This document shows, in pieces, positions 1 through 64,000 of a DNA stretch of 64,000 bases; positions within the stretch are counted from its first letter, which is position 1; each line of letters starts with the position of its first letter. The position numbers were made by a program, and so were the translations under genes. Source of the DNA: a virus (taxonomy: Duplodnaviria > Caudoviricetes); IMG/VR virus record IMGVR_UViG_3300020598_000119; one strand, 5' to 3'. The notes beneath the pieces are model-generated. The model saw nothing but the letters and a program-made list of their open reading frames with translations, searched no databases and was not told the origin of the DNA.

Positions 1-28
1 GTTAATAACTCTGAATTGGCGGGTAATA

Positions 29-706
29 ATGCCAACATCGCATGGAACAATCGCTATTACGGCTCGTGGCGACGGTAGCCGTTGGTATGGTCGAATATCT
101 ATTTCACTTGAAATGGCGCAGCAAATTTCGATCAAAGAAGGTGACCGTGTTTCTGCTCGATTTACTGAAGAAGGCATTATCATTTACGCGGACGAAAACG
201 GTCGCATAAAGATACCCGCTGCAAAAGGTAAGAACGACAAAAAGCATGCGTTTGAGGCCGCAACCACCACTCTAGGATTGAAGGAAGTGAAGCTTTCCCA
301 GCAAGCGGTTGGGACAGAAGTCGTCGACGATACAATCCTCATCAGAGTTCCATCCGAATACCTTGCTGGGGATAACCCTAAGAAGAGAAAGCCGCGCAAG
401 AAAGCCATAAAAAGCGTACAGCCTCAGCAGAAGCGAGAAATCTACCCAGCCTTTACTCAGCATCGAGTCTTTGGTTCCGCTGCAGCAATCGTCACCGAAG
501 CTAATCGCTCAGGCAAGAAGGTTCGTCCGATGAACCTTCAAGAAATCATTGATTTGCTTATCAAAGACGGGCAAGATGTAAAGGTACTCGGCCCGAGGTT
601 CTTCAAACTGAACGGTCAGAGTGTCACACCTTCTGACCTTGCCGACACCGCGAATAAAATTTCCGGTTGCACTGACCAAGATCGCATCATTCTCGTAATG
701 GACTGA
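29..706 (+). CDS. hypothetical protein, possible AbrB-like N-terminus
   Basis: 225-aa ORF; 'ISIKEGDRVSARFTEEGIII' resembles an AbrB/MazE fold. Confidence 0.45.
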   Translation: MPTSHGTIAITARGDGSRWYGRISISLEMAQQISIKEGDRVSARFTEEGIIIYADENGRIKIPAAKGKNDKKHAFEAATTTLGLKEVKLSQQAVGTEVVDDTILIRVPSEYLAGDNPKKRKPRKKAIKSVQPQQKREIYPAFTQHRVFGSAAAIVTEANRSGKKVRPMNLQEIIDLLIKDGQDVKVLGPRFFKLNGQSVTPSDLADTANKISGCTDQDRIILVMD

Positions 707-710
707 TTGA

Positions 711-1220
711 ATGGCTCTGAAATACATAGAAGGCGACCTGTTTAAATCGAACCCGAAGGTAATTCTTCATGGATGCAACATGAAGGGTGGTTTCGGCAGT
801 GGTTTCGCTGGGGTCCTGAAGAACCTGTACCCCGAAGCGGCAAACGCCTATTATTCAGCTTTCAAGAACAATAATCTCTATCTTGGCACAGTACTCTGGG
901 TTGAAGCACGTGGAGTGCTGATCGGAAATTGCCTAACGCAGCCGACATTTGGACGGGACGGGAAACAGCACGTTAGCTATGAAGCCTTCGAATCCTGTAT
1001 GAGGCATGTTAATCAAGCCGCAGAAGATGGCATCCCTGGAACCAGTTTCGAAGAAGGATTTTCCGAGGTATCAATGCCCATGATCGGAGCCGATCTCGGA
1101 GGAGGAGACTGGAATAAGCTGGGTCAAATCATCGCTGAACAACTGACTGTCGTCCATCCAACGGTCTTTGTTCTTCCTGGCCGTAAATATGATATTTCTC
1201 GCCTGCCTACCTTCGGTTGA
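711..1220 (+). CDS. macro-domain (ADP-ribose/Appr-1-p processing) protein
   Basis: 'YIEGDLF...HGCN..GGFGSGFA' and 'MPMIGADLGGGDW' macro-domain motifs. Confidence 0.85.
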   Translation: MALKYIEGDLFKSNPKVILHGCNMKGGFGSGFAGVLKNLYPEAANAYYSAFKNNNLYLGTVLWVEARGVLIGNCLTQPTFGRDGKQHVSYEAFESCMRHVNQAAEDGIPGTSFEEGFSEVSMPMIGADLGGGDWNKLGQIIAEQLTVVHPTVFVLPGRKYDISRLPTFG

Positions 1221-1246
1221 TTGACAAATATCAAGTGATGTGATTT

Positions 1247-1278
1247 AAAACTCCGCACATTCAAATGCGGAGTTTTTT
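1247..1278 (+). terminator. intrinsic terminator
   Basis: AAAACTCCGCA..TGCGGAGTTTTTT hairpin plus U-tract. Confidence 0.6.
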
Positions 1279-1283
1279 GCTTC

Positions 1284-1883
1284 ATGGCAAGATATGGATC
1301 AGGCGGCAAATATTGGAATGTCGGCCTCAGCAACTTTGGCATGTTGGCTGCGACAGAACGTCAGCAATTCCTCCTGCAGAAGCTAACTGGTATCAGTCAT
1401 CGCAACCGTGGTCTCACCCGCGATCAGGCAGATGAGCTAATCGGCGAAGCCATCAAGGAGCGAGAAAAAAAACGCGAGGGACTAACTGATCTCGCGGACA
1501 AGCTCCTGTCGTCAATATACAAGCAAGCGATTGACGCCGCCAATGAGGCTGGGGAGAAGTGGCTCGCATCTCACCAAGAGATTCAATTCGTCATCAACGA
1601 TCCCGAGACGGGAACCAAGATCGGGGTCTATGGCGAGATTGGGAAAGCATGGATCACCTGGCCTAAACCGACCAGTGCTCTCTACAAATGGCTAATGAAG
1701 GAAATGTACGACGGCCAGAAGAAGGAGATCCGTATCCCACATCGTTACGCTGACAGGCTCGAAGGTGAGCTACAGCTGGCCTGCGAGGCGGCTGCTTATG
1801 CAGCCCTCAAGAGATCAGGAAGCTCCGTTGGCGACATCAGGTTGATGTATCGCCACGAAGACAAGTCACATCAAGCAGCGTAG
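1284..1883 (+). CDS. hypothetical protein
   Basis: 199-aa ORF, no recognised motif. Confidence 0.55.
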   Translation: MARYGSGGKYWNVGLSNFGMLAATERQQFLLQKLTGISHRNRGLTRDQADELIGEAIKEREKKREGLTDLADKLLSSIYKQAIDAANEAGEKWLASHQEIQFVINDPETGTKIGVYGEIGKAWITWPKPTSALYKWLMKEMYDGQKKEIRIPHRYADRLEGELQLACEAAAYAALKRSGSSVGDIRLMYRHEDKSHQAA

Positions 1884-2473
1884 ACGCTACGGTTCTCAAG
1901 CACGCGTTCTAGGAAGCCTCGAACACGGGCTGCCACTTCAGACTCGAACTCACGACGCTTGCCGTCTTCATTCACGATGTCGATGATCGTGAGTTCGTCA
2001 GACTGCACCCAAGTCCGACAGTCATTCGAGAAATCATGGCCGTCCTTGTGAATGCGCAGAACCAGCACGTTCTCCCTACCAAGTGAATTGGCGACAGCCA
2101 GTGCCTCCATGTCATCACCGACGTCTGGATTGAGGATAACAGACGCCTTAGAGGCATGAATGGCTTCGACAAACAGCTTGGCCACGGCGTTGATGCCGCT
2201 CACCTTCTTAAGATTGGTCGATGTGTCGATGTAGGCCTGTCGAGGAGTCTTGCCACCAAATTCCGGCAGAGGCGTATCCTTGTTGATCTCGTATGCGTCC
2301 TGAGCACACTCCAAGCCGTGATTACGGTGCGTGAGGTCTTTGACAGGGCCTGTGAATTTAATGATTTCGAAGTCTTCAACAATCGTGTCGACGAGGGCAT
2401 TTACGGCAGTATCTTTACCAGCACGCGGAGGGCCATTAAATAGAATGGCTATTTTCCCATTTTCATGAGCCAT
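1871..2473 (-). CDS. P-loop kinase, phage dNMP-kinase-like
   Basis: 'FNGPPRAGKDT', 'KFTGPVK', 'KTPRQAYI'; start taken at MAHENGK. Confidence 0.7.
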   Translation of the reverse strand: MAHENGKIAILFNGPPRAGKDTAVNALVDTIVEDFEIIKFTGPVKDLTHRNHGLECAQDAYEINKDTPLPEFGGKTPRQAYIDTSTNLKKVSGINAVAKLFVEAIHASKASVILNPDVGDDMEALAVANSLGRENVLVLRIHKDGHDFSNDCRTWVQSDELTIIDIVNEDGKRREFESEVAARVRGFLERVLENRSVYAA

Positions 2474-2560
2474 TTCAAAACCTTGCAAAATGTGGATTTC
2501 CAGTGTCATTCTTATGCTGGTTTTTCTATCCAAATATGTCAACCAGAAACCCAATAAATA

Positions 2561-3166
2561 TTAGGCTTCAGAAGATTTTCTACGAGATTTAGGAGGCCTT
2601 TTGGCCAAGACATATTCTGTATGGCCATTATGACCACGATCCCATACGCACCAAATTACTTCCATAGTTGGACGTTTTAAATTCATGAAATCCGGACGCC
2701 ATGTAAGTGCAATTATTTTCGAAGGGGGATGCTGTTCAAATAATGCATGTCGCGATTTAGCGTGCCAGAACGACGCTTTAAGCAGCATCGCCATATAATC
2801 GGGCTTCAAAGAAAGGACATGCTTGATAATAGGCCCCGCAATATTGAAAGGCGGATTTGTAATTACGTTTGGAGCTGGGAGTTTTTCCATTTTCATGATG
2901 TCATATTCCGGCCCGTGCCCGACGCCATAGCCTCGATAGTGCAAGTCAGTGCCGATAACCTCGTGGCCGTGCCGTTCCAAAACTTTTGCTAAAGCGCCAT
3001 CTCCGCAACAAGGCTCGGATATTGGCCCCTGAATCCGGTTTAAATGAGGGATAAGCACTTCTGTCACTTCGTCAGGGGTCGGATACCAATCAGCGTGCTG
3101 CCTCGGTCGTTCCGCCCCTGTTCCCCGCTTGCCGCCAGCCATAGCGGCACCAATACCTGTGACCAT
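2561..3166 (-). CDS. SAM-dependent DNA amino-methyltransferase (phage/plasmid type)
   Basis: 'DWYPTP', 'EPCCGDG' SAM motif, 'TNPPF' catalytic motif. Confidence 0.8.
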   Translation of the reverse strand: MVTGIGAAMAGGKRGTGAERPRQHADWYPTPDEVTEVLIPHLNRIQGPISEPCCGDGALAKVLERHGHEVIGTDLHYRGYGVGHGPEYDIMKMEKLPAPNVITNPPFNIAGPIIKHVLSLKPDYMAMLLKASFWHAKSRHALFEQHPPSKIIALTWRPDFMNLKRPTMEVIWCVWDRGHNGHTEYVLAKRPPKSRRKSSEA

Positions 3167-3168
3167 TA

Positions 3169-5802
3169 TTAATCGTCCTCATCCTGCAGAAGGGAGGTCA
3201 GGAAGTCTTCTACAGGCGCACTGTTCGGGTCCCAAGAACCGTCACCACCGTCGTCGTCCTTACCGTCATCTCCGTCATCGTTAAATACATGTACGGCCGA
3301 AGCGGATGCAGTTGCTGAAGTCGCGATATCACTCTTCGTGAAATCAAAATCATCCTCAATCTCATCACCATCATCCGACGAAAGAGCTTCTTCGATATAA
3401 TTATCAACGCTCTCCCTAGTCTCTACTTTTTCATCAAAATTCAGAGCTGCCAAGGTTTTTAGGACATTTTGGTTTGATGACATTCTATCCGTCATCTTCT
3501 GAATATCTCCCCCGACCTCAGTGCCATGAGGAACATCCTTTTTCATACCGCTATTAATCGGCCTCGGGCGCGAAGCAAATGGCGGTCGACCCTGTTCTTC
3601 CGGCTCAGGGCTAAACTCTTCGGGCATAGATTCCGGTCGTGAACGACGAGCGGTTCCAGGTCGACTTTCGCTAGGAACTTTTGCGCCATCGTCGAACGGA
3701 ATATTCTCGATGTCCTGTGGGACACTGTGCTCACCAGGCACCCCTGCCCCAGTAGCCGCACCAATTTCACGCGCATAAGCCTGTGACGTCTTGCGGTTCT
3801 CGGCGTTGAGCTTCGCGTAAGCGATACAGGTGATATCTGCACGGTGAGCTGGGGCACGCTTGGAGGCTTCAATTTCCTTCAGCGAATGCGCGATAATACC
3901 AATGTCAGTATCCGTGGCGATATTCTGCATCGCATTGGCAGCCATGATTTTGACCTGCTTCGCAAATTCTGGGTCAGCCATTTTTGCGATAATTTCAGGT
4001 AATTTCTGTTGTTTTTCGATCTCTTCGCGATCAGGTTTTGCCACTGTGATGAAATAGTTGGCTCGCAGCTTCAAATTGTTCTTGTTAACTGCGCCTTCTG
4101 GATTCGCGTAGAACGATTTTGCTCGAACGACCCAGCCCTTATGAATGATGTGCATTTCACCTTCGTCCTGATCTTTCAGGTCGAGCGGATTAATGCGATC
4201 AACTTCTTCGGCACCAGCCTTCATGTCATCCCGATAAGAGCGGCCGCCAACTTCTCCAGGCTTGCCATCAAAGTTTTTCATGCGGGCTAGCCACATTTTG
4301 CCTGCAGCTTTGACACCAAGTTCTGCAGTGTCTTCGTCTTCAGTTCTCATGATGATCTTGGTGTTGGTGTTACCGCGCACCGAACCAAAAACCTTCTCGT
4401 TCAAGCTCTTCATAGCGTTGATGTCCTGACCCGCGAAGATCAGAGAGAAACCAAGCGAACGAGCCTGCGCAGCCATGAGATCCATACCGTCGACCATGTA
4501 ATAACCCACCTCGTCGAGAACGACGATGAACGGGCTAGGCGAGTTGGTTGGGCGATTGACAACGACGGAGTCCCAAGTGCCTTCAATTTCAGAACCGAGG
4601 GTACCACCCATCATGCCCTTCAACGTGGCCACGACGATCTTGCCGAGGTTGGCAATTTCGTCTCGTGATTTTTCGAGGGCAGGAAGCATAATAACAAGGA
4701 TACGGCGATTAAGAACAACGTCAGCCATATCGATCTCACCATACGGCGTATGGAAGATGTGTCCATAAACGTCAGCAAGAGAACCAAGTATCTTGGTAAA
4801 CTGCATTTCAAGGTAGCCGTGCTGGTCAAGTGTAGTCTGAGACTGTTTGTATCCCTTGTCTTCCTGGAAGCCCGGAAGTGAGGTCATATATGAACGAATG
4901 CTTTTGCGGATTGAAGGCGGCATCTCTTGGTACTTGTCTTTATCTGCCAAGTCGATAATGCGCTTCAACTGAAGATGGTCGCGAATTTCTGAAACGTTGA
5001 GGTCGATATAATTGTTGTCACGCAGCCAGGTCAGAGCGCGCATGACACCCGTAAACATAGCAGCAGCACGACCTTTCCACATCGCCCCGTCGCCGCCAGC
5101 GTCGTCCATAAGGCCGACAACCATCTGAGTGAGCGTATCCGAAGAACCAGTGGCGAACGGGTTCAGCGTGTTGGACATGAGCTTTCCGCCACCGCCGCCG
5201 ATGTCCTGGTTGCCTGTCATGTAGTTGAGAACGAGGAGGTCGTCTTCGCGGCCGAAACGACGGCACAAAGCATAGACCTTCGAAAAGAGAGCAACGTCAC
5301 CCTTACCGTCACAAAAGAGAAAACCGGAACCCCAAGCGACAGCATTAGCTGCGAAGCCGAGCAGGGCTTCGGTCTTACCAGCACCAGTCGTACCCAAAAC
5401 AAGAAAATGCTGACGGCAATCAGAGTTGGTAAGCCAAACTTCTTTTGCCGTTTTCAGCTCATTGCCTAAGAAAAAAATGCCCTGTGCTATCGAAGGCTTA
5501 GAAGTGGCAGGGTGTCGCTCATTAGCGTCCATCATTTTTGATTGAATAGGCAATTTGAGTGGAGAGGTCTCCTCTTGCTTCAAACCAAACCACGTAAATA
5601 AACACGCAAAGATCAGACATAAATCTGCGACGGCTGGTATGATAAATGCGAGCGCAGCAAAAAATAGCAGAAAAGTTGCCAGATTTTGCGGCACCTTCAG
5701 CCAATCGACAATTTTCTTGCTTAGTGGCCGTGCGTCTCTAGCGAGATCTATAGCCCTAATTTCTTGCCTGCCCTCAGGGCCTCGCATTTGTTTCTGGGAC
5801 AT
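3169..5802 (-). CDS. type IVB secretion/conjugation coupling protein (IcmO/DotL/TrbC family)
   Basis: N-terminal TM helices, Walker A 'GTTGAGKT', 'DGKGD', 'LDEVGYY', 'AQARSLGFS..FAGQD', acidic tail. Confidence 0.9.
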   Translation of the reverse strand: MSQKQMRGPEGRQEIRAIDLARDARPLSKKIVDWLKVPQNLATFLLFFAALAFIIPAVADLCLIFACLFTWFGLKQEETSPLKLPIQSKMMDANERHPATSKPSIAQGIFFLGNELKTAKEVWLTNSDCRQHFLVLGTTGAGKTEALLGFAANAVAWGSGFLFCDGKGDVALFSKVYALCRRFGREDDLLVLNYMTGNQDIGGGGGKLMSNTLNPFATGSSDTLTQMVVGLMDDAGGDGAMWKGRAAAMFTGVMRALTWLRDNNYIDLNVSEIRDHLQLKRIIDLADKDKYQEMPPSIRKSIRSYMTSLPGFQEDKGYKQSQTTLDQHGYLEMQFTKILGSLADVYGHIFHTPYGEIDMADVVLNRRILVIMLPALEKSRDEIANLGKIVVATLKGMMGGTLGSEIEGTWDSVVVNRPTNSPSPFIVVLDEVGYYMVDGMDLMAAQARSLGFSLIFAGQDINAMKSLNEKVFGSVRGNTNTKIIMRTEDEDTAELGVKAAGKMWLARMKNFDGKPGEVGGRSYRDDMKAGAEEVDRINPLDLKDQDEGEMHIIHKGWVVRAKSFYANPEGAVNKNNLKLRANYFITVAKPDREEIEKQQKLPEIIAKMADPEFAKQVKIMAANAMQNIATDTDIGIIAHSLKEIEASKRAPAHRADITCIAYAKLNAENRKTSQAYAREIGAATGAGVPGEHSVPQDIENIPFDDGAKVPSESRPGTARRSRPESMPEEFSPEPEEQGRPPFASRPRPINSGMKKDVPHGTEVGGDIQKMTDRMSSNQNVLKTLAALNFDEKVETRESVDNYIEEALSSDDGDEIEDDFDFTKSDIATSATASASAVHVFNDDGDDGKDDDGGDGSWDPNSAPVEDFLTSLLQDEDD

Positions 5803-6102
5803 TGAATCCCCTTCATAAAACAGCCTATGGAATGAATTTTAAAGCCACACATCCACCGGCAACAGCCTTTCCAACGATTCTGACTAATCAATTGTAATCC
5901 TTCAAGCATTTATTTAATTATCCGAAATCTTCGGTCCACACAGAAGATTAATGCGAATTTCAAAGGAAAAATGCTTGATTTACGGAATTAAAGGGGGTAT
6001 TAAAGCCTTCATGCGCATTGAGCGCCTCAACTATCATCAACATCTAACCGTACTGGAGTAAGCATGCAGGGCCTTAATTCTCGATCTCCCCACCCCAACG
6101 GA

Positions 6103-6264
6103 ATGGCTCAGCGTCGTCGACGCAAGAAATACAAACTGAAACCAGGGCATCCTACTGATCAAGAACTCATTGCAAGCTATCTGGCAAACGAAGGTAAAGT
6201 CACTCAATGCCCTCCTGGTCGCGCTATCGGCTCCATGCAGTCCCAATGTTTCGGACTCGAATAA
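6103..6264 (+). CDS. small basic hypothetical protein
   Basis: 'ELIASYLANEGKVTQCPPG' resembles small phage/plasmid proteins; start uncertain (6064 or 6103). Confidence 0.35.
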   Translation: MAQRRRRKKYKLKPGHPTDQELIASYLANEGKVTQCPPGRAIGSMQSQCFGLE

Positions 6265-6356
6265 TACCGATTTAATTCGCTTTGAATTGCGGACGCCTCC
6301 AAAAGAACTTGCTCGGCAAATTTCATTTATCAAAACGGCGTTCGCAATCATCATTT

Positions 6357-6932
6357 CTAAGTCGAAAAATCGGCGACAGTTTCAATATCGCCCCGATCAA
6401 TCGCACCAGGAATAATCCTGACTTGAGAGCCAATTGAATATACAAGCGTAGGCGTTTTTATCCCCATCCCAGTATCCCTGATAATTAATGAAGCCAGTGT
6501 CGTCGCTACAAGGTAATCCTGTCTGTCGGCTAAAGGCGTTTCCTCTTTCGTTGACCCCATCTTTATAGGCTGAAACATATCAGGGATAAGAGCAGCGCGC
6601 GGGTCAGCCATAATCTGCTGCACGGCATTACTACCTTCCGGCTGCCCTCCAGAAAATGGTATCCATGCGAAAGTCACCCTTCCGCTTGCAATCACACCTC
6701 TGCTCGCTTCGTATAGTTCTAGCGATTTTGGACACCACGGCGTTGTGAGAACATAAACCACATTCGCTACATGCCCATCCTGCACATGTGGCATGGCTTT
6801 GAATGCGTTTAACAATTCGGGCGATGCGGACCATCCGACGCGAGCAAATGCTTTCGTCACGAACATCGATGCGCCTAGTCCTCCAATGAATCCTCGCCTT
6901 GTAATACGAGAAAATTGTTTATCGATGTTCAT
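6357..6932 (-). CDS. Tat-exported thioredoxin-fold protein (DsbG/TrbB-like, single Cys)
   Basis: 'TRRGFIG' Tat signal, 'YVLTTPWCPKS', 'IKTPTLVY' cis-Pro loop. Confidence 0.6.
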   Translation of the reverse strand: MNIDKQFSRITRRGFIGGLGASMFVTKAFARVGWSASPELLNAFKAMPHVQDGHVANVVYVLTTPWCPKSLELYEASRGVIASGRVTFAWIPFSGGQPEGSNAVQQIMADPRAALIPDMFQPIKMGSTKEETPLADRQDYLVATTLASLIIRDTGMGIKTPTLVYSIGSQVRIIPGAIDRGDIETVADFST

Positions 6933-7020
6933 TTTTAAGCCCTTCCGGCACCAGTGTTATTGAGTAATTATCTAACAAAGAATACCTTCTGAGAAGTCTC
7001 AGATCGGAATTGGAGTAAAA

Positions 7021-7758
7021 ATGCGCTGTACCTTCGCGTTGCTAGGTCTATTGATGTCGATGTCGACTGCTCACACTGCCCCTCAAGGATCGTGGCCGGA
7101 TGAAGCATCCTACATTTCGCTATCAAAAAAGTCATGGGTTCTAGTTATTCCAGCTCGGAGATCCGAAACTGGAGACATCGTTCTCTGGGACAAGGACGAC
7201 GATTGGCTCCAGCAATGGATCGTTCCGCGCCAAACCCCTTCTGGGACGAAGACGGTAGCCATCACTGGTGATGCAGACGACAAACGTATGGTTCTCGGGT
7301 GGCACCTTGAGAACATGGATGTCAACGCGCTGAACAAGCTCGCTGGAAAGTACAAGGCACCCGCTATCGCAGTTGCCGTTAAAGACGCATCGCAGCAAGT
7401 GGCAGTCGCAGGATGGGTGTCAGGAGAAGGCGCTGCCTGGAGATTTGTCAGCTCATCTGGTGCTACACGGGAGTCCGCCCTCGGGGTGATCGATGAAATC
7501 TTCAGCGGGTACTCGGAGCCAAACGAGATCGCTGTCGCCCAAGACAAGGTTGAGATCACAGGCCAGCGTTTCAATGATGGCTGGACCGAATATCGATTGG
7601 AGTCCTTCGATCAGCCATCATTAGAAAGATTATACAGCATTCCAGGCGTAGAGGTGATGGGAACGCTAGATGCAAATAACCCGTCTGTAATCGTCAGAGT
7701 TACAGACGGGAGAGATATTGAGACGGTCTTGCGGTCCGCAGGTATTTCTTACCGGTAG
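7021..7758 (+). CDS. secreted protein, possibly DUF2066-like
   Basis: signal peptide; 245 aa. Confidence 0.5.
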   Translation: MRCTFALLGLLMSMSTAHTAPQGSWPDEASYISLSKKSWVLVIPARRSETGDIVLWDKDDDWLQQWIVPRQTPSGTKTVAITGDADDKRMVLGWHLENMDVNALNKLAGKYKAPAIAVAVKDASQQVAVAGWVSGEGAAWRFVSSSGATRESALGVIDEIFSGYSEPNEIAVAQDKVEITGQRFNDGWTEYRLESFDQPSLERLYSIPGVEVMGTLDANNPSVIVRVTDGRDIETVLRSAGISYR

Positions 7759-8336
7759 AACCCTGGAGAAGCAAGCTCTTCTTCATCAGACTGAGAAGAT
7801 GCGTCGAGTGCGACTGCAACGACATTGCGCTGAACCCAGTCAGTCGAAGCTTCGATATCCCAACCATCAAAACTCTCGCGAACGACACCTTCGTTGACGA
7901 TTTCGAGCATTGACGGCGTCAGTGTTGCACCATCACGCAATTCTGCGCGGAACGCCCAACGGTTGCTGTCATCCTTATGAACTGGATACAGAGTGGCAAC
8001 ACCTCCATCATAAGGCAGGAACAGCGTCCCTTCATTGCCCCGACGAAATTGATTGTCTTCGGAGGCGAATTGTAAGAGAGCCGCCTTCATGCGGTTGTAT
8101 CCGGTAGCGTAGTCAGTTCCCTTTTCGTCTACCGACTTGAAGCCAGACTGATAGCCAATTTCCTGCGCGAGATCAGCGGCACCAACGCCCTTGTCGAACG
8201 ATGTTTTGAGCAGCTGATTGTCGTCATGCAGGTCATTTTTGACCTCAGAATAGGTCACACCAAAACGCTGCTGCATCACTGTGTTGATTTCCCTCTGATA
8301 TGCAAAAAATGCTTTCGCATTGTCTCCGGCCATCAT
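7749..8336 (-). CDS. hypothetical protein
   Basis: ORF; start taken at MMAGDNAK. Confidence 0.5.
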   Translation of the reverse strand: MMAGDNAKAFFAYQREINTVMQQRFGVTYSEVKNDLHDDNQLLKTSFDKGVGAADLAQEIGYQSGFKSVDEKGTDYATGYNRMKAALLQFASEDNQFRRGNEGTLFLPYDGGVATLYPVHKDDSNRWAFRAELRDGATLTPSMLEIVNEGVVRESFDGWDIEASTDWVQRNVVAVALDASSQSDEEELASPGFYR

Positions 8337-8419
8337 CGTCTCCAATTTTCGCTTCCGCCACCTAGGCGGGGTTCTAAGAGTAAAATCATTCTTCGTCTTG
8401 CAAGGATCAAACGCATTCC

Positions 8420-9751
8420 TCAAAAATTCATCGTGCCGAGCAGGCTTTCGAGCGCGTCCTCGTCATCCGCCGACAATGTGGACACATCGTTTGCTGGCAT
8501 AAACGAAGCTGGACCTAGCTTTCGCTCTACTGCCACCCGCGTGATCACCGTTTCAGGAATACCTTCAAAATATCCCCGCTCACACAGACGATGTTTTTTC
8601 ACGGTGCCACGAAGGACATACGCTTCCCCTTGGTCCAGTTTTGAGGTGCCGCTCGCCTTCCAGCTCAGGAGGTTGTTATCGGCATCTATCATGGTGATGT
8701 AGCTGACCGTGCCATAATGCCCTTCAAACTCTTTGACACTGAACACCTTGCCGACGAATTCAAAACGTTCACCGACGTCACGTACGGGTAGCGAGCGTTC
8801 AACTAGTGAACGAACGTTGGCGGCTTTTTGGTCACGCTTCAGCTTTTCAATATAGGAGCTGGCTGCAGCGGTAAGCATGGCTACATCATGCATGCTGGCA
8901 TACTTCTTCATCGTTGCCGCTACGACATTACGATTGAAATCTCGGTCGGAATTGTTGACGAAATGCTGAACGAGATTGTCGGCCGCGAGAAAGTCCGCCT
9001 CCGTGACCAAAATCTCATCATCACCGAGGTCATCTCGACGATATTTTACGAGATCCGTCATGACATGCCGCCACGAAGCGTCAATGTGATCCAGCTTGGC
9101 CTGGCTGGAACTGACAAACCCATGATCGCTGACATGTCGGATCGCAACCGCGAGAACAAGGCGCACGTCCTCATCAAAAGCCATTGGATCGGCTTCAGGA
9201 TTTTCATCAGCGAACTGCTTGATCGAATGCAAAATCTTGCCGACTTCCTGCAGTCCTTCATGAAACGCATGGCCAAGTCGATAGCCCGTAAAGGCCTCTA
9301 CGCAGCTCGAACCGACTTCAAAATGCCTATCGTCTTTGTTGTTCTGCAAAACCCACGAGATAGAGCGATTACGGCTATAGCCGCAATGGTCACAGCACAG
9401 CTTGTCTCGACATCCAATTTCAACTGGAATACAACCGAAATTCGAAGTGACAACATCACCTTCTTTATTTCGCTTGTAATATCGAGAGCCAACGAAAGAA
9501 AAATCTCCCACGTCAGGCGAAAAGTTTGCCAATCTAACAACTGCCATTCGAGAGACTACACGTCGAGTCTGAGATGAATTCCCGTTGATCCGTGCTAGGG
9601 CGTCGTGAACGTAATGCTCACGCTCAATCACTTGTTCCACATTCATAGTAGGAACAGGCAAACCGCTCTTGCGAGCGCGCAAGGCCGCCTTATTGACACG
9701 CCCTTGCACGCCGATAACCTTATTTTCTGGCAATTCAAATATAAGTTCCAC
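8420..9751 (-). CDS. phage-like protein with Zn-binding motif and C-terminal OB-fold-like region
   Basis: 'CDHCG..R.R', 'VGSSC', C-terminal 'GTVKKH...T.ITR'; GTG start after AGGAG. Confidence 0.6.
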   Translation of the reverse strand: MELIFELPENKVIGVQGRVNKAALRARKSGLPVPTMNVEQVIEREHYVHDALARINGNSSQTRRVVSRMAVVRLANFSPDVGDFSFVGSRYYKRNKEGDVVTSNFGCIPVEIGCRDKLCCDHCGYSRNRSISWVLQNNKDDRHFEVGSSCVEAFTGYRLGHAFHEGLQEVGKILHSIKQFADENPEADPMAFDEDVRLVLAVAIRHVSDHGFVSSSQAKLDHIDASWRHVMTDLVKYRRDDLGDDEILVTEADFLAADNLVQHFVNNSDRDFNRNVVAATMKKYASMHDVAMLTAAASSYIEKLKRDQKAANVRSLVERSLPVRDVGERFEFVGKVFSVKEFEGHYGTVSYITMIDADNNLLSWKASGTSKLDQGEAYVLRGTVKKHRLCERGYFEGIPETVITRVAVERKLGPASFMPANDVSTLSADDEDALESLLGTMNF

Positions 9752-10034
9752 GACTAGGACTCCTATCCGTGAAATCACGATAGGGAGGCACTTTGTAAGC
9801 AACAAGCGGAAAGGAAGAGGCCCTGGCAACTGAATAATTGCCAGGGCCATGCCATCGGTGAAGCGCCAACAACGTCCATTGTCCAGCACTACAATTATGA
9901 TGTTGTAGATTTGTTCCCACATTGGCAAGGGTTTATTTGTAAAAATTATTGACTAAATTCACGGACTTAGAAAATCGTGGTAATTTGCAGAATTTCTATC
10001 CACTCTAATTTTAAACTAGGAAGGCGAGGGTAAT

Positions 10035-10889
10035 ATGCGGCGAGCACAGAGCGTAAAGCTGATCAAGGACGAAAATGGCAACGCATATGCGGTCCACCTT
10101 GAGGCCGACCATTGCGCCGAACACGAATGGGGCATCGAGCGCATCCATATGTTCCTGGAAGCTCCTGTCACTGAACAGGACGGCATTGGTCGCTACACCA
10201 TGGCAGCAGACGACTATACCAAGGAACGCGTGCGTCGCCTGACCGTGGCATCGTCAAAAATCGAGACCTACTACGAATGGAACACCGATACTCATCGCGT
10301 CAGCAAGGTCAAGGGCACCGTTGCGCGGCTTCGTTTCGGCTATCCTGATGAAAAGCCTAGCGGGAAAAGCGACATACGATCTGACACCAAGATGAACGGA
10401 GCCTTCGACAGCGGAGGATTCGAGGTCGCAGGTTTCTCTGATGAATCCCGCGCGTTCATTAAACAACTGCACGCTGCACTACTTGCAGGCGATTTCGCGG
10501 CCCATATGGGCGGTAGAGCAACTCCCTTCGGCGGGGGAGGCCTCAACCTGTCGATTCCTTCATTGATACCAGAAGCCGTGAAGGATGACGTCCTCAACGC
10601 TCATCTTGACCACAAGCGCTTGATGGAAGCTGCAAAGGCAACTGGCATCTATGAGATTCTTGATACTGTCAAAGACCGTGGCGAATTCGGCTATTTTGCT
10701 TTGTCTCCACGCTGGGCATTCGATGATGAGAAGACGGCAACGGATCACCCGGTAATGTTTTGGCTCAACCCCAGTTCGAATACCGCGAACTACGGCTGGT
10801 TCACCGTTGAAGATCTGGTCTCTTGGACCAAAGGCGCAGGTCCCGTGCTGAAAGAAAAGCTCGAAAACACCAACACGATGAAGATGTAA
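10035..10889 (+). CDS. hypothetical protein
   Basis: 284-aa ORF with RBS. Confidence 0.6.
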   Translation: MRRAQSVKLIKDENGNAYAVHLEADHCAEHEWGIERIHMFLEAPVTEQDGIGRYTMAADDYTKERVRRLTVASSKIETYYEWNTDTHRVSKVKGTVARLRFGYPDEKPSGKSDIRSDTKMNGAFDSGGFEVAGFSDESRAFIKQLHAALLAGDFAAHMGGRATPFGGGGLNLSIPSLIPEAVKDDVLNAHLDHKRLMEAAKATGIYEILDTVKDRGEFGYFALSPRWAFDDEKTATDHPVMFWLNPSSNTANYGWFTVEDLVSWTKGAGPVLKEKLENTNTMKM

Positions 10890-11908
10890 TGACAGGGACC
10901 ACTATGACGGAAAAGACCATTAGCCTTCGGGCTACACTCCCGCTTGCGAAGCCCGCTCGAAAGCAAGCCTTCGGTTTCCTTTCCGTCGACGTCACGATCC
11001 GCGAACTTGACTCAATCGAGGAAAACTCTGTTCTCGATTATGCGCGGGTGACGATCCTCCATAGAGGTCCCAATCGAAATATTCCGAAGATCGTCGACAT
11101 CAAGGACTTCGAGAACAGCTACTGGAGGAGGGTCGAGAACGACCGCTTCTACACAGAGGCGGCAGAAATTCTCCAGAATTGCAGCGATGCAGGTCTGACG
11201 AAAATACTCGATAAGTCGATCCCGCTCATCAGTGCTGATTATCCAAACCCTCAACCGATATCTGCATTCAAGGCGGATGACGTGCAGGAACTGATGTCGA
11301 ATTTGTCAAAGGCAACTGAAAACCTGATGCTCTTTAAGGGGGAAGTGTTTCGAACCACTCCAGAGCCTACATGGATCGTGACGGAAGCGAAGGGTCATGA
11401 TGCAGGTCTGATCGTCCAGCCATTTCTCGGAACCCCACGGCACAAACAGAACACGGCGTTCTTCGCAGCAGACCAACGAGAGCGAGCTGAAGAATTCGCG
11501 GACACGCTGGCTTGCGAACTGAACGTGACCCGCTTCCCTACCAAAGGCGAAATTGCTGAAGGTGACTTTTTCGGAACCAGCTTCGACCAGACTGCTTTCG
11601 CAAACGAGCGGCTCGTGGACCTTTACCAGCGAGTAGTCTTCAGCCTTCATGGTGACGTACCCGATCATATCCTTTCCGCCGCAATGAGGCTGAAGGAGCA
11701 AGAAGATTCGCCCGCAAAGATCATAAGTGCCCTCATGTTGCATCAAGACCTGAAAGCTACCAACTCAGGAGGCCCTGCCGTTAATGCATTTCTCGGGGTG
11801 GCTGAAAGTTCGGCACTCCTCGTAGCTTCCCTAAATGAAGGACGCGAACTGTCGATGGGTGAAATATCTCTCCTTGACGAAAAACTATCCGAACTAGCCC
11901 TTTCCTGA
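10889..11908 (+). CDS. hypothetical protein
   Basis: TAATG-coupled to the upstream ORF. Confidence 0.55.
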   Translation: MTGTTMTEKTISLRATLPLAKPARKQAFGFLSVDVTIRELDSIEENSVLDYARVTILHRGPNRNIPKIVDIKDFENSYWRRVENDRFYTEAAEILQNCSDAGLTKILDKSIPLISADYPNPQPISAFKADDVQELMSNLSKATENLMLFKGEVFRTTPEPTWIVTEAKGHDAGLIVQPFLGTPRHKQNTAFFAADQRERAEEFADTLACELNVTRFPTKGEIAEGDFFGTSFDQTAFANERLVDLYQRVVFSLHGDVPDHILSAAMRLKEQEDSPAKIISALMLHQDLKATNSGGPAVNAFLGVAESSALLVASLNEGRELSMGEISLLDEKLSELALS

Positions 11909-12879
11909 GCCTGAGACCTATCAACTGGAACAGACAGCCGTCTGAAGAACGGTTTCGGGCGCGAAGTCGTCAATGCAGAGTGGGTAGTTACCCCGTTACG
12001 GATGACCTTCGGGGTGTCATCTCTCCGATTCAGAATAGAATCTGGGTTAAAGGCGGAAATTTCTTTCCGCCCCCCTTCTGGGCACAGTTCTGCCTCATGC
12101 GCCTTCCATGACATTACAGTCAGCGCATCGGCCAGCTGACGAAGGACGGGGTTTGTAGTGCGGCGAGCTAACTTGAACGCCTTGACGTCCAATGGCTCTT
12201 TGTATGGCTCCGGCCTGCAGGCATCTGAAAAGCTGATCTCAACAGTGTTAGGAGACTTCCCTGGCCTTCGGCGGATAAGTCCGGCTTGCTCCAGCTCGAT
12301 GAAATAGTTTCGGATCGTGCGAGTGGTCCGTCCCAACTGCATCGCTATCGAGCACGTGTATGTAATTAAGGTCTTTGCCTTGCCTGCCTTTGACAGCAAC
12401 AACGCGAGGCATGTTTTAGCCCCATCGCGGACAAAGCCGTCCAAAAGCGCGTCGAGCGACATCTTCGGCACGAACATACCGTCAGTCTTTGGCAGGATGC
12501 GCTTCTTGCGACGGTTTCGAGTGAGATAGACTCCACGTGGAGCAGGCCGCTTCTTTGCCTCGCTCAGTGCGATTTGGTTCTCACAGAACGCCTCCGCGAC
12601 TTCGAGAGACCACAGTCCCTCTCTATAGCCGACATAGATCGCCTGCATCGGAGGCATCGAATCTTGGCGCTGACGAATGTATTCTAGGACATGCAGAGGG
12701 ATTGGCTTCGTCTTTGCAAAACGAGGTTCATCGCCTCGCGCAATGACAGCCGCCAATTTGGCCACAATGTCATAGCCGAATTCGCCCCGTGCCGCCGCAG
12801 CTGTTGCTGCGTGAAGGCTCTCTGCAGGGGAACCAGCAATGATATATGGCTCTAGCTCCGCTGGTAACGTTGCGGACAT
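11743..12879 (-). CDS. winged-helix protein, probable plasmid replication protein
   Basis: HTH 'SIAMQLGRTTRTIRNYFIELEQAGLIRR'; adjacent to the origin; antisense-RNA-like element upstream. Confidence 0.55.
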   Translation of the reverse strand: MSATLPAELEPYIIAGSPAESLHAATAAAARGEFGYDIVAKLAAVIARGDEPRFAKTKPIPLHVLEYIRQRQDSMPPMQAIYVGYREGLWSLEVAEAFCENQIALSEAKKRPAPRGVYLTRNRRKKRILPKTDGMFVPKMSLDALLDGFVRDGAKTCLALLLSKAGKAKTLITYTCSIAMQLGRTTRTIRNYFIELEQAGLIRRRPGKSPNTVEISFSDACRPEPYKEPLDVKAFKLARRTTNPVLRQLADALTVMSWKAHEAELCPEGGRKEISAFNPDSILNRRDDTPKVIRNGVTTHSALTTSRPKPFFRRLSVPVDRSQAQERASSDSFSSRRDISPIDSSRPSFREATRSAELSATPRNALTAGPPELVAFRS

Positions 12880-13011
12880 AGCTCCACCCTTCGGAGACGC
12901 AAAAGCACGCCTCTCCTGGCAAGCAATTGGTGTCTCAAGGCACAAAAATTCGTGCTTCCGGAGTCACCGAAAGTGCTTGCTCTCCAACGATGTGTGGGCT
13001 AGTTTCGAACC

Positions 13012-13082
13012 TGCTTGTGGTGGTCAAAACCCAACCCTATTAAGAGAAGCCTGATGTGCGCCAACACGTCGGGCTTCTTTGC
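13012..13082 (+). ncRNA. putative counter-transcribed (antisense) RNA
   Basis: TTGCTC-N17-TAGTTT promoter (12977-13005) and AGAAGCCTGATGTG/CACGTCGGGCTTCT hairpin, antisense to the leader of the HTH gene. Confidence 0.45.
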
Positions 13083-13175
13083 TTCCAGCCTCAGAAATCT
13101 CTCAAATCACTATCTCCTGCGTACAATGATGCGATTGTCACAAAGGGGTACCCGATTCTTGTCGCAGGAGTCATC

Positions 13176-14152
13176 GGGAGGTATTGCGGGCACTGGGGTA
13201 GGTTTATGAGGCAGATTGCACTTTTTTGAGCCTCGATAGGGAGGTTTTAGAGGCACCTGAAGTTTGCGGGTGCTGGCCTGTGGGTAGGTTTAAGGAGCAG
13301 TTGGGAGGCCGCCTGCCTAGCAGCGATGTCTCCGTAGCTCTCTCCAAAGATGCTCCCGCCATTCATTCCTCGCCGCTGCTGACCTGCCCGCATTTTGAGG
13401 AGGTTTAAGAGACGGTTGGGTTACAGGGTCCCGAAGTGCCCGATCAGCAGGTAGGTATAAGAGGCACTTGGCACCTCACGCCGCCCCTCAAAGGTTAGAG
13501 CCGGGAGGTCTAAGAGGCACTTGCACATTTTATGAGCAGCCATTGGGTAGCGGAGGGGAGGTTTAAGAGGCACTTGGCGGTAACCTCAGCTACTTGGGTC
13601 GGTGACAGGTAGGTTTAAGGAGCACTTGGCTTCCATGCCCTGACGGCCACCCACCGGCATTGATGGCCACGATCAAAGGCTCAATGGCAACCGCCCTTGG
13701 AATGCGCTCGATGGGGAGGAATAAGAGGCCACGCGTGCGCCCCCAATAACCAGGGAGGTCTAAGAGGCACTTGAGAACACTCCGAGCCGTGGTGCCAAGG
13801 TAGGTAGGTATAGGAGGCGCTCCGGTTTACAGCTAGAAATGGGGTCGACTAGGGAGGTTTAGCGGGCGCATGATTCGGAAATGCACTCGTCTCTGATTCC
13901 TCTTCTGGACTGTGCAATGCACGCAGAGGGTAGGTTTAAGAGGCACTTCGAATCGCAAACCCCTCAAAGTTCCTGATCGATAGGGAGGTTTAGGAGGCAC
14001 TTGGCGTTTCAGGCCTGATTTCCTGTGCAACAAGCCTACTTACCTCTTTCTCGATTTCGGATTCCGAAAGAATCGGATTACGTCTTTGAAATGGAAGGTA
14101 TCGCCAACCAGGTAGGTTTAAGAGGCGCATAGGTAGGTATTAGGAGCGCTTA
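13176..14152 (+). repeat. iteron array / replication origin, about 17 imperfect 21-bp direct repeats
   Basis: consensus GG(G/T)AGGT(T/A/C)TAAGAGGCACTTG at 13176, 13197, 13239, 13283, 13398, 13450, 13503, 13556, 13608, 13714, 13753, 13803, 13852, 13929, 13983, 14111, 14132; directly upstream of repA. Confidence 0.85.
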
Positions 14153-14215
14153 TAGATTCTACTTGAAAGCCCCTTCGGATCTATTTATGAGCACTCCTCA
14201 TACGGAGAACAATTT

Positions 14216-15364
14216 ATGGGAAATCAAATTGCGGGTGAATTGACGCTCAAGAACAACGTCAAAATTCTTTCTGATGCAAAGGCGAAGAAAGAGAAGCGCG
14301 AAGTGACTGAATACCTTCAGACATCGCTGTTCTCCTTGCTAGAACAGAACCAGACCAATTGCACTGCCCTATACGACCTTGCCCCGCGTTTCATTAGCCG
14401 CGTTGAGCGGCCGGACGACACGGCGTATTTGGTCGCCATCAAAAAGGATTTCACCTTCAACGGCGAGCCATATCGCGTGACTGTAAGCCCTGCACGCGTG
14501 ATCCAGCAGGATGGCAGTGAACGCGACGAGCTGCCCGGCGAGCGCGAACAGCTTGTTGAAGACGTCATTCGCAGGATGGCGGCTGATTGTATGAAGGTCC
14601 ATCAGGACCAAATTGAGATACCGTTCTCGATCTATGCCATTCATCGGGAACTCATGCGCCATGGCCACACCTTCAGCAAGCAGGAGGTCAAGGAGGCGCT
14701 CATCATCCTGAACAAGAGCAATATCGAGATCACGAAGATCGTCGAGGAAGGTAGCCGCAAGCCGAAGCCCGTTCTGTCGGCCGCTGCCTACCCTGTCTTG
14801 AAGTTTTCGGATGCGAGCGATCCCGAAAGCACGGCGTCTGTTCAGCTCAACCCGCTACTCGTTCAGGCGATCAAGTCGCTCGCTTTCGAGCAGATCAACT
14901 ACGACTGGATGATGCAGGTGAAGGGGTCCCTGCCTCGGTGGATTTTCAAGTACATTTCTTTGATGCTGGCTGACACAACGGATGACAGCCATACGATCCA
15001 ACTCTCAGCGGCCGAGATCGCTCGTTCTTTCGGCCACATCAGGGTGCGCTGGCGGGCCTCTTTGATGGAAGTCGAAAAAGCATTCGATTCCCTCCAGAAG
15101 TTCGGCATCATTGACAGCATCGAGAAGCAGGAAGTCTATTCAGGGAAAAAGAAGGAAGACATTACCTTCACCGCGAAACTCTCGTCAAAGTTCATGGCCG
15201 ACCGCATCAACGCCAAGGGGCGGCGGTCGTTTATCGAAAGTGAAGTGAAGCGGCGCGTGGAACCGAACCAAGTAGCCAAGTTTTACCCTCTCACAGCAAA
15301 CGAAGCTGGTGACCTTGCCAAGTCCTACAAGGACAACGTGGTCGTATTAGGCAAAGCTAGGTAG
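14216..15364 (+). CDS. repA: plasmid replication initiator (IncA/C-like RepA family)
   Basis: 'LYDLAPRF', 'LPGEREQLVEDVIRR', 'FSIY.I.REL...GH.FS..EVKEAL'; upstream iterons. Confidence 0.8.
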   Translation: MGNQIAGELTLKNNVKILSDAKAKKEKREVTEYLQTSLFSLLEQNQTNCTALYDLAPRFISRVERPDDTAYLVAIKKDFTFNGEPYRVTVSPARVIQQDGSERDELPGEREQLVEDVIRRMAADCMKVHQDQIEIPFSIYAIHRELMRHGHTFSKQEVKEALIILNKSNIEITKIVEEGSRKPKPVLSAAAYPVLKFSDASDPESTASVQLNPLLVQAIKSLAFEQINYDWMMQVKGSLPRWIFKYISLMLADTTDDSHTIQLSAAEIARSFGHIRVRWRASLMEVEKAFDSLQKFGIIDSIEKQEVYSGKKKEDITFTAKLSSKFMADRINAKGRRSFIESEVKRRVEPNQVAKFYPLTANEAGDLAKSYKDNVVVLGKAR

Positions 15365-16276
15365 ACGCTCGTCCTTCAGACCGTCCCAACCTTCTGACGG
15401 CATCCATCGTGCATCCGTAGCGGTGTCTTCGGACATTGCGGGGATTAAAAATTCGCGCATTTCTGCGATGACAGCGACGAGGTCTATGTCGTCCTTGAGG
15501 TTCGTCTTACGCAGGAATGCACGCCATGCGCGCTCGTTCTCACGACCGAACTCATCTGACAAACCCGGCATGTTTGGATCGATGACACGGCCTTGGTGCT
15601 CGAATGTATTTGCGATAGCCCGCGACAAGACACTTCCTTCTATCTCGTATGAGTTCTGAATACGCCAGATGTCATAGTAATCCTTGTGTCGGGTGTTATC
15701 GCTGCCGAACTGGGCTATCGCATGAAGCTTCTCAGAGACAATGGTCTCAAGTGGGTACCCAGCAATAACAGGGCAGGGGACGACGTCCGGCAATAACGTT
15801 GGGATCTCCATTGGCACGGCGTCAGGCGTTATGACGTTCTGAAAGCCAACGTCCACGCGGATTTGAATACGGGCAGTATGTACCTTGCCTGTCAAAACCA
15901 CCTTGCCACCAGGAATGATGCCCTCACGATCCTTGAGCGTCTTCATGGTATCGAGATCGAAGGTAACACCGTCATCTGGAACAGGCGTCGAAATGGCCAT
16001 ACGGATCGTCTTCTCGATCTCTTCGATGCCGCCTTCCCCGAAGCCATTAAAGTCTATGTCCTCAGTGGGACGCAGGACATCGCCGTTGTTATAGGCGGCC
16101 AGCATCAGACCTCCCTTGAGACAAAAATTCGAGGCGGCGTCACAGACGGAAATCCGATAGAGAAGTCGCTGCTGGGCGTACAGACGAACAAGCGACTGCA
16201 TATCAAGACCAGACGCCTTAGCCTGGGCCTTCAGCTTGTCATAAACGCTCGCTCCGATATTCTTAGTCTCAGCCAT
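15347..16276 (-). CDS. abiEii: AbiEii-family nucleotidyltransferase toxin (type IV TA)
   Basis: 'LKGG...RPTEDIDF', 'ETIVSEKLHA', 'R.KDYYD'. Confidence 0.9.
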   Translation of the reverse strand: MAETKNIGASVYDKLKAQAKASGLDMQSLVRLYAQQRLLYRISVCDAASNFCLKGGLMLAAYNNGDVLRPTEDIDFNGFGEGGIEEIEKTIRMAISTPVPDDGVTFDLDTMKTLKDREGIIPGGKVVLTGKVHTARIQIRVDVGFQNVITPDAVPMEIPTLLPDVVPCPVIAGYPLETIVSEKLHAIAQFGSDNTRHKDYYDIWRIQNSYEIEGSVLSRAIANTFEHQGRVIDPNMPGLSDEFGRENERAWRAFLRKTNLKDDIDLVAVIAEMREFLIPAMSEDTATDARWMPSEGWDGLKDERLPSFA

Positions 16277-16342
16277 ATCTTCTCTCCTGAATTCAAGGTG
16301 AGAGACGGCCATGAAATGAACAAGCCGGAAGTGTCTGGAGAT

Positions 16343-17023
16343 TTAGAAGGAAGGAACCTCTGAGCGCACATAACGAACTGTCTTCGTATATGGGCGGATC
16401 GCCTCGTAACATTTAAAAGTTCGAGCAATCGCAGCAACCGTATCAAATGAAAAGTGCTTCATGTTCTCTGAATTCGTTCGGTTCAACGACTCCAAGAACA
16501 TCTCATCCGTGATTCGGACCTGATCCATGCGCATGCTTGGATTAAACGTGCTGTATCTGAAAAGATCGACAAGGGTTCTCTCTGGAGATGTGACTTTGAC
16601 ATTGACGCCGTCGATCACGTGGTCGTCGACACCAATCTCAAACATATCTGGGTTTCGCCACATCAACGTGTCGATCTCAAGCATCCACTGGTTAGCACCC
16701 ATTGAAGGGCTACCCCCCATTTCTCTAGGCACTGCGACCGACAGCTTCCCTGGAAGCTCTTGCGTCATGTTGTGAAATGAAGCGGCCGACAGAAGACAGA
16801 TCACCGACCTCGGGTACTTCTTAGCAACGAGCGCCCAGTCTGAATGAACATTCGTTTCGAACGATGTCAGACGATAGACACCCCAAGCTGGGTTCTCGAC
16901 CTCATTCGCCCTGATCAGAGAACGCATGATGGTCTTCGTGACACCATGCTTTTTGAGATCGGCCATCGTCAGAGGGCCATCAGCAGCCTTCAACAATTCT
17001 AGGGCGGTTTCGCGAGTGGTCAT
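16343..17023 (-). CDS. abiEi: AbiEi-family antitoxin/autorepressor
   Basis: wHTH 'GVYRL', 'VICLLSAASFH', 'VTSPERTLVDLFRY'. Confidence 0.88.
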   Translation of the reverse strand: MTTRETALELLKAADGPLTMADLKKHGVTKTIMRSLIRANEVENPAWGVYRLTSFETNVHSDWALVAKKYPRSVICLLSAASFHNMTQELPGKLSVAVPREMGGSPSMGANQWMLEIDTLMWRNPDMFEIGVDDHVIDGVNVKVTSPERTLVDLFRYSTFNPSMRMDQVRITDEMFLESLNRTNSENMKHFSFDTVAAIARTFKCYEAIRPYTKTVRYVRSEVPSF

Positions 17024-17127
17024 ATTGCTCCCTTTCTATGACAAGCATATAGTCTGTCATGGAAAGAAGCAAGAACATAGCACCTTCTAAATGACAGATT
17101 GCTATCTTGTCATAAAAAGGGAGCAAT
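17024..17127. promoter_or_regulatory. AbiEi operator region: two ATGACA-N11-TGTCAT palindromes inside a 22-bp inverted repeat
   Basis: palindromes at 17038-17060 and 17091-17113; outer arms 17024-17045 and 17106-17127 (1 mismatch). Confidence 0.65.
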
Positions 17128-17562
17128 TCTCAGCCTGATGCATCCAGTTCACAGTTCAGTTTGCCGCCGTCGATCTAAGGACAAGGCTAATGCTTGTTGT
17201 TGCAAGGCACTCCACTGAAAAACTCCAATGAACAAAAAGAGCGAGACGCCCATACCCGTACCTAGAATTATTTTTGATTTATATTCGTGTCGTCGATTGA
17301 TTTTCGATTTAAAACCCGATACGAGGTTCCTCGTAATTATTTCACAATTGAAAGCCCCCTCCCTTTCCATGACAAGATGCGTTCTGTCATGGAAAGGCGG
17401 CATTTACGTTTGCGCAAGCCAAGCAACCAAAGACAGTACGCCGAAGCTGGCCGCAGATTACAATGACCCAGGCCCTACGCACAGAGCAGCCATGCGCAAA
17501 CATCCATTTAATTAATGTGATTCATTGATTATCTATGAATTTGTAAACAGAAGGATAATACC

Positions 17563-17709
17563 ATGAAAATTATGAGAGCATACAACAACTGGCGTCGATA
17601 TCGTGACACAGTGAACGAGCTGAACTCGCTTTCCAACCGCGAGTTGACCGATCTCGGCATTTCACGCGCTGACATCCCTTACATTGCCAAGCAGGCGGCC
17701 GTTCGCTGA
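17563..17709 (+). CDS. DUF1127 small protein (48 aa, not in ORF track)
   Basis: MKIMRAYNNWRRYRDTVNELNSLSNRELTDLGISRADIPYIAKQAAVR; AAGGA RBS. Confidence 0.9.
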   Translation: MKIMRAYNNWRRYRDTVNELNSLSNRELTDLGISRADIPYIAKQAAVR

Positions 17710-17722
17710 TGCTGCGCCAACG

Positions 17723-17754
17723 AAAAACGCCCTGACATCGAGTTCAGGGCGTTT
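17723..17754 (+). terminator. intrinsic terminator after DUF1127
   Basis: AAACGCCCTGA..TCAGGGCGTTT. Confidence 0.65.
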
Positions 17755-18080
17755 GAATTTGAAGAGAATGCCTTTAGCGACCGCCAGCAGCGTTATCGAT
17801 CTGCGAACGAGAGATACCGATATCGGCAAGAAGATGGTCGTCCAATTGACTGAGCTGATAAACAGCACGGCGATGATTAAGATACTGAGTTACTTTTTTA
17901 CGAATGTTCATTTCTTTTCCTCACATGAATAATCCTCTGAATTATAAATGGGCTTTGGCTTGAATATTTGCTATGGAATAAAACGCACACTAGCTATGCA
18001 TGGGAGGAATGGCTCGCATAATTATTATGCATGGGAAAAACTACAGTAGTGGCGAACTCAACAATCAATACGGAATGTAA

Positions 18081-18156
18081 TGGCGCGACCGGGGAGAGTC
18101 GAACTCCCGACCTCCTCGTTCGGAGCGAGGCGCTCTATCCACTGAGCTACGGCCGC
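18081..18156 (-). tRNA. tRNA-Arg(CCG)
   Basis: cloverleaf, CCTCG-CT CCG AA-CGAGG, CCA end. Confidence 0.92.
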
Positions 18157-18164
18157 ATTTAAGG

Positions 18165-18240
18165 TGGAGCGCACGGCAGGATTCGAACCTGCATAAATCG
18201 GCTTCGTAGACCGATGCCACATCCCTTGGACCACGTGCGC
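18165..18240 (-). tRNA. tRNA-Arg(ACG), divergent D-arm
   Basis: TCGGT-CT ACG AA-GCCGA, GTTCGAATC, CCA. Confidence 0.85.
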
Positions 18241-18281
18241 GAATTATTTATGACGTTTGTCCAGATCGTCATAAAAAGAAG

Positions 18282-18359
18282 TGGCACGTTTGACAGGATT
18301 CGAACCTGTGACCTTCGGTTTCGTAGACCGACGCTCTGATCCAGCTGAGCTACAAACGC
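18282..18359 (-). tRNA. tRNA-Arg(ACG)
   Basis: TCGGT-CT ACG AA-ACCGA, CCA. Confidence 0.92.
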
Positions 18360-18414
18360 AATCTCAATTAAAAGGCGGCTGCACCAGCGCCAAATAATCG
18401 AAACCATGAAACTG

Positions 18415-18490
18415 TGGTGCCATCAGCGAGGATCGAACTCGCGACTTTCGGCTCTTCAGACCGACGCTCTACCAACTGAGCTACAATGGC
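18415..18490 (-). tRNA. tRNA-Phe(GAA)
   Basis: TCGGT-CT GAA GA-GCCGA, CCA. Confidence 0.92.
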
Positions 18491-18522
18491 TTAGAAAGGG
18501 CTTTCGCTCTTTCGATGATTTG

Positions 18523-18551
18523 ACTATGCCAGACACAAAAACCTGAGTCAA
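18523..18551 (-). promoter_or_regulatory. sigma70-like promoter immediately upstream of tRNA-Phe
   Basis: TTGACT-N17-CATAGT. Confidence 0.5.
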
Positions 18552-18717
18552 CAACAAAAATAAAAAAAGATAATATTTTCAAACGCTTACATGGAAAATC
18601 AGCATGCAAAAAGGCTTCTCGGGAAGTTCGTTCCCAAGCTAAAAATCAAACATTTCGCTCCTAAATCGAGCCTTTTTTCGCCGTCGTCGTCGCATCGCTT
18701 TCTCCAGTTTCAAGACA

Positions 18718-18766
18718 ATAAAAAAGGCTGGGGCTTCGTACCTTCCGGTAGAAGCCCCAGCCTTTG
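18718..18766 (-). terminator. attenuator terminator of the Phe/Arg tRNA operon
   Basis: AAAGGCTGGGGCTTC..GAAGCCCCAGCCTTTTTT on the minus strand. Confidence 0.8.
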
Positions 18767-18789
18767 CTTTAACAGTGATCAGTCTTAGA

Positions 18790-18876
18790 TCATGTCATGC
18801 GCAAGCGCGTTGGAAGCCATCCGACCGGATGTCCAATAACGCTAAATCGCCGACGAATGATCAAACCAACTGACAT
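18790..18876 (-). CDS. leader peptide MSVGLIIRRRFSVIGHPVGWLPTRLRMT (Arg/Phe control codons)
   Basis: AAAGGGA RBS; CGT CGG CGA TTT; stop about 25 nt before the terminator. Confidence 0.7.
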   Translation of the reverse strand: MSVGLIIRRRFSVIGHPVGWLPTRLRMT

Positions 18877-19335
18877 GTTTTTCCCTTTTAGATAGACCAG
18901 CTTTGGCTTGTTTCATAATTCATTTTCGAATTATGTCCCCACCGCCATTGAGGGGATCCAAATTTGTCATTGATTTGCTATGAAGCACCTCAATGGCGCA
19001 TCTGCACCATGCTTTGACACATAGGGCAGATATTCTGTGCATTAAACGGACAATGCATGATCCACATTAGTATGACCTTGATAATCCACTCACTGTAGCC
19101 ACGTCTCTGCGACGAACGAACCATCTGCGGTTCTTGGTCGAGCAGCTATCAAGCATACTGTGCAAATCAGACATATCCGTTTAATACTATTCACAAATCT
19201 AGCCATATTTAAGAAAATGGCAACTTATTTCTTTTTGCCTTTATGAATTTTTAACAGGGCAATTAAGGCCATCCACGCCATGAGGCGAATTATGAAACAA
19301 GCCACTTATATACAGGTCCCGACAACAGTCAAGAA

Positions 19336-19950
19336 TTATGGTTGCAGCCCCCTACTGTCCTCCAGGGTTTCGTTTAAGCGAGTGATCGTGGAATTAAGAT
19401 ATTGGCTAATGCTCTCAGCAGCTTCCTTCAACTCCGGTTCCATTACCTTAGGTCTGTCAAGAGCAAGTGCGCGCTGGGTAACAACCACCGGCGGCGTCTG
19501 CCCGCTACAGATATATGCGGCTGCCAGATGATCCGACAGGTCTGCTCCACCAGAAGTCAATGCGAAACCGGATATCATTGTGATGTCGTCTACCTGACCT
19601 GAAATCAAAACGCAGCTCAATCCGGCCGCGTACATGGCATTCGCGGCCGCCTGAGGGTCGACTGTCGGCGTACATGGCCAGAATACAGTCATCTGCGGAT
19701 GAAACTGCTGCTTCCACTCATCATGACCAGCCGTCCCCTTGAAGGAGGCGACGGCGAAGCGATAGGCCTCCTCCTCATCCTCTGGAACCACCAAGCCATT
19801 GGCGACAAGGTGGTCGGGGGAATAGTTAGCATCATAGAGATCGTCGTCGGACGGTTCTGGATAGACAATGAGTTTGTCCAGATCGCCGATACAAGACCAA
19901 TTGAACCGCGAGGGCGTTGCCAAAATGAAATCAGTAGATAGCTTGCTCAT
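19336..19950 (-). CDS. hypothetical protein
   Basis: 204-aa ORF. Confidence 0.55.
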   Translation of the reverse strand: MSKLSTDFILATPSRFNWSCIGDLDKLIVYPEPSDDDLYDANYSPDHLVANGLVVPEDEEEAYRFAVASFKGTAGHDEWKQQFHPQMTVFWPCTPTVDPQAAANAMYAAGLSCVLISGQVDDITMISGFALTSGGADLSDHLAAAYICSGQTPPVVVTQRALALDRPKVMEPELKEAAESISQYLNSTITRLNETLEDSRGLQP

Positions 19951-20032
19951 TCAACTTATATCCAATGAGGTTATGCATCCACCTTGAAAGCAATTGACGC
20001 ATAAATCATCTGTCAAGATGGTGAAACGCCAA

Positions 20033-20281
20033 TTACTTCGAGGTGGAGTACGGCGCGTCGCGGTCGATGCTCTTCAACTCGGCTTGCTTTTGTAGGCCAG
20101 TCCTCTTCCACGACTGCCTGGTAGTCGAGGCAATTGGAGCAGGATTGGAAGCGCTCTTGCTATCGACGACCACTCCGTGAGGTGCCGCCACGAGACCAAG
20201 ATGATTTTGCTTTGGGGTCGAAAAACTGCAACCGCCGAGAACCAAAGTTGCCAACGAAACTGCGATAAAAGTCGCACGCAT
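20033..20281 (-). CDS. small lipoprotein
   Basis: lipobox LGGC after a hydrophobic signal. Confidence 0.55.
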   Translation of the reverse strand: MRATFIAVSLATLVLGGCSFSTPKQNHLGLVAAPHGVVVDSKSASNPAPIASTTRQSWKRTGLQKQAELKSIDRDAPYSTSK

Positions 20282-20565
20282 AGGTCACCTATAAAAACAC
20301 ACTTCCCAAATTCTGAAGGCAAGGAGCGTCGGCGTCAATTTCAGGGGATAACCCTAATCATCGGAATTCCCACAAAATAATTTACTAAAAAGCCTCGTTT
20401 AATGCGTTGATAAATATGGAATACCACCTTTTATCTGCGACAATTTGGGCTTGTTCTGCTTAATTATGGATTTTCTGTTTGACCTTCCTTTAATTACGAC
20501 CTAATTTCCAGCCCATCCAACAAATGGAACCCAAATGTTTTTGATAGGAATTCGGAGAATTAAGA

Positions 20566-20784
20566 ATGGATGATGCAGATCGCGCAAGTGACATCGAGTT
20601 GGCCCGCGTACAGAAGAGCCTTCTAAGCATTAAAAAGGAATTGAAATTCGAACCTGATGACATTTACTGCATCGAATGCGGTGATGAAATTCCTGAAGAA
20701 CGCCGCCATGCAATGCCGAATTGTATCCGTTGCGTAACTTGCCAGGAACTCGACGAGCGTCCGCGTCGCGTCAAGAGGTACTAA
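20566..20784 (+). CDS. TraR/DksA C4 zinc-finger protein
   Basis: 'DDADRAS', 'CIECGDEIPEERRHAMPNCIRCVTCQE'. Confidence 0.9.
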   Translation: MDDADRASDIELARVQKSLLSIKKELKFEPDDIYCIECGDEIPEERRHAMPNCIRCVTCQELDERPRRVKRY

Positions 20785-20785
20785 T

Positions 20786-21562
20786 TTGTCTGAAAATCTA
20801 CTCGCCGACATGCTCTATAAGAGCAGCATGAGAAATTTCGGGTCCGACGAGCACATGCAGATTGCTGGTCTTCTTAAGGACTCGAAGAAAAATGTCATAG
20901 ACACGCAGTCGGCGATTGAGATCAGACAACTTCTGAACAACGATCCACATGCCATCGAGCGTGGCCTCAATTTCATCCAGCGCCCCAAATCGCCTGTTTG
21001 GTACGAGTGGGGCCTTGAAACTCGATCCGGTCATGGAGGCAATGAGCATGTGAAAACTGGTTGCCTCGTAACTCCTCATGAGTTCGACGAGAACCTCATG
21101 CTGGCTGTCACTGGCTGGTCCACGGACGGTGTAGATGCTCGACATGCATTTGCTGTAGCATTGTTTGACACCGAGACGATGGCGCAGATCTCCAAAATTG
21201 CCAGATCGCGTAGGAATTCAACGGCAGATGCGAGTTTGAGCCGGATCATGAACTGCATCGAAGTTACGATGCCACCTGGCTTCAATGATGAAATCGACAT
21301 TCTGACAGGAAGCGATCCATTTGCAAAAGAGCGGAGCTATCGTGACGCTACGGCGGAAATCCCCTTCCTGCTGACGATTATGCTACTCGAACAAACCAAA
21401 GGTGGTCTGACGGGTACGCAAACGGAAAATGTCACTCGCCAGACATTATCACCCTCTCCTAAGAAGGGTTGCATGCGCGAGTTTTTTGATAATGCAAGGA
21501 AGCGCAAAAATTACTTCTCGATCCCGAATTGGAAGGGATCTTCTCCAGTTTGGTATAGATGA
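20786..21562 (+). CDS. hypothetical protein
   Basis: 258-aa ORF coupled to the traR-like gene. Confidence 0.55.
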   Translation: MSENLLADMLYKSSMRNFGSDEHMQIAGLLKDSKKNVIDTQSAIEIRQLLNNDPHAIERGLNFIQRPKSPVWYEWGLETRSGHGGNEHVKTGCLVTPHEFDENLMLAVTGWSTDGVDARHAFAVALFDTETMAQISKIARSRRNSTADASLSRIMNCIEVTMPPGFNDEIDILTGSDPFAKERSYRDATAEIPFLLTIMLLEQTKGGLTGTQTENVTRQTLSPSPKKGCMREFFDNARKRKNYFSIPNWKGSSPVWYR

Positions 21563-21564
21563 AC

Positions 21565-21586
21565 AAGCCCGCATTGAGCGGGCTTT
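21565..21586. terminator. terminator between convergent genes
   Basis: AAGCCCGC..GCGGGCTTT. Confidence 0.55.
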
Positions 21587-21589
21587 CGC

Positions 21590-23419
21590 TTATCGGAATC
21601 GATAGGCCACAGGATCAGGGGAAATCATCCCAGAAATTGGCGCGACCTCTTCGCAGTCCATCAAACCATCGAGGTTCATTTCTTGATACTTCTTGTTCAC
21701 GAACGGGAACCAGGGCATGACAGCTAGATTCAGGGTGTCGCGGTCCTTCCAGTCATAACCACAGAGCCTCTCAATACCATCATCAGGGATCGGAATATCG
21801 TCGAGGAAGGCGCTGATCAGCTTTCGGTTGAGCTTTACCTGTCCCGAGAGGATTGCCGACATGTACCAAGCGGTGGCGTCTTTTGCCTTAGGACTTGCGG
21901 CTGTATTTCCATGAGCCATGTTCTGCTTAACACGCAGCATGTCGTTTGAAGGATTTAAGGAGTCGAATTCGATTGTCGAATGGCGGCGTTCTATAGCCCC
22001 ATTTTCATCCAACGAACGAACCGACACGATGAACGATTGGCACGTTTCTGCGACACGGGTGTAACCACCGACGCAGTGGTTCATTGCTGCCCCTTCCTGT
22101 TGCAATTCAATCGTACTGCGAAGGGGAACAAGCCACAGGCCGTTGGGAGCCTGAACAGGCTCAGTCAAACCAGGCCAAGTGTTGGCCTCTATCGAGCGTC
22201 TCAGCTCTTGTCGGTTCTCGGCCTCAATCTGCGCCGTGCCACTCAAGATGTCATTGCGGCCAAGGTGGAAGCGACGCTGTTGATCTGCGATGTCGGTCAG
22301 TGATTTGCCAGCAATGATCATCTCGAATGCCGCTGCACGGGCGGCAATACCCATCTCTGGAGTTACCATGACCTCGTCACTGTCACCACCATGGGCGGAC
22401 AGGGGGAGGACTACAAAATTTTTGAAATCCTCAAGCATGTCAGCCGTGTTTCGCATCGCAAGACGGAAGTCTTCCTCAGGATCAGCCATATCTACATCAA
22501 GGCTCTCGGGGATGGTAAGGTGAATGCGGAAGTATTCTTCAAGTTTGGCCTGCTCAATACCCGCCTTCTTGATTACGCGCTGACAAAAGTCTGTCCATTT
22601 ACCTTGTGCTGATTTGACCATAGGCCCCACAGAATGATCACTAGCAGCCAGATCTTCGAATATACCTCCGGCGACCTGACAAAACGAGCGCCAGTCTTGG
22701 CCCGAGGTCGGTATCCAATCTGGCGGAACCAGCGACATCAAACGAACCACAGACGAAAGCTTCACACCGTTCGGAATGGTGTCGGCCGTCGAAAGGCGCT
22801 TGAGAACTGGCTTCGTAATTGAAGCGTCGACGATTTTTGAGAGCAAATTGACAACCGTATCAGCGATTGGCTTCTTACGGTCCACCGCCATTTTTGCAGT
22901 CAAATTCGATGATAAAAGGTCGGCTAGGATCGGATAGCTCGCCGCAGCCTGACGCCGAATAAGGGCGCGATCATTATCGCCAGCATAGAATTCGTAAGCT
23001 GCTTTAGTTTGCTGATAGCTTTTGGCAATAGCATCGAGACCTTTGTGGTCAAAGTTTTTCACGCGATTTTTTTCGCTCGAAATCAACTCAGCAAGCTCAC
23101 TTCTTGCCTCTTCACGAAATTCAAACGGCAGGTTCAATTGATCCATAAGATCATCGACACGATCACCACCAACCATTGCGAACGCCCACGGTGCATGTGC
23201 ACGACTATCTGTCGGGCTTTCCGTAAGGAGACCCATGGCGTCTTCGACGTGGAACTGTTTGAAACTTGTCGCCGAAGAATATGTCAAAGTGCCCTCATCA
23301 TTCCCAACGATTATGCAAACAGACAATTTGACATCGTCACGATAGGAAAGGGCATACCCGTCCCCCGTAGGTGAGGAAATAGAGGTTAATTTAACCCCGA
23401 GTTTTTCCAAAATACTCAT
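21590..23419 (-). CDS. PcfJ-domain protein
   Basis: 'ELQQEGAAMNHCVGGY...IVSVR...STIE'. Confidence 0.75.
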   Translation of the reverse strand: MSILEKLGVKLTSISSPTGDGYALSYRDDVKLSVCIIVGNDEGTLTYSSATSFKQFHVEDAMGLLTESPTDSRAHAPWAFAMVGGDRVDDLMDQLNLPFEFREEARSELAELISSEKNRVKNFDHKGLDAIAKSYQQTKAAYEFYAGDNDRALIRRQAAASYPILADLLSSNLTAKMAVDRKKPIADTVVNLLSKIVDASITKPVLKRLSTADTIPNGVKLSSVVRLMSLVPPDWIPTSGQDWRSFCQVAGGIFEDLAASDHSVGPMVKSAQGKWTDFCQRVIKKAGIEQAKLEEYFRIHLTIPESLDVDMADPEEDFRLAMRNTADMLEDFKNFVVLPLSAHGGDSDEVMVTPEMGIAARAAAFEMIIAGKSLTDIADQQRRFHLGRNDILSGTAQIEAENRQELRRSIEANTWPGLTEPVQAPNGLWLVPLRSTIELQQEGAAMNHCVGGYTRVAETCQSFIVSVRSLDENGAIERRHSTIEFDSLNPSNDMLRVKQNMAHGNTAASPKAKDATAWYMSAILSGQVKLNRKLISAFLDDIPIPDDGIERLCGYDWKDRDTLNLAVMPWFPFVNKKYQEMNLDGLMDCEEVAPISGMISPDPVAYRFR

Positions 23420-26400
23420 GCACACATCTCCAGGGCTTTAGCCTGATGTTCGTTTTCATCAACAAAGTCACGGCGGTATTTGCTGTCGACGTAGAACGTG
23501 TTAATCCCAGAATTATTCAAAATTTCCAACACATCACGCAAATCATCAACGCTGGTAATCGTTACAGATGAATGAGTGTTGCTGGTCAATTCTCCGCTTT
23601 CAAACAGCTCTTTAAATGCTTCAGATGGCCATTTACGCCCTGCACGGCTATTGCGCGGAGCTGGGATGGTAAGATTCCACGTATCACGTCCAAATGGAGA
23701 GATTTTCAACGCATTCTTTGAAGAAGTGGCCGAATTGGTGACCTCGGCACGTTTATCAACAAGCGCATTGAGAGCCTGTTCAACACCGTCAAGGCGAACC
23801 GCCAATTTTTCGAGATGGGATTCAAAGTTCTTTTTTACCAAAACACCGCGATGGCGATTACCTTCCGAGTCCACGTAGGAAATCATCTGACCGAGATTGT
23901 ACTTGGTCGCCAAACGGACGGCACGGAAAATGTTGGTCGAGAGAATACGAGCAGGCGTCAGTTTCTTTGCTGATGCGCCTTCGAACCTCTCCAGCACCTT
24001 GTCATAATCCGAACCCGTCAGGCCGTCAGATACATTGAATTTAACGCCGCCGTTCTTTTCGAAAGTAGCGACCTGCATATCCTGCAAAAGCGTGCTCAAA
24101 CGAACAGACGTGATGCGTGTCTGACCTGGAATGGCAAGCGAAACTGTGTACTGGCTGCGGAGGTGATGATAGCCAGACGGCGGCGCATATACAGCAGTTA
24201 CGATAGCCTTGACCTTTTCCGCATCGAGGCCATGAGCAAGCTCAACCTCACGACCTGGGATCAGCGCACGCAATGCAGCCGCCGTAATTTCCATATCGCT
24301 CTTGATCTGCATAAGCTTCGGGTTGTTTTTCTCCAGTGCCTCCTGAACAGTTCTAATGTTCTTTGGCATGTAGATTTCGAGATAGACTTCTGGGCTTTCT
24401 GTAATGTTGTCAGCAGCCTTCTCGACTTCACCGTAAACCTCGGTACCAGCCTCAACAGCTTCCATCAGCGCTTCTGAACGAATGGATTCTGCAACTCGTT
24501 CGATAACGACATCACGGATGTGCATCGGGCCATCGAAAGCCGTAACTGCAGCAGAGTTCTCATTGCCCTCAAAGAGACGTGCATCACGAATGTGAACCAT
24601 GCCTTCGAGTTCCTTCGGACGAAGCGGGTTTTCGCCGCGAGCCTCAAGTTCTGCGATATGCAGCTCGTATTCGGCTGTTAGCTCAGACAGAACCTTTTCC
24701 TGATAATCAGTTGGCAACAACGCGAGGCGAGACATGAACTCGTTCGCCGAACGGTCATTGTCCTGACGGCTTTCACTTTCGACATCTTCGTCAGTACCAG
24801 GAACATTCACAACGCCTTCCTCGTCGACATATGAGAGACATAGCTTCTTTACGAGATCTGGTCGCATTTCCGCATATTTGGAGACAACCTGATCGCCGAC
24901 CGAATTGATCAAGTCTGGAATGTTCTTCGTCAGGAAGATGCTGTCACGATTTGATGTCACGTTTGCCGAGAGACGGCGCAGTTTCTGGTTTCTCATAGCT
25001 GCAAGACGCACTTCAACAGGAAGTCCGCTGGAGAGGACTTCAACACGAGATGGGACAACCTCATCGTAACGGCTGACACGACCATAAGCCTGAATCTGCT
25101 TCAGGACATATGCAGGCCCTTGTAGCTCGATCATCACGCGACGGCGCTGATCCTTGAAACGGCGCGAGGCGTGCAGGTCGATGCCCGTGCTACCAGCTGA
25201 GTTGATGACGAGAGCGTCGACTTCGCCAGCGTTGAAGGAGTTTTTGGTTTTGGTGACGTTGCGCTCCTTGCGCGGGACAACCTTGCCGTCGACCACTTCA
25301 AGCACTCGTCCCGTGATCTCCCCACAGGAGAACCCAGCATCACGAATTTTACCCTTAACGACGTCAATTGCCGATGCTGGCAAATCAGGAAGCTGATCGA
25401 TCATAGCGTTGATGTGGGAAAGCGTAGCCTGCACGGCCTCATTGCCTTCTGCAGCATCAACACGGTTCAGACCCCCATCGTCATCAGTGTACGACATCTT
25501 GGTTAGCTGGCCGAGGATGCGTCTCATGACGTCCTTGAAGTCAGGAGCGTCACCGCCATCAAGCTCTGCATCCTTGAGAATGCCTTGAATAGTGTTTTCG
25601 ACGAGGACGATAGGCTTTTCGCCATTCTGCAGGGCGGTTACGGCCCGTTCAGCGGCAAATTCAGCAAGAAGCGCGGCCGAGAAGAGCCGTATCATCGTGT
25701 AAAGCGGAGAGCCGAAGCCCATGCGCTTAAGCTGAATACCCTTCAAAAGGCTGCCATCAGTATTGTTTCGAGCATTGACAACACGGTCCATCTCACCGGA
25801 CAGGACAGCCATCTCTCCTATGACAGCGGCCAAAGCGTCCATGTGATTGCGATTTCTCTCAACGCGTTCGCTATCGAGATGCTGGCTGATCTCCAGCTTG
25901 GACATGTCCTTCTCACGACGGATCATGACGCCATCGGTCACCAGCATAGAAGAGACAACTTCCATGAACTGCTCACCGCCTTTGCGCATCATCGCAGCAA
26001 TTTCAGAGCCGCTCATTCCGTACGGGAACAGCCGTTCAAAGAATGCCATCGCCCGAGCGTCTCCAGCGAATGTGGCTGACGAAAGAACTGGAGGGCCGGA
26101 TGCCTCAATTGCATGCGCAATGTTTTCGGAAGTGTTCGAGTTACCGCTTGCCGCAACGTGAATTTCATCGCCCACCACAAGCGTCTCGGCATCAATGACT
26201 TCGCGTAGCCACGCAGCACGTGCCGAATCTTCTGGCGACTGATTGAACTGGCTGTAGGTAGCAAAGACGACAGGGATGTCGTCCGGCCAGGTCTTATCAG
26301 CGATTGCCTTTTCAAGAATGGAGCGATCCCCGAGTTCAAACGCCTTACCAGTAGATTCATCGATCAGCGAAGCGTCCTGGTTCATGACCACTGGCTTGAC

Positions 26401-28062
26401 ATCGCCGAGTGCGTTGATGTGTTTGAGATCACGCATCAGGTCTGAGAGATTCATTGCCTTTTCAGTAAGCACGAGAACCTTGCGTCCCTGCAGAGCCGCA
26501 CGCTTGACCAGCGCCATAAGGGCACGTCCTTTACCGACGCCAGTGTTATCCGCGAACAGGAACGCACGACCGCGCTCTTCCGCGTGGATTGCCAGACCAA
26601 CACCATCGATCTGTTCTGGAGAAAGCCTCTCGCCCAATTCATCCAGCGGAATGCCGCACTCGATAGAGACACGCTTGTCGACGTCTTCAAAATTTTCGAC
26701 CAAGCGGTTCAGGGCAGAACGAGTCGCCTCGTCCAGTTCCTTCGGCACCATAGTAATTGGTTTATTCGTTTTAGAAGCGGACTTGTACGGTACCTGATGG
26801 GAATTCTGAGCCATTGTAGCGGCCGTAAGCTCCGCTCCCGTAGAAAGGCCAGAGCGAACGCTTTCCATCGCGCGGGCGCGTTCCGAGACCGTAACTGATG
26901 CCCACGACCAAAACGCAGCTTCGTCATTGATCTCAGCGATAGCTGGAATTTCAGCCGGATCACCAATGGAAGACGTCACGACCAGCGACTTGCTCGACTG
27001 ACCGAGATCGACCAATGCCGCTGCTTCGACTGGACCGTGCTTCGCCAACTCTGCCAAGACCACTGACGCAGCGTTCATATCGGCAACAGGAACGAAGCTG
27101 ACAGTCATTGACCTAGCCTTTCGCCCCCGCAGGTCGGCGAGCGCCGTTTCCTTACTGTCTGCAAAAGATAGAACGAAGTCGGCTTCTTCCGCTTTTTCAG
27201 CAGCGCGAACAGCTTTCGGTTTAAACTGATCGAACAGATCGGAGCGACCACCTGACAAATAGATGGAATGACCAAGAAGATCTCGATCCATGCCGAGGAG
27301 GCGGCGTCCAATTACGATCTGATCAAAATTGCTGTCTTTACCGAGATCGTACTTTTCAAAAGCACGAGCGATATCGAGAGAAACAGAGAAGCGTTCGCGA
27401 AGGGTTTTGATGCCTTTGCGGCCGACGAAACGAAGGGCTGCTTCTTTAACTGCAGTAACGAATTCATCCTTACGCGAAGGCTCGACACCAATTGTCTTCA
27501 TGTAGGTATCGATGCTGATCATCTGATCAGTGCCATGCGTCTTTACAGCGGTTTCAACAAAGCCTTCGGCACACATGGTGAAAGAGGTTTCGTCGACGGC
27601 ACGCAGGAACATGCCTGGGCTACTTGCGGCCATGCCCTTCTCTTTGATCTGACGACCTCTGGAGTCGACAAAAACGCGCTCGCCATTTTCTTCAACGATC
27701 TTCTGACCCTGTCTATTGTAGCCCAGGAGGACAGCCTTCTTGATATCTGATGTACTGATCAGATCTGACGAAGCATCAGTGTCCGCAGATGGCTTAGGCG
27801 GCTCGATACGGAGGACGTACTCTCCCTGTTCGTGCTCACGGATTTTCAGATTCGGAAACTCGCGCTGAAATTCACGCGGGTTGAGCTGCGTTGCATTAGG
27901 CTTGATCCAACTATTTCCTGTTGGTCGTTTTTGAAAGCCAAGGCGGCGAACGGCATCAATATGCTGATCAGGAACTTTATCCAACAGTAAAACTTGTGCA
28001 GTCGGCATAACTGCAAGGTGCAGTTTCATCCCATATTCAGATAAATCAAGCCACTTCGCCAT
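23416..28062 (-). CDS. strawberry-notch family SF2 helicase/ATPase
   Basis: 'EQIDGV', 'ADNTGVGKGR', 'TYSQ', 'DEIH', 'SATF', 'AGSTGIDLHAS', 'Q.YGRV.R'. Confidence 0.88.
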   Translation of the reverse strand: MAKWLDLSEYGMKLHLAVMPTAQVLLLDKVPDQHIDAVRRLGFQKRPTGNSWIKPNATQLNPREFQREFPNLKIREHEQGEYVLRIEPPKPSADTDASSDLISTSDIKKAVLLGYNRQGQKIVEENGERVFVDSRGRQIKEKGMAASSPGMFLRAVDETSFTMCAEGFVETAVKTHGTDQMISIDTYMKTIGVEPSRKDEFVTAVKEAALRFVGRKGIKTLRERFSVSLDIARAFEKYDLGKDSNFDQIVIGRRLLGMDRDLLGHSIYLSGGRSDLFDQFKPKAVRAAEKAEEADFVLSFADSKETALADLRGRKARSMTVSFVPVADMNAASVVLAELAKHGPVEAAALVDLGQSSKSLVVTSSIGDPAEIPAIAEINDEAAFWSWASVTVSERARAMESVRSGLSTGAELTAATMAQNSHQVPYKSASKTNKPITMVPKELDEATRSALNRLVENFEDVDKRVSIECGIPLDELGERLSPEQIDGVGLAIHAEERGRAFLFADNTGVGKGRALMALVKRAALQGRKVLVLTEKAMNLSDLMRDLKHINALGDVKPVVMNQDASLIDESTGKAFELGDRSILEKAIADKTWPDDIPVVFATYSQFNQSPEDSARAAWLREVIDAETLVVGDEIHVAASGNSNTSENIAHAIEASGPPVLSSATFAGDARAMAFFERLFPYGMSGSEIAAMMRKGGEQFMEVVSSMLVTDGVMIRREKDMSKLEISQHLDSERVERNRNHMDALAAVIGEMAVLSGEMDRVVNARNNTDGSLLKGIQLKRMGFGSPLYTMIRLFSAALLAEFAAERAVTALQNGEKPIVLVENTIQGILKDAELDGGDAPDFKDVMRRILGQLTKMSYTDDDGGLNRVDAAEGNEAVQATLSHINAMIDQLPDLPASAIDVVKGKIRDAGFSCGEITGRVLEVVDGKVVPRKERNVTKTKNSFNAGEVDALVINSAGSTGIDLHASRRFKDQRRRVMIELQGPAYVLKQIQAYGRVSRYDEVVPSRVEVLSSGLPVEVRLAAMRNQKLRRLSANVTSNRDSIFLTKNIPDLINSVGDQVVSKYAEMRPDLVKKLCLSYVDEEGVVNVPGTDEDVESESRQDNDRSANEFMSRLALLPTDYQEKVLSELTAEYELHIAELEARGENPLRPKELEGMVHIRDARLFEGNENSAAVTAFDGPMHIRDVVIERVAESIRSEALMEAVEAGTEVYGEVEKAADNITESPEVYLEIYMPKNIRTVQEALEKNNPKLMQIKSDMEITAAALRALIPGREVELAHGLDAEKVKAIVTAVYAPPSGYHHLRSQYTVSLAIPGQTRITSVRLSTLLQDMQVATFEKNGGVKFNVSDGLTGSDYDKVLERFEGASAKKLTPARILSTNIFRAVRLATKYNLGQMISYVDSEGNRHRGVLVKKNFESHLEKLAVRLDGVEQALNALVDKRAEVTNSATSSKNALKISPFGRDTWNLTIPAPRNSRAGRKWPSEAFKELFESGELTSNTHSSVTITSVDDLRDVLEILNNSGINTFYVDSKYRRDFVDENEHQAKALEMCA

Positions 28063-28140
28063 CGATCTTCACTCTAAGTTCAAGAAATACGTCTTTAATC
28101 AAGCTATTAAAAATAGTGGCAACTCACAAAATTTACGCCC

Positions 28141-28944
28141 TTAAAAAAGGGCGACACTCATAATAAGGGCGACAACACCTAAGGTTGCCAGGCCAATTAC
28201 AATTGGGAATTGCTTGCCGGATCTAGCTCCTTCAGATTTCCTGTCCCTGGAAAATTCGACGGAAGCCTCTTTTTTGCTTTTGTCGTGGACAGTGGCTGGC
28301 TTAAAATCGCTGGAAATCAAAATCCGATCATCAAGCAAATGATATGGGACCGTGTTCCAGTCCGTGTCACTCAATTCGACGAATAGGGGAACATTGGAGA
28401 AAACACGGTCTAGCACGTAATGTTCAGGCTCATTCATTGGCCGGGTCAACTCGGGGCCAGCGTCGGACCTCTCAATTGCAAAAAAATTCGAACAGGGTGA
28501 CACAGTCAAATTGACCTTATCGCCTTCTTGCAATCCAAGGCTCTCGGCCAATTTAACACCAATCATCATATCCAGCCCGAAGGTGGTCAGCCGAGCGAGA
28601 ACGCCTCGGTAATAGCGAGGCCCGAAGTCGACATAGCCGATAGCCTGTTCGCCAGCCTTTCTAACAGCCGCGAGCTGGGCAGATTGAGACATGGCAAAAT
28701 CGGCAATCTGAGCAACAGCCTCCAGCTCTGCATCCGCGTCTAGGAGTGCCACCTTACTGGTGTACCCACTTGGGCACACGTCATAGTCGGCGACGGCGGT
28801 CATCAACTCCTCTTTCGTCATGAAGATGAAACACTGCCCGACGCCTTCGTTAATGAGACAGGCTCCATGAAGGCCTTCCACACCTGTGAAGGCCCTCATC
28901 TGCTCAGGTCCAACGACCACAGCCACACAATTTTCAATTGTCAC
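28141..28944 (-). CDS. hypothetical protein with C-terminal TM anchor
   Basis: hydrophobic C-terminus; GTG start after AGGAG. Confidence 0.5.
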   Translation of the reverse strand: MTIENCVAVVVGPEQMRAFTGVEGLHGACLINEGVGQCFIFMTKEELMTAVADYDVCPSGYTSKVALLDADAELEAVAQIADFAMSQSAQLAAVRKAGEQAIGYVDFGPRYYRGVLARLTTFGLDMMIGVKLAESLGLQEGDKVNLTVSPCSNFFAIERSDAGPELTRPMNEPEHYVLDRVFSNVPLFVELSDTDWNTVPYHLLDDRILISSDFKPATVHDKSKKEASVEFSRDRKSEGARSGKQFPIVIGLATLGVVALIMSVALF

Positions 28945-29671
28945 TGTCTGAGATCCTTTCTCCTGCCTGAATGACCAGCAAGCTGACAAACTGCGTCAGG
29001 CGAGACTCCGCGATCCATGAAATTCCGTCGCCCAATGCATCGCTCGCAAGATTGGCAAGCCAGACACGGCCGTAAGGCCCGATGGGGAAAACGCCTGGAA
29101 CCTCGTCAAGCAGCTTCAGGATATCCGAAACGAAATGATCGGTTGCGGACCTATAGAGATGACCTGCCAAACTCGGACGCTCTTTGGCTGTCTGAAGCCG
29201 TTTTTCAACCTCACCAGAGATTTCGCACCCCCAAACGTGGCCTGTATCGAGTGCCGACCAGATTTCATCTTTGATGTCCTCCATCTGCTCTGCCAGATTG
29301 AACACTGCCAAGCAGGAGAGTGCGGTGTCTTTGCCTTGAGTCACAAGGACTGAGGAGAAGGCAGATAGGTCAACTCCTCTGCATTCCGTGGCTGGAACGG
29401 CCAACAATTTCATTCCTGAGACAGCTCTGGCGGCAATCAATTTTTCAGGTGATGTCGCACCATTATCAAACTCTCCAAGTGTTTCAAGCACTGCCTCAAT
29501 GTCGTCTTCGTCGACTGCACCGGCAATTAATTGCTTTGCAATATCTAAGTGTGAAGAAAAAATAGAAGGCGAAGAAACCCGTTGCATGCCTGATTTTCCA
29601 ATGACTATAGAATTATTCTGCAGATCAAATGCCTTGAGCGCAATCGCCGCTTGCCATATTTCCCGCTCCAA
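28934..29671 (-). CDS. hypothetical protein
   Basis: 245-aa ORF. Confidence 0.5.
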   Translation of the reverse strand: MEREIWQAAIALKAFDLQNNSIVIGKSGMQRVSSPSIFSSHLDIAKQLIAGAVDEDDIEAVLETLGEFDNGATSPEKLIAARAVSGMKLLAVPATECRGVDLSAFSSVLVTQGKDTALSCLAVFNLAEQMEDIKDEIWSALDTGHVWGCEISGEVEKRLQTAKERPSLAGHLYRSATDHFVSDILKLLDEVPGVFPIGPYGRVWLANLASDALGDGISWIAESRLTQFVSLLVIQAGERISDSDN

Positions 29672-29704
29672 GGCTTAACTGGTATTAAGGAGTGAATTTT
29701 CGCA

Positions 29705-30898
29705 ATGACGTCAGCCAAGGGCTATCGATTGAAACTCAACAACATAATCGAGTTGTCAGCTTGGCTTGACGACTATCGAACCACGTCGCTGCGCCATCTC
29801 GGCAAGTTATACGGGACCTTGGTCGCCCATAAAGCAGTTGAATACCTAGATCGCGACAGAATGGGCATCACTGATTTGCCTGACGACGTTTTTGCCGTTG
29901 CATGCTCGGATGTTCGAAAATCTCTTGGCCGAAGCGCGACGGGGATCATCGCACCAGACCTCAATTGCTCCATAAAGTTTCATCTGGTCCATGATGCAGT
30001 CCTTGCCACGTTTACTCATGGGAATGACGAATACCTGAAGGCATGGGAAGCTAACAAAGCGGTTGTGAAATGGGGGTGGGCTGCCGATGCTGAGCCTGGT
30101 GGAATCCCTGAACAAGCCTGGAAAGTGCGTGAGAAATATTGGTCAAAGGCTAACTCACGAAAACTTGGTGGGGACCTTCAATTTCTCTTGGTAGACAAAC
30201 CATTGCCGGACATTGGATGGGGTGCAATTTGGCGGTATTTGCCGTCAAATGAGCAACGAATTTCTGTTGCGGTCGAAGCGTTGAAGGAGTCTGACCCAAC
30301 AGGGCTTATGAATCGCTATTCGGGCCAGAAGCTCAAAGAAATGGTCCTTCGTTCGATTGAGCAAGAGGTCAATAAGAATAGCTTCCTGAAATCGACCCGA
30401 AACAGGATGTCAGGCGCTAAGAAAATTCGACAAGATGTCGCCGCCGCTCGAAAGCCATCAGTGGCCAAAGACATTCAAGAGAAGATTGAGGCAAAAGAGC
30501 GAAAGCCTGCACGAGCTTCTGAGATAGACCACGCTGACATCATTGTGGCCTCGGATAATAAAATCTTTGTCGCCGTTCCCTATGTTGGCCTCGATCCCGA
30601 TAGCCGAGTCTTCGTTCAGGTGAGCGATAAGCATGTTGCTTTTTCACAGAACGGCGTTCAGTACGGATTTGTTGATAACGTGAAACGCTCAAGCCTCGAC
30701 GTATTAAAGACCACCAACCAAGTGATTCTTATCGAGATTGAAAAAAACTTCGATGAGCGCTTGCTTCGTGCAAAGCACATGGCCATTGTCACAGATATCA
30801 GTCTTCAAGACGGGTTTGGCTCGGCTATCAATCGCTTTAAACAAATCGCCAATACCTCCATGCGCGAAAAGGAATTAAAAGAATGGGAAAAGCATTAA
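29705..30898 (+). CDS. hypothetical protein
   Basis: 397-aa ORF. Confidence 0.6.
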   Translation: MTSAKGYRLKLNNIIELSAWLDDYRTTSLRHLGKLYGTLVAHKAVEYLDRDRMGITDLPDDVFAVACSDVRKSLGRSATGIIAPDLNCSIKFHLVHDAVLATFTHGNDEYLKAWEANKAVVKWGWAADAEPGGIPEQAWKVREKYWSKANSRKLGGDLQFLLVDKPLPDIGWGAIWRYLPSNEQRISVAVEALKESDPTGLMNRYSGQKLKEMVLRSIEQEVNKNSFLKSTRNRMSGAKKIRQDVAAARKPSVAKDIQEKIEAKERKPARASEIDHADIIVASDNKIFVAVPYVGLDPDSRVFVQVSDKHVAFSQNGVQYGFVDNVKRSSLDVLKTTNQVILIEIEKNFDERLLRAKHMAIVTDISLQDGFGSAINRFKQIANTSMREKELKEWEKH

Positions 30899-31182
30899 AT
30901 AACCAGATAATCGATGAATCCTTTGCTGGTCTCATGGACCCCAAGGAGGTTCACGAGCTTGGTCGCGAGGACATAACCAGCGGTCGTCCTGGACAAAGCC
31001 TATTACAGATAGTCCAGGAATTTGGTCACGAAGGGTTCAAGCAAATCGTTGAAAACCGTGCCAAGGAACGCGCTGCTCTAGCAGCCTCGGATGCGCCAGA
31101 AGCAGGAAAGAAACTTGCGGATTTTGGCCTTAATTCCAAGTCGGATGGCCCTGCAAAGGACATGGCAATTAGCGACGAATAA
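30883..31182 (+). CDS. hypothetical protein
   Basis: 99-aa ORF overlapping the upstream stop. Confidence 0.5.
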   Translation: MGKALNNQIIDESFAGLMDPKEVHELGREDITSGRPGQSLLQIVQEFGHEGFKQIVENRAKERAALAASDAPEAGKKLADFGLNSKSDGPAKDMAISDE

Positions 31183-31251
31183 TCGTAGAAAAATGTTGAC
31201 GCATTAACAATGAATAAATACCCTTTATGCAGACAGTAAAAGGGTATTTTA

Positions 31252-33522
31252 ATGGAAAAAGCAGAGGTCTCTAAAGGTGCTTCCCAGTTCACTCCAGAGC
31301 TAAAGAGCGCGTTTGAGCGAGCTAAAGCCGAAGTTGAGCACCGTGGCGCGGCTCATATCGATCTTGTATTCGCATTAAATGCGCTGCTCGACGACAAGTC
31401 GGTTGTCAAGGCGATGGCCGATAAGGGCATCGATTGCAACATGCTTCGGTTCTATATTGAAAAACACCTGGATAGCCGTAATTACCCTGAAGAAGTCGGT
31501 CGAGACGGCGTTTCATTGTCGTCTATTCTATTTAAGGCGATTTCTCAGGTTTTTCTCAGAAAGCCACAGCAGGAGGTCACCAATCTCGATTTATTGAACG
31601 AGATTTGGAATGTCCCTCCGACACCTGCCCGTGAATATTTTGCTATTTCTGCAATTGAACTGTGCCTTGCACAGGACGTTGAAACGATCAGAAATTGCTC
31701 CCGCGCGAACTTCGTTTTTGAACCAACTGGTTTGCCCGATAATGCGCAATCCGAAACGCGGCACGAAGGCATGCTCATTCCTTCACAAAATGTCGGCGCG
31801 AACCCCTCTTCCAACCACGCTACAGTGAATAACCGCGTGTTCAAGGACGTCGAATTCTGCACCAATCTTACGAATCAAGCCTTCCTGAAAAAGATTGACC
31901 CGGTGTTCGGTAGAGATCAGGAAGTCGACCGTATGACTGAGGTCATCACGCGCCGTAAGAAAAACAACCCTATCCTGCTTGGCGAGCCAGGCGTAGGTAA
32001 GACCGCAGTCGTTGAAGCATTGGCCGTCCGTATTGTTGAAGACAAGGTGCCCGGTCAGCTCAAGAACACTGAGATCGTAGCGCTTGATATTGCCCGTTTC
32101 ATCGCTGGAACGCGTCAGCGTGGTGACTTCGAGCAGAGGATCGCCAACCTCGTGGAAACGCTGGAGGCCAATCCAAACCTTATTCTATTCGTCGACGAAA
32201 TTCATGCCCTCGTAGGAGGCACACTTGGTGCATCGGACGCAGCAGAGCTTCTGAAGCCTGCGCTGTCAAGCGGGCGTATCCGTGTGATCGGCGCTACGAC
32301 CCATGGCGAGTATTTGAAATATTTCGGCCGAAACCCCGCAATGGCTCGCCGTTTTCAACCCATTGGAATTACAGAGCCGGACGTGGATCAGGCCATCAAA
32401 ATCATTGAGAAGGTAATCCCTACCTACGCTAAATTCCATAATCTAGCATATTGCGATGCTTCGGCTCGTCTCGCCGTTGAACTCTCGAAGTCATTCATCG
32501 TCGACAAGCAGCTACCGGATAAGGCCATCGACGTCATCGACGAAGCTGGAGCGTCTGCGGCCGCAGCTGGACGCAACACTGTCGAAGAAGCTGATTTTTT
32601 CAAGGTCGTCCAGCGCATGTCGGGTATCAAGATCGCATCGAACGAAATTTTTGCCTCGACCGTCCTTGACGATTTAAAGAAGCGAATCCTCGGGCAGGAC
32701 GAAGCCTGCAATAAGATCGCAAAGGCTCTCGCCCGGGCGAATTCCGGTCTTGCTCGTGAAGATCGCGCCAAGGCCTCAATCCTTCTCTATGGTCCAGACG
32801 CTTCAGGCAAGCGCCACGCCGCCCGACAGATTGCGAACATCCTGAACACAAAGATGATCCGCATTGACATGTCGGAGTTCGTTGAATCGCACTCCACGTC
32901 GCGTCTGATCGGTGCTCCTCCTGGATACGTCGGATACGGTGAGGGCGGTCAGTTATCAGAGGCTGTACGCCGCAATCCGTCGAGCGTGATCTTTTTGGAT
33001 CGCATGGACCTTGCTCACCCGAATGTCGCCAGCATCATCCTGCAGGCCATCGAGAATGGAGTCATTACCGATTCCATGGGCAACGTGGTTTCATTCACAG
33101 GCACCACAGTCGTCATGTCGGCTTCTTATGACAACCAGCGAAAGACCATCGGATTTGGAAGCTCTCAGATCGAAGAGACCGATGAACGTCCAGAGGGCCT
33201 GCCGCCCATGCTCCTCGATGCCGTGGATGTAGCGGTCGAGTTCAAGCCGATGCCGGAAGTTGCGCTCGTAACAGTTGCCGAGAAACATGTCTCTGAACTG
33301 GTCGGACGTCTCAAGAAACGGGATGTGCAGGTAACCATAGCGGGCAACATCAATGAAACCCTAGCTTCCATCGCCAAGGATGATAACGGCACCGCAAAGG
33401 CCGTCGAGCGAGCATTCAAAAAGCTGGTTGAAGATCCCGTACTGGACGCATTGCCGCGACGTGGTCAGCATCTAAAGGTGACCGTGGAAAACGAAAAGCC
33501 CACGGTGGAACTTATAGCTTAA
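31252..33522 (+). CDS. ClpA/ClpB-family AAA+ ATPase (second NBD degenerate)
   Basis: 'RRKKNNPILLGEPGVGKT', 'LFVDEIH', 'LPDKAIDVIDEA', 'RLIGAPPGYVG'. Confidence 0.9.
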   Translation: MEKAEVSKGASQFTPELKSAFERAKAEVEHRGAAHIDLVFALNALLDDKSVVKAMADKGIDCNMLRFYIEKHLDSRNYPEEVGRDGVSLSSILFKAISQVFLRKPQQEVTNLDLLNEIWNVPPTPAREYFAISAIELCLAQDVETIRNCSRANFVFEPTGLPDNAQSETRHEGMLIPSQNVGANPSSNHATVNNRVFKDVEFCTNLTNQAFLKKIDPVFGRDQEVDRMTEVITRRKKNNPILLGEPGVGKTAVVEALAVRIVEDKVPGQLKNTEIVALDIARFIAGTRQRGDFEQRIANLVETLEANPNLILFVDEIHALVGGTLGASDAAELLKPALSSGRIRVIGATTHGEYLKYFGRNPAMARRFQPIGITEPDVDQAIKIIEKVIPTYAKFHNLAYCDASARLAVELSKSFIVDKQLPDKAIDVIDEAGASAAAAGRNTVEEADFFKVVQRMSGIKIASNEIFASTVLDDLKKRILGQDEACNKIAKALARANSGLAREDRAKASILLYGPDASGKRHAARQIANILNTKMIRIDMSEFVESHSTSRLIGAPPGYVGYGEGGQLSEAVRRNPSSVIFLDRMDLAHPNVASIILQAIENGVITDSMGNVVSFTGTTVVMSASYDNQRKTIGFGSSQIEETDERPEGLPPMLLDAVDVAVEFKPMPEVALVTVAEKHVSELVGRLKKRDVQVTIAGNINETLASIAKDDNGTAKAVERAFKKLVEDPVLDALPRRGQHLKVTVENEKPTVELIA

Positions 33523-33530
33523 CGGAGATC

Positions 33531-34214
33531 ATGGTGAGGAAGATTATTCTTGCCGTACTCGTCAGTCTAGCCTCTCTCAGCGAGACTGCACTTGCAGAAA
33601 GCTCTGGCGCAGAAAACAGCGTCAGGGCCTCCTGTACCGTTAACGGAAGAATCGTCTATCGAGAAGACCTGCCTGCTACCGCATCTTTTGAGCAGCGCAA
33701 AAAAATCATGGATGCGTTTCCGTATGCCATGTGTATTTTCTTGGCAAATAGCGGCCCTCAAAACACTCAATCAACCGTCAGCGACTATGGATTTGATAGG
33801 GATGCTGGCTCAGATGATGGCCTGGTAGCTGCTTTGGCTGCCATTTCTGGAGGACAGACTGGCGAACGTTATCCAGACGACATAGCTCGCATGTTCCCAG
33901 GCGAGAAGGATGCAATGGACATTCTCGGCAACGGAACAACAGAATCTGAATCAAATGGGCCGAACCCAGCGAAGCAGAGCGATGGCTTTGTAAATCTGAC
34001 GCTAGGCATCTATAAAAACATGAAAATGGGCGACATTCTTGCTCATTGGAAGGTCATGCAAAAATATGGCCCCACTCTTAGAAAAATGACGCCCACATTC
34101 GATACAGTCGACGACATAACCGTCATGTCGATCATGCAGGTACCCGACGCATTGGCAGATAAAGTTTGCACGGAGGCGTCGGAAAAAGGACAGGGGTGCA
34201 TCGCCTTCTTTTAG
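33531..34214 (+). CDS. secreted hypothetical protein
   Basis: signal peptide. Confidence 0.55.
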   Translation: MVRKIILAVLVSLASLSETALAESSGAENSVRASCTVNGRIVYREDLPATASFEQRKKIMDAFPYAMCIFLANSGPQNTQSTVSDYGFDRDAGSDDGLVAALAAISGGQTGERYPDDIARMFPGEKDAMDILGNGTTESESNGPNPAKQSDGFVNLTLGIYKNMKMGDILAHWKVMQKYGPTLRKMTPTFDTVDDITVMSIMQVPDALADKVCTEASEKGQGCIAFF

Positions 34215-34240
34215 CGGGTGCCAAACCGACCTAAAGAAAC

Positions 34241-35083
34241 TCATCTAAACATATGAGCAGGCGGCTTTGGAGCATTTTTACGCTCTTTCTCCAACTCCAG
34301 TTCTCGGGACATTTTTGGCTTTGGCTGGGGCAACGCGACCGTTAAATCTTGGTTCAATGCACTTTCTGCGATGGCTACCGAAAGAGCGCCCCACTTGTCG
34401 GCCGGAATCAAGACATAGCCACGATCCCCCTTCATTTCGACCGCAAAGTTCTCCTGCGCCTTTCTCAAGGCTTCCGCCATCCGCCGCAGACGAGGGTTCC
34501 AGCCAATTTTTTTAACGGCGTAAGTCAACTTGTCGTTTATGGCATTCACAGATAGCCGCAGCTCATTCACGTATTGATTGCCGTCAGAAAAAACGCCGTT
34601 CCCAACTTGGGCCAGTCTTTTCCTTCGCCCGTTGGACTTCACGCCAGGCCTTGCCGTCATCTGGGAAAGCACGGCGGCTGCAAGAACAGGTTTAGGAAGA
34701 ACGAGTTCCGGCTCAGGGGAATCTATATCTTTGGATTTTTTTATGTCTTTAACATGCTTTTCTTCAAGCTCTTGCTCGACTTCATGTTCTATCTCCGCCT
34801 GAACCTCAAGCTTCATTTCCAATGTAGGACTTTGCTCTCTGATTTCCTCGACATAACCGTCGTCGGCCATCTGCAGGGGAACGGCGAATTCCGGTCGATG
34901 CTTCATGTTGAATTCACCTGCCGTATAACCAGTGTTGGCGTCAAACTCTTCAATCGCCTTGCGAACGCCGTCGAGCGCGAGCGCCAACGATGTTATGTCG
35001 AGTTCTGATATGGTTTTGCCATGGCGATGAACTAGCTGCATCGCGCGGACAGCATCCACCACTTTAAGAGCTTGATCGCGCAT
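34241..35083 (-). CDS. hypothetical protein
   Basis: 280-aa ORF, GGAGG RBS. Confidence 0.6.
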   Translation of the reverse strand: MRDQALKVVDAVRAMQLVHRHGKTISELDITSLALALDGVRKAIEEFDANTGYTAGEFNMKHRPEFAVPLQMADDGYVEEIREQSPTLEMKLEVQAEIEHEVEQELEEKHVKDIKKSKDIDSPEPELVLPKPVLAAAVLSQMTARPGVKSNGRRKRLAQVGNGVFSDGNQYVNELRLSVNAINDKLTYAVKKIGWNPRLRRMAEALRKAQENFAVEMKGDRGYVLIPADKWGALSVAIAESALNQDLTVALPQPKPKMSRELELEKERKNAPKPPAHMFR

Positions 35084-35140
35084 TTAACCTCCAAATATTG
35101 CGCCGATAGCGCAATTCAATAACAATCTAACAAAACTAGG

Positions 35141-36040
35141 ATGATCCAGGTGAGAGCAAAAGCCAAATTAATACTCGCGGCAATGCTAATGTCATCGAGT
35201 CCATCGAACGCTGAGCCGCAAAGAGATATTTGCGCTCAACTGGCTTCGTCTGACCCTGATTATATCTTGAACCAACTCAGGACATTCTCCCCAAATGTAA
35301 TGGGGAAACCAGCCATCACATGGAGCCGCGATGATCTTGTAAATCTGAGCAAGAACATCTTTGCTTGCGACGGATTACCGAAAGGATCTTCTAATACGCC
35401 AAAGGTCTCCCCGAACAGGTGGGTCAACCAACTGAACGCTGCTGGCAAAGTCGTGTTGCCAATCAACGATCTTAATCGAGCCGTCCAACAGGCCTATAAA
35501 CCACTCTGGAAATGGTCTGATATCCCTACATGTCAAAGCATCCTCAGCTGGAAGAGGGATCAAGTCTGGAATGAAAACAATTCGGAAGAATTATTCGGTA
35601 AGAATTTTCGCGAACTATCCCCTGCAGAAGCTACGATTGCAAAGGGGTTCACCAATGAATGCGTTGCCGTCGCGAAAAAGATTCTTGAATTAAATCGGAT
35701 GGATATGGGCGCAGCTGTAAAAATCGCAGACGATATCGAGCGCACCATTGAAAAAGAACAGGAAGCATCACAGGAAAAGAAGAACGGACTTGCGCCTTCC
35801 TTGAGAATTTATCATGAAGGCAGACGTATCCCCTTGGCATATCTGGGGCCGCAGTCCCGAAAATGGGTCGAATTCGTCAATAAATTCGAATTACAAGATT
35901 TGCCTATGCGCGTTGAGGATATGGTGACGGTCTCAAAATGGACGGAAATGGTGCTTAGCTCTAAGAAAGAGACCCCCGAAAGCGCCTTTGCCGAGGCAGT
36001 CCGAGCGGTGATTTCGAAGAGAATGTTCAGCCAAAAATAA
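35141..36040 (+). CDS. secreted Cys-containing hypothetical protein
   Basis: signal peptide; 299 aa. Confidence 0.55.
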   Translation: MIQVRAKAKLILAAMLMSSSPSNAEPQRDICAQLASSDPDYILNQLRTFSPNVMGKPAITWSRDDLVNLSKNIFACDGLPKGSSNTPKVSPNRWVNQLNAAGKVVLPINDLNRAVQQAYKPLWKWSDIPTCQSILSWKRDQVWNENNSEELFGKNFRELSPAEATIAKGFTNECVAVAKKILELNRMDMGAAVKIADDIERTIEKEQEASQEKKNGLAPSLRIYHEGRRIPLAYLGPQSRKWVEFVNKFELQDLPMRVEDMVTVSKWTEMVLSSKKETPESAFAEAVRAVISKRMFSQK

Positions 36041-36113
36041 TCGCTGCATGGCGATAATTCATTGACATTTTTCTGGTGGAATTTTAGTAATTTCCCATTC
36101 GAAGGGAAAAACG

Positions 36114-37400
36114 ATGACAATTATTGAAATTGCTGCAATGCTCGTGGTGCTTTCGGCCGTGCTCGGCTGGATCAACCACGTTTTCTTGGGCCTGCCACAC
36201 GCCATTGGCCTGCTAATCATGGGCCTATTCGGCTCACTTTGCCTTCTTACGGCATCATTTTTCATCCCAGGCTTTACGCTGACAGATGACCTTAATCATC
36301 TGATTTCGAGTATCGATTTCTTCGACACTGTGATGAATGGCATGCTTGCGTTCCTGCTTTTTGCTGCCGCATTGCATGTCGACGTCAAGTCCTTGAAGAG
36401 TCAGCGGATGCCGATCCTTCTGATGGCATCTTTTGGCGTTCTGGTTTCGACGGTCGTCGTGGGCGTGGGTCTTTGGGCACTTTCCAATATCGCTGGATTC
36501 GCCATCCCGATCTGGTGGGCGCTTGTGTTCGGCGCGTTGATCTCGCCAACAGATCCAGTTGCCGTTCTTTCTGTTCTCAAGACCGTCAAGGTACCTGAAA
36601 GCCTGGAAGCCAAGATCGCGGGCGAGAGCTTGTTCAATGACGGCGTTGGCGTCGTGGCGTTCACCGTGCTCCTGACCGTCGCTTTGGCGACGTCTGGCAT
36701 CATGCCGACAGCCAATCATCAGCTCGTCGACACATCTGGTGCGATGAACTACCTCGAAGTCATCAAGGTGTTCAGCGTTGAAGTTTTCGGGGCAATCGCC
36801 CTTGGTCTCGCCATTGGCGTGGCGGCACTCTGGCTTATCAAGAAGGTCGATGACGCCGCTCTTGAGACCCTGATCACCCTCGCGGTCGTTCTTGGCACCT
36901 ACGGCCTCGCCGTAAAGCTCCACTTCTCCGGCCCGATTGCCGTGGTCATTCCTGGCCTGATCATGGGTAACTGGGGCGCGAACAATGCCATGTCCGAAGA
37001 GACGAAGAGCCACCTGTTTCCGTTCTGGACCATGGTCGATGAAGTTCTGAACTCGGTTCTCTTCCTTTTGATCGGTCTCGAAGTCCTCGTGCTACGCTTT
37101 GATCAAAGCCACATCGTCGTATCGCTGCTTTGCATTCCGCTCGTTCTCGCAGCTCGCTACATCTCCGTCGCAACCCCAGTGACCTTTCTGCGGGCCGCTG
37201 GCCAGAAGTTCTCCAACGGCGCTGTCCGGATCATGACTTGGGGCGGTGTTCGCGGGGGCATTTCGGTGGCGCTGGCGCTGTCTCTGCCCGAGAATGAGTA
37301 CAAGAGTACGATCCTGACGGTAACCTACGTCGTCGTTGTCTTCTCGATCATCGTGCAGGGCCTGACCATTGCTCCACTGGTGAAAAGACTGGCCAAATAG
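36114..37400 (+). CDS. nhaP: Na+/H+ antiporter, CPA1 (NhaP) family
   Basis: 'FGALISPTDPVAV', 'GESLFNDG', 'WGGVRGGISVALAL'; many TM helices. Confidence 0.92.
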   Translation: MTIIEIAAMLVVLSAVLGWINHVFLGLPHAIGLLIMGLFGSLCLLTASFFIPGFTLTDDLNHLISSIDFFDTVMNGMLAFLLFAAALHVDVKSLKSQRMPILLMASFGVLVSTVVVGVGLWALSNIAGFAIPIWWALVFGALISPTDPVAVLSVLKTVKVPESLEAKIAGESLFNDGVGVVAFTVLLTVALATSGIMPTANHQLVDTSGAMNYLEVIKVFSVEVFGAIALGLAIGVAALWLIKKVDDAALETLITLAVVLGTYGLAVKLHFSGPIAVVIPGLIMGNWGANNAMSEETKSHLFPFWTMVDEVLNSVLFLLIGLEVLVLRFDQSHIVVSLLCIPLVLAARYISVATPVTFLRAAGQKFSNGAVRIMTWGGVRGGISVALALSLPENEYKSTILTVTYVVVVFSIIVQGLTIAPLVKRLAK

Positions 37401-37417
37401 GCTGCGCAATCAAACTC

Positions 37418-37458
37418 AACAAAAAAGCCGCCGAGTTACCTCAGGCGGCTTTTTTGTT
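37418..37458. terminator. bidirectional terminator
   Basis: AACAAAAAAGCCGCC..GGCGGCTTTTTTGTT. Confidence 0.8.
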
Positions 37459-37470
37459 CCTGTTGTGACA

Positions 37471-37758
37471 TCACATTCGAGGGCCAAGTGTCACGTCCTC
37501 CTCAACCTCGGTAGCAGTGTCTACGCGACTTCTGGCATCCCAGAATGGCTTAAATGCAAAAGGAAGATCAATCCATCTTTGGCCATCGCGCTCACTTGTG
37601 AATGATTCCTTGTTAGTGATGCCGCCTTCGGATTCAAAATCCCGAATAATCTGTTTAGCTATTTCTGTCTCTCGAACGTACAGATCACTCTGATGGCTAT
37701 CGGTTTCGCAACCTGCCTCGACTAGACGTTCATAGAGAGATTTGCGGTCTTCTGTCAT
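37471..37758 (-). CDS. hypothetical protein
   Basis: AAGGA RBS, MTEDRKS...; 'HQSDLYV'. Confidence 0.6.
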   Translation of the reverse strand: MTEDRKSLYERLVEAGCETDSHQSDLYVRETEIAKQIIRDFESEGGITNKESFTSERDGQRWIDLPFAFKPFWDARSRVDTATEVEEDVTLGPRM

Positions 37759-37896
37759 GGATCGTTCCTTGCTCGTGCTTTGAGCCGATAATGAGATCAA
37801 AGCCAGCAAACAACAAAGAAGGCACAAAAATGAGGAAAAAGGGTGACATGATGACCAAAGTACTCATGAAATCGTGAGCAAGAACAGATATCTATA

Positions 37897-37990
37897 TGGT
37901 GCGGACGGCAGGACTTGAACCTGCACGGAGAGTAGCAAGCTCTCCACTGGGACCTGAACCCAGCGTGTCTACCAATTCCACCACGGCCGC
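37897..37990 (-). tRNA. tRNA-Leu(CAG)
   Basis: CTGGG-TT CAG GT-CCCAG, long variable arm, CCA. Confidence 0.9.
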
Positions 37991-38008
37991 ATATTCTTTG
38001 ATTTGACT

Positions 38009-38092
38009 TGGTGTGGACGGCGGGGATCGAACCCGCACGCACGAAGCGGTGAATTTTAAGTTCACTGCGTCTACCTATTCCGCCACGTCCAC
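38009..38092 (-). tRNA. tRNA-Leu(TAA)
   Basis: GTGAA-CT TAA AA-TTCAC, CCA. Confidence 0.92.
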
Positions 38093-38158
38093 ATTTTTTA
38101 TTCGGCGGTAAGTAAGAAGAAGATTGATTGGTTGGTGGTGTCTTCTGCAGGCAGTCAG

Positions 38159-38242
38159 TGGTGCGGCTGAGAAGAGTCGAACTTCCACGGGTTGCCCCAC
38201 AGCGACCTCAACGCTGCGTGTCTACCATTCCACCACAGCCGC
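38159..38242 (-). tRNA. tRNA-Leu(GAG)
   Basis: CAGCG-TT GAG GT-CGCTG, CCA. Confidence 0.92.
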
Positions 38243-38280
38243 ACAGTTCCGCTGATCAACGACGGCGAAGTCACAAGTAT

Positions 38281-38355
38281 TGGAACCGAAGGATGGAGTC
38301 GAACCATCGTCTCTGGAGCCACAATCCAGCGCTCTAACCATTGAGCTACAACGGC
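38281..38355 (-). tRNA. tRNA-His(GTG), mismatched acceptor stem
   Basis: CTGGA-TT GTG GC-TCCAG, CCA. Confidence 0.85.
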
Positions 38356-38365
38356 AAACAGGCAT

Positions 38366-38510
38366 CGCTAAGTAAAGGGACTCGAACCCTTAACGCAGAA
38401 TCGGTCTGGTTCGTATCTGCCATTGGTTTCTGCCATGAACCAGGGGTATGAATACCCATTCGTGATTGGCTTGACCTCAACGTCGTCTACCACTTCCGAC
38501 ATACTCAGCG
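38366..38510 (-). other. tRNA-Leu-like element with about 60-nt internal insertion, no CCA
   Basis: GCTGAGTA/TACTTAGC acceptor, Leu-type D-loop GGTAGAC, CGTTGAGGTC, T-arm AAGGGTTCGAGTCCCTT. Confidence 0.55.
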
Positions 38511-38542
38511 AATTTCGATAAGGACCCGAGGCCCTTGAAACT

Positions 38543-38645
38543 TGGTGGCAGAACAGGCACTTGATCTCAGCGGATGATCAATCCGTGATCTTTGACCAGT
38601 ACGCCGACTCCGACGAATGTACCTAGGATACGTCAGGGTCCTGCC
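38543..38645 (-). ncRNA. tRNA-like RNA (acceptor stem plus ACCA, non-canonical body)
   Basis: GGCAGGAC/GTTCTGCC-ACCA. Confidence 0.4.
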
Positions 38646-38652
38646 ATTTAAG

Positions 38653-38729
38653 TGGTCGGAGTGGCAGGCTTCGAACCTGCGACCTATGGTTCCCAAAACC
38701 ATCGCGCTACCAGGCTGCGCTACACTCCG
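38653..38729 (-). tRNA. tRNA-Pro(TGG)
   Basis: ATGGT-TT TGG GA-ACCAT, CCA. Confidence 0.92.
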
Positions 38730-38794
38730 AATTCTTCATGCACGGGCCGAGCAGCGCCACTGAAGGCAGTAGGTCTCGGCCCGTTAGTTTAACT

Positions 38795-38886
38795 TGGTGG
38801 GGGACGGCTAGAGTTGAACTGCTTGCCGCATAGGGACCCGGTTTACAGCCCGGTGACAGGACCGCCCATCCTTATTGGCGTCCCCC
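38795..38886 (-). tRNA. atypical tRNA with GTA (Tyr) anticodon, 8-bp acceptor stem
   Basis: GGGGGACG/CGTCCCCC-ACCA, D-stem AGGAT/GTCCT, loop CT GTA AA. Confidence 0.6.
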
Positions 38887-38891
38887 ATAAA

Positions 38892-39105
38892 TGGTGGAGA
38901 TGACAGGATTTGAACCTGCGCAGACCGTGATGACCTTCGCATTACCAAAGGCTCCCAATTGGTTTGAAACGCGCTTCCCTACTCGGCCCTCTCTGGCTGT
39001 TTCGGTGCATCCGCAAAGACCCCAATCGAGATTTGTCACGTCCCTGTTTTACCAGAGCCGGATTCCGTTTCCCGGTGCCCATGCCGACCTCAGGCGGACA
39101 TCCCC
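38892..39105 (-). ncRNA. 214-nt tmRNA-like RNA (tRNA-like domain with G3-U70)
   Basis: GGGGATG/CATCTCC-ACCA, T-arm GCAGGTTCAAATCCTGT. Confidence 0.55.
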
Positions 39106-39107
39106 AT

Positions 39108-39185
39108 TGGCTTGAACGGCAAGGATTTGAACCTGCGACCTCCTGGACCCATTCCAGGCGCGCTCCCAGACTGCGCTACATTCAA
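39108..39185 (-). tRNA. degenerate tRNA-Pro-like (TGG, A at position 33)
   Basis: Pro-type D-arm TAGCGCAGTCTGG, CCTGG-AA TGG GT-CCAGG, CCA. Confidence 0.55.
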
Positions 39186-39406
39186 GACAAACTAGATTTG
39201 ACCAAAACATGGTCAGAAACTTTTGGCACTCACAGCGACGCCAAGGATCATCAGTCGCTGTCTCTCCACGGGAGAGGGATCTTCAGGCTCGTCCACGATC
39301 CGCCGCCTGTTCCTAAAAGTGCCACCGAAACAGCAGCTGGCCAGCCGCCATTCCGCAGGCTTCCTGGGATTGTTCTAGAATTTGCCCAGTATAGCCTTTG
39401 AAGCTG

Positions 39407-39489
39407 TGGTGCGGATGAGAGGAATCGAACCTCCACGGTTGCCCGTCAGAACCTAAATCTGATGCGTCTACCAATTTCGCCACATCCGC
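39407..39489 (-). tRNA. tRNA-Leu(TAG)
   Basis: TCAGA-TT TAG GT-TCTGA, CCA. Confidence 0.92.
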
Positions 39490-39519
39490 ATATTTCCCAA
39501 AGGGGAAAAGGAAAAATGA

Positions 39520-39596
39520 TGGTCGGAGCAGCAGGACTCGAACCTGCGACCCCCTGATCCCAAATCAGGTGCGCTACCAGACTGCGCTATGCTCCG
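39520..39596 (-). tRNA. tRNA-Pro(TGG)
   Basis: CCTGA-TT TGG GA-TCAGG, CCA. Confidence 0.93.
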
Positions 39597-39683
39597 TTTT
39601 ATTCAAAAATCATATTTCCATTTCCTCTTCAAGGGGGTCAAATCGAATTTAAAAACTCCATCATCTGACCCCCTTACATAATT

Positions 39684-39766
39684 TGGTACGGCAGAGAGGA
39701 CTCGAACCTCCACGTCAGAGACAATGGATTTTGAATCCACCGCGTCTACCATTCCGCCACTGCCGC
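39684..39766 (-). tRNA. tRNA-Leu(CAA)
   Basis: GTGGA-TT CAA AA-TCCAT, CCA. Confidence 0.92.
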
Positions 39767-39771
39767 AAACA

Positions 39772-39855
39772 TGGTGTAGGGAGTTGGATTCGAACCAACG
39801 TGGATTGCTCAACGGATTTACAGTCCGCCCCTTTCGGCCTCTCGGGCACCCCTAC
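39772..39855 (-). tRNA. tRNA-Tyr(GTA)
   Basis: GCGGA-CT GTA AA-TCCGT, CCA. Confidence 0.93.
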
Positions 39856-39990
39856 AATTCCTCGCAAACCAGCTACCAAGAGAATAACGCGGTGACGGCC
39901 ACGGTATTCAAAGCCAGATTGCTCTGTTCTTGCTCACAATTTCAAAGATCATTCTGCGGGAGCAGAACCCCCTTTCGGGGAAAAACACGC

Positions 39991-40040
39991 AAAAAAAAAG
40001 AAGAACCCTCGTTAGCGGTCGGCCAGCGAGGGTTCTTCTT
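39991..40040 (-). terminator. attenuator terminator of the Leu/Pro/His/Tyr tRNA operon
   Basis: AAGAAGAACCCTCG..CGAGGGTTCTTC followed by T9. Confidence 0.85.
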
Positions 40041-40067
40041 GGTCTGATCGAAGGATTTACTTAAGCG

Positions 40068-40229
40068 TTAAAATCCTTCTTTCGCCAATACAGCCCGCTG
40101 ACCGCAACCCAGATACGGGAGCGGTAACAAATGGGGGGGATGAGGCAGAGCGGAAACGGCACGCGTCAGGGCGACGCGAGCAGAAACTGCCGCAACCTTT
40201 CCCTGTACTGTCTGTGCCGAAGCGTTCAT
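40068..40229 (-). CDS. leader peptide MNASAQTVQGKVAAVSARVALTRAVSALPHPPHLLPLPYLGCGQRAVLAKEGF
   Basis: GAGGA RBS; 13 consecutive Leu/Pro/His/Tyr codons at 40148-40110. Confidence 0.8.
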   Translation of the reverse strand: MNASAQTVQGKVAAVSARVALTRAVSALPHPPHLLPLPYLGCGQRAVLAKEGF

Positions 40230-40274
40230 CGTTCTATCCTCAAAGTTGGCGACTGGAATTCGTCGTGTTGCCTA

Positions 40275-40303
40275 TAGATGAATGACGTCGGCGAAACTGT
40301 CAA
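40275..40303 (-). promoter_or_regulatory. sigma70-like promoter of the leader/tRNA operon
   Basis: TTGACA-N17-CATCTA. Confidence 0.55.
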
Positions 40304-40465
40304 TATGATTTTTGCAATTTCTGATTTTTTATTCCGAGGACGTCCGATGCCGATGAATCATCTCTGAGGCGGATGGCCATTGGATGGCAAAAAGGGGCTG
40401 CAAGAAAATTGTTGGTTTCCAGCAACCGCAGGCACTATCATGAAACAAAATATTGGAGTTTTTCG

Positions 40466-41404
40466 ATGGCAATAGATTTACCTACCGCAGCCATGGCGCT
40501 TATCACCGCACTGGAGAGCGTCACTGGTGTTCAGATTGCTATTCTCGAACGTCGTGATGACCCGGCTGAATTCTGGGCCAGAACCGCAGCAATTCTATGT
40601 GATAAAACAAAACAGAATTGGTGCAGTGAGGACGTTCGCTTCATGACGTCCAATACGGAACTGATGGGGATGTCTCATATAATCGAGTACAACTTCGATG
40701 GGAAGGGGACACGTAGGGTATGCGCACTCCTGCCGCCCATTGCGAACATCGATCCCAATTTCATCGCCAATGCATATGGTTCACCGTATCCGACTATCTA
40801 CGATTTGCCATCGAGTGCGGAAACGGCAAGTTGGCTGATGCTGTATCATGCGGCGCACTGCCTCGACACAGCTCTGTCCGACCAGGAAGAAAACCGAGCT
40901 GTCGCCTTTGCGACTCTAGGGCTTTCGTTGATGGGAGGAGACTACAAGTTTCTGCCAGGAAGGGTACGCTCATCTGCTCGCCAGATTGCGGCCATGACAG
41001 GTAAGGCATCTGGATATTGGGCCGCAGGCACTGGCGAACGCATTCTGATGGATCTCTGGAAGACTGAAACTGGGGACAGGCTCCGGCGCGAGTACGGATG
41101 CTATCCAATAGTGAAACAGAGCAGCTCGATTGATATCGAACGGATTGCACGCGATTCACGCATTCCAGAAGGACAAAACTGCGCTGCAGAAGCAGGTGGG
41201 AACGGTGGTGGCATGCGTACGAACCCGCAGGGCACAATCACGGACGCCAACCTGTGGCTTTGGCTATATGGGCCTCAAAGTGGAGGAACGTCATCACCAA
41301 GGCTTGGCGTGCCCCCGAAGGACTACTATCCGTTTAAGACCTTCAAGGACTTCAGCACCGCCGCCTCTTACGTATTAGAGACAGCCAACAAGCTAGCGCA
41401 GTGA
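40466..41404 (+). CDS. hypothetical protein
   Basis: start taken at MAIDLP; 'YHAAHC' is an HExxH-like motif lacking Glu. Confidence 0.55.
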   Translation: MAIDLPTAAMALITALESVTGVQIAILERRDDPAEFWARTAAILCDKTKQNWCSEDVRFMTSNTELMGMSHIIEYNFDGKGTRRVCALLPPIANIDPNFIANAYGSPYPTIYDLPSSAETASWLMLYHAAHCLDTALSDQEENRAVAFATLGLSLMGGDYKFLPGRVRSSARQIAAMTGKASGYWAAGTGERILMDLWKTETGDRLRREYGCYPIVKQSSSIDIERIARDSRIPEGQNCAAEAGGNGGGMRTNPQGTITDANLWLWLYGPQSGGTSSPRLGVPPKDYYPFKTFKDFSTAASYVLETANKLAQ

Positions 41405-41710
41405 CGGTGTCGCTGACGGACGGAGTTCGTTGGCACGTCTGACGAGATCGTCGTGCCATGCCTTGGCTTCTGCGTCTGTGTAGGGCCTATAACAGCCAGA
41501 CCCCCAATCGGAATGAACGTAGTTATAGTCTGCGTCGACCTCCAGCGCATCTGCAGCCGCCGACAGGAGTGCAGTGTCAGGGCCAGTGAAGCGATCCTCA
41601 GGGGCGTCGAATTCGGGGTCGTAGTTCGGCGATAAGTTTGCATGCTTCTCAACGAACGCCCTGATTTCGGCGGCCAATGATCGACGTTCATCTGTCATTT
41701 CAAGCTCCAT
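41393..41710 (-). CDS. hypothetical protein
   Basis: 105-aa ORF. Confidence 0.5.
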   Translation of the reverse strand: MELEMTDERRSLAAEIRAFVEKHANLSPNYDPEFDAPEDRFTGPDTALLSAAADALEVDADYNYVHSDWGSGCYRPYTDAEAKAWHDDLVRRANELRPSATPSLR

Positions 41711-41794
41711 AGTTCCGACTAATGATCAAAACTTACCCTTGAACGCTACAAACGAGCGAAAAAGAGAAAAAATTAAAAAATGCAAAAATGGCCA

Positions 41795-41823
41795 TTGACA
41801 CATTCCGCCGTCTAATTCATATC
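41795..41823 (+). promoter_or_regulatory. sigma70-like promoter of the Ser/Gln leader
   Basis: TTGACA-N17-CATATC. Confidence 0.55.
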
Positions 41824-41847
41824 TAGGGAAGATCAAGGAGTTTAGAA

Positions 41848-41940
41848 ATGTTCGTTCAGTCGTCCCAACAGCAATCCAGCCAGTCGAGTTCATCAAGCTC
41901 GAACGCGGTGCTGTGCGCGGTGACTGATCCGAAAATCTGA
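41848..41940 (+). CDS. leader peptide MFVQSSQQQSSQSSSSSSNAVLCAVTDPKI
   Basis: AAGGAG RBS; 15 consecutive Ser/Gln codons. Confidence 0.85.
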   Translation: MFVQSSQQQSSQSSSSSSNAVLCAVTDPKI

Positions 41941-41965
41941 CCTCAATATCAGATCAAAAGGTTTC

Positions 41966-41992
41966 AGAACCCGCCCAAAAGGCGGGTTTTTT
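41966..41992 (+). terminator. attenuator terminator of the Ser/Gln tRNA operon
   Basis: AACCCGCC-caaaa-GGCGGGTTTTTT, 6 nt before the first tRNA. Confidence 0.85.
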
Positions 41993-41998
41993 GTATGC

Positions 41999-42090
41999 GG
42001 AAACATGGCTGAGAGGCTTAAAGCAGCGGTTTGCTAAACCGTCAGGGAGGTAAAATACCCTCGGGAGTTCGAATCTCCCTGTTTCCGCCA
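41999..42090 (+). tRNA. tRNA-Ser(GCT)
   Basis: GCGGT-TT GCT AA-ACCGT, long variable arm, GCCA. Confidence 0.92.
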
Positions 42091-42131
42091 CGAATTCGAA
42101 TTTTCTGTCCGCAGGGAATTCAAACAAATAC

Positions 42132-42219
42132 GGAGCTGTGACCGAGTGGCTTAAGGTGGCAGTCTTGAAAACTGATGCGGCTAACCCCGCCGTAGGTTCG
42201 AATCCTACCAGCTCCGCCA
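42132..42219 (+). tRNA. tRNA-Ser(TGA)
   Basis: CAGT-CT TGA AA-ACTG, GCCA. Confidence 0.9.
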
Positions 42220-42253
42220 CAATTTTGGCTTATTTATTTATGGGAGAAGGGCC

Positions 42254-42457
42254 ATGACAGTACACGAAATAAATGCTCCGGTTGATGCCGTAGACGCAGC
42301 TGTCATGGCCCTTGTGGAAGCCCATGTTGATAAGGCTCAACAGGCCAGAGAACGATCCAATCTGAGGGGATGGTTCGTTGGCCAGACGATGAAGCAGCTT
42401 AATGGAACTGCAGAGCGTCAAACAGTCGAAATCGCAGTGAATAAGGCACTGCAATAA
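42254..42457 (+). CDS. stand-alone GatB/YqeY C-terminal (tRNA-binding) domain-like protein
   Basis: 'LRGWFVGQTMKQLNGTA' resembles the GatB tail 'GFFVGQVMK..KGKA'. Confidence 0.6.
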   Translation: MTVHEINAPVDAVDAAVMALVEAHVDKAQQARERSNLRGWFVGQTMKQLNGTAERQTVEIAVNKALQ

Positions 42458-42492
42458 TAGGAGTTTCGGCCTAATAAATGGGCCAAAGAATT

Positions 42493-42582
42493 GGAAAGAT
42501 GGCAGAGTCCGGTTGATTGCACTCGCCTCGAAAGCGAGCAAGCCGCAAGGCTTCGGGAGTTCAAATCTCCCTCTTTCCGCCA
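42493..42582 (+). tRNA. tRNA-Ser(CGA)
   Basis: CTCGC-CT CGA AA-GCGAG, GCCA. Confidence 0.92.
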
Positions 42583-42588
42583 GCACGT

Positions 42589-42662
42589 TGGGGATTAGTT
42601 TAATGGTAGAACGGCGGACTCTGAATCCGTTGGTCCTGGTTCGAGTCCAGGATGCCCAGCCA
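42589..42662 (+). tRNA. tRNA-Gln(CTG)
   Basis: U1-A72, GCGGA-CT CTG AA-TCCGT. Confidence 0.9.
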
Positions 42663-42679
42663 AGAATTACGAAATAAAT

Positions 42680-42754
42680 TGGGGCGTCGCCAAGCGGTAA
42701 GGCATCGGTTTTTGGTACCGACATGCGGAGGTTCGAATCCTCCCGCCCCAGCCA
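42680..42754 (+). tRNA. tRNA-Gln(TTG)
   Basis: U1-A72, TCGGT-TT TTG GT-ACCGA. Confidence 0.92.
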
Positions 42755-42778
42755 TTTTCGTAGTTAATTCGTTAAATT

Positions 42779-42866
42779 GGAGCCGTGGCAGAGTGGTTGA
42801 ATGCACTCGCTTGGAAAGCGGGCAGACCGCAAGGTCTCGGGAGTTCGAACCTCCCCGGCTCCGCCA
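42779..42866 (+). tRNA. tRNA-Ser(GGA)
   Basis: CTCGC-TT GGA AA-GCGGG, GCCA. Confidence 0.92.
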
Positions 42867-42888
42867 ATTATTAAATAAGGAAAAATCC

Positions 42889-43125
42889 ATGAGCAATGAG
42901 TCGATTAACATCAAAGAACACGTCACTGCAGGACCGTGCACACTCGTTTGCGCGCGAGCAGGCAATCTCTGGTATCGAACTGCTCTTGGATTTGAATTCC
43001 CAGTGCCTTTCTCGGATATGGGTGACGCGACTTTCTCGTCCGAGGAGAAAGGCATGATGCTCATGCGCTACATCCGAAAGCACAATGAAACGATCACTGC
43101 TGCGCGACAACAACAAGTCGCGTAG
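42889..43125 (+). CDS. small phage-like hypothetical protein inside the tRNA operon
   Basis: AAGGA RBS; 'LWYRT..GFEFPVP.SD.GDATF...EK....MRYIRK'. Confidence 0.65.
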   Translation: MSNESINIKEHVTAGPCTLVCARAGNLWYRTALGFEFPVPFSDMGDATFSSEEKGMMLMRYIRKHNETITAARQQQVA

Positions 43126-43161
43126 GCAGTCGTCTTTCTCTCATTAGACGACTTTTGATGA

Positions 43162-43236
43162 TGCCGAGTCGTCTAATGGTAGGATCTGAGCCTTTGAAGC
43201 TACAGGACGTGGGTTCGACCCCCACCTCGGCATCCA
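43162..43236 (+). tRNA. tRNA-Gln(TTG), atypical bulged anticodon stem
   Basis: TGCCGAG/CTCGGCA-TCCA, AGC-CT TTG AA-GCT. Confidence 0.7.
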
Positions 43237-43263
43237 ATTTTAGCCTTGATTACAAAACTTATA

Positions 43264-43539
43264 TCACTTGGAATTGACGGGTGAGTAAGCGTTTGGAATT
43301 GCCCAGTCTCTGGGAAATCTTAAGCCAAATCCCCCACTCTCATCCAGCTCGATGAATTGGACGCCACGTTTCTCCAGCGCCTTCTTAATGCGCAGCTTTG
43401 TTTCAAGTCGTATACCGACGTTCGTTTCCAATTTCGATATTGTCTTGGGGCTGACGCGTGCCGCGATAGCAAGTTCTGCCTGACTGAGGTTCAGACCAAT
43501 CCTCGCGAGGCGCAGTAAGGGCGGCGGCGGCGTATTCAT
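43264..43539 (-). CDS. XRE-family HTH regulator
   Basis: 'RLARIGLNLSQAELA..A.VS.KTISKLE...ALEKRGVQFI'. Confidence 0.85.
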   Translation of the reverse strand: MNTPPPPLLRLARIGLNLSQAELAIAARVSPKTISKLETNVGIRLETKLRIKKALEKRGVQFIELDESGGFGLRFPRDWAIPNAYSPVNSK

Positions 43540-43714
43540 CGCCGCTTTGTAGTCTCAAACGGAACAGACGTCATATAAAATTGCGAAAATGCTAATCGCA
43601 GGTATTTTCATGCTAATCACTCGCACAAAAGTGCTAATTGATCGCACGTTTTTCATATGCGCCCGCATCGCCAAAACAGCTCTGCCCCGAATCAGCAGCA
43701 TCAGCCGGAGAATG

Positions 43715-44323
43715 TCAGGCTGCAAGCGTCATGGGCACTGTTGGTAGAGGCTTCTCACCGTTTGAAGCGTAGTGCGACCAGATCGCAAGATCGAAGTCCG
43801 CAGGAGACATTCCTGCCGCCTTTGTCTCGGCAATCATGATCTGCTCCAGTCTAGCATATACCTTACCCGTTGGAACGCCGTTAGGCACGTCGTAGCCGCG
43901 TTCTTTGAGGTACTTTGTAACATGAGTGTCGATGACCGCGATGTTGGCGTTCTCGCGAGAATGCATGATAAAAAAGCGCGATGTCTTCGGTCCTACGCCT
44001 GGTAGCTCTTCCAAGTCCTGTGGAGAAACCCCTCTTAGATCGAGACGGCCGACTTCAGCTGAGTTAGCGAAAGCCGCTTCCAAGAGGGCATACTTCCCCA
44101 TTCGCACTTCTTTCAATCGACCCAGCAGCTCACCGGAATTGGCCAAACGATCAACATATTCGAATGGTGATTCCCCATTAATACGGCCGCTCAGAAATTC
44201 ATCAATTTTCGCTGCAATCATCGTTGCCTTTTTGCCAGCGACGGCCAGACAAAATAGCCAGAATTCCTCAAGCTCTTCAGTCGTACGCTGATAATTGGTG
44301 ATTTTAAACGGATCGATCATCAC
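43715..44323 (-). CDS. HhH-GPD superfamily DNA glycosylase-like protein
   Basis: 'LPGVGPKTSRFF...AVIDTH'. Confidence 0.75.
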   Translation of the reverse strand: MMIDPFKITNYQRTTEELEEFWLFCLAVAGKKATMIAAKIDEFLSGRINGESPFEYVDRLANSGELLGRLKEVRMGKYALLEAAFANSAEVGRLDLRGVSPQDLEELPGVGPKTSRFFIMHSRENANIAVIDTHVTKYLKERGYDVPNGVPTGKVYARLEQIMIAETKAAGMSPADFDLAIWSHYASNGEKPLPTVPMTLAA

Positions 44324-44385
44324 TTAATCCTTTCAATTTTGATGATGATCGAATGATTTATTTATGTCAAATAAGTTGACGCAAA

Positions 44386-45441
44386 TTACCTGCGGCCTTC
44401 GTCAATTGCTCCAAGTGACATCCGCTCGAAGAAATCGGTTGTCATGTCCTGAAACGCCTGCTTTTCATAATCACCATAGGCGAGGAGAAAGGCTGTCGAA
44501 ATTGCCTTCAGCACTTGGAAGAGCTTTTTCTCCGTTGCGTTGGATCGGGCAACCTGACCAGAAAACGTGTTGGCACTGCCATTCTTCAGCAAACCAACGT
44601 GCTTATATCCTGGCTTTGCCAGTCGGTAGGATTTTGCCTTCTCTTGATAGGGCTGCCCAGTGAAATCGATCTCGTTTTCGGCGAGCAGATAGAGGCTCGG
44701 CGCGCTAATGTTGGCCCAGGAAGACTCGTCCAATCCCATGACACCAGGCCCCTGAGGGGACATCATGATGCCCGCGAAGAAGCGTGGATCGGCAAAAGTT
44801 CTACGCTTGCTTTCACCGTCCTTCACAGAGGCCCCAAGGAGCATCTGCGCAACGTAAGCACCGTATCCATGTCCAACGATGATCGGTCGCTCCACATTGA
44901 TTTCCTGCCCGACAGCCTCTTTGATCAGCTGCAGGTCGTCCAACACACTAACACAGGCTTCAGCGCGCTCCTGCCAAGCGACGGGATCTTCAAGCAAGGC
45001 AGAGATCGCCCAATCCGAAACGCTGTCGACAGACGTCTTTCGGAGGGAAGGACCGTTTTCGATGATTGAATCTCGATGAAGTGGCGCAACCACGACAAAG
45101 CCATGGCTTGCCCAATGCCAAAGGAGATCGCGGTAGGCAAGCGGCTCGGCCACGGCTCCATGGCTGAAAACAATAAGGCGAGGGCTTTTGTGGTTTCTGG
45201 GAAAGAAGACCATATAGTCAAAGCCGCGACCTTTCACAGTGGTCGGCGATGCAGAAAATACGTATGGCCCTTGGGTAGCGTAACTCGCGTAGCGCGGATC
45301 GACACCTGGAATGTCTTCCCGAATGATGAGAGGCGAATTATCCGTATCCTGAGCAAACGCCACAGCTGGTAATATGAATGCGGCTGAACCAAGCAGGAAA
45401 AGACGTCTGGTCAAATTACGCATCCACGTGCTCCTGGACAC
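44386..45441 (-). CDS. Tat-exported alpha/beta-hydrolase-fold protein lacking the nucleophile Ser
   Basis: 'TRRLFL', 'IVFSHG', 'WASHGFVVVAP.H.DS', 'GHGYGA'. Confidence 0.75.
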   Translation of the reverse strand: MSRSTWMRNLTRRLFLLGSAAFILPAVAFAQDTDNSPLIIREDIPGVDPRYASYATQGPYVFSASPTTVKGRGFDYMVFFPRNHKSPRLIVFSHGAVAEPLAYRDLLWHWASHGFVVVAPLHRDSIIENGPSLRKTSVDSVSDWAISALLEDPVAWQERAEACVSVLDDLQLIKEAVGQEINVERPIIVGHGYGAYVAQMLLGASVKDGESKRRTFADPRFFAGIMMSPQGPGVMGLDESSWANISAPSLYLLAENEIDFTGQPYQEKAKSYRLAKPGYKHVGLLKNGSANTFSGQVARSNATEKKLFQVLKAISTAFLLAYGDYEKQAFQDMTTDFFERMSLGAIDEGRR

Positions 45442-46030
45442 TATCGATCTTCGTCACATGGTAGGTTCCACCGTCCTGGATCACTGACATCGCATGAAGG
45501 AAAGCTTCCTCGCCTCCCAACATTATTGCGAGCTGGCTCACGGTTTCCAAACAGCCGAGCGTATATTCCGTTGTCATAAAGGCGGGAGGTATCAGCTCTT
45601 CACGGCATGCGATCAGAATGCGGGCAACAATCAAACAATGAGCAGCGGCTTCGGTGGATGGAGAAGAAGGCAGGCGAAATGCAGGAGCGTAGGGACGTAT
45701 GGTGAGGCTGTCGATCTCAAGACAATTAAGTAAAATGTCAACGTCCGGCAAAGCTTGGTCAATTGCCGATATAAGTGAAACGACCCAATCACCGGGTGAG
45801 AAAGATTGATTGGTTGAAGGGAAGTCAAACAGCAACGGAGCTTGGCTATCGCTTGGCAAAGGACGCACTATTTCGCCATCCTTCCATCCAGCCAATTCAT
45901 CAGAGGCGAACGTATTCCAGACAATCTCTCCCAAGCGGGAACGGAAATTTGCTGGAGGGATGTAAGGATGTTCAACCTCAAAAATGCTATTTTGCATCGT
46001 CGGTGTCCTTGAAACCGTTTCTTTTCTCAT
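45416..46030 (-). CDS. hypothetical protein
   Basis: 204-aa ORF. Confidence 0.45.
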   Translation of the reverse strand: MRKETVSRTPTMQNSIFEVEHPYIPPANFRSRLGEIVWNTFASDELAGWKDGEIVRPLPSDSQAPLLFDFPSTNQSFSPGDWVVSLISAIDQALPDVDILLNCLEIDSLTIRPYAPAFRLPSSPSTEAAAHCLIVARILIACREELIPPAFMTTEYTLGCLETVSQLAIMLGGEEAFLHAMSVIQDGGTYHVTKIDSVQEHVDA

Positions 46031-46084
46031 CCATCATGCTACCTTGATTAAAACACTGCAACCACTTCTAGGGAATTCGACGTC

Positions 46085-46687
46085 TTGAAACACGAAGAAA
46101 TAGACCTGAGTAAGCGTTCTTTTATGAAAATTGCCGCCACGCTTGGTGCGACGGCTGCTCTATGTCCGCTTTCATCTCTAATGCTGCCGGATTCAGCCCT
46201 TGCTGAACCGATGGTGCCACTGCGTCTCTTTAATCCGCATACGGGAGAAACCTATTCTGTTGAACTGTTTTCCGGTTCTCAGTGGAATAAATCAGGTCTC
46301 CTCGTTTGCGATTGGATGATGCGTGACTGGCGTCAGAAACAAGTCGTGAATTGTGATCGCAAACTCTACGCAGCTCTGTACGTTATTCAACGCAAATTCA
46401 ACGTATCGTCTCCGATTGCCATCAATTCTGGCTTTAGAAGTAACGCAACAAACAGAATGCTTCGAGGAAATTCCATAGCCAGAAACGGCGGGCGAGTAAC
46501 AGCAGAATCTCCTGCGGTGAACAGCCAGCATCTCTATGCAAAAGCGGTCGATTTTTCAATCCCAGGCGTCCCAGTTCCCGTTGTTTCTCGTTATGTCAAA
46601 TCGCTAAATATTGGCGGCCTTGGTGTATATAGCACTTTCACACATATGGACACGGGCAGAATTCGCCAATGGGGAAGGCCGATCTAA
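46085..46687 (+). CDS. ycbK: YcbK/DUF882 (M15 peptidase, MepK-like) protein
   Basis: Tat-like signal, 'RDWR', 'SGFRS..TN', 'SQHL..KAVD', 'GGLGVY..F.H.DTG..R.W'. Confidence 0.85.
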   Translation: MKHEEIDLSKRSFMKIAATLGATAALCPLSSLMLPDSALAEPMVPLRLFNPHTGETYSVELFSGSQWNKSGLLVCDWMMRDWRQKQVVNCDRKLYAALYVIQRKFNVSSPIAINSGFRSNATNRMLRGNSIARNGGRVTAESPAVNSQHLYAKAVDFSIPGVPVPVVSRYVKSLNIGGLGVYSTFTHMDTGRIRQWGRPI

Positions 46688-47298
46688 TGACATTCAGTCG
46701 CCGAAGTTTTCTCGCCTTGTTGACTGCGGCCGCAGTCACAGGAATGACCGCATCTGTGTCCTTTGCTGACGGGGTTAACGTTGGCGACGTAATAGATAAA
46801 TTCACAAAAATACGCTCAATGTCAGGCGAGTTCGTGCAATTCGACTACAAAGGAAACCAATCAGAAGGGACCTTTGCAATCCTTCGTCCAGGCATGGCTC
46901 GCTTCGATTATCGCAATAAAGGTGGTCTCAACATTCTTGCGGACGGGAAGACCGTGGCTGTCGAAAACAGGCGGCTCAAGACATGGGACCTTTATCCGCT
47001 TTCGCGAACGCCGCTCAACTTACTACTCGGGGATCGGATTGATCTGACGACAGGGATCATCAAATACGTGGTTGAAAAAGACGGCCTCATCGCGGTAATG
47101 CTTGCCGATCAAAAAACATTCGGCAATTCGACCATTGAAATATTTTTTGATAAGAATACAAGCGAGCTACGCCAGTGGACCCTTTTGGATGAAGCTCGAC
47201 GGGAAACGACTGTTGTCGTTCATAACCTGAAGGTCAACACGCCTTTACCGAAGCACGTATTTAGAATCCCATACAAAGACATCCGCGAGCGAAATTAA
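46687..47298 (+). CDS. lolA: outer-membrane lipoprotein carrier LolA-like
   Basis: 'GEFVQ....G...G.F.I.RPG..RFDY', 'DLYPLSRTPL.LLL'. Confidence 0.85.
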   Translation: MTFSRRSFLALLTAAAVTGMTASVSFADGVNVGDVIDKFTKIRSMSGEFVQFDYKGNQSEGTFAILRPGMARFDYRNKGGLNILADGKTVAVENRRLKTWDLYPLSRTPLNLLLGDRIDLTTGIIKYVVEKDGLIAVMLADQKTFGNSTIEIFFDKNTSELRQWTLLDEARRETTVVVHNLKVNTPLPKHVFRIPYKDIRERN

Positions 47299-47364
47299 TC
47301 ACCGGCGCTTGATTCGATCTGGAATTGACGGGGAACATGTGTTTTCAAGCTGTTTGGGAATTAC

Positions 47365-47898
47365 ATGCGCCAGTCAATTATTACCAGTTTCGGATTAGCG
47401 GAAGACGGTCATCCCTGTGAAGCCGCGCTTGAATTTAGACGTCTCGCAATAACAAAACAAATTGCGGACGATTTAAGCGTAAATGGACTCGATCTCGCCA
47501 TCTCATTTGCTTGGGCCGGAAAAGCCATCTCTAGAAGCAAGAAGCTTGATGCGTGGCAACAAACTGGCGTCGATCCCAATACGTGGGAGATAGTTCGGGC
47601 AATGTCCCTTGACGTTGAAATCAGACGCTATGCGCTTAATGATGCTCTCTACGCAGCGCCAGAAGATGCATTTGCAAGCGCGCTCGACCATCTTCGCAAG
47701 GCGTCTGCATTCCAGCGCGCCATGTCATCCATACAAGCAACAATTAGCGTCAGCAGCTCTCAGAGCGATGTCCTATTCTGGATGGGAGAACTTGCTCGGA
47801 TAGCCAAGCAGATACCGGGGCCAGATGTGAAGCCCAGCATCGCCAAGGCCGACAATCTGGTGAACCTAGCTTCCTTCAGAAAAAAGAGGGGCACCTAG
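47365..47898 (+). CDS. hypothetical protein
   Basis: 177-aa ORF. Confidence 0.5.
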   Translation: MRQSIITSFGLAEDGHPCEAALEFRRLAITKQIADDLSVNGLDLAISFAWAGKAISRSKKLDAWQQTGVDPNTWEIVRAMSLDVEIRRYALNDALYAAPEDAFASALDHLRKASAFQRAMSSIQATISVSSSQSDVLFWMGELARIAKQIPGPDVKPSIAKADNLVNLASFRKKRGT

Positions 47899-47899
47899 C

Positions 47900-49021
47900 T
47901 CATTCAGCTGCCATCAGCATCGAGCCGATACCCGCTTCCTTTTCTGCAACCAGGTGCATTTCCAGACTTTTGGCGAGACCAAGCGCGGCAAGATATGGAA
48001 CGCCGTTCCCGATGGTTTTGAAGCATGCGCTGAGCGGCATGTCCTCTGGCAGCTGATACTCAGCCGGAAGTGACTGGATAGCCAAGGCTTCAGAAACGGA
48101 GATGCGACGTGGTTCGTAGGGATGAAGGTGAACTTCGTTATTCCCGTACGCGGCCGTGGGGCTATAGCGCCAACGGTGAAGGCGTTTGAAGGACTTCTTC
48201 TTCACATCCCCTTCGGGAACCGTGTGAAACTTATCCGACTGCGGATTGAACCACATTCCGCCATTCGGGTGGTTTTCGACGTCATTCTGGTCAAACCAAT
48301 GCTGCACAGTCAGTTCGCGCGGAAGACCAAGCCCCTCAGGGAAGTCAAGTTCATCACCTTGAGCGAAGCTCTTTACGGTTGGCCATTCCAAAGCGAGAAC
48401 GTCTTCAGAATGCGTCATCGTGGATTCGAACGGGAACTTCAAGTCTTGACAGCCATGAAGAACCCCGACCAGAAAGATACGCTTGCGGTCCTGGCCGACG
48501 CCATATGCTACAGCACTGGTCAGTCGGTCATGCAGGGTAAATCCTGCATTCGCGACAATGGCCTTCTGTTCATCGTAGAACTGACGATGGACCTTGGTTC
48601 GCCACAACCCTTCGACATTCTCGAATACGAAGAAATCCGGCTTAATTTGGCTGATCAAACCAAAGTAGATGGACGTCAATCGACCATGGTCGCCTTCAGA
48701 ACCAGCGTTTTTGCCACCAATCGAAAAATCGGGGCAGGGCGGTCCACCAACGAAACCAACTTTTCGTCCAGAGCGGCGGATATCGTCGACAACAGCCTTC
48801 AAGATGGCCAAGTGAGCGCCGGAATTGAATTCTTCGATACTACCGAGATGATGGCCATAGCGCGGGCGAGGAGAGCCAAGAAGCTCTCTAGAATGCATAT
48901 AGCCGTCCAGAAACTCTGGAGCGTACTCGTTGACCATATCAATGCGGAAACCCGCATGCTCAAAGCCGAGGTCGAGAAATCCAGCGCCAGTGAAGAAACT
49001 AATAATCGAATGCATTGCCAC
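47900..49021 (-). CDS. dcm: C5-cytosine DNA methyltransferase
   Basis: 'SFFTGAG..DLG', 'GGPPCPDFS', 'FENV', 'Q.RKR', 'IGNGVP'. Confidence 0.92.
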   Translation of the reverse strand: MAMHSIISFFTGAGFLDLGFEHAGFRIDMVNEYAPEFLDGYMHSRELLGSPRPRYGHHLGSIEEFNSGAHLAILKAVVDDIRRSGRKVGFVGGPPCPDFSIGGKNAGSEGDHGRLTSIYFGLISQIKPDFFVFENVEGLWRTKVHRQFYDEQKAIVANAGFTLHDRLTSAVAYGVGQDRKRIFLVGVLHGCQDLKFPFESTMTHSEDVLALEWPTVKSFAQGDELDFPEGLGLPRELTVQHWFDQNDVENHPNGGMWFNPQSDKFHTVPEGDVKKKSFKRLHRWRYSPTAAYGNNEVHLHPYEPRRISVSEALAIQSLPAEYQLPEDMPLSACFKTIGNGVPYLAALGLAKSLEMHLVAEKEAGIGSMLMAAE

Positions 49022-49023
49022 AC

Positions 49024-50190
49024 CTATTTCAGAGCACGAAGAACGCCACGAATTGCGCGCTCTGCAACGGGCACGACAACAGACTCCCCAAGAAGATGGT
49101 AAGTGGTCTCTTCATGGGTGGGAACCTTGAATTCGGGGTCTATCCCCAACAGATTCTTGACCTCACCAACCGTTAGCATTCGATGGCCGATGTCGGTTTT
49201 GACAACCGCTGCAGACGGATCGTGCCAATAGTCATAATCGATGCGACCAGCGTGCTGCCGAGGGAACTTGCGTGCGCTCTCCCGTACGCTTGAGAGCACA
49301 GGTCCGTCATTGGCTGCTCGGTCTATAAAGGAGGAAGCCAGACGAGTAACAATTTCCGTACCAACCGGACGAACCACTGCGGTAAATGACGGTGCGACCG
49401 CAATAAAAAGCTCGTGTCCTTCCATAGGAACAAACCACTCGACATCAATAACCATCGGCTGGACTTCGTGATTACGGAAATGTCGAGCGATGACCTTACA
49501 ATATGCGTCTGGATCTATTCCCAATCTCTGACCAATTGTCCAATCGACACGGAACAAAGTACAAGCTGTTCGCTTTCGACGGCCTGCTGCGGTTTCAATG
49601 ATCTTCGTGACTGCGGGATCGACCTGCCCAATGCCTACGAAAGCCGAAAAGGGCAGATTGACCAGCGTTAAATCAACAGTGACATCCGTTTCCAAAAGAC
49701 TATCGCTGCCGCGATTTTCACTGAAAGTGGGTCGCGCCATGGGAGCAACCAAACAGGAGCCATGCGGAACGCCCCCGATATTCATCGCCGCTAAGCCAAG
49801 TGCACCAAGTCCTGGATTAATTTCTGTGAAGGAAAAGACCTGGTCGGCCACCCCTAGCTCCAACGAATCTTCTACCATCATCCGTAACACAGAGAGAAGA
49901 CGTTGTGCATAGGTGACGCGATCAGTGTCCGCCTTAATCAAGGCGACAAGCTCAGGATTTTCGATCAAGGCGGAAGGTGAAAGATCGCCAGCCAGATCCA
50001 ACTTATTCAATGCGTCGGAAAAAACCGACTTAATCTTCGGAATGGACGTTTTGGGATGACCCGACACGCAAAGCCAAGTCACCAGCGAGCGCACAACGTC
50101 GCGGCGACGAATTTCAACGTTTATGCTGTCAGCCTGCTGACCATCTAAAGAAGTCATAAATCCCTGCCAATTCGATATCTGCCATACCAA
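49024..50190 (-). CDS. degenerate C5-methyltransferase-like protein
   Basis: 'FTEINPGLGALG' (motif I-like), 'RMLTVGEV..LLG...FKVP...TYHLLGESVVVPV' (motifs IX/X-like), no catalytic PC. Confidence 0.55.
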   Translation of the reverse strand: MVWQISNWQGFMTSLDGQQADSINVEIRRRDVVRSLVTWLCVSGHPKTSIPKIKSVFSDALNKLDLAGDLSPSALIENPELVALIKADTDRVTYAQRLLSVLRMMVEDSLELGVADQVFSFTEINPGLGALGLAAMNIGGVPHGSCLVAPMARPTFSENRGSDSLLETDVTVDLTLVNLPFSAFVGIGQVDPAVTKIIETAAGRRKRTACTLFRVDWTIGQRLGIDPDAYCKVIARHFRNHEVQPMVIDVEWFVPMEGHELFIAVAPSFTAVVRPVGTEIVTRLASSFIDRAANDGPVLSSVRESARKFPRQHAGRIDYDYWHDPSAAVVKTDIGHRMLTVGEVKNLLGIDPEFKVPTHEETTYHLLGESVVVPVAERAIRGVLRALK

Positions 50191-50409
50191 ATCGTTGTCA
50201 AAATTAGGTAATGAAGCTGAATTTATCCTGTTTTAATCACCTGAAATTGTCAACCAATTTGCACTGCGCCTGTGATTTAAAATAAACACGATTTATCGAA
50301 ACTGCCTTAAATCAAGAGATTTAAGGAATTATCGAGGACCGTATCTATTGCGCCGATGGCCGAATTAAACATATTATGCAAAATCCATTTAACAAAGAAG
50401 GTACAGCAA

Positions 50410-50616
50410 GTGGAAGTTAAGGTTCGCGATAATCAGGTTGATAAGGCACTTCGAGTTCTCAAGCGAAAGCTGCAGGCAGAAGGCATTTTCCGTGAGATGC
50501 GACAGCGCGAGTTTTATGAATCTCCATCGGAAAAGCGTCGCCGCGAAAAAAACGAAGCTACACGCCGTTATCAGCGCGAGCGTCGCAGGCAAGCTGAAGC
50601 TGACCGTCGTCGCTAA
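50410..50616 (+). CDS. rpsU: 30S ribosomal protein bS21
   Basis: '[37 protein letters not shown]'. Confidence 0.93.
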
Positions 50617-50630
50617 GCAGGAGAATTATC

Positions 50631-50882
50631 GTGGCTTGTGATGTCGTTGTAACAGAAGGTGGACGCCTTACAATTGTTTGCGACGCAGGACCACGAATAC
50701 CTCAGGCCGCCTTAATACAGGGCGGTCATATTTTTTTGGTGTATGATGGTGGGCACTTCCATCTAGGTGAGTTGATGCCAGCTGTTTACACTCAAGCCCT
50801 CAAATGCACATTCGCCATGTTCGTCATGATGGATGGAGTGTCGGTGAAATCTTCGACCGAGATCAGGCTGCAAATTGACTGA
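50631..50882 (+). CDS. hypothetical protein
   Basis: AGGAG RBS, GTG start. Confidence 0.5.
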   Translation: MACDVVVTEGGRLTIVCDAGPRIPQAALIQGGHIFLVYDGGHFHLGELMPAVYTQALKCTFAMFVMMDGVSVKSSTEIRLQID

Positions 50883-51504
50883 AGCAGCGAATAATAGCCG
50901 TTTAATCCTACCAGAAACCATATCGTTCCTGATTGGCGAACTCGGTCAGATCGCATCAGACGACATTGCGTGGTCGGAAACGATAACTCCTCCATCCAAT
51001 CCCGAAGACTTTGCTGTCGAAGCCATATGGATCATCTGTAATTCCGGAATGAAGGCCACGATTGCGAGGCAAATCGAAGGGCGAGTTCTCGCGGCTATCA
51101 AATCAGGTCGTTCCATCCACGAAGTGTTCGGTCATAAAGGCAAAGCGGCGGCGATGGAGACCATCTGGAGCGAACGGCAGCGGTTTTTCGACGAATTTAA
51201 TAATGCTACTGACAAGCTCTCATATCTCGAAACCATGCCGTGGATCGGCAAAATCACGAAGTACCACCTGGCCAAGAACTACGGTGTCGACTGCGCCAAG
51301 CCTGACATCCATCTCCAGCGGCTAGCTGATAGAGAGAATACTTCAGTTCATGAGATGTGCGCGAGACTCGCTACCGAAACTGGATATCGCATCGCCACAA
51401 TCGACGTTATTCTGTGGCGAGCGTGCGCCACAGGACTGATCAATTCGCGAACAGGGGAGATTTGTCCAAAGCGTGAAATGCCCACTATCCTCAATAACCA
51501 ATGA
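50875..51504 (+). CDS. HhH-GPD-like DNA glycosylase-related protein
   Basis: 'MPWIGKITKYHLAKN.G.D.AKPDIHL.R', 'IDVILWR'. Confidence 0.65.
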   Translation: MTEAANNSRLILPETISFLIGELGQIASDDIAWSETITPPSNPEDFAVEAIWIICNSGMKATIARQIEGRVLAAIKSGRSIHEVFGHKGKAAAMETIWSERQRFFDEFNNATDKLSYLETMPWIGKITKYHLAKNYGVDCAKPDIHLQRLADRENTSVHEMCARLATETGYRIATIDVILWRACATGLINSRTGEICPKREMPTILNNQ

Positions 51505-51517
51505 TAGGAGCAAGAGC

Positions 51518-51805
51518 ATGGGTACACTTCCTGGCATTTCATCGATTTCGGACCCAGACGAAATCGCATTCACCCCTATAGGCGAAGGCTTTCTCAAAAA
51601 GCATGGCCGAATAAAGTGTCCTTGTTGCCGCCAAGACGGCGTTGAACGCATCGTTGAGATCGCTCCTGCCGTGAACGGTGCTACTCGTAAGCAAGCTGCA
51701 GTTTGCCGCAATCATGAAGAAGAGGGACGGCAGGCATTCAGGCGGTCCTGGGAGTCGTCCAGACCAGATTACTCTGACGCAGCGTTCTCGCTTGGAATGC
51801 GGTAG
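51518..51805 (+). CDS. small Cys/His-rich hypothetical protein
   Basis: AGGAG RBS; 'CPCC..CRNH'. Confidence 0.45.
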   Translation: MGTLPGISSISDPDEIAFTPIGEGFLKKHGRIKCPCCRQDGVERIVEIAPAVNGATRKQAAVCRNHEEEGRQAFRRSWESSRPDYSDAAFSLGMR

Positions 51806-51914
51806 AAATTCACATGGGGAGTCTAAGAATCTAATAGATTCAATAGCTTAAGTCGTAGTCCCTGTTGACATCAGGATCGGCGATAGCCTAGCCTGCTCAG
51901 AAAGGAGTACGGCT

Positions 51915-52376
51915 ATGGCATCTATATATTTCAAAGGACGCATCGACTTCGAGACGCTCTCAATGAGCGAGATAAGCGCGATCACCGCTGCTGTCGCAAC
52001 ACTGGAAACGATGGCTAAGAAGCATGGGTTCGAGTTTGTCTCTGGCCCTTCGCGCAAAGGATCTCCTCGGCCAGATATGGCAGGACCAAGATCGACCACT
52101 CGGCCAAAGGCACAACGCCGATTGCTGTTAGCGCTCATCTCTCGCGATCACCCAATGACAGTACGTGAAATAGCTGAAACCACCGGATTAAAAGAGGGAA
52201 CGATTAATCCGCATCTTTCAGCACTCTACAGCAGTGGAATAATTCACCGTATAAGGCAACGGATTCCTGCACCTGAAGGATTCGGGAGGAAATCAACTAC
52301 GGCATATTCCCTCACGGAAGATGGAATAGCCGTCGCCGAAGAAATAAGAAAATCAGGCGAAACTCTGATCGACTGA
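51915..52376 (+). CDS. winged-helix transcriptional regulator
   Basis: 'MTVREIAETTGLKEGTINPHLSALYSSGII.R...YSLT..G'. Confidence 0.75.
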   Translation: MASIYFKGRIDFETLSMSEISAITAAVATLETMAKKHGFEFVSGPSRKGSPRPDMAGPRSTTRPKAQRRLLLALISRDHPMTVREIAETTGLKEGTINPHLSALYSSGIIHRIRQRIPAPEGFGRKSTTAYSLTEDGIAVAEEIRKSGETLID

Positions 52377-52421
52377 TTTTCATTCTTGCAATTGTCCGCT
52401 TCAGACGGCATAAGTGGTTTT

Positions 52422-52490
52422 ATGTGCAAGTTATTGAAAATCACAGCAGGCAATCCTGCATCGATGAATTGGTGGCGCTCAGTCAACTGA
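52422..52490 (+). CDS. trpL-like leader peptide MCKLLKITAGNPASMNWWRSVN
   Basis: tandem TGG TGG upstream of trpS; promoter-like TTGCAA-N17-CATAAG at 52386-52414. Confidence 0.7.
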   Translation: MCKLLKITAGNPASMNWWRSVN

Positions 52491-52617
52491 GCGGCCCATA
52501 ACGTATGCACGTTTAAATTTCAAACACGTAGACGAATGGGACCGTTCCGCAGGGAAGGGCTTCTATTCGAATTCCGACATTGCGGGCGGTCCTCAATCAT
52601 CAGGAAAGGACCATCCA

Positions 52618-53625
52618 ATGTCTACCATCAATAGCGCCCCAATCGCACTAACGGGCGACCGTCCGACTGGACCTCTTCATCTCGGTCACTACGCAGGCTC
52701 TCTGCAGCAGCGACTTCGTCTTCAGGATGAAGGATATCGTTGCTTCGTTATGATTGCCGACATGCAGGCGTACACCGACAATGCAGACAACACCGCGAAG
52801 ATCAGAGACGCCATTCCGCAGGTGGTCTCGGACTATCTCGCAATCGGTCTCGATCCTAGTAGGACAACAATCTTCCTGCAGTCGGCCGTGCCTGAACTCG
52901 CAGAGCTGACGATGCTCTATATGAATTTCATCACGGTGTCCCGTCTGGAGCGAAATCCGACGATCCGCGATGAACTCAAGTTGCGAGAATTCGAGCGTGA
53001 TATCCCTTCAGGCTTCCTGTGCTACCCAGTATCGCAAGCGGCCGACATAACGGCGTTCAAGGCCACTTGTGTCCCAGTTGGAGGTGACCAGCTCCCAATG
53101 ATTGAATTGGCTCAGGAAGTCGCCAGAAAGATCAACCGCGCAGGCGGCAGGGAAATTCTGCCAACGCCAAAGAGCCTCCTGTCCAAGGTCACACGCCTTC
53201 CAGGAATCGACGGCAAAGCGAAGGCGAGCAAGTCTCTTGGCAACGCCATATTCCTTTCGGACAGCCAGAAAGAGGTAAAGGACAAGGTCATGGCGATGTA
53301 CACCGACCCCAACCACATCCGCGTCAGTGACCCCGGACAGGTCGAAGGAAATGTCGTGTTTTCGTACCTGGACGCCTTCGAAAACGACCAGGAGAAGGTT
53401 GAAGACCTGAAGAGACGGTATCGTGCGGGCGGCTTGGGCGATGTCACAATCAAGAAGGAGCTGATCTCATCCCTTGAACGGGTCATGATGCCTATTCGTG
53501 ACCAGCGGGCGGCAAATGATGCCGATTACAAAGACATCATCCGTCAGGGATCGCAGGAAGCAAGAGAAGTTGCGGCGCAAACGCTTGCTGATGTCAAAGA
53601 CGCACTCGGTGTGTTCTCAATCTAA
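52618..53625 (+). CDS. trpS: tryptophan--tRNA ligase
   Basis: 'TGDRPTGPLHLGHY', 'YPVSQAADI', 'VPVGGDQ', 'KASKS' (KMSKS variant). Confidence 0.95.
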   Translation: MSTINSAPIALTGDRPTGPLHLGHYAGSLQQRLRLQDEGYRCFVMIADMQAYTDNADNTAKIRDAIPQVVSDYLAIGLDPSRTTIFLQSAVPELAELTMLYMNFITVSRLERNPTIRDELKLREFERDIPSGFLCYPVSQAADITAFKATCVPVGGDQLPMIELAQEVARKINRAGGREILPTPKSLLSKVTRLPGIDGKAKASKSLGNAIFLSDSQKEVKDKVMAMYTDPNHIRVSDPGQVEGNVVFSYLDAFENDQEKVEDLKRRYRAGGLGDVTIKKELISSLERVMMPIRDQRAANDADYKDIIRQGSQEAREVAAQTLADVKDALGVFSI

Positions 53626-53632
53626 ACCACAG

Positions 53633-53661
53633 AAAAAGGCTCCTACATATGGAGCTTTTTT
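53633..53661. terminator. terminator after trpS
   Basis: AAAAAGGCTCC..GGAGCTTTTTT. Confidence 0.7.
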
Positions 53662-53665
53662 AGAT

Positions 53666-54272
53666 TTATGGAGCAGGGGCGCTAAATCCTGCTTCATTAT
53701 CATAGTCGCCGTAGTCAATGCAATTTTTGAAAACAATTCGGAAGGTATCATCAGCAGAACGCCGCTCGGACATCTTCTCGATCATTTTCTCACAATCCGA
53801 AACGAGAGCACGAACGAACGTAGCGCCGTCTGCGGTGATGCACTCTGCTTCAAAAAAAAATCTCAACCTTGTCAGCAAAGCCTCGATCTTGAATAGTCTG
53901 GACATTCGCCTCGATGATATCCGAAATCGTCCTGCGAAGCGCTCTTCCGTGCCCTTTACCTCTAAGAGTTGGGTTCACAAAAACTCCATGCAGATTATAG
54001 GAACATTTGGCCACCCACTCTTCACCCTGCAGCTCCCTGTGTGACATCATATCGAAAGCCGCAAATCCTGTAGAAAAACTCCCCCAACCTGATTTTACCG
54101 AGATCAATTTTTGGTCGTACGCAACTGCGTTGTCGATCCAAGCGATTGGATCGCAATCATCATCTGATATGCCGATCCCGCGCTTCAGGTCGTCTATCTG
54201 ACTGCCCGTAACTAGAGACGTCTGGAAAAGAGGAAAGCCAAGAGAAGGCAAGTTGTTTACTGTCTTATCCAT
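53666..54272 (-). pseudogene. GNAT-like protein split by a frameshift in a T9 run
   Basis: 'VFVNPTLRGKGHGRAL'; the frames join if T9 (53852-53860) were T8. Confidence 0.6.
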
Positions 54273-54437
54273 TGAGGTCGTTATCCCGTGTCTCTTTAAA
54301 TCCTAATTATGATTTGTGTGGCGCATCTCACAAGCCGACACATTTGTGGGTTTCATCCTTCGCGCACAAAATTGGAGAACGATCACAACTTGACAGGCCG
54401 AGCCACATCATGTGCCTATCTCGGCATGGAGACCAAC

Positions 54438-56726
54438 ATGGAAATCAGCCGCGTCACAACGCCCAAGGAATTTTTCGTCAAGGAGCGCGATTCCTTCTAC
54501 AGCCTCTGGACGCTATCATTCTGGCGTGAGTTTTTTCAGAATAGTGTTGATGCCGGATCAAAGAATATCGACATCAACATAAGCACAGAAGAAGGTCGCG
54601 GTGACTTTGATAACATCGGTAATTCCGAAAAGAAAGTGACTCGCATCGTTTTTACTGATGACGGTTGCGGCATGACTGAAGAGGTCCTCAACAAGGTCTA
54701 CTTCGCCATCGGACAGACCACCAAAGATGACGGCTCAAGCGTTGGCGGTTACGGCCGCGCTCGCCTGATGACCTGCTTTTCACAGGACCGATATTCCATC
54801 CTTACGCGTGATCGTTATGTGATGGGCAATGGCCCTGACTACGTGAACTTCAGCCTTGATGAAGCCGAGCGCGAGCTTGTTAAGGCGCTGGAGGAGATGC
54901 CAGAGCCACCAGCTGACGATTATATCAGGCATCGCAATTACTTGATCAGTCGCCGTGGTTTGAACAGCGATCTAGAGATGGTGCGAGAGTCCAAGGCACA
55001 GGGCGGATTCAATGGCTGCCGTGTTGAGGTCGACCTGGACCAGTCCACTGGCAACTACAGAAACAGACCGACGACGGAAACGATGAATGAGCGGCTCAGG
55101 ACATATCTGTCTGAAAGCCAGATCAAGCCTAACGTCACCATCAATGGTAAGACGCCGGAAGAGTATTTCGAGGCCGAGAACAAGATACAGGCTCGTCGCG
55201 GGCGTACCAAGCGCACACTTTCGACCGAAATCGACGGTCAAATGACAGAGTTCGCCACTGTCCACATCAGCGACAGCGATAAAGCCATCCACAAGGGAAA
55301 GGCTATTATCCGCGTCGATGGCGCGTCAATGTACACCGTCTCGCTAGACCCAGAGGTCCAGGTGATCATCGAGATCAACCAAAAACTCTCGCGTCTAGCC
55401 CTCACCTCCAATCGAGATGGTATGAAGGAAGGCTTCAGCGATGCCCTCCATAAGTTTATCACCGAGCTGAACATCGACAACACGTCCGCTCTGGCCGATA
55501 AAGTCAGCAAAGACAACTACAAAATTAAGGGCGATAAGGGGATGCTGGTAGCTACCCTACCAAGCCTGTCCAAAATCACCTCAGAAGATCTATCGTTCGA
55601 GGAACAGCACGCAGCTGTCGAAATCTCGACACGTGTAAAATCATCCTCGGTAAACACGCTTGAAGATCTCAAGGAACGAGGCATATCGCAGGATGCAATT
55701 GAGGAACTTGTCAAGAAAACTCATTGGGGGGAGAGCATCGTTTCAAAGATGCGGTGGTCCTATGATTTCCCGCTAAAGAACGATGTCGAACAGTTCATCA
55801 ACTCCGTTCAGGACAGAATATATGAAGGCGATGCCAAGGCCGACATCTTCCTGAAGTACGCTTCCGCTCCGCTCAAGGAATGGATCATCCAGACGCTTGG
55901 CACCCGCAATGAGAAAGCGCTTGAGCAGACAAGGGCTGAGAACGAGCAACGCCTGAAGGATATGAATGACGTCTATGTCAGCATTGTATCCACGAACGAA
56001 AAGACGCGTGCTGCCATCCGACGAAACGATCCGAGGAAGTGGAACACTGCGACAGGTAAGGGCCGAGTGCCTCGCGCACTATTGTCAGCTTGGACAGCTG
56101 CCTGCTCGGTCGCCGTAGAGACCCTGATTAAGTCTAGGCCGTCAGCCGAGAACTTCCGGTGGACAACAGGGTGGGTATATTCGGTGCCAGAAGAGACCTT
56201 CCAAGGCGACAGATCCAGATCCGTATCGATTGAAGCCATGTGCTCTCTGAAAGACAGCGAGTACAAGTTCCTTCTCAATCCGATCAAGGAAGACGGTGTC
56301 CTTCGTTACTCAGTGACGGATGCCAAGGATCGTCAGCACTTGCAGGCACTTGCCATGCATGAAGTCGCCCACGTTCTGGAACACTACCACAATGAGTCTT
56401 ATGCAGGCGTTCTGACCGACCTGATGATCAACTACGACTTCAACGAAGCCAACAAGCGCATGAAGGAGTCAGTGAAGGCGGTTCTCTCTGCCTACGAAAG
56501 CGGCAGAGCAGTCGTCCAGCCAATGGACAAGGAGCCAGGTCCGCGACCAGCGGAACGCCTGATGGCTCTCGCTACGGCGAACGATCCAGAAGCAGCAGGG
56601 GAAGCGATTACCTGCAACGAGGACGGCACGTATCAAGTCGACACCGAGCGTCTGCAGGATCACGTCCAAGGCTACGACCATGTCCCCGACGACGCGAACA
56701 AAGTACAGTTCGGATACGGAAGATAA
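54438..56726 (+). CDS. GHKL (Hsp90/HATPase_c) ATPase with C-terminal HExxH motif
   Basis: 'REFFQNSVDAG', 'DDGCGM', 'GGYGRA', 'HEVAH'. Confidence 0.8.
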   Translation: MEISRVTTPKEFFVKERDSFYSLWTLSFWREFFQNSVDAGSKNIDINISTEEGRGDFDNIGNSEKKVTRIVFTDDGCGMTEEVLNKVYFAIGQTTKDDGSSVGGYGRARLMTCFSQDRYSILTRDRYVMGNGPDYVNFSLDEAERELVKALEEMPEPPADDYIRHRNYLISRRGLNSDLEMVRESKAQGGFNGCRVEVDLDQSTGNYRNRPTTETMNERLRTYLSESQIKPNVTINGKTPEEYFEAENKIQARRGRTKRTLSTEIDGQMTEFATVHISDSDKAIHKGKAIIRVDGASMYTVSLDPEVQVIIEINQKLSRLALTSNRDGMKEGFSDALHKFITELNIDNTSALADKVSKDNYKIKGDKGMLVATLPSLSKITSEDLSFEEQHAAVEISTRVKSSSVNTLEDLKERGISQDAIEELVKKTHWGESIVSKMRWSYDFPLKNDVEQFINSVQDRIYEGDAKADIFLKYASAPLKEWIIQTLGTRNEKALEQTRAENEQRLKDMNDVYVSIVSTNEKTRAAIRRNDPRKWNTATGKGRVPRALLSAWTAACSVAVETLIKSRPSAENFRWTTGWVYSVPEETFQGDRSRSVSIEAMCSLKDSEYKFLLNPIKEDGVLRYSVTDAKDRQHLQALAMHEVAHVLEHYHNESYAGVLTDLMINYDFNEANKRMKESVKAVLSAYESGRAVVQPMDKEPGPRPAERLMALATANDPEAAGEAITCNEDGTYQVDTERLQDHVQGYDHVPDDANKVQFGYGR

Positions 56727-56728
56727 AC

Positions 56729-57373
56729 ATGTCCAGTATCCCGACATTTGACGAACTCATTACCGAAGAATGGTTCAACAAAGGAATGGAAAACGGAAAC
56801 TTCGTTCCTGGTCATGGATCGGATATTGGCGAGCTGATTGCCGATATCCAAGACGGGGCAGCATGGCTTCCAGCCTGCCCAGATCACCTGAAGAATGTTG
56901 ATGTGATTGAAGCTGGCGAAGACCCAGAAATGCGTGCGGTCATTTGGCAATGGCTTGAGAAACGATATGCCGAAGTCATCGAAAATCTGCCGAAAGGCGA
57001 GCAGCTAAAACTTTATCGTGTCATGCGTGTCAATGATGATTGGATCGACGACCTGAAAACAGGAAAAGTCACCACGGGCATTTACTTTAGTGATGATCCA
57101 TACGTGGACGGCGGCTTCTGGCTTGATGAGAAAAAGTCTAACGAAATTCGATTGGAAGTCACAGTTAATCGAGCTGACATAGATTGGCACGGGACCATTC
57201 TTGCACGAATGGACTACATGACAGGCGACCCAGAAGCGGAAATTCGCATGAAAACGGACGCTCCTGTGATGGTTAATTCATTTTCTGACGATGACGATAC
57301 CTATGAAATACGGAAGTTACTTTCAACGGGACAACATTGGGTACAAGATGAAGCACCTTCGTTCGCTATGTAA
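56729..57373 (+). CDS. hypothetical protein
   Basis: 214-aa acidic ORF. Confidence 0.55.
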   Translation: MSSIPTFDELITEEWFNKGMENGNFVPGHGSDIGELIADIQDGAAWLPACPDHLKNVDVIEAGEDPEMRAVIWQWLEKRYAEVIENLPKGEQLKLYRVMRVNDDWIDDLKTGKVTTGIYFSDDPYVDGGFWLDEKKSNEIRLEVTVNRADIDWHGTILARMDYMTGDPEAEIRMKTDAPVMVNSFSDDDDTYEIRKLLSTGQHWVQDEAPSFAM

Positions 57374-57391
57374 CAAACAAAAAAAGGAATA

Positions 57392-58126
57392 ATGATGGCT
57401 AAGCTTTACTTGTCAGACGACAGCCCGGAACTTCACGAAGGCGAAGATATATCACGCACGCATATGTATGTCTGCGCAAACTACGTTGAGTCCGACAACA
57501 ATCTCAACGGACGATCATTTGCTTATGCAGATGCTGTGATGAACGACGGCAACAGATTGTCTAGGGTTGAGTTCTCATCAGAACCCAAAGGCACTGGTTT
57601 CTGGGTCATGCAGCACATGCGGACCGAAGACGCCGCGAATTTCCCAGTGGGCAAGGAAGTAACGCTGCATATGCGTAAAGGCGAGAGAGGATTCCCCGAA
57701 TATTTCGCAATTACAGATGGATTTTTTAACAAGAAGGAGAAAGAAATGGCGACAACTAATGAAATCATAGATGAATTTCTCAACGAATTCGCCACCAAAT
57801 TTGCCATGGTGAAGGCTGAAAATACGGAACTAATCGGCACCCTGACAAACGAAGTCACATCTGCTGGTGAAGATCTTTCTTCTGACGTTTTTTACGATAT
57901 CACTGATGAACTCAAGGGCAAGCTGGGTTCGATGGTAGCTAACTTACTTCAAGACACCGATGATCAAGATGCAGCCATTAACCGGGTGGAAAATTGGGTG
58001 TCAGAAAATGTCGCTAACGCTGGAATCGAAGATGGCATTACTGCCGCGATATGGCTCAATGGCCCAGAGTCGGCTACAACTGCCATACGTGAAGGCTTGG
58101 ATAATAGCCCAAAATCTTCGATGTAA
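57392..58126 (+). CDS. hypothetical protein
   Basis: 244-aa ORF. Confidence 0.55.
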   Translation: MMAKLYLSDDSPELHEGEDISRTHMYVCANYVESDNNLNGRSFAYADAVMNDGNRLSRVEFSSEPKGTGFWVMQHMRTEDAANFPVGKEVTLHMRKGERGFPEYFAITDGFFNKKEKEMATTNEIIDEFLNEFATKFAMVKAENTELIGTLTNEVTSAGEDLSSDVFYDITDELKGKLGSMVANLLQDTDDQDAAINRVENWVSENVANAGIEDGITAAIWLNGPESATTAIREGLDNSPKSSM

Positions 58127-58138
58127 AAAATCAGTGGG

Positions 58139-58408
58139 TTAGGATGACAATGGTGCCTTCTTAACCCATTCCAGACCAATTCTTTTTGCACAATCCACCC
58201 CAACCGGAAGCGTGCCGTAGTCTTCTCTATAGTCCGAGGGGACCAAATGCTCATCGTCAGGATGCACAAAGCTGCACCCGTCTACAAATCGCGCATAGAA
58301 TTTTGGCTCACCCTTAATATCCTTTTGGCAAACGCAGCAATAAACTTTGGTTTTTGGATCACGCCTAAAATCAGGGTCGACGAAGGTGGTGCGAAAAGGA
58401 TTTTCCAT
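58139..58408 (-). CDS. small Zn-binding hypothetical protein
   Basis: 'CCVCQK...PVGVDCAKRIG'. Confidence 0.5.
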   Translation of the reverse strand: MENPFRTTFVDPDFRRDPKTKVYCCVCQKDIKGEPKFYARFVDGCSFVHPDDEHLVPSDYREDYGTLPVGVDCAKRIGLEWVKKAPLSS

Positions 58409-58964
58409 ACCGCTCGTTTAAATAATATCAAATTGGGAGTCAAGCATTACCTTGATACAGATTGCCCAGCGATCTTTTGTCGATGACATTTATATCAACA
58501 GGAGAAGTTTTCTATGAGTCAAAAAAACACAAGATATAACTGACAGCAGCTTAAACTCAAGAAGTTTTCTAATGCCATCACTAAGCCATCAGATAACGAT
58601 GCTGTGATTTGAGAGAACAATCCCAAAGAAGACAGTTATGAAGAGCCAGCGACCTTTCTGTCGGAAAACACTGGCGGCTTGCGTTCAACGCATTCATGCT
58701 GATTGGAACAACTTTGGAACATTGAAATGAAAACTCAGCTTGTTTATCGCGATACAGGAAATATTCAAAACGGATTCAAAACGGTCATCACCGCTGGGTT
58801 TGCAGAGTTTCCTTTGGATGCCGAGTTGCCAGATGAAAAGAAAATCATCTCTTTGACAGATTGCTACTGCTTCGCTGCCCTTAGAAGTCGTCGACAGTTG
58901 GGGGCATAGCGATAACTATCAAGCGTACGGCATTGGAGATCTGCTAAGGCAATCGATCTGGAAT

Positions 58965-59570
58965 GTGCCAGCCACTCGCGGCTCACTTCAGAGATTTTTC
59001 CGTCGTACGAATGTAGAACCGTCGCGACCTGGTCTGGTCGTTATGGCTTTTGTTGGACTGACGGCATTCGCCCCTGACGATGAGATCGATGAAGACAATG
59101 TCTTCCAATTCCAATCCAATGGATTGGTTCAGGTCATAGAAGGGCGAATTGGCATCGAAGTGAAACCTGACTGGGGAACAGCTGGCTTTAAAGAACACAT
59201 GCGCGGGAACGCAATAAGCGCATTACTTCGCCGATGCACATGGGGCTTTGGTGATGAACCTGTCGGCCTGATGTCGGAGATGGCTCTCGGCATCAATGAA
59301 AATATGGATCGCTTTCGTGATCTAAAACTCGCAGACTCGATATCAGCTGACGAATGGGACGAATATCATAAGCTCGAAAAAGAACTGCAGCGACACGGCC
59401 TGGTCTCTCAATACGAGCAAGAAGAGTTTGTCGAGTTCTTGAAGAAGCGCCATGAACGAGGATTGGTGTTTCCGAGCACGCACCCAGTTACCCGAAACCA
59501 GCTCATGCAATCGGAAGAAGCCTCAACAGAGATCATGCGCGAAATTATGACTTCTAGCTTCAGGCCTTGA
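58965..59570 (+). CDS. hypothetical protein
   Basis: 201-aa ORF; start uncertain. Confidence 0.4.
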   Translation: MPATRGSLQRFFRRTNVEPSRPGLVVMAFVGLTAFAPDDEIDEDNVFQFQSNGLVQVIEGRIGIEVKPDWGTAGFKEHMRGNAISALLRRCTWGFGDEPVGLMSEMALGINENMDRFRDLKLADSISADEWDEYHKLEKELQRHGLVSQYEQEEFVEFLKKRHERGLVFPSTHPVTRNQLMQSEEASTEIMREIMTSSFRP

Positions 59571-59940
59571 TAGGCGAGTGCAGATGCTCGATTTGCAGTA
59601 GCGGCATTCGAATTCCTGCCGCCTCAAAGAGGTAGTCCTCTTCATCGAGACCGACATAGCCGAGGTTCACTCTTGCCTCGTCTGCGTTTGAGCCGATGGC
59701 ACTCAACTCAGGCTTTCCTGTCTCCTTTGAGCAAGGAAGTGATACGGGGAACAGGCCCTCATGGATGTCGCATCCAGTGATGAGTTCCGCTTCGACGCAA
59801 CCGATGAAATCCAAATCATCAAGCCGAATGCTTTCGAAGCAACCGTCCACAAACGGCTTCATAGCCTCATCCTCGTTGGAGCCGATGGCATTGAGGTAGA
59901 CCTCACCAGTGCGACGATCAAAAGGCACGCAAATTTTCAT
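59560..59940 (-). CDS. hypothetical protein with internal duplication
   Basis: 'P.DR.TGE.YL.AIGSN.DEA' recurs as 'PCSKETGKPELSAIGSNADEA'. Confidence 0.55.
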   Translation of the reverse strand: MKICVPFDRRTGEVYLNAIGSNEDEAMKPFVDGCFESIRLDDLDFIGCVEAELITGCDIHEGLFPVSLPCSKETGKPELSAIGSNADEARVNLGYVGLDEEDYLFEAAGIRMPLLQIEHLHSPIKA

Positions 59941-59958
59941 TGTTCCCCCTGTTGCTGC

Positions 59959-61020
59959 CTATCCAGCAAGCGAAGCCGTTTCGTTATGAAGCGCTGCGCC
60001 CGATTGATGGTAACCAGCTGCGACCTGAACCGTTTTATGTCGTGACAATGCCATAGCTTCGAGCAAGCTCTTTCCCTGAAGACCTACTTCAGTCAAGAAC
60101 CCTGAGCGCAGACTATGGCCAGCGTAAATTTCCGGATTGAGATCCGCCGCCTTAATGCGGGCTTTCACGATCAGAGCGACTGCGCGATCCGACAAAGGCT
60201 TCTTTGAAACGTAGCCATAGCGGCTCACAGACCGGAAGATCGGCCCTTTAGTGATATTGGCCGCCTTCAGCCAAGCACGAAGAGCCTCTGCTGCTCGGCC
60301 CGTAATCGGCACGGTACCGCCATCGCCTTCCTGCTCTGTCTTAGTGATCCCGAGATGATAGATGTAGGAGTCGCCGACTTCTTCGAGGTTGATCATCTCT
60401 GCTCCAACGATCTCGGAACGACGGCGTCCACCGCTTGACCACCCAAAGAGCAGCAATGCGGCGTCACGCAAATCCAGCATGCTTCCTGCTTCACAGGTCT
60501 CCAGCATCAGATCGAGCGTCTTTTTGATGACAGCCTTCTTTTTGTTCGGCCGCTCACCGCGACGAGCAGCTGCCTTTCGGGCCTTAGACAGAACTTGAGA
60601 GACAATCGGGTCCATAATCGGGCTAGGCAAGCCTTTCGTCTTGTGCAGCGCAGACAGAGCGGACACGCGGCGATCAATCGTATTCATCGCATGCTTGCCA
60701 GGCTTCGTCTTGACGCCGCGATCAATCAAATCCTGATCGATATCCTCGTCCAGCCCTTCCAGGTGGTCGACGACGAAACGTGCAACGACCTCAGGCGGCA
60801 CCGGATAGATGGGTTCATCGGTCCAGCCGATGGCCGAGCACCACGACCAAAAATATCGGAGATCCGATTCATAAGCTCGGCGCGTGTTTGGCGGAGTGCC
60901 ATCATCTATAACGCGACGCAGACGCTCGCGCGTACCCTGATCCAACACGAAACCCAACGAGCGCGACTGTTCAGACTGCGTCGTCGTAATTCCTTTCCCT
61001 GTTGAACCATAATTGGCCAT
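59959..61020 (-). CDS. tyrosine recombinase (Cre/resolvase-like)
   Basis: 'RDAALL..G..SGGRRRSE', 'TKT', 'GHSLRSGF', 'SRHK......Y'. Confidence 0.9.
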   Translation of the reverse strand: MANYGSTGKGITTTQSEQSRSLGFVLDQGTRERLRRVIDDGTPPNTRRAYESDLRYFWSWCSAIGWTDEPIYPVPPEVVARFVVDHLEGLDEDIDQDLIDRGVKTKPGKHAMNTIDRRVSALSALHKTKGLPSPIMDPIVSQVLSKARKAAARRGERPNKKKAVIKKTLDLMLETCEAGSMLDLRDAALLLFGWSSGGRRRSEIVGAEMINLEEVGDSYIYHLGITKTEQEGDGGTVPITGRAAEALRAWLKAANITKGPIFRSVSRYGYVSKKPLSDRAVALIVKARIKAADLNPEIYAGHSLRSGFLTEVGLQGKSLLEAMALSRHKTVQVAAGYHQSGAALHNETASLAG

Positions 61021-61171
61021 GCGAAGATGTCCGAATAAATAATTGTGAGGGCAATTATAAATTCAGTTTTAGCAAGGGCCAAAACGCCGAAGGAATTTAG
61101 ATTAAAACAGGATTTGTTGCCATGTCGCTTATCAAGCTCAATAATGAGAAATCTGAACTGGAGAAATTGCC

Positions 61172-62347
61172 TTGAAATTATTGAAAAGCACATTCCTAGC
61201 CGCTGCTATTGCGCTCACTGTTACTACCCAAGCTGGAGCCGATGATCGCATCGATTACGATGCCCTTTCCAATCAATACAACGGGAAAAGAGATTGGACA
61301 GTGCCAGAAGCTGGCAAATTTGGCCTTTCTACCTTTGCCTACCAAGACATGAATGGCAACGGCGTCTACGAGTTGGGAGACAAACCACTGGCTAACATCC
61401 CAGTAGCGTTGTTCGATGAGAGCGGGAACCTAATTGAGGTGAAGAAGACGAACGTTGACGGCTATGCGAATTTTTATGGGTCAACCTTTGAGGGCATGGA
61501 AAATGTCACCAGTATCAGAAAACCTGGCCGATACTCATTGAGACTTCTCGTTCCTGATCAATTTGACCTGACGACGGACACATTGATGCAAACTGTGGAA
61601 GTGATGCCTCTACAAGGCTCAATTGGTGGTCTGATTGCCAACAATGTGCCGAAAATATCGGGGTTCAAGCGCAAGCTCACCCTTGTTGGTCAAACCACCG
61701 CTATCGACGATCTATCGGTAAACGCGACGTCGCGAGACGGCAGCAAGCAGTCGGCGAAAATCGATGATAGAGGCCGATTTGAACTCCCTGTTACCAAGGG
61801 CACTTGGACGATCAAGTCCAAAGAGCGAACGATCACCGTCGACATCTCAGACACGCCTGTCCAGTTGGCGAAGACATTCGGAACCGAGTCGAAGCCCTCT
61901 CGGAATCCGACGACAACAGTCACCTTTGACGACATGATCCGCGATGAAGGCGTTCTCAAGATTCCTAACGGCTACGCGGGCCTCGACTGGGATAACTGGG
62001 TCATCACGCACAAGCACTTCTACAAGGGCGCAGGCTATAAGAACGGTGCCGTTTCAGGGGACTATGTCGTCTACAATAGCTCCGGGCACCCAGCATCGAT
62101 CTCGCGAACAGAGCCATTCGATTTCGTCGGCGGCTATTTCTCGGTTTCCTTCGATAGCGCAGAAGGTGAAGGCTTCGACGTCAAGGCCTATCGCGGCGAT
62201 CAGCTGGTCTACCATGATGTCATCGAGCTATCCCGTTTCGGCCCCGTACACTTCATGGCCGACTACCGAGGTATTACAAAGCTTGAGTTTTCCACGCAGC
62301 ACTACTGGCAGGGGATTGCGGACGACCTGCAATTCAGGCTTCCATAA
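61172..62347 (+). CDS. secreted protein with SdrD-B/prealbumin-like domains
   Basis: signal peptide, 'YQDMNGNGVYELGDKPL..I.V.L'. Confidence 0.65.
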   Translation: MKLLKSTFLAAAIALTVTTQAGADDRIDYDALSNQYNGKRDWTVPEAGKFGLSTFAYQDMNGNGVYELGDKPLANIPVALFDESGNLIEVKKTNVDGYANFYGSTFEGMENVTSIRKPGRYSLRLLVPDQFDLTTDTLMQTVEVMPLQGSIGGLIANNVPKISGFKRKLTLVGQTTAIDDLSVNATSRDGSKQSAKIDDRGRFELPVTKGTWTIKSKERTITVDISDTPVQLAKTFGTESKPSRNPTTTVTFDDMIRDEGVLKIPNGYAGLDWDNWVITHKHFYKGAGYKNGAVSGDYVVYNSSGHPASISRTEPFDFVGGYFSVSFDSAEGEGFDVKAYRGDQLVYHDVIELSRFGPVHFMADYRGITKLEFSTQHYWQGIADDLQFRLP

Positions 62348-62414
62348 AACAAGCCCGCCCGCTTGTCCCATTCATCCTCGGCCTCAATAGTGAAACAAAG
62401 CCGAGGATTTCGAC

Positions 62415-62849
62415 ATGTCTCCAGATGAATTCAGTGTCTTGAAAATCGCATCACAGGATCCAACCAAGCCGTCTGAAGGTGGCCCAGCGTTCGTTGAAGC
62501 TGTCGGCGATGACTCGAAGACGCTGCTCTACGGCTACACCTCAGATCGCAACACGCACCACGTCTATCAGGACGGCGGCCAGATTCATCTCGTCGTCTAC
62601 AATTTCCACAATGAGGTCATCAACCAGGTGAGCGACAACTCGCTTCCTCTGGCGGCCATCATGCCTGATAAGCGCCTTTTCGGAGAAGCCTGCGACTTCG
62701 CATTCTGCAAAGAGCTACAGGACTCTGGCGTGCGCCTACCGTTCACGAACTACAACTTCAGTTCCTACCAGAAGCACGAGGGCAAGGCCTTCATTGGTAA
62801 AACTCTTGAAGACCTTGGTGTTGAGATTAGCAGACCGTTCAATCCCTGA
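62415..62849 (+). CDS. hypothetical protein
   Basis: GAGGA RBS; 'KTLLYGYT.DR.T.HVY'. Confidence 0.6.
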   Translation: MSPDEFSVLKIASQDPTKPSEGGPAFVEAVGDDSKTLLYGYTSDRNTHHVYQDGGQIHLVVYNFHNEVINQVSDNSLPLAAIMPDKRLFGEACDFAFCKELQDSGVRLPFTNYNFSSYQKHEGKAFIGKTLEDLGVEISRPFNP

Positions 62850-62940
62850 ATATTAGTCGCGAAGCCCATGGGCATTCGAGATTGAGTGAGGGTATTTGTA
62901 ATTTGCGTTGAGAAAATGAAGGGGCCTTACGACCCCTTAT

Positions 62941-63246
62941 TTACTCTGCAGTAACCTGCTCTTCTGCCACTTTCAGCATATTCTCCATCTGAGCACGCAC
63001 ATCGGCTTCCGAGACGCCAAGATCGGCGACTACCTTGCGAAGTACGCCTACTCCGCCTGGAGCTTCGATGTCAGCAGCAACCACTTCGCCAGCATACGCG
63101 GTAGCGGCTTCACCTGACTTACCCAGCTTCTCAGCCGCCCACAGCCCCAGCAACTTGTTACGGCGTGCCGTGATACGGAAACGCAGGCCCTCGTCGTGGG
63201 CAAATTTGTTCTCAAAAGAATTACGTCGTTCGTCCAAACCGCTCAT
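62941..63246 (-). CDS. DUF1476 / F1Fo-ATPase inhibitor zeta subunit
   Basis: 'LDERRNSFENKFAHDE.LRF...ARRNKLLGLWAAEKLG'. Confidence 0.9.
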   Translation of the reverse strand: MSGLDERRNSFENKFAHDEGLRFRITARRNKLLGLWAAEKLGKSGEAATAYAGEVVAADIEAPGGVGVLRKVVADLGVSEADVRAQMENMLKVAEEQVTAE

Positions 63247-63816
63247 TAGTCCCTCATCGTTAATTTGACGTCGTGCAAACAAAGGAAGTTGCAGGCACGT
63301 TTAAATGATAATTCGCGCACCCATCGGTGACAACTGAATCATTTACCCAAAATAATGGACAAACCACCTTAAATCATAGTCAAACACCACTGCAATGAAC
63401 TTAACTACGATTAAGTTCAGAACCTTACGATGCCAATCATTAAATGCGACATCGAATTGGGCGCTGCTTCACTGCGATTTCGACCTATTTTCCGGCCGAA
63501 AACCATATTTACCATAATAACTTACCAACTACCGATAAGGAAGGTTATCGGAAGTCAGAAAAGGGGTGCTGCGTATCACGCCTATGGGGCTATACGGCAG
63601 CGACGTCAATATACAGGTTGCCTGATTATTCAATTCATATGATACTTGTGTAGTTAAAGGCGTTTAGCTTCATTACCATCCCTTTTATAGCGCTTGTTTT
63701 GTTTACAAATCGAGCGCTGGTCAACAGGGAGGCTGTTTTATTGGATGAGTGGTCAAACCGAATGCCTTTCAGACAACTGACTGGACGGGGATACGTATTT
63801 GAATCACAATTTTCAG

Positions 63817-64000
63817 ATGGAAGAATTAAAAGACCCGATTCCTGCGGATGATCGACGTGGCTTCATTGAAGCTGCGATGGCGATCACACGTCTTGATGAA
63901 GCTCAACGCCACTTACAGTTTAGCGATTTGATTTACGCCCCTGGAGCCAGACGCCGAGAAGCGATGGCGATTGCGGCTGTTGATGGCGCAATCGCGCGAA
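63817..64000 (+). CDS. partial ORF running off the window end
   Basis: MEELKDPIPADDRRGFIEAAMAITRLDE... open to the end. Confidence 0.4.
   Translation, partial: MEELKDPIPADDRRGFIEAAMAITRLDEAQRHLQFSDLIYAPGARRREAMAIAAVDGAIAR

Follow-up and report, generated by a model that had tools for sequence, protein, structure and literature searches.

Putative codon-matched leader-peptide attenuators precede tRNA gene clusters on a large accessory replicon of rhizobia

Introduction

In the multivalent attenuators of enterobacteria (ilvL of ilvGMEDA, Leu/Val/Ile; thrL, Thr/Ile; hisL, trpL, leuL and pheL), a short translated leader carries control codons for several amino acids, and alternative 1:2, 2:3 and 3:4 hairpins with an intrinsic terminator convert ribosome stalling into read-through; the loci described here would share this design. 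To our knowledge, all known leader-peptide attenuators (trp, his, leu, thr, ilv) respond to charging level. Attenuation also acts on a component of the translation apparatus, as with the pheM leader of Escherichia coli pheST, which senses Phe-tRNA availability. T-box riboswitches, typical of Firmicutes, likewise couple the expression of translation-related genes to one particular tRNA, whose state is read via its anticodon.

Near-complete accessory tRNA sets are carried by mobile elements and phages, such as ICEAfe1 of Acidithiobacillus and the arrays of mycobacterial plasmids and phages. As far as we know, these arrays are described as constitutive or unexplained, and sorting by amino acid behind codon-matched attenuators is not part of the descriptions. 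Rhizobia themselves use leader-peptide attenuation, as set out in two reports on trpL of Sinorhizobium meliloti (rnTrpL/peTrpL; PMC6614838, PMC7298713), where both host group and architecture are the same as in the present case.

In the literature that we searched, there was no publication describing leader-peptide attenuation control of tRNA genes. Here we analyze three tRNA gene clusters in a stretch of 64,000 nucleotides (the window) and their counterparts in related elements.

Results

The element studied is a large accessory replicon of rhizobia with its own clustered tRNA genes. ARAGORN and Rfam agreed on 21 tRNA genes, which form three clusters with the positions given in a first-pass annotation of the sequence. 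That annotation had also claimed a ribosome-binding site, a short ORF and an intrinsic terminator before each tRNA cluster; this order was indeed seen for all three, each on its own strand.

Cluster 3 (+ strand, 41999–43236; ARAGORN, Rfam) contains Ser(gct, tga, cga, gga) and Gln(ctg, ttg, ttg) genes. A putative promoter P1 (41795–41823, +) consists of a −35 box TTGACA (41795–41800), a 17-nt spacer and the −10-like CATATC, with an A-rich tract on its 5' side; TTGAC(A/T) and the A-rich upstream tract are kept about 50 nt 5' of the leader ATG in 12 of 12 relatives. The Ser/Gln leader (41835–41940, +) has the SD sequence AAGGAG (41835–41840) and a 30-codon ORF (41848–41940), in which 15 consecutive Ser/Gln control codons (41857–41901) include codons for each of the array's six anticodon species. 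Inside them lies a conserved hairpin (41884–41902) with CG<->UA covariation over 12 sequences. The ORF carries, in its 3' portion, a GCGCGG box that is predicted to pair with the terminator 5' arm ACCCGCC, forming an antiterminator (41912–41978, +) whose apical hairpin includes the stop codon (41938–41940). This structure was predicted in all 12 relatives at −19 to −34 kcal/mol versus about −15 kcal/mol for the terminator, with z-scores of −1.0 to −3.8 against shuffled sequences. The intrinsic terminator itself (41969–41993, +; AACCCGCC / GGCGGGTT plus a T-run) lies 5 nt 5' of tRNA-Ser and is almost invariant among the 12 relatives, all of which have 5–25 nt between its end and the first tRNA.

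Cluster 2 (− strand, 37897–39855; ARAGORN, Rfam) comprises 10 Tyr/Leu/Pro/His tRNA genes; the tRNA-Pro at 39108–39185 has a low score of 31.8 bits. Its candidate promoter P1 (40275–40303, −) has TTGACA at 40303–40298, a 17-nt spacer and the −10-like CATCTA, and TTGACA is found 5' of the leader in 8 of 8 relatives. From their sequences, the P1 sites of both clusters 2 and 3 would act as promoters. The cluster 2 leader (40068–40241, −) includes the SD sequence GAGGA (40241–40237) and a 53-codon ORF (40229–40068), in which 13 control codons (segment 1, 40148–40110, LPHPPHLLPLPYL) between them match each of the eight anticodon species encoded by the array. They are followed by an antiterminator box (segment 2, 40094–40104, −; CGGTCAGCGGG), which codes for a conserved G-Q-R. 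The 5' arm and loop of the intrinsic terminator (39991–40040, −) contain segment 3 (40030–40020), complementary to the box. Over nine sequences this 11-bp helix is 94.9% paired, versus 23–50% for slid controls, and three pairs show compensatory changes; the helix thus holds its pairing when alternative structures are checked for covariation, as the first-pass annotation had proposed. Pairing of segment 1 with the box (1:2) is predicted in nine of nine relatives. With the stop codon some 30 nt past segment 2, termination under fast translation would have to use 1:2 re-pairing and not masking by the ribosome.

Cluster 1 (− strand, 18081–18490; ARAGORN, Rfam) contains Phe(gaa), two Arg(acg) and one Arg(ccg) genes. 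Leader A (18790–18876, −) is a 28-codon ORF with an SD-like AGGGA on its 5' side; it includes CGT CGG CGA TTT at 18855–18844 and two more CGC codons close to the stop. Its counterpart in the Rhizobium leguminosarum plasmid pRlX5 is of similar length and reads RRFR...RF..RRR. An intrinsic terminator (18719–18765, −) with a stem of about 15 bp and a T-run follows. An antiterminator that joins the ORF 3' part to the terminator 5' arm and has the stop codon inside had been claimed for every cluster; it stands for clusters 3 and 2, but in cluster 1 it is plausible in the window (z = −2.5) and unsupported in pRlX5 (z = +0.5).

Two features of cluster 1 had been overlooked. One is a second Arg-rich ORF, ORF-B (18639–18695, −; MRRRRRKKARF...), containing a (CGA)n / GACGACGACGG motif; its start is kept in pRlX5, and the DNA motif recurs at other clusters in another reading frame. 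The other is a promoter-like site, P2 (18523–18551, −; TTGACT, 17 nt, TG-CATAGT, with a T/A-rich tract upstream), located between the attenuator and tRNA-Phe. P2-type elements also precede three clusters of a related element (Lys, Glu/Asp and Asn/Val...) and are present in pRlX5. The cluster 1 P2 probably adds basal, attenuator-independent transcription. Since such a site lies 3' of the attenuator, the attenuator can modulate only part of transcription at cluster 1 and at these three clusters outside the window, and is not the sole gate.

The probability of chance codon matching was estimated by scoring codon runs in six frames over the whole 64-kb window. The Ser/Gln run of 15 and the Tyr/Leu/Pro/His run of 13 are unique maxima (runners-up 5 and 7, respectively), each located just 5' of its matching cluster; by chance, a maximum of this kind would fall on the right strand in the 400 nt before the cluster with a probability of about 0.003 in either case. 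Phe/Arg runs of at least four occur 36 times in the window, with about 0.11 expected per 400-nt upstream region (0.02 for runs of at least five). The cluster 1 leader, with a run of 4–5, is therefore weak and not convincing when taken alone. Thus, the claimed match between leader codons and downstream tRNAs is borne out for clusters 2 and 3, while the cluster 1 run is not significant by itself.

For comparison we used an element of Mesorhizobium sp. SP-1A (94–97% identical) and the diverged but syntenic pRlX5 (proteins 30–70% identical), each with seven clusters. These relatives are plasmid-like replicons of about 1.2–1.3 Mb with conjugation-type genes, so the earlier description of a mobile element was right in spirit. 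Relatives of the backbone that lack tRNA arrays also exist.

The four SP-1A clusters beyond the three of the window are codon-matched as well. Upstream of the Trp/Thr/Cys/Arg(tct) cluster we found ACG AGA ACG ACA TGG ACA TGT TGG AGA and a terminator, which adjoins the first tRNA as in cluster 3. Of the 21 codons in the run before the Asn/Val/Gly/Ala/Met/Ile/Thr(ggt) cluster, 20 are cognate. Codons of one amino acid are divided between clusters: CGN precedes Arg(acg/ccg) and AGA precedes Arg(tct), while ACR precedes Thr(cgt/tgt) and ACC precedes Thr(ggt). Some leaders of the relatives are weak, with no more than two Lys codons in the Lys leader and scores of only 3–5 for Glu/Asp. When each leader was scored against each tRNA set in 5040 permutations, the true assignment was equalled or beaten in two (SP-1A) and one (pRlX5).

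The Ser/Gln leader is kept at all 12 related loci, and all nine loci related to cluster 2 have the Tyr/Leu/Pro/His leader, counts that include diverged elements with a neighbouring protein 44–83% identical; the promoter −35 box, SD sequence, terminator and antiterminator are conserved too. The search for codon-matched leaders at homologous arrays, suggested in the first-pass annotation, was thus positive. Among 20 chromosomal tRNA loci of the host no similar leader was detected (scores 0–3).

Discussion

The anatomy of the clusters, their codon matching, its conservation and the covariation of the switch are what we observe, and we consider it likely that each cluster is a tRNA operon under ribosome-mediated (leader-peptide) transcription attenuation, giving codon-resolved feedback on tRNA supply. 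Classical attenuation of this kind, with control codons matching the tRNAs and per-amino-acid feedback, had been proposed from the window, and this reading withstood every comparative test run. Judging by their sequences, the leaders would be translated and read-through would respond to decoding speed.

According to this model, transcription would begin at a promoter 5' of a short translated ORF whose central control codons are those decoded by the downstream tRNAs. With fast decoding the ribosome would leave the control region, and segment 2 would become unavailable through 1:2 re-pairing or masking by the ribosome; the terminator hairpin (3:4) would then form and transcription would end before the first tRNA. 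Should any cognate aminoacyl-tRNA become scarce, the ribosome would stall at the control codons, the antiterminator (2:3) would form between segment 2 and the 5' side of the terminator stem, and RNA polymerase would continue into the tRNA genes. The supply of the additional tRNA set carried by the element would thereby be under negative feedback that discriminates amino acids and, in part, codons. If this is true, production of each tRNA set by the element is probably confined to times of slow decoding of the matching codons.

The attenuators could be real and yet sense amino-acid charging, that is, starvation, instead of tRNA abundance, in which case tRNA transcription would follow the supply of amino acids or the stringent state. 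The anatomy is the same as in known charging-responsive attenuators, and the mechanism alone cannot separate uncharged from missing tRNA. We nevertheless regard this as unlikely, since extra tRNA does not relieve amino-acid starvation and the feedback loop would stay unclosed; moreover, the codon-level split (Arg CGN versus AGA, Thr ACR versus ACC) would be pointless for an amino-acid sensor but is expected for a tRNA sensor. A point against tRNA sensing is that amino-acid starvation stalls ribosomes too, and extra tRNA is then no help. Under tRNA sensing, the trigger may be tRNA loss (caused by nucleases, toxins or phage) and not codon demand or amino-acid starvation.

It is very unlikely that the leader units are mainly sources of trans-acting small RNAs or peptides, in the manner of rnTrpL/peTrpL in Sinorhizobium, or ends of upstream transcription units, with the tRNAs transcribed chiefly from promoters 3' of the terminators. 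Such promoters are suggested by the A/T-tract promoter-like sites that lie 3' of the terminator and before the tRNAs in cluster 1 and the three clusters of relatives, as well as by a TTTGACAT box conserved 3' of the cluster 2 terminator in diverged relatives. However, the 5–25 nt behind the cluster 3 terminator leave no space for a further promoter in any of the 12 relatives, the Trp/Thr/Cys/Arg cluster is built alike, and the codon–tRNA matching of seven clusters would stay unexplained. Chance short ORFs and ordinary terminators upstream of tRNA genes are hardly credible as an explanation: the four cognate codons of cluster 1 fall within the chance range of the window, but for clusters 2 and 3 coincidence is contradicted by the comparative data, namely the unique maxima, the permutations, and leaders kept with compensatory changes while host tRNA loci have nothing similar.

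These putative tRNA operons differ from the described systems in several ways. Scores of Rfam leader families against the leaders were well below threshold, with no sequence or model similarity, and the window gave no T-box match; in T-boxes, the RNA binds uncharged tRNA directly, without ribosome or leader peptide. The S. meliloti trpL attenuator controls trpE(G), and the RNA and the peptide that it releases are trans-acting. The chromosomal pheM/pheST system regulates a synthetase protein with a single amino-acid specificity. The tRNAs here are grouped by amino acid, with a codon-matched putative attenuator before each group, an arrangement not known to be described for ICEAfe1 and the mycobacterial arrays, which are also accessory tRNA sets on mobile DNA. 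Compared with the enterobacterial attenuators, the leaders have up to about 20 control codons for up to seven amino acids, and the matching extends down to isoacceptor and codon. Finally, enterobacterial attenuators regulate biosynthetic enzymes, whereas the genes regulated here would be tRNA genes, and therefore the sensed molecule would be the direct product of the operon.

tRNA Clusters and Their Leader Regions

The window contains 21 tRNA genes in three clusters, on which ARAGORN and Rfam agree. Cluster 1 (18081–18490, minus strand) consists of genes for Phe, Arg(acg), Arg(acg) and Arg(ccg), cluster 2 (37897–39855, minus strand) of ten Tyr/Leu/Pro/His genes, and cluster 3 (41999–43236, plus strand) of seven Ser/Gln genes. 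The G+C content is approximately 50% across the entire window. Judging from the surrounding genes, the window belongs to a conjugative, plasmid-like element: they encode a TraG/TrwB-type coupling protein, PcfJ, a Strawberry-notch-type helicase, a ClpB-like ATPase and an AbiE toxin-antitoxin pair. Those of conjugation type are broadly in line with the mobility proposed in the first-pass annotation.

According to the same annotation, each cluster is preceded by a ribosome-binding site, a short ORF and an intrinsic terminator, and sequence reading together with folding revealed exactly this. Upstream of cluster 3, on the plus strand, a −35 element TTGACA (41795–41800) preceded by an A-rich tract and a Shine-Dalgarno (SD) sequence AAGGAG (41835–41840) are followed by a leader ORF of 30 codons (41848–41940), in which codons 4–18 are all Ser or Gln and each of the six downstream anticodon species has at least one cognate codon. 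The terminator (41969–41993) ends 5 nt from tRNA-Ser. The cluster 2 region, on the minus strand, contains a −35 element TTGACA (40303–40298), a 53-codon leader ORF (40229–40068) and a strong terminator (40040–39991) located approximately 135 nt upstream of tRNA-Tyr; thirteen consecutive leader codons at 40148–40110, LPHPPHLLPLPYL, cover all eight anticodon species of the array. The leader ORF of cluster 1 (18876–18790, minus strand; 28 codons) contains CGT CGG CGA TTT and two more CGC codons and is followed by a long-stem terminator (18765–18719, minus strand). The runs of consecutive cognate codons are thus 15 (cluster 3), 13 (cluster 2) and 4 (cluster 1) codons long.

In the three leaders the SD sequences (AAGGAG, GAGGA and AGGGA) are located 6–8 nt upstream of the ATG codon. 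The terminators are GC-rich hairpins with T-runs (−15, −27 and −35 kcal/mol) that are conserved in relatives. They were identified by folding; a scan for consensus promoters and terminators missed the obvious long-stem ones.

An AbiEi/AbiEii-type toxin-antitoxin (abortive-infection) pair (15347–17023, minus strand) is located immediately downstream of the Phe/Arg cluster, and its homologues occupy the equivalent place in pRlX5, a diverged syntenic plasmid of Rhizobium leguminosarum TP16. The Rfam tRNA model gives the tRNA-Pro(tgg) gene of cluster 2 (39108–39185, minus strand) a score of just 31.8 bits, and for its counterpart in Mesorhizobium sp. SP-1A, which carries a near-identical element, ARAGORN reports tRNA-Ser(gga); the window gene is probably a degenerating copy. 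A 67-aa ORF within the Ser/Gln array (42254–42457, plus strand) matches the C-terminal GatB/YqeY domain (Pfam PF02637, 30.6 bits, cut-off 27), a domain associated with tRNA-dependent amidotransferases. This ORF is kept only in the closest relative (L030), while elsewhere the spacer holds unrelated small ORFs.

Codon Matching in the Window

Runs of codons read by each tRNA set were scored in every frame of both window strands. The Ser/Gln run of 15 codons and the Tyr/Leu/Pro/His run of 13 codons are unique maxima (next best, 5 and 7, respectively), and both are found less than 300 nt upstream of their own cluster and on the correct strand, with a positional chance of about 0.003 each. The Phe/Arg runs at cluster 1 reach only 4 and 5 codons; since the window contains 36 Phe/Arg runs of at least 4 codons, about 0.1 would be expected by chance in such an upstream region, and the match is therefore not convincing alone. 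Thus, the proposed agreement between leader codons and downstream tRNAs stands for clusters 2 and 3, with cluster 1 unconvincing when taken by itself.

Alternative RNA Structures

The conserved G-Q-R codons of the cluster 2 leader make up a box, (C)GGTCAGCGGG, which is complementary to the terminator's 5′ arm and loop. The 11-bp helix formed by the box and the arm (40104–40094 with 40030–40020) is 94.9% paired in an alignment of nine sequences, compared with 23–50% when it is slid by 1–3 columns as a control. Three of its pairs have compensatory changes, e.g., GGTCGACGGG opposite CCCGTCGACC in one relative, so that the covariation proposed as a test of the alternative structures was indeed found here. 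The box can alternatively pair with the Leu/Pro control codons in all nine sequences (−16 to −20 kcal/mol). The antiterminator, at −39 kcal/mol (z = −3.7), is predicted to be the more stable fold, the terminator reaching −27 kcal/mol. Cluster 2 is a classical 1:2/2:3/3:4 arrangement in which segment 1 is formed by the control codons, segment 2 by the antiterminator box and segments 3 and 4 by the terminator arms.

In cluster 3, the 3′ part of the ORF contains a conserved GCGCGG/GCGGG box that is predicted to pair with the terminator arm ACCCGCC in 12 of 12 sequences; the resulting antiterminator stem-loop encloses the stop codon. Its predicted stability is −19 to −34 kcal/mol, against about −15 kcal/mol for the terminator (z = −1.0 to −3.8), and its inner part varies in sequence between relatives while the structure persists. 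The control codons themselves contain a conserved 7-bp hairpin with CG↔UA covariation, where a Ser-to-Asn change in the peptide is met by a synonymous change on the opposite side. This hairpin may be a pause or 1:2-type element. In the full-length fold the start of the control run pairs with the box region, a 1:2-type pairing less clear than that of cluster 2.

For cluster 1 there is an alternative pairing in the window (z = −2.5), for which pRlX5 offers no support (z = +0.5). Pairing of the 3′ part of the leader with the 5′ arm of the terminator, originally claimed for all three clusters, was thus confirmed in clusters 2 and 3 and is equivocal in cluster 1.

Clusters Outside the Window and in Diverged Relatives

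Four further clusters were studied in the element on contig 2 of SP-1A (94–97% identity). The Trp/Thr(cgt)/Thr(tgt)/Cys/Arg(tct) cluster is preceded by a promoter, an SD sequence and a 24-codon ORF containing ACG AGA ACG ACA TGG ACA TGT TGG AGA, exactly the codons of the downstream anticodons, with a terminator 15 nt upstream of tRNA-Trp. Upstream of the 13-gene Asn/Val/Gly/Ala/Met/Ile/Thr(ggt) cluster there is an ORF with a run of 21 codons, 20 of them cognate, and then a terminator. The Glu/Asp and Lys leaders (EE..EDD and K-R-K, respectively) are weaker, and the codon match of the Lys cluster of relatives is weak. With this reservation, codon-matched leaders upstream of arrays, as anticipated for relatives, are present in all four clusters.

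Arg and Thr are each split between clusters at the codon level: CGN codons precede Arg(acg/ccg) and AGA precedes Arg(tct), while ACG/ACA precede Thr(cgt/tgt) and ACC, in four of four cases, precedes Thr(ggt). About 44 of the 92 tRNA matches in SP-1A are located within this element, which therefore carries a second, near-complete tRNA set.

Plasmid pRlX5, of 1.32 Mb, shares synteny with the window, and its proteins are 30–70% identical. It contains the identical set of seven clusters with the identical amino-acid grouping and a matching leader before each. Its Lys cluster includes an additional tRNA-Arg(cct), and the leader has an AGG codon that is missing in SP-1A (a single observation). When each upstream region was scored against each tRNA set for the seven clusters, of 5040 permutations each, only 2 (SP-1A) and 1 (pRlX5) equalled or exceeded the true assignment. 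The cognate-codon scores at 20 chromosomal tRNA loci of SP-1A were only 0–3. It should be added that pRlX5 also encodes a two-piece (permuted) tmRNA (L027:30314–30815), approximately 12 kb from the Lys tRNA cluster; the replicon therefore carries translation apparatus beyond tRNAs alone.

A 343-aa protein encoded between clusters 2 and 3 has 88 homologues in Rhizobium, Agrobacterium, Sinorhizobium, Neorhizobium and metagenomes. Ten contigs with such homologues were retrieved from metagenomic and genomic loci, and the Ser/Gln array was found on nine and the Tyr/Leu/Pro/His array on six of them. Each of the 12 Ser/Gln arrays compared is preceded by a leader of roughly 30 codons with the pattern MF..S.QQQ.SQSSSSSS and then by the same terminator; SD and ATG are conserved, as is a TTGAC −35 element about 50 nt upstream. 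All nine Tyr/Leu/Pro/His arrays have a leader with ...LPL.LLPLPY, then G-Q-R, then the terminator; TTGACA was present upstream in the eight checked. The homologous arrays compared thus keep their codon-matched leaders. The cluster 1 comparison comprises three sequences, two of them near-identical, and a metagenome search with a neighboring 204-aa protein for more examples yielded no match.

In one metagenomic relative (L034) the tRNA-Ser(cga) slot is occupied by a Ser-sized tRNA with the anticodon UUA (7049–7135; called "tRNA-Stop"), a possible ochre suppressor. On the same contig, tRNA-Tyr is missing from the Tyr/Leu/Pro/His array and the Tyr codons are nonetheless retained in the leader.

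In more distant relatives of the element backbone, no tRNA arrays were found near the 343-aa protein, namely in the Methylorubrum extorquens AM1 megaplasmid (L040, 495953–520831), the Bosea sp. ANAM02 plasmid (L041) and one metagenomic contig; the first two contain no tRNA genes within 12 kb. The Bosea plasmid shares PcfJ and the Strawberry-notch helicase with the backbone of the element. Hence, the tRNA regulon is a property of a single branch within this family of large replicons. The Ser/Gln-leader pattern was matched in only one of 401 sampled genomes of the order, that of SP-1A, so the element is uncommon among species representatives, and a search of genome contigs with the 343-aa protein likewise had SP-1A as its sole match. 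Searches of phage and plasmid DNA with the arrays gave matches at the tRNA level only, except for pRlX5; Sinorhizobium phage Phosso has scattered single tRNAs without the leader, terminator and array layout.

Promoter-Like Elements Downstream of the Putative Attenuators

Between the attenuator of cluster 1 and tRNA-Phe we detected a promoter-like site, P2 (18551–18523, minus strand), composed of TTGACT, a 17-nt spacer and TG-CATAGT with a T/A-rich upstream tract. It is part of a repeated module (TTGAAA..., a T/A-rich tract, TTTTTGTTGTTGAC and a −10 element about 17 nt on) that was found downstream of the attenuators in four of the seven clusters, namely cluster 1 (18523–18600, minus strand) and the Lys, Glu/Asp and Asn/Val... 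clusters of relatives (in SP-1A, L015:~14000–14060, L016:~15145–15210 and L017:~3710–3770). The module suggests a dual-promoter design, and in these clusters the attenuator would govern only transcription coming from upstream. Gating by the attenuator alone seems to apply only to the Ser/Gln and Trp/Thr/Cys/Arg clusters; in cluster 3 the predicted promoter upstream of the leader (P1) is conserved and the gap between terminator and tRNA is 5–25 nt. In diverged relatives the terminator of cluster 2 is followed by a conserved TTTGACAT box, whose window counterpart is TTGAAA with a poor −10 element.

In several clusters (39940–39945, minus strand, in the window; L025, L031, L033, L035 and L036; L017:~3830; L028:~6100) the box, in the form TTTGACAT(C/T)G, is found ahead of the first tRNA, 50–60 nt past the attenuator terminator or P2. 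It may be a weak promoter −35 element, or a processing or binding site.

Several clusters have a second short ORF after the attenuator terminator (MRRRRR..., MDDDGNG... or MP(E/D)GDDD...; L017:3593–3650, L016:15031–15108, L025:6243–6130 on the minus strand, and L028:6323 and 24889, minus strand). All of these ORFs contain the GACGACGACGG/(CGA)n DNA motif in varying reading frames, with starts conserved between the window-type element and pRlX5; the motif may represent a DNA or RNA site and have no coding role. In cluster 1 this ORF is ORF-B (MRRRRR..., 18695–18639, minus strand), whose start is conserved in pRlX5. It was considered as a second Arg sensor. However, ORF-B is not followed by a terminator, and GACGACGACGG is found at the same position before other clusters in another reading frame (DDDG); we do not count the ORF as support for attenuation.

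Proposed Mechanism and Possible Function

The best-supported reading is that the tRNA clusters are under ribosome-mediated attenuation. A ribosome stalled on the control codons would leave segment 2 free to form the antiterminator, and RNA polymerase would enter the tRNA genes; smooth decoding of the same codons would lead to termination. Because the regulated tRNAs read the control codons, such a circuit would amount to negative feedback on tRNA supply. The anatomy, codon concordance, conservation and covariation can be observed directly in the sequences. Translation of the leaders is inferred from these, as are the stalling response and its trigger. For clusters 2 and 3 the attenuation originally proposed for all three is strongly supported; the support is weaker for cluster 1, which has the extra promoter-like site. 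The fact that Arg and Thr are divided between clusters by codon speaks in favor of tRNA species, and against amino acids, as the sensed molecules.

Candidate causes of tRNA limitation are tRNA-targeting toxins or defence nucleases, an unsuited host tRNA pool, or simple homeostasis. Codon-usage compensation as the sole purpose was considered in light of base composition. In the window type and SP-1A the element has a G+C content of about 50% and the host one of about 63%; in SP-1A the G+C content of the element is 50–52% over at least 200 kb (contig 2, 900–1100 kb), compared with 56–65% at chromosomal loci of the same assembly. Among related elements it ranges from 49 to 63%, and since that of pRlX5 equals that of its host, compensation is not the general answer.

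Tentatively, and with somewhat less than even confidence, the seven attenuators can be viewed as a codon-resolved "decoding monitor", which would keep a spare translation kit silent and switch on the failing tRNA group alone. Equally provisional is the accompanying proposal that virtually all elongator anticodons of a complete second tRNA set have a cognate codon somewhere in the seven leaders. Possible triggers of such a monitor are tRNA-cleaving toxins, defence nucleases, or a new host with a tRNA pool unfit for the codon usage of the element.

Comparison With Known Systems

None of the curated Rfam leader families reached its gathering threshold in the window, where only tRNA matches qualified. 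At permissive thresholds, His_leader scored 28 bits (49 needed; wrong strand) and Leu_leader 21 bits (50 needed), both matches being driven by the terminator. The leaders described here are thus not members of the curated families (His_leader, Leu_leader, Thr_leader, Trp_leader, Phe_leader and others), and the T-box riboswitch covariance model also had no match in the window. A literature search, with most subscription journals outside its scope, found neither leader-peptide attenuation of tRNA genes nor these rhizobial tRNA sets. Bacterial tRNA genes are textbook cases of growth-rate and stringent control at the promoter level, and we know of no description of a system in which the decoding speed of their own codons feeds back on the transcription of tRNA genes.

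If confirmed, these findings would make tRNA operons a further target of leader-peptide attenuation and provide a natural sensor of tRNA sufficiency specific for isoacceptor groups. They would also account for the sorting of accessory tRNA sets into fixed amino-acid groups and offer a testable explanation of how large plasmids benefit from full tRNA sets, be it through homeostasis, insurance against tRNA-targeting toxins or independence from the host tRNA pool. The leaders could be used as ready-made reporter parts for codon-specific translation stress.

Rhizobia employ leader-peptide attenuation at trpL, as described in two reports (PMC6614838, PMC7298713). The leaders analyzed here have an architecture in common with the multivalent enterobacterial attenuators ilvL and thrL, and also with pheM. 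Thus, the mechanism to which they point, leader-peptide attenuation, is a known one applied to a new class of targets, the tRNA genes.

Follow-up and report, generated by a model that had tools for sequence, protein, structure and literature searches.

A putative leader-peptide attenuator and a predicted internal promoter upstream of a Phe/Arg tRNA cluster on a low-GC rhizobial replicon

Described attenuators and the setting of the locus

The mechanism of ribosome-mediated leader-peptide attenuation has been summarised previously (PMC3082878, PMC1183508). The trpL, pheL, hisL, thrL, ilvL and pheM (pheST) leaders resemble the locus described here in combining an ORF preceded by a Shine-Dalgarno (SD) sequence, a run of regulatory codons and 1:2, 2:3 and 3:4 hairpins with an intrinsic terminator, such that a stalled ribosome selects (at our locus, is predicted to select) the antiterminator. 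Multivalent leaders share with it the mixed sensing, here putative, of Arg and Phe, and with pheM the same logic is already seen at a gene whose product serves translation. The main difference lies in what is controlled: whereas these leaders govern biosynthetic enzymes or a synthetase, our locus would govern the tRNAs that read its own test codons, so that the signal can be tRNA supply as well as charging. The controlled genes, four tRNAs, thus fall outside biosynthesis, transport and aminoacyl-tRNA synthetases, and the locus further departs from classical leader-peptide attenuators by a predicted second promoter that bypasses the attenuator and by the lack of a match to any Rfam leader family. 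A literature search retrieved no paper on leader-peptide attenuation of tRNA genes.

T-box leaders, which bind uncharged tRNA directly and contain no ORF, have in common with the locus a terminator/antiterminator choice that reports on a specific tRNA, as well as translation-related targets. The locus gave no T-box match, however, and the geometry of an ORF plus ribosome fits instead. In the Rfam covariance search only tRNAs reached the gathering score, with no leader family and no T-box among the hits, and in a permissive search of 18480–19340 all scores remained at or below 20 bits, without any Phe, His, Leu, Thr or Trp leader or T-box. For rhizobia, leader-peptide attenuation has been described for Sinorhizobium meliloti trpL (rnTrpL/peTrpL), whose terminated leader RNA and peptide can have further roles (PMC7298713, PMC7968998). 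The trpL attenuator controls trpE(G) and senses Trp, and it shows no sequence similarity to our leader.

The trn operon of the Anabaena sp. PCC 7120 megaplasmid, a long tRNA array, likewise consists of spare tRNA genes carried by a large accessory replicon, the feature shared with our locus; it is silent or expressed at a low level in normal growth and is induced when translation is impaired (PMC8421152, PMC10272220). Its 26 genes are transcribed from one promoter, at which the ribbon-helix-helix repressor TrcR acts on direct repeats over the -10 region and the start (PMC8421152, PMC10272220). Instead of relying on a protein repressor, control at our locus would be cis-acting, codon-specific and separate for each amino-acid group. 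A TrcR-type operator was ruled out, as the direct repeats TGTWNWWNWNNWGTANYNWA (PMC8421152) gave one chance-level match at 27443 and none near the arrays.

The features discussed below are compiled in Table 1; positions refer to the window, i.e., the whole 64,000-nt stretch of DNA analyzed. The four tRNAs of the cluster are 96–100% identical to their counterparts in Mesorhizobium sp. SP-1A (assembly G001), where the locus is found at about 935.7–936.7 kb of NZ_JAVXZD010000002.1. G001 is the assembly of a named strain and not a metagenome-assembled genome, hence the strain is probably culturable and the idea directly testable.

Table 1. Positions of the features at the tRNA locus, in order of predicted transcription
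Feature	Position	Strand	Basis or description
P1, leader promoter	19305..19332	-	TTGACT 19332-19327, 16-nt spacer, TATAAG 19310-19305; activity inferred
MITE-like insertion, 401 bp	18904..19304	.	between P1 -10 hexamer and ORF A
Leader hairpin H1 (segments 1:2)	18771..18879	-	minimum-energy fold, -40.9 kcal/mol
Leader ORF A, MSVGLIIRRRFSVIGHPVGWLPTRLRMT, 28 codons + TGA	18790..18876	-	ORF list, SD, cognate codons
Antiterminator (segments 2:3)	18745..18829	-	-35.1 kcal/mol, z = -4.8
Intrinsic terminator T1 (segments 3:4)	18717..18765	-	-34.8 kcal/mol
Mini-ORF B, MRRRRRKKARFRSEMFDF + TAG	18639..18695	-	between T1 and P2
Hairpin T2, CUUGGGAA-CGAAC-UUCCCGAG then AAGCCUUUUU	18608..18638	-	begins right after ORF B stop
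P2, internal promoter	18523..18582	-	promoter-like sequence; activity inferred
tRNA cluster	18081..18490	-	four genes; ARAGORN, Rfam RF00005 49.9-68.6 bits
tRNA-Phe(GAA)	18490-18415	-	ARAGORN + Rfam
tRNA-Arg(ACG), first	18359-18282	-	ARAGORN + Rfam
tRNA-Arg(ACG), second	18240-18165	-	ARAGORN + Rfam
tRNA-Arg(CCG)	18156-18081	-	ARAGORN + Rfam

Leader ORF A and its predicted alternative RNA structures

The initial annotation had proposed a leader ORF with an Arg-Arg-Arg-Phe run cognate to all four downstream tRNAs, and both elements were recovered: codons 8–11 of ORF A (18855–18844) read CGT CGG CGA TTT, matched by the anticodons of Phe(GAA), the two Arg(ACG) and Arg(CCG) genes as identified by ARAGORN and Rfam. 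The Arg(ACG) anticodon is presumably modified to inosine, so that this tRNA is read as Arg-tRNA(ICG). An SD sequence, AAGGGA, is located 5’ of the ORF, with a pairing energy of -5.9 kcal/mol that ranks at the 10th percentile when every ATG in the window is considered. Among the 557 small ATG ORFs within the window, a run of at least four Arg/Phe-cognate codons is encountered in three, two of them in the leader region. The control run is nonetheless short: it comprises four codons only, as noted before, which has to be counted against the attenuator reading.

The leader RNA is predicted to adopt three mutually exclusive structures of similar stability. Hairpin H1 spans the start codon and all of ORF A and holds the 5’ strand of the antiterminator in its apical part; the whole leader fold reaches z = -7.8. 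In the antiterminator, UCCGGUCGGAUGGCUUCC pairs with the 5’ arm of T1 and the UGA stop codon is carried in an apical hairpin. Paired in this way are 20 of the 23 bases of the T1 5’ arm, an extent attained by 2 of 1000 shuffles. The constrained fold reproduced the pairings that had been proposed at the outset (UCCGGU/ACCGGA, GGCUUCC/GGGGCU and apical UGACAUGAUC/GAUCACUGUUA, with the UGA beside the apex). T1 consists of a G+C-rich stem of 19 pairs followed by the U run UUUUUUAUU. With a ribosome parked on R8–F11 and the 3’ arm of T1 not yet made, the antiterminator is the minimum-energy fold, while only T1 forms when the fold is constrained by a ribosome at the stop codon. Once its 3’ arm has been made, T1 is thermodynamically favored, implying that the switch depends on kinetics, as in trp.

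We consider it fairly probable that ORF A and the three alternative RNA structures constitute a working ribosome-mediated transcription attenuator with tRNA as its output. Transcripts from P1, whose activity is inferred, would carry the 28-codon test ORF. When Arg-tRNA(ICG), Arg-tRNA(CCG) and Phe-tRNA(GAA) are ample, a ribosome reaching the UGA would cover the apex of the antiterminator and T1 would form, ending transcription about 230 nt before the tRNA genes. Without translation of ORF A, H1 would form and T1 would likewise terminate. Slow decoding of CGU-CGG-CGA-UUU, in turn, is expected to stall the ribosome such that it melts the lower part of H1, and the H1 3’ strand thereby freed could engage in the long antiterminator, tying up the 20 bases of the T1 5’ arm mentioned above. 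On read-through, RNA polymerase would pass ORF B and P2 and transcribe tRNA-Phe-Arg-Arg-Arg. The new tRNAs would then accelerate decoding of the test codons, closing a direct feedback loop. We regard sequence features, fold energies, codon matching and conservation as observed, with promoter activity, translation, stalling and read-through being inferences drawn from them.

The attenuator reading rests on the correspondence, codon by codon, between the four test codons and the downstream anticodons, on three competing folds laid out as in classical attenuators, on a leader conserved beyond the adjacent gene and a design that recurs at sister arrays, as well as on a P2 block kept at four arrays and SD pairing at or below the 10th percentile for both ORF A and ORF B. 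The original assignment as an Arg/Phe attenuator thus found computational support in an SD-preceded leader ORF, cognate codons, a strong terminator and an exceptional antiterminator. If correct, ribosome-mediated attenuation would extend beyond protein-coding amino-acid operons to tRNA genes, in the form of the shortest possible feedback loop, in which the product tRNA speeds up its own test codons and stops its own synthesis. Such leaders could also be used as compact codon-specific reporters of decoding speed.

Comparison with SP-1A revealed that ORF A is 100% identical and that ORF A plus T1 differs at 1 of 188 nt. From the stop codon to T1 (18789–18716) the single difference is at 18771, upstream of the T1 stem, and T1 is identical. 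The neighboring 204-aa gene is 92.0% identical between the two (86% at third codon positions), so that conservation of ORF A plus T1 exceeds that of this gene (P <= 5e-6). It cannot be ruled out that recent gene conversion mimics purifying selection on the leader. Conservation of the Arg-Arg-Arg-Phe run in homologues, named as a check in the initial annotation, could be confirmed only in so far as the run is identical in SP-1A, the sole orthologue found, and a more distant homologue did not emerge; with a single orthologue carrying an identical leader, there is no covariation evidence. A DNA search of 401 family genomes and 202 genus genomes returned SP-1A only. Relatives of the 204-aa protein were P0001 (93% identity, 7 contigs) and P0002 (51%), and a protein search with the latter in 401 order genomes again yielded SP-1A only. 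PLSDB plasmids matched at the tRNA level only, and a protein scan of IMG/VR for homologues found nothing. Pattern scans with the P2 block produced only chance matches without a tRNA downstream in metagenomes and IMG/VR, as did those in GTDB genomes among the matches listed.

The same replicon harbors seven tRNA arrays, i.e., six sisters besides the present one, each with a leader ORF and a terminator. Judged by the longest cognate-codon run, five of the seven first leaders point to their own array; the run of the Glu/Asp leader is equalled for another array, and the Lys leader, having two control codons, scores weakly. The antiterminator energy was significant at most of the seven arrays. The sister arrays follow the same logic with differing amino-acid specificity, and the ORF A regions of these paralogous arrays could not be aligned past the -35 hexamer.

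Mini-ORF B and the downstream hairpin

Read-through transcripts would contain a second short ORF, absent from the initial annotation, that is rich in cognate codons (CGA six times, TTT three times, CGG and AGG). Cognate codons account for 9 of its 17, five of them in one run, and ORF B is the sole small ORF that is at least 50% Arg/Phe-cognate (1 of 557). Its SD sequence GGAG (18705–18702) has a pairing energy of -6.4 kcal/mol (likewise no higher than the 10th percentile among ATGs). SP-1A keeps the frame and every Arg/Phe codon, with one synonymous and one E-to-K change. T2 differs from its SP-1A counterpart by two loop changes and one G-C to G-U replacement. An antisense ORF at 18591–18788 on the plus strand was dropped from consideration, as a 1-nt indel disrupts it in SP-1A.

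These features raise the possibility, to be regarded as tentative, that ORF B and T2 form another checkpoint, which read-through transcription would meet after ORF A. By occupying the T2 5’ arm, a ribosome that stalls at the last Phe codons or is slow to leave the stop codon might prevent the RNA from being terminated or processed a second time; stalling on the Arg run of ORF B might instead protect the read-through RNA from Rho. The cognate content and run of ORF B, unmatched among the 557 small ORFs, and its good SD sequence would be in line with such a role, as would the frame kept in SP-1A, where a 1-nt indel lies just beyond the stop codon, the structure-neutral nature of the T2 differences, and the presence of an Asp/Glu-rich ORF (10 of 24 codons) in the same place at the Glu/Asp array. 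However, T2 is non-canonical as a terminator, since its U run begins 5 nt past the stem; no antiterminator is evident, and the fold of the region does not exceed that of shuffles (z = -0.9). The idea that T2 is a second terminator of the classical type, served by a separate antiterminator, was rejected on these grounds, there being neither a complementary segment nor an equivalent hairpin in the paralogous arrays. It further speaks against a second checkpoint that the Lys array lacks such an ORF and that the corresponding ORF of the multi-amino-acid array is not enriched overall. The Arg run, moreover, derives from the GACGACGACGG motif, which is common to three loci and lies in another frame elsewhere, so that low-complexity ancestry explains part of the signal, and ORF B, with 4 differences in 78 nt, is no better conserved than its surroundings (p = 0.26).

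A broader version, which we judge to be rather unlikely, envisages a two-tier, self-referential controller of tRNA supply, with P2, as a constitutive stable-RNA promoter, providing a floor and with ORF A and ORF B acting as successive checkpoints for transcription from upstream. As part of this proposal, ORF B (RRRRR..RF..F.F) would consist almost entirely of slowly decoded CGA/UUU codons and end at the base of T2. Were it true, it would represent a tandem leader-peptide attenuator on stable RNA genes and modular evolution on a mobile low-GC replicon, with test codons rewritten for each tRNA set.

Predicted promoters P1 and P2 and their possible coupling to the tRNA genes

P1, which the initial annotation had not recorded, has a counterpart in SP-1A that differs from it by one spacer mismatch and is followed, after 24 nt, by the ORF A start codon. 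In the window, a MITE-like element is inserted between the P1 -10 hexamer and ORF A, with perfect 18-bp terminal inverted repeats TGGCTTGTTTCATAATTC (19304–19287 and 18921–18904), TG at its start and CA at its end, and a 3-bp target duplication AAG (19307–19305 and 18903–18901). The SP-1A locus represents the empty site. One other copy of 89% identity was detected (G001:C2:316227-316625), giving only two copies in all. With its 401 bp the insertion has no room for a transposase gene, and by analogy it may derive from an IS3-like element. Its RNA is predicted to be strongly folded (z = -6.4), and P1 transcripts of the window would have to cross 401 extra bases; displacement of P1 by this strongly folded insert could impair attenuator coupling in the window. 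As far as can be judged from the sequences, the compact P1–leader layout of SP-1A is the ancestral one.

The promoter-like TTGACT-N17-CATAGT previously noticed between the terminator and tRNA-Phe is present at 18551–18523, with the -35 hexamer at 18551–18546 and a TG-extended -10 hexamer at 18528–18523, and is preceded by a T-rich block (TTGAAA...ATTTTTGTTG, 18582–18552). Taken by itself, the consensus match falls short of significance (5 sites versus 2.9 expected). The assignment as a promoter draws its support from conservation at four arrays, which, unlike the consensus match, exceeds chance: the 37-nt block plus -35 hexamer is also located in front of the Glu/Asp, Lys and multi-amino-acid arrays in SP-1A, kept almost unchanged at all four while the flanks have diverged beyond alignment, and the window shares both hexamers with SP-1A without any change. 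We infer from this recurrence before three other arrays that P2 is real and part of a shared design, its activity being deduced. The block had also been considered as the U tract of a terminator, an idea that was abandoned as only a weak A-U hairpin lies upstream of it.

P2 resembles stable-RNA promoters (E. coli rrn P1/P2) in its A/T-rich block, near-consensus -35 hexamer and short leader to the tRNA. A spacing of 13 nt separates the -10 hexamer of the P2-type promoter from the tRNA-Lys gene of SP-1A; this is normal tRNA-promoter geometry and resembles that of E. coli pheU and pheV. The latter two genes (NC_000913.3) carry TTGACG-N17-TTTAAT a few bases before the tRNA; a Phe-rich leader was rejected for them, as these are plain promoters. 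In contrast to pheU and pheV, which lack an upstream leader ORF and terminator, our locus would gate transcripts from an upstream promoter by an attenuator before P2.

P2 ends 32 nt before tRNA-Phe and, if active, would provide basal expression independent of the attenuator. As it lies downstream of T1, not all tRNA transcription need pass the attenuator, and the locus is not a single-promoter system. P1, unlike P2, has no UP-like block; owing to the downstream position and stronger appearance of P2, the attenuated share of tRNA output may be small. The locus would thereby add a design principle, the combination of a basal promoter with a demand-driven attenuated one.

Carried further, essentially all tRNA transcription might start at P2, leaving P1, ORF A and T1 as a separate small gene, either a relic or the source of a self-acting product in the manner of rnTrpL/peTrpL (a structured, terminated transcript of about 150 nt or the 28-aa peptide). 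We think this unlikely, even though the placement of P2 between attenuator and tRNAs, its UP-like block and the fact that nothing outside the tRNAs is better conserved among the paralogous arrays would fit, as would the tolerance of the insertion at P1 in the window genome and the unusual degree of structure in the leader RNA (z = -7.8); trans-acting rhizobial attenuator RNAs and peptides have also been documented (PMC7298713, PMC7968998). A stand-alone sRNA, however, has no need of an antiterminator that pairs with 20 of the 23 nt of its terminator arm, an extent reached by 2 of 1000 shuffles, nor of test codons that change with the downstream tRNAs at seven arrays, and the near-perfect conservation speaks against a relic. 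Finally, it is disfavored, and in our estimate very improbable, that ORF A is spurious and T1 merely terminates transcription of the 204-aa gene upstream, which reaches its stop codon shortly before P1 and, in SP-1A, about 200 nt upstream of T1: the run is short and small ORFs are common (103 of at least 20 aa in 5.5 kb), but this gene and the leader have a promoter-like site between them, and the antiterminator statistics, the run frequency (3 of 557), conservation above that of a coding gene and the same design at six other arrays all argue against chance.

For the preferred reading, an attenuator operating beside a basal promoter, the replicon offers a plausible context. With attenuation of this kind, a megareplicon of 50% G+C in a host of 65% G+C could adjust its tRNA supply to the codons it uses itself, independently of regulators of the host. 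Although resting on in silico evidence only, spare tRNAs of this low-GC rhizobial replicon are probably made at a basal rate that is raised when decoding slows. CGT accounts for 26% of Arg codons on the element versus 11% on the host contig, and TTT for 40% versus 15% of Phe codons.

Leader ORF and predicted RNA switch

The tRNA cluster is preceded by a 28-codon leader ORF, ORF A, whose codons 8-11 read CGT CGG CGA TTT. According to standard wobble rules, Arg(ACG), as ICG, reads CGU, CGC and CGA, while CCG reads CGG and GAA reads UUU and UUC; between them, the four test codons thus cover all isoacceptors of the cluster, bearing out the initial annotation that this RRRF run matches all downstream tRNAs. 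Of all codons in the window's 557 small ATG ORFs, 11.5% are Arg/Phe-cognate, and runs of at least four such codons occur in three ORFs, two of them being ORF A and ORF B, a second mini-ORF further downstream. Pairing of the Shine-Dalgarno-like AAGGGA before ORF A (-5.9 kcal/mol), computed with a generic anti-Shine-Dalgarno sequence and not one from this genome, lies at the 10th percentile among the window's 2328 ATGs.

The 181-nt leader (-76.3 kcal/mol, z = -7.8 versus shuffles) is predicted to resolve into three competing structures, the leader hairpin H1, the intrinsic terminator T1 and an antiterminator. The latter emerged when the folded RNA began at the front edge of a ribosome occupying any one of codons 8-11 and ended before the 3' arm of T1 had been made. 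Here, the 5' arm of T1 pairs with UCCGGUCGGAUGGCUUCC and the UGA stop codon of ORF A lies beside the apex; this is the long antiterminator with the stop near its apex that had been proposed. Compared with 1000 dinucleotide-shuffled versions of the upstream part, its energy reached z = -4.8, and at least 20 of the 23 terminator-arm bases were paired in only 2 of the 1000. With the ribosome on the ORF A stop codon, T1 was the only structure able to form in the constrained fold. As T1 is thermodynamically favoured once its 3' arm exists, the predicted switch must be kinetic, as is the case for the trp attenuator. Everything mechanistic about this locus is inference from sequence.

No Rfam family matched the Arg/Phe leader, and our full-text literature searches yielded no description of tRNA genes controlled by leader-peptide attenuation. 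In function, the nearest counterpart is the trn operon of an Anabaena megaplasmid, whose induction under translational stress depends on the repressor TrcR (PMC8421152, PMC10272220); a window search found the TrcR operator signature of that operon to be absent near the Arg/Phe and sister arrays.

Features of the Arg/Phe locus and their comparison with Mesorhizobium sp. SP-1A (G001)
Feature	Position	Strand	Description	Versus G001
P1	19332-19305	minus	upstream promoter; equivalent of the G001 leader promoter	
Inserted element	18904-19304		401 bp; starts directly after the P1 -10 hexamer	
ORF A	18876-18790	minus	leader ORF upstream of tRNA cluster; MSVGLIIRRRFSVIGHPVGWLPTRLRMT	0 differences/114 nt (with Shine-Dalgarno)
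H1		minus	long hairpin over start codon and entire ORF A; -40.9 kcal/mol	
Antiterminator	18829-18745	minus	long irregular hairpin; -35.1 kcal/mol	
T1	18765-18717	minus	19-pair terminator, then UUUUUUAUU; -34.8 kcal/mol	
Stop codon to T1 end				1 difference/74 nt
ORF B	18695-18639	minus	between T1 and P2; MRRRRRKKARFRSEMFDF	4 differences/78 nt (with Shine-Dalgarno)
T2	18638-18618	minus	8-pair hairpin, base at ORF B end; then AAGCCUUUUU	4 differences/31 nt
T2-P2 spacer				61% identity
P2	18551-18523	minus	TTGACT-N17-CATAGT; TG precedes -10	hexamers unchanged
tRNA-Phe(GAA)	18490-18415	minus	ARAGORN and Rfam	96-100% identity (all tRNA genes)
tRNA-Arg(ACG)	18359-18282	minus	ARAGORN and Rfam	
tRNA-Arg(ACG), second	18240-18165	minus	ARAGORN and Rfam	
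tRNA-Arg(CCG)	18156-18081	minus	ARAGORN and Rfam	
One inter-tRNA spacer				68.5% identity

Conservation and sister arrays

The nearest genome found, Mesorhizobium sp. SP-1A, carries the same locus on contig 2 (NZ_JAVXZD010000002.1, 1,189,113 bp) at 94% identity. Conservation of RRRF in homologues, a point raised initially, holds in this sole orthologue found, in which ORF A is identical. At the rates of the neighbouring 204-aa gene (92.0% DNA identity, third codon positions 13.7% divergent), at most one difference in 188 nt, as seen from ORF A with its Shine-Dalgarno sequence through T1, has a probability of 5e-6 to 2e-10. Two identical leaders left no basis for a covariation test, and no more distant homologue was found, including by DNA search of 401 family and 202 genus genomes.

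Seven arrays in all combine a leader ORF with a terminator, three in the window (Arg/Phe, Ser/Gln and Leu/Pro/His/Tyr) and four on SP-1A contig 2 (Trp/Thr/Cys/Arg(TCT), Lys, Glu/Asp, and the multi-amino-acid array Asn/Val/Gly/Ala/Met/Ile/Thr). In a leader-by-array codon matrix, five of the seven first leaders and both enriched second ORFs had their longest cognate run on their own array (own-array run lengths 15, 16, 9, 8 and 4-5); for the Glu/Asp leader, another array scored equally, and the Lys leader is weak, with two AAA codons. The terminator 5' arm can pair upstream at energies 3-5 sd better than shuffles in most arrays; judged by arm pairing, the Arg/Phe antiterminator stands out most.

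In the Leu/Pro/His/Tyr array, the lowest score among the tRNAs is that of a Pro gene (anticodon TGG, 31.8 bits; 39108-39185, minus strand). Its counterpart position in SP-1A (locus extract L031, 16302-16378) is called tRNA-Ser(GGA), and the Pro gene may be decaying or anticodon-shifted. G+C content is 50% in the window and 51% in contig 2 versus 65% in a large SP-1A contig taken as chromosomal; by rough counts over long ORFs, CGT, AGA and TTT are used far more on the replicon than on that large contig.

Predicted upstream and internal promoters

In SP-1A, a TTGACT-N16-TATAAG promoter lies 24 nt upstream of the ORF A start codon. In the window genome, the insertion between P1 and the leader means that P1 transcripts must cross it before reaching the leader. 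The insertion is bounded by perfect 18-bp terminal inverted repeats (TGGCTTGTTTCATAATTC), with AAG duplicated, and its RNA is strongly structured (z = -6.4); SP-1A has an empty site here and one other copy elsewhere (89% identity). Within this MITE-like element, a promoter-like TTGCCA-N16-TAGATT (19196-19223, minus strand), oriented toward ORF A, could drive the leader in the window genome; it matches only at chance level.

The consensus match of the internal promoter P2 is not significant alone (5 sites found versus 2.9 expected). A 37-nt block (TTGAAA..ATTTTTGTTGTTGAC) precedes the Arg/Phe, Glu/Asp, multi-amino-acid and Lys arrays amid otherwise unalignable sequence, and at three of the four the -10 region is, by reading, in register, as is an ATCATC motif. 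At the Lys array, 13 nt separate the end of the -10 hexamer from the tRNA gene, the same geometry as in the plain promoters of E. coli pheU and pheV. It is this recurrence, register and spacing, not the consensus match, that makes P2 convincing as a predicted promoter and supports the internal site suspected in the initial annotation. The layout P1, leader, T1, P2 and tRNAs is found in four of the seven arrays; in the other three, a single promoter is preceded by an A-rich block, and the attenuator sits immediately ahead of the first tRNA. In the two-promoter type, no A/T block lies upstream of P1; P2 could thus well be the stronger of the two, which is the main reason for caution about the attenuator's weight at the Arg/Phe locus.

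At the multi-amino-acid array, 176 nt separate the P2-type promoter from the first tRNA (locus extract L029, 3776-3930; contig 2, about 1063.8 kb) and include another (CGA)-repeat ORF, MNDDRRRRRSLPL..., lacking an evident Shine-Dalgarno sequence or terminator. A 72-aa DksA/TraR-type C4 zinc-finger protein encoded near the locus (20566-20784, plus strand; Pfam E = 4.5e-10) may be an RNA-polymerase-binding regulator acting at stable-RNA promoters.

ORF B and neighbouring genes

ORF B is preceded by a GGAG Shine-Dalgarno sequence (-6.4 kcal/mol). In favour of a function, 9 of its 17 codons are cognate, and no other small ORF in the window reaches 50% Arg/Phe-cognate codons. Its frame and every Arg and Phe codon are kept in SP-1A, a 1-nt indel falling just past the stop codon. 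In the Glu/Asp array this position holds an ORF rich in Asp/Glu codons (10 of 24), the equivalent ORF of the multi-amino-acid array shows no overall enrichment, and the Lys array has none. Counting against function, the Arg run derives from a motif at the ORF B start, GACGACGACGG (or GACGACGAT), common to three paralogous arrays (18680-18695; locus extracts L025, about 1396-1410, and L029, 3592-3608), that gives Arg (CGA) here and Asp (GAC) at the other two; this looks like leader re-tuning by frame choice, or like a conserved nucleic-acid motif. Conservation of ORF B is also not above background (p = 0.26). Given this mixed evidence, we treat ORF B as real-looking and mechanistically unresolved.

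Also weighing against a function of ORF B, the hairpin T2 was rejected as a canonical second terminator, being non-canonical in form, with no antiterminator found and a fold z of -0.9. ORF B codons AAAAAAGGCU (18669-18677) are complementary to the tails of both T1 (AGCCUUUUUU, 18716-18725) and T2 (AGCCUUUUU, 18608-18616), which may represent a further, unexplained alternative pairing. Two of the few window/SP-1A differences in the ORF B-T2 region, 18675 A>G and 18612 T>C, fall within these tracts and are not compensatory in register.

Directly downstream of the tRNA cluster are genes for two convergent DUF1127 proteins of 45-48 aa (17563-17709, plus, and 17774-17911, minus; Pfam E = 1e-17 and 6e-13). 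An AbiEii-type nucleotidyltransferase toxin (Pfam E = 9e-34) and an AbiEi-like antitoxin, the latter a weak match just under the Pfam cut-off, are encoded 1 kb downstream of the cluster (15347-17023, minus strand). Certain relatives within this class of toxins target tRNAs, which may have a bearing on why the replicon keeps spare tRNAs.

Follow-up and report, generated by a model that had tools for sequence, protein, structure and literature searches.

Phage T4 encodes, within its tRNA cluster, two stable RNAs that are not tRNAs, the species 1 and species 2 RNAs, which are co-transcribed and processed with the tRNAs and have no known function and no known link to rsr or rtcB. Bacterial operons for Ro60, Y RNA and RtcB are well known, less so what their RNAs do and which RNAs they act on. 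The YrlA RNAs encoded beside rsr and rtcB are tRNA mimics (PMC4201824), and in Mycobacterium smegmatis RNase P cleaves YrlA, to which CCA is added in vivo (Chen et al. 2014, PMC4201824). The operon is induced by damaged tRNAs, tRNA halves carrying a cyclic phosphate activate RtcR, and YrlA has been suggested to compete with the nuclease (PMC7790460). The published link of long tRNA arrays to rtcB consists in genomic proximity and in joint induction under translational stress (PMC8421152), and both a sponge role for array tRNAs and the competitor role for YrlA are at the stage of proposals (PMC8421152, PMC7790460).

The DNA analysed here (the window, 64,000 nucleotides) is a conjugative element, with genes for a type IV coupling protein, PcfJ, a Strawberry-notch-type helicase, AbiEii, a cytosine methylase and an integrase; a class I Trp/Tyr-type aminoacyl-tRNA synthetase gene (52618-53625, plus strand; PF00579, 206 bits) is found near its tRNA arrays. 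Within a minus-strand Tyr/Leu/Pro/His array lies a genuine RNA gene. Its folded product, here named X RNA, has ends like those of a tRNA and an acceptor stem of the alanine type but lacks an anticodon. The gene occupies 38892-39105 (minus strand, 214 nt), where covariance model R1 of the family matches with 231.2 bits, so that the unit and the boundaries proposed by an earlier, sequence-only reading stand. The 5' end GGGGAUG and the 3' end CAUCUCC-ACCA, with G3-U70, A73 and the encoded CCA, are read directly in the sequence, as is the canonical T arm, GCAGG/UUCAAAU/CCUGU, which immediately precedes the 3' acceptor strand, all as that reading had described them. The placement inside a tRNA operon also holds, X RNA starting 2 nt past the CCA of the preceding tRNA: the array runs Tyr, Leu, Pro, Leu, an odd Pro-like tRNA, X RNA and then three tRNA-like pieces, the latter interspersed with another Pro, followed by His and three Leu. 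Neither rsr nor rtcB adjoins X RNA in this window, and two plus-strand open reading frames across it (74 and 145 aa), with no recorded protein, are judged spurious.

The tRNA-like parts of X RNA resemble tRNA-Ala in G1-C72, G2-C71, G3-U70, G4-C69, A73, the T arm and the encoded CCA, and ordinary tRNAs align to the corresponding parts of R1 at 20-35 bits; however, X RNA lacks an anticodon loop, carries about 140 nt of extra structure and is missed by ARAGORN and by RF00005. With YrlA (RF02553) it shares the condition of a noncoding tRNA mimic with T arm and D arm, encoded between rsr and rtcB in part of the family. In X RNA, however, the two ends pair as a free acceptor stem of 7 bp that bears the encoded CCA and the alanine set, and the internal insert of about 110 nt holds a different invariant core, from which the Ro-binding motif GNCGAAN0-1G, located in YrlA in the stem of both ends, is absent. 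RF02553 does not match X RNA itself in the window or at the three loci (L184, L199 and L209) where it matches neighbouring RNAs. The likeness to tmRNA (RF00023; permuted form RF04321) lies in the GGGG.../...CUCC-ACCA acceptor, G3-U70, A73 and the T arm, in a large domain joined by a helix at the place of the anticodon stem and in weak full-length alignments to RF00023, whereas X RNA is about 215 nt long instead of roughly 350, has a D stem and two extra hairpins, shows no pseudoknot among the helices identified, and is linked genomically with rsr and rtcB and with tRNA arrays. The T4 species 1 and 2 RNAs are comparable as non-decoding structured RNAs encoded in a cluster with tRNAs on a mobile genome.

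The fold of X RNA is best followed from its 5' end, with position p equal to 39106 minus the window coordinate and all parts on the minus strand; the order is acceptor stem, D arm, hairpins H1 and H2, a P3 arm that carries helix PL, the core and hairpin H3, and finally the T arm. In the acceptor stem, GGGGAUG (p1-7, 39099..39105) pairs with CAUCUCC (p204-210), which together with A73 and the CCA (p211-214) spans 38892..38902; 100% of the alignment cells are paired, and 6 of the 7 pairs show compensatory changes across nine members. The D-arm analogue (39077..39095) has a 3-bp stem, GCC/GGC (p11-13 with p27-29), and a 13-nt loop that includes UGAGGUCGGC; its stem covaries, being ACC/GGU in L186 and GCG/CGC in L180 and L185. 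The sequence-only reading had the interior replace the D arm along with the anticodon arm, but the D stem is retained and is followed by H1 (p31-48, 39058..39075), a hairpin that resembles an anticodon arm without an anticodon. H1 consists of CCGGG, the loop AAACGGAA and UCCGG; its stem covaries (CCGG becomes UCGC/GCGA in L174), and its A-rich loop, of about 8-18 nt, varies in length and sequence. H2 (p49-64, 39042..39057; CUCUG, loop GUAAAA, CAGGG) has a stem that is fully compensated in relatives and a loop that reads GUAAAA, GUAACA or GUAAUG, or is a GNRA tetraloop (GAGA, GAAA) in L180 and L185.

Helix P3 joins CGUGA (p66-70, 39036..39040) to UCACG (p176-180, 38926..38930), with compensatory changes in all 5 pairs; as a linker of 4-6 nt, 6 nt long in the window, and then the T arm follow it, P3 stands in place of the anticodon stem. 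Inside P3, the 10-bp helix PL pairs UCUCGAUUGG (p75-84, 39022..39031) with CCAAUUGGGA (p144-153, 38953..38962), has compensatory changes in 9 of 10 pairs and closes a nearly invariant core of 44 nt (p92-135, 38971..39014), an irregular hairpin in which about seven positions vary across the nine members. The core begins with GCGGAUGCACCGAAACAG, holds the hairpin GCC/GGC with loop AGNGAG and finishes with CGAGUAGGGAAGCGC; two of its variable positions covary, GCC/GGC being GUC/GAC in L199. A GCG/CGC helix that might close the core is invariant in eight members and broken in L209, and is left unsupported. H3 (p155-172, 38934..38951; CCUUUG, loop GUAAUG, CGAAGG) covaries in its stem, which is CCCGGG/CCCGGG in L174 and changed in others too, and keeps its GUAAUG loop. 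In the T arm (p187-203, 38903..38919), 97.8% of cells are paired, the first pair is kept as G-U in 8 of 9 members and two pairs show compensatory changes. The structured interior reported by the sequence-only reading is thus borne out by covarying helices, but the pairing given there as its example, CTCTGG with CCAGAG, is not: CUCUG pairs locally with CAGGG in the covarying H2, and CCAGAG falls in the loop of the core hairpin. The minimum-free-energy fold of the single sequence was discarded: it is no better than those of shuffled sequences (z = -0.19) and differs from the covariation-supported fold, so that single-sequence folding is uninformative for this RNA.

The core was also compared with ribosomal RNAs, and mimicry was rejected in each case. 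Its best local alignment to 16S/23S rRNA scores 19 versus 20.2 +/- 2.3 in shuffles, RF00001 gives no match at E up to 10, and the alignment to the host 5S rRNA scores 8 versus 8.4 +/- 1.5 in shuffles. The core does contain a GAGUAGG-type motif and a possible AGUA/GAA S-turn, both of which we take to be shared with 5S rRNA.

Eight further distinct members of the family were found in metagenomes, in one other genome and in relatives of the island. The island was traced through a hypothetical protein neighbour (window 40373-41404), whose 88 relatives are spread over metagenomes and replicons of Rhizobium, Agrobacterium, Sinorhizobium and Neorhizobium. L174 came to light when a related island, whose version of this protein shares 56% identity, was screened for orphan T-arm/acceptor/CCA units; it is a 215-nt unit at 5043..4829 (minus strand) with the acceptor GGGGCCG/CGGCUCC-ACCA, which shows blocks of identity with the window's X RNA between fully compensated helices. 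A 20-mer from the core led, in metagenomes, to L180, L184, L185, L186, L188 and L191 (L187 duplicates L180, and L190 duplicates L174), a pattern search over 401 genomes of the order gave L199, in a genome of another family, and the more divergent L209 lies upstream of an rtcB gene that was reached by protein search. Model R1 was built from eight sequences, and L209 is a ninth that only the model detected; R1 gives members 148-231 bits but ordinary tRNAs 35 bits at most. Other searches were negative: the degenerate acceptor/T-arm pattern on genome contigs was dominated by tRNA-Ala genes and 3' parts of normal tmRNAs, with no homologue among the loci returned, exact 24-25-mers from the tRNA-like ends had no match in viral or metagenome contigs, the core 20-mer had none in viral contigs, BLAST against phage and plasmid collections matched tRNA parts only, and blastn over 200 genomes of the family had the nearest genome, G001, as its sole match. 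With only 2 carriers among 151 sampled genomes of the order, X RNA is a rarity, at least within the set searched. At its position in the window, Rfam makes no call at gathering thresholds, and under permissive ones RF00023 is the only full-length match. The family is absent from Rfam 15 and uncatalogued, and no published description was found in the literature searched.

Pairing of the two ends would, alone, be weak proof of such an RNA, since a 7-bp partner 60-300 nt upstream is expected by chance about 0.2 times per tRNA 3' half and several false partners did appear in the scan; the proof comes from conservation and covariation. Across the 200-kb island of G001, X RNA is the sole T-arm/acceptor/CCA unit whose only partner lies 214 nt off, the other such units having a partner at tRNA distance or no perfect partner. 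The array of G001 (6 Mb) is about 95% identical to that of the window, with 43 differences in 1014 positions (about 4%) in spacers, leader and degenerate pieces versus none in the 214 positions of X RNA (C2:956086-956299 in G001). At the spacer rate, the probability of an unchanged X RNA is about 1e-4, its conservation equals that of the best tRNAs of the array and, to judge from this sequence comparison, it is under purifying selection. Across the nine aligned members, standard pairs account for 92.7% of cells versus 73.5% in column shuffles, and changes on both sides are found in 35 of 52 base pairs, counts that are somewhat inflated because the alignment was fitted to the model structure, although L209, outside the model, still fits. 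The covariation score is 0.542 versus 0.177 in shuffles, none of 500 of which reaches it, and drops to 0.075-0.119 when partners are slid by 1-3 columns. The sequence-only reading had staked its proposal in part on conserved homologues with covarying structure, and these were found.

The same alignment bears on the alanine identity set, which that reading had rightly recognized and which sits on a discrete, conserved RNA with tRNA ends. G3-U70 is kept in seven of nine members, the window included, and A73 in all eight members that have a 3' end, while acceptor pairs 4-7 vary by compensation. Given G3-U70 in these seven members, charging by AlaRS is plausible, as far as sequence can indicate, for most members, including that of the window. 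L188 (C3-G70) and L185 (G3-C70 with C1-G72) lack the pair, and alanylation is thus not essential across the whole family.

Two genomic settings are found for the family, namely directly upstream of rtcB in an RNA-repair operon and within arrays of spare tRNAs carried by mobile elements. Outside arrays, protein neighbours can be identified for four members (L184, L199, L209 and L188), each of which lies just upstream of rtcB, and at three of these loci rsr (Ro60) and YrlA-type RNAs are also present. The order is rsr (Ro60 TROVE/vWA), YrlA (67.7 bits), X, YrlA (69.5 bits), rtcB in L184; rsr, YrlA (68.6 bits), a weak YrlA, X, rtcB in L199; and rtcR, then rsr, a YrlA-like match (46 bits), X, another (55 bits), rtcB, rtcA in L209, whose two YrlA-like matches are both below the cut-off of 69 and whose locus recurs on at least 24 contigs. 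In L184 and L209, therefore, X RNA lies between two YrlA-type matches. L188 reads X, rtcB, rtcA, and the neighbours of L185 are uninformative. The other five (the window, L174, L180, L186 and L191) are in mobile tRNA arrays, often beside tRNA-Pro. X RNA is absent from L208, an rtcB operon with a close RtcB, and from L164, a closer (77%) relative of the island. The stand-alone home of the family is, thus, the rsr-YrlA-rtcB operon, which points to a biology like that of Y RNAs or of tRNA mimics.

G001 has X RNA, RtcB and Rsr on one replicon. Its island extends over at least 130 kb of the 1.19-Mb replicon C2 and carries 45 tRNA genes covering all 20 amino acids; the only RtcB gene of the genome (1000587-1001867) is inside this same tRNA island, about 44 kb from X RNA, and Rsr (190308-191189), accompanied by a partial YrlA match, is on C2 at about 766 kb from it. 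Permuted tmRNA and SmpB both occur twice in the genome, the tmRNAs scoring 147 and 130 bits, and C2 carries one copy of each (SmpB, 262631-263059; tmRNA, 300126-300402, the 130-bit match). C2 is a secondary replicon on which the kit for translation and RNA repair is backed up almost completely, and this back-up probably lies behind the 7% 'contamination' figure of the G001 genome.

The resemblance of X RNA to tmRNA calls for a careful weighing of the idea, raised by the sequence-only reading, that it is a miniature one-piece tmRNA, which would be charged with alanine, enter stalled ribosomes with SmpB and translate a frame in its core, GCA CCG AAA CAG CCA GAG AGG GCC GAG UAG, into the tag APKQPERAE. 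The alanine set in seven of nine members, the inserted domain at the anticodon-stem position, the presence of SmpB on the same G001 replicon and the fact that the Rfam tmRNA model spans the whole unit at 19-29 bits are all in keeping with it, as is the UAG-ended frame itself, which begins 13 nt past PL with a GCA codon and is open in all nine members. The topology of a one-piece tmRNA, with its domain at the anticodon-stem position, is indeed there, but membership in the tmRNA family is not supported: the Infernal comparison with RF00023 that had been called for stays below the cut-off of 47 throughout, with 19.4 bits in the window, 9 bits when X RNA is searched alone and 23.9-28.6 bits in relatives, only the 3' tRNA-like end aligns confidently, and ARAGORN makes no call at default or at relaxed 60-70% thresholds. 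The frame, the only one closed by a stop in all members, reads (GCG/GCA)(GAU/GUU) GCA CCG AAA CAG (CCA/UCA)(GAG/GUG)(AGG/AAG)(GCC/ACC)(GAG/UAG) UAG and thus has one synonymous change against six kinds that alter a residue or add a stop (D/V, P/S, E/V, R/K, A/T and E/stop), while its third positions are otherwise invariant in spite of fully rewritten flanking helices, and the changes CCA to UCA and GCC to ACC are the two sides of one compensating base pair. The candidate frame is, to judge from these substitutions, under RNA-level and not coding constraint, in line with the earlier remark that no tag frame was convincing. Moreover, the tag would end in AE or RA, which is not hydrophobic, two members lack G3-U70, X RNA has a covarying D stem and an extra arm, and the replicon that bears it already has a permuted tmRNA at 130 bits, the nearest genome using the permuted form that was expected of alphaproteobacterial ssrA. 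By these comparisons X RNA is not a tmRNA, and the notion that it rescues ribosomes by translating a tag is highly unlikely.

A tRNA gene split by an intron or insertion, a possibility which the sequence-only reading had also listed, or a decaying pseudogene made of two tRNA remnants could be thought of because the array also holds degenerate tRNA-like pieces (elements C and D), and relaxed ARAGORN settings do force a poor, class-II-like tRNA of 91-94 nt on the 3' half. In the forced model, however, the acceptor is mismatched twice and a loop measures 10 nt; the intron option of ARAGORN produces nothing better than poor, forced models, neither RF00005 nor ARAGORN calls a tRNA at default settings, and up to an E of 10 no group I intron family matches. 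Members share no anticodon, the H1 loop being variable and of about 8-18 nt versus the 7 nt of an anticodon loop; all 214 nt are conserved, the interior most of all; and L184, L188, L199 and L209 are away from any tRNA gene, so that the probability of this origin is practically negligible. Better founded, though still unlikely, is the explanation, of which the sequence-only reading had named the decoy form, that X RNA is a bait or decoy that soaks up tRNA-targeting nucleases (anticodon nucleases, toxins) or gives a signal once cleaved, the cut RNA with its 2',3'-cyclic phosphate signalling to RtcR or being resealed by RtcB. The tRNA-like shape, the exposed A-rich loop on an anticodon-arm-like hairpin and the occurrence both next to rtcB and in spare tRNA arrays would suit such a function, and precedents are provided by the sponge and competitor roles proposed for array tRNAs and YrlA (PMC8421152, PMC7790460) and by the activation of RtcR by tRNA halves with cyclic phosphate (PMC7790460). 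Yet the H1 loop changes in both sequence and length among members and so mimics no particular anticodon loop, and it is the distal core, dispensable to a simple decoy, that is most strongly constrained.

With moderate confidence, X RNA is rather seen as a functional, tRNA-shaped noncoding RNA of about 215 nt, belonging to a conserved family and acting as a tRNA mimic in the response to RNA damage or translational stress, the role being inferred from structure and setting. Having acceptor stem, D arm, T arm and encoded CCA, it would be expected to be released from the array transcript as tRNAs are, with RNase P acting at its 5' end and the 3' CCA being already encoded, and most members would probably be charged with alanine by AlaRS. 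The invariant core is a probable binding platform for a partner common to both genomic settings, for which RtcB, Ro60 or another repair or quality-control factor are candidates. Made together with the back-up tRNAs, X RNA could then serve as a tRNA mimic, i.e. as adaptor, decoy or competitor, when tRNAs or ribosomes are damaged. Among these roles, most weight is given to that of adaptor or competitor, less to that of cleavable bait and little to that of a tmRNA-like rescue RNA. A specific version of the adaptor role, which must be regarded as improbable, is that the alanine-charged, anticodon-less mimic uses EF-Tu, the ribosome or tRNA-handling enzymes to deliver a core-bound repair or quality-control factor to damaged ribosomes or tRNAs; if this is true, X RNA would stand beside tmRNA as a second aminoacylated RNA for rescue or repair, one that mobile elements spread along with spare sets of tRNAs.

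What is new with respect to the Ro60/Y RNA/RtcB operons is a third RNA species in them, strongly structured, tRNA-shaped and with the alanine set in most members, which has been captured by mobile tRNA arrays too, and thereby joins three subjects that are mostly treated separately, namely spare tRNA arrays, repair by RNA ligase and tRNA mimicry. It has been missed by annotation pipelines and by Rfam, and is easily taken for a small tmRNA.

The array of the window holds further unusual RNAs on the minus strand. Directly after X RNA, a non-canonical tRNA-like gene of 93 nt (38795-38887) has an 8-bp acceptor, GGGGGACG/CGUCCCCC-ACCA, and an anticodon-like loop CUGUAAA (GUA, Tyr); it reaches 21 bits on the Rfam tRNA-Sec model (cut-off 47), differs from G001 at 1 of 93 positions and has a clear homologue with a perfect 5-bp anticodon stem in L164 (about 6190..6101, minus strand), which is without X RNA. 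The spacer that follows it (38730-38794) contains a hairpin, GGGCCGAG...CUCGGCCC, that is conserved in L164 (about 6040-6100). On the other side of X RNA, the Pro-like tRNA at 39108-39185 has U1-A72, G73 and A33; its anticodon loop differs from that of G001 at four positions, giving UGG (Pro) in the window versus Ser-GGA (ARAGORN) in G001, with the rest nearly unchanged, which looks, from the two sequences, like anticodon switching. In the neighbouring tRNA-Pro (38653-38729), 16 of the 77 positions differ, most of them within the anticodon arm. A unit of 103 nt (38545-38647), GGCAGGA...UUCUGCC-ACCA, has an acceptor and CCA without a canonical T loop, and is 90% identical to a segment of Rhizobium leguminosarum plasmid pRlX5 (NZ_CP140867.1:78787-78906), which lies in a different array (Ala/Ile/Val/Met). 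At 38365-38544, a Leu-like 5' half (CUGAGUA..GUCGGAAGUGGUAGACGAC) is followed by inserted sequence, then by a good T arm and a 3' acceptor strand that matches but has no CCA; its divergence of 12/180 is like that of spacers, and it is thus probably a decaying tRNA.

Upstream of the array (39991-40229, minus strand), a short open reading frame with the run LPHPPHLLPLPYL precedes a strong intrinsic terminator, and L164 has a related leader (..SPHLPFLYLPLPYL..) and terminator ahead of its own array (about 6700-6820); the arrangement fits a leader-peptide attenuator. At 9049-9135 of L164, within a Ser/Gln array, ARAGORN calls a class-II tRNA with anticodon UUA, of the ochre-suppressor type, which occupies the place of the window's tRNA-Ser-CGA.

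Follow-up and report, generated by a model that had tools for sequence, protein, structure and literature searches.

Bacterial tRNA genes are a standard example of control at the promoter, by growth rate and the stringent response, and leader-peptide attenuation is known from amino-acid biosynthesis and related genes. Some enterobacterial attenuators are multivalent, with ilvL of ilvGMEDA reading Ile, Leu, and Val, and thrL reading Thr and Ile; other leaders of these bacteria include trpL, hisL, leuL, and pheL. T-box riboswitches, found in Firmicutes, bind uncharged tRNA directly with neither an ORF nor a ribosome, and control aminoacyl-tRNA synthetase and amino-acid genes. In the Salmonella mgtCBR leader, the Pro codons of mgtP couple ribosome speed, including its dependence on EF-P, to read-through. 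Papers from the 1980s on the Escherichia coli tRNA-Phe genes pheU, pheV, and pheW are said to have discussed attenuator-like upstream regions. Attenuators respond to tRNA dose as well as to the amino acid, as shown by the 6-7-fold de-repression of pheA in a strain missing one tRNA-Phe gene (the pheR case; PMC3082878). The nearest published functional system to the locus described here is the megaplasmid trn operon of Anabaena sp. PCC 7120, whose 26 genes are normally silent and are induced by translational stress via the RHH repressor TrcR, which acts by binding direct repeats at the trn promoter (PMC8421152, PMC10272220); the words leader, attenuat-, and terminator do not occur in the text of PMC8421152.

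Within a 64-kb stretch of DNA, the whole of which we refer to as the window, a set of tandem tRNA genes is preceded by a leader that we consider likely to be a ribosome-mediated (leader-peptide) transcription attenuator, with an accessory tRNA array and not an amino-acid operon as its output. The window codes for a type IV coupling protein (T4CP), a PcfJ-like protein, and a Strawberry-notch-type (Sbno) helicase and has a GC content of ~50%, and because of these features it looks like part of a conjugative megaplasmid-like element. This rhizobial element would probably produce the tRNAs of its spare array only while decoding of Leu, Pro, His, and Tyr codons is slow.

The coordinates and sequences of the cassette were re-read on the minus strand, and all agree with those of an earlier interpretation made from the letters and ORF translations (the sequence-only reading); features are given here in transcriptional order, with descending coordinates. 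An A-rich stretch lies upstream of TTGACA (40303-40298), the putative -35 hexamer of a promoter, P1, which is followed after a 17-nt spacer by a non-canonical candidate -10, CATCTA (40280-40275). The Shine-Dalgarno sequence GAGGA (40241-40237) lies 7 nt 5′ of the ATG at 40229, which opens a leader ORF of 53 codons ending in UAA at 40070-40068 (40229-40068). Twenty-seven codons precede the control run, unusually many for a leader. The run itself occupies codons 28-40 (40148-40110), reads CTG CCT CAT CCC CCC CAT TTG TTA CCG CTC CCG TAT CTG, and specifies L P H P P H L L P L P Y L (LPHPPHLLPLPYL); the leader and its 13-codon Leu/Pro/His/Tyr run had thus been given exactly. An intrinsic terminator (40040-39991) follows, in which 40040-40027 pairs with 40011-39998 over 14 bp and an inner stem of 4 bp joins 40025-40022 to 40016-40013; its folding energy is -27.7 kcal/mol in the window (-27.7 to -31 overall), and its nine-T run ends at 39991. 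All parts are in the order and at the spacing expected of an attenuator: a short ORF led by a ribosome-binding site, upstream of and on the same strand as the genes it would regulate, with a run of cognate codons, an intrinsic terminator, and helices that are mutually exclusive in silico.

The downstream array (37897-39855, minus strand) contains ten tRNA genes predicted by ARAGORN and Rfam, in the order Tyr-GTA, Leu-CAA, Pro-TGG, Leu-TAG, Pro-TGG (weak, 31.8 bits), Pro-TGG, His-GTG, Leu-GAG, Leu-TAA, and Leu-CAG. ARAGORN and Rfam agree with the sequence-only reading that all five Leu anticodons are present together with Pro-TGG, His-GTG, and Tyr-GTA, and that no other amino acid is represented. 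Every one of the 13 control-run codons specifies an amino acid of these tRNAs, and the array can read all 13, given relaxed wobble for the sole Pro anticodon (TGG). Across the six reading frames, the window contains no longer run of codons for these four amino acids, the runner-up having 7; such codons account for 17.5% of those in the long ORFs of the element (p = 0.175), which gives p^13 = 1.4e-10 per position. The leader RNA also folds more stably than all 200 of 200 dinucleotide shuffles (z = -4.1). None of the curated Rfam leader families, among them those for His, Leu, Thr, and Trp, matches at its gathering score, and the tRNAs alone pass, also at permissive thresholds; a sub-threshold His_leader match lies on the opposite strand, with 28 bits versus 49 for gathering, and no T-box was found here with Rfam.

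The predicted helices form the classic 1:2, 2:3, and 3:4 layout. The antiterminator (2:3) pairs strand 2, CGGUCAGCGGG (40104-40094), with strand 3, CUCGCUGGCCG (40030-40020), over 11 bp including two G-U pairs, in agreement with the pairing proposed previously, and strand 3 overlaps the top of the terminator 5′ arm and its inner stem. Folding also recovers the enclosed hairpin, which pairs GAAGGAUUU (40079-40071) with AAAUCCUUC (40058-40050) and holds the UAA stop codon (40070-40068) in its loop. The sequence-only reading had listed these parts correctly and had missed a further one, an anti-antiterminator helix, H1 (1:2), which joins 40128-40117 (codons L34-P38) to 40110-40097 in 11 bp at -13.2 kcal/mol. 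Strand 2 is common to H1 and the antiterminator, and strand 3 to the antiterminator and the terminator (3:4). A ribosome at the stop codon has a footprint of only ~40085-40057, so that strand 2 would be free at this point if H1 did not exist.

Co-transcriptional folding had been proposed as a check on this architecture. In silico, a ribosome footprint was placed codon by codon on the leader, and the nascent RNA was folded without the terminator 3′ arm (3′ end at 40012). With no ribosome, the minimum-energy fold contains 1 bp of the antiterminator and all 11 bp of H1, and the ensemble values are 0.29 and 0.72, respectively. When the A site is at codons 34-38, the antiterminator forms completely (11/11 bp) in the minimum-energy fold, and for codons 33-38 its ensemble probability is 0.8-0.9; at codon 39, 6 of the 11 bp form in the minimum-energy fold and the ensemble probability ranges from 0.38 to 0.81 depending on the footprint. 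From codon 41 to the stop, the antiterminator is reduced to 0 bp (minimum-energy) and to a probability of ~0 (ensemble), and with the ribosome between codon 49 and the stop, H1 is found behind it with 8-11 bp (minimum-energy; 11 bp at the stop) or at 0.6-0.88 (ensemble). The zone in which stalling is effective in these folds is thus H L L P L P (Y), which covers all four amino acids; ribosomes on the early control codons L28, H30, and P31 yield little antiterminator.

The two outcomes differ little in stability, with the antiterminator fold at -35.2 versus -37.0 for the terminator plus stop hairpin, and of the lower terminator stem (14 bp) the antiterminator disrupts just the uppermost 4 bp, in addition to the inner 4-bp stem. 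Such nearly isoenergetic folds suggest that the decision is kinetic, as in known attenuators. Moreover, the minimum-energy fold of the full-length RNA is the terminator under every ribosome mask, and a switch at this locus would therefore have to be kinetic, with antitermination depending wholly on kinetics.

Six sequences were available for comparison: the window and five relatives (G001, L025, L031, L032, and L033). The nearest genome, G001, is contig 2 (1.19 Mb) of Mesorhizobium sp. SP-1A, in which the cassette is 99% identical; a search with the leader protein gave four clusters with 85-91% identity, on contigs from JGI metagenomes and Logan assemblies. The leader ORF is intact in all five relatives (83-96% identity), with its N-terminal 27 codons conserved, and the ORF, its frame, and the run are kept in all six sequences, five of which read LPHLPHLLPLPYL or a one-residue variant. 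The window is the exception, having Pro-Pro where all five relatives have Leu-Pro (CTC CCC or CTC CCA). The sequence-only reading had remarked that the Pro-Pro codons could confer sensitivity to EF-P or m1G37 status, and for EF-P the Pro-codon leader mgtP provides the analogy; since the dipeptide occurs in the window and is absent from the five relatives, EF-P sensing is ruled out as a conserved design feature. There are six substitutions in the run, of which four are synonymous, one is Pro to Leu and so stays within the set, and one is Pro to Ser (in L032), leaving a U-G pair in H1. The six Leu codons of L031 and L032 sample all five Leu isoacceptors (chance ~0.02); for the window alone, Leu isoacceptor coverage is not significant (P ~0.16). 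Outside the ORF, the TTGACA hexamer is invariant in all relatives, with variation in the spacer that follows and in the upstream A-rich stretch, and GAGGA precedes the ATG in all six sequences, with an alignment shift of 2 columns in L031.

The alternative helices are maintained in the relatives. Pairing is complete (100%) in H1 and in the antiterminator of every one of the six sequences (11/11 bp for the antiterminator). In L025 and L033, C40104 is replaced by U together with G-to-A changes in both of its partners, G40122 in H1 and G40020 in the antiterminator, and such a three-way change is what is predicted for two alternative helices sharing one strand. The changes in H1 comprise one compensatory G-C to A-U replacement and one C-G to U-G replacement; in the terminator of L025 and L033, an A inserted in one arm is compensated by a U inserted in the other. 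The lower 5 bp of the stop hairpin are invariant, and the stop codon lies in its loop in all four sequences traced (the window, G001, L025, and L031). Shuffle controls for covariation were not significant, with essentially one evolutionary event among six close sequences, and the conservation is consistent with alternative helices, although not decisive.

These data bear on one alternative, that the terminator is a fixed, leaky dampener setting a low constitutive level of array transcription, with the run of codons and the competing pairings either coincidental or vestigial. The thermodynamic dominance of the terminator under every mask and the weak statistical support for covariation would fit with this; however, a run with a chance of ~1e-10 per position, two helices that stay fully paired in six sequences through compensated changes, and an effective stall zone that coincides with the run make it very improbable.

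The genomic surroundings are also shared. Synteny is the same on all relative contigs, with a divergent Ser/Gln array on one side and the leader followed by tRNA-Tyr and tRNA-Leu-CAA on the other, and the four contigs that are sufficiently long carry the full series Tyr, Leu, Pro, Leu, Pro, His, Leu, Leu, Leu. A megablast search of PLSDB with the 5.5-kb two-array region returned single-tRNA matches only, and when the leader was compared by BLAST with 201 genomes from the family of the host, only the near-identical G001 was recovered, the other matches being short and at chance level. Scans of the genome and metagenome contigs with the back-translated leader found one locus in each, both of them known variants, and no distant relatives; an exact look-up of a neighboring protein of 343 amino acids found no record.

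A spacer of 135 nt separates the terminator from tRNA-Tyr. Two small conserved hairpins, CCCC-GAAA-GGGG and GUUCUGC-UCCC-GCAGAAU, lie just past the terminator (39980-39951) in the alignment, and their compensatory changes (CCCC/GGGG to CCUC/GAGG, and C-G to U-A) suggest that the spacer acts as RNA. The spacer also contains a weak promoter-like sequence, TTGAAT-N19-TATTCT, at ~39912-39882; with this sequence and the two hairpins present, transcription may have a separate start between the terminator and tRNA-Tyr. No site in the spacer passed a promoter scan with the E. coli consensus, which also misses P1, and the spacer lacks the P2-type promoter motif that precedes four other arrays.

This cassette belongs to a set. 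Within the window, a comparable one stands in front of the Ser/Gln array on the plus strand (41999-43236), with the same promoter motif, a Shine-Dalgarno sequence, a 30-codon ORF containing QSSQQQSSQSSSSSS, and a terminator. The window has TTGACA-N14-ATKCAT at exactly two places, in front of the Leu/Pro/His/Tyr leader and in front of the Ser/Gln leader, and CAT-type hexamers are found at the same spacing as the candidate -10 in arrays A3 and A4. The first tRNA gene of the Ser/Gln cassette starts ~4 nt past the terminator T-run, which leaves no room for a promoter. The same ribosome-mask folding, applied to the Ser/Gln leader with a crude metric, gave no clean switch. The Phe/Arg array is preceded by ORFs with RRRF and RRRRRKKARF. 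The 99% identical element of SP-1A carries 45 tRNAs in seven arrays over ~130 kb of contig 2, covering all 20 amino acids, and all seven arrays have an upstream ORF rich in the array's own amino acids. In an unbiased scan of the seven upstream regions against the seven tRNA sets, using all frames, all windows of 6-21 codons, and anticodon-based codon sets, the true leader-to-array pairing was the best of 5040 permutations. A second, strong-looking promoter lies between the leader terminator and the tRNAs in four arrays (Phe/Arg, Lys, Glu/Asp, and the 13-gene array), where attenuation may consequently be just one input; the Leu/Pro/His/Tyr, Ser/Gln, and Trp/Thr/Cys/Arg arrays are without one.

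With promoters past the leader terminator in four other arrays, a conserved spacer with its weak TTGAAT-N19-TATTCT, and N-terminal codons conserved in the relatives, one could suppose that the ORF forms a small gene of its own, or an sRNA unit, and that its terminator insulates an array transcribed from a separate promoter in the 135-nt spacer. We regard this as improbable. It leaves unexplained the match between the 13-codon run and the tRNAs, likewise for seven arrays, as well as H1, the antiterminator, and their three-way compensatory change; the peptide has no Pfam family, no site in the spacer passes the consensus scan, the P2 motif is missing there, and the Ser/Gln cassette could not accommodate one.

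The match between leaders and arrays extends to isoacceptors: CGT, CGG, and CGA codons precede Arg-ACG/CCG and AGA precedes Arg-TCT, just as ACG/ACA precede Thr-CGT/TGT and ACC precedes Thr-GGT. Because the leader codons match the arrays at this level, the arrangement points to tRNA sensing rather than amino-acid sensing. SP-1A has 92 tRNA genes, about half of them in the arrays and ~45 dispersed on other contigs; with this dispersed set already in the host, the arrays are a second, spare set, and tandem arrays on a mobile element that duplicate a dispersed set are what defines an accessory long tRNA array (L-array).

An attenuator working as described could nevertheless respond to a different signal, namely amino-acid starvation (low Leu, Pro, His, or Tyr) or a general stress on translation, as from ribosome-targeting antibiotics, so that the array would be stress-induced like the Anabaena trn operon. 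Classical attenuators do read the supply of charged tRNA, which amino-acid starvation lowers, an uncharged tRNA and a missing one are indistinguishable from sequence, and the Anabaena plasmid array is induced by translation-targeting antibiotics (PMC8421152, PMC10272220). Extra tRNA, however, gives no relief from amino-acid starvation, the isoacceptor-level match (Arg AGA versus CGN; Thr ACR versus ACC) is needless for an amino-acid sensor, and seven sensors for seven tRNA sets suggest set-specific demand and not a general alarm; we thus think this signal unlikely, although less so than the two alternatives above.

The attenuator reading has survived the in silico geometry, the masked folds, the compensatory change in relatives, and the codon-to-array match across seven arrays. 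The parts, pairings, conservation, and codon match come from sequence, and we infer promoter use, translation, kinetic switching, and a physiological trigger in the following model. P1 would start transcription, and the leader would be translated while being made. With fast decoding of the Leu, Pro, His, and Tyr codons, the ribosome would run to the UAA at 40070, and H1 would re-form behind it between codons 34-38 and strand 2; with strand 2 locked in this way, the 3:4 terminator would form and transcription would stop at 39991, before tRNA-Tyr. If a stall instead holds the A site at codons 33-39 (H L L P L P Y), the ribosome would cover strand 1 and leave strand 2 (40104-40094) to pair with strand 3 (40030-40020) as the latter emerges; the terminator would then nucleate too late, and RNA polymerase would enter the ten tRNA genes. 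The array product would correct a shortage of usable tRNA, and the loop would shut itself off. Since the product is tRNA, this loop closes only for a shortage of usable tRNA and not for a shortage of amino acid.

We propose that the locus acts as a homeostat, driven by demand, for the spare tRNAs of Leu, Pro, His, and Tyr that the conjugative megaplasmid-like element carries, possibly triggered by tRNA-targeting toxins or by a codon-usage mismatch between the 50%-GC element and its host. A leader that tests the decoding of the very codons its tRNAs read would feed back directly on the supply of tRNA. Such a loop, if real, would account for the cheap carriage of large accessory tRNA sets by plasmids and for their use when needed, and it would provide a search signature (a codon-matched leader plus terminator before a tRNA array). 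A culturable Mesorhizobium strain would then hold a natural and modular sensor for shortages of single isoacceptors. The loop would also bear on conflicts over tRNA among mobile elements, phages, and tRNA-targeting defense and toxin systems. More tentatively, and with somewhat less than even confidence, we speculate that it is one of seven sensors in a self-contained, demand-driven system of spare tRNAs, in which a full decoding set is divided into amino-acid cassettes, each induced isoacceptor-specifically by stalling. Translation could thereby recover once toxins that cleave or inactivate tRNA (anticodon nucleases, tRNase colicins, and contact-dependent toxins) have struck, and the 50%-GC element could adjust the available tRNAs to its own codon usage whenever it enters a new host, at near-zero idle cost.

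As in the enterobacterial attenuators, a Shine-Dalgarno sequence leads a short ORF that contains regulatory codons in a run, the 1:2, 2:3, and 3:4 helices exclude one another, the genes to be regulated come after an intrinsic terminator, and one leader would sense several amino acids. The locus differs from them in that tRNAs would be regulated and not biosynthetic enzymes, in reading four amino acids through mixed synonymous codons that sample isoacceptors, and in having a long leader (53 codons) that belongs to an alphaproteobacterial mobile element and to no Rfam leader family. As in the T-box riboswitches, the choice between terminator and antiterminator would be set by the state of a specific tRNA; unlike the T-box, which binds tRNA directly, the proposed sensor is an ORF with its ribosome. 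Full-text literature searches identified no paper on leader-peptide attenuation of tRNA genes, and what is new here, and probably real, is classical leader-peptide attenuation applied to such genes. As with the Anabaena trn operon, a redundant tRNA set on a megaplasmid stands beside a dispersed housekeeping set, and expression of the array would be conditional and tied to the state of translation. Unlike that single operon with its repressor, however, the element described here has seven cassettes sorted by amino acid, each with its own leader as the putative sensor.

A second cassette, on the plus strand of the window at 41795-43236, has the same design as the predicted Leu/Pro/His/Tyr leader-peptide attenuator. 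It shares its promoter motif with the Leu/Pro/His/Tyr cassette, a Shine-Dalgarno sequence is also present, and the 30-codon leader ORF (41848-41940, plus strand) contains an uninterrupted run of 15 Ser/Gln codons in which TCG, TCC, TCA, AGY, CAG, and CAA are all sampled. The terminator is followed by an array of four tRNA-Ser and three tRNA-Gln genes, with tRNA-Ser-GCT starting ~4 nt past the terminator end. Folding of the leader RNA with a ribosome footprint masked at given codons, in a crude version of the method, gave no clean switch for the Ser/Gln leader. Within the array, between tRNA-Ser-TGA and tRNA-Ser-CGA, lies a 67-aa ORF (42254-42457, plus strand), which matches the C-terminal GatB/YqeY domain at 30.6 bits (Pfam cut-off, 27) and is also carried by the relatives, i.e., Mesorhizobium sp. 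SP-1A and the metagenome contigs that keep the Leu/Pro/His/Tyr leader ORF and control run; it may code for a tRNA-related helper protein.

The Phe/Arg array region (18081-18900, minus strand; tRNAs Phe-GAA, Arg-ACG x2, and Arg-CCG) is arranged with an ORF containing RRRF (CGT CGG CGA TTT) and a terminator upstream, then a second ORF (MRRRRRKKARFRSEMFDF), and then a strong-looking putative promoter immediately 5′ of the tRNAs, whose upstream stretch (TTTTGTTGTTGAC, 18559-18547) is rich in A/T. This second-promoter layout is seen again in SP-1A upstream of the Lys, Glu/Asp, and 13-gene arrays. Contig 2 of SP-1A carries seven amino-acid-sorted arrays at ~935-1066 kb, with 45 tRNA genes covering all 20 amino acids, and a similar number again (~45) are dispersed elsewhere in its genome. 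The element has a GC content of ~50%, and conjugative-element genes on the minus strand of the window (3169-5802 and 21590-28062) code for a TraG/TrwB-type coupling protein, a PcfJ-like protein, and a 1548-aa Strawberry-notch-type helicase.

Long gaps within the Leu/Pro/His/Tyr array (38730-39406, minus strand) hold degenerate tRNA-like pieces: a Pro-TGG at 39108-39185 that scores weakly (31.8 bits) and that ARAGORN calls Ser-GGA in its SP-1A counterpart, and sub-threshold tRNA-Sec-like (38800-38885) and tmRNA-like (38892-39105) matches, all on the minus strand.

Directly past the attenuator T-run are two small hairpins (39951-39980, minus strand), with compensatory changes in the relatives (CCCC/GGGG to CCUC/GAGG, and an inner C-G to U-A); a segment here, GGGGGUUCUG, is similar to the terminator 3′ arm, GAGGGUUCUUC. 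The block VQGKVAAVSARVAL in the first 27 leader codons (40150-40225, minus strand) shows nucleotide-level conservation, and in the minimum-energy structure it folds as a long hairpin; this block may serve in pausing or timing. These 27 codons at the leader start are an unusual length for a leader peptide.
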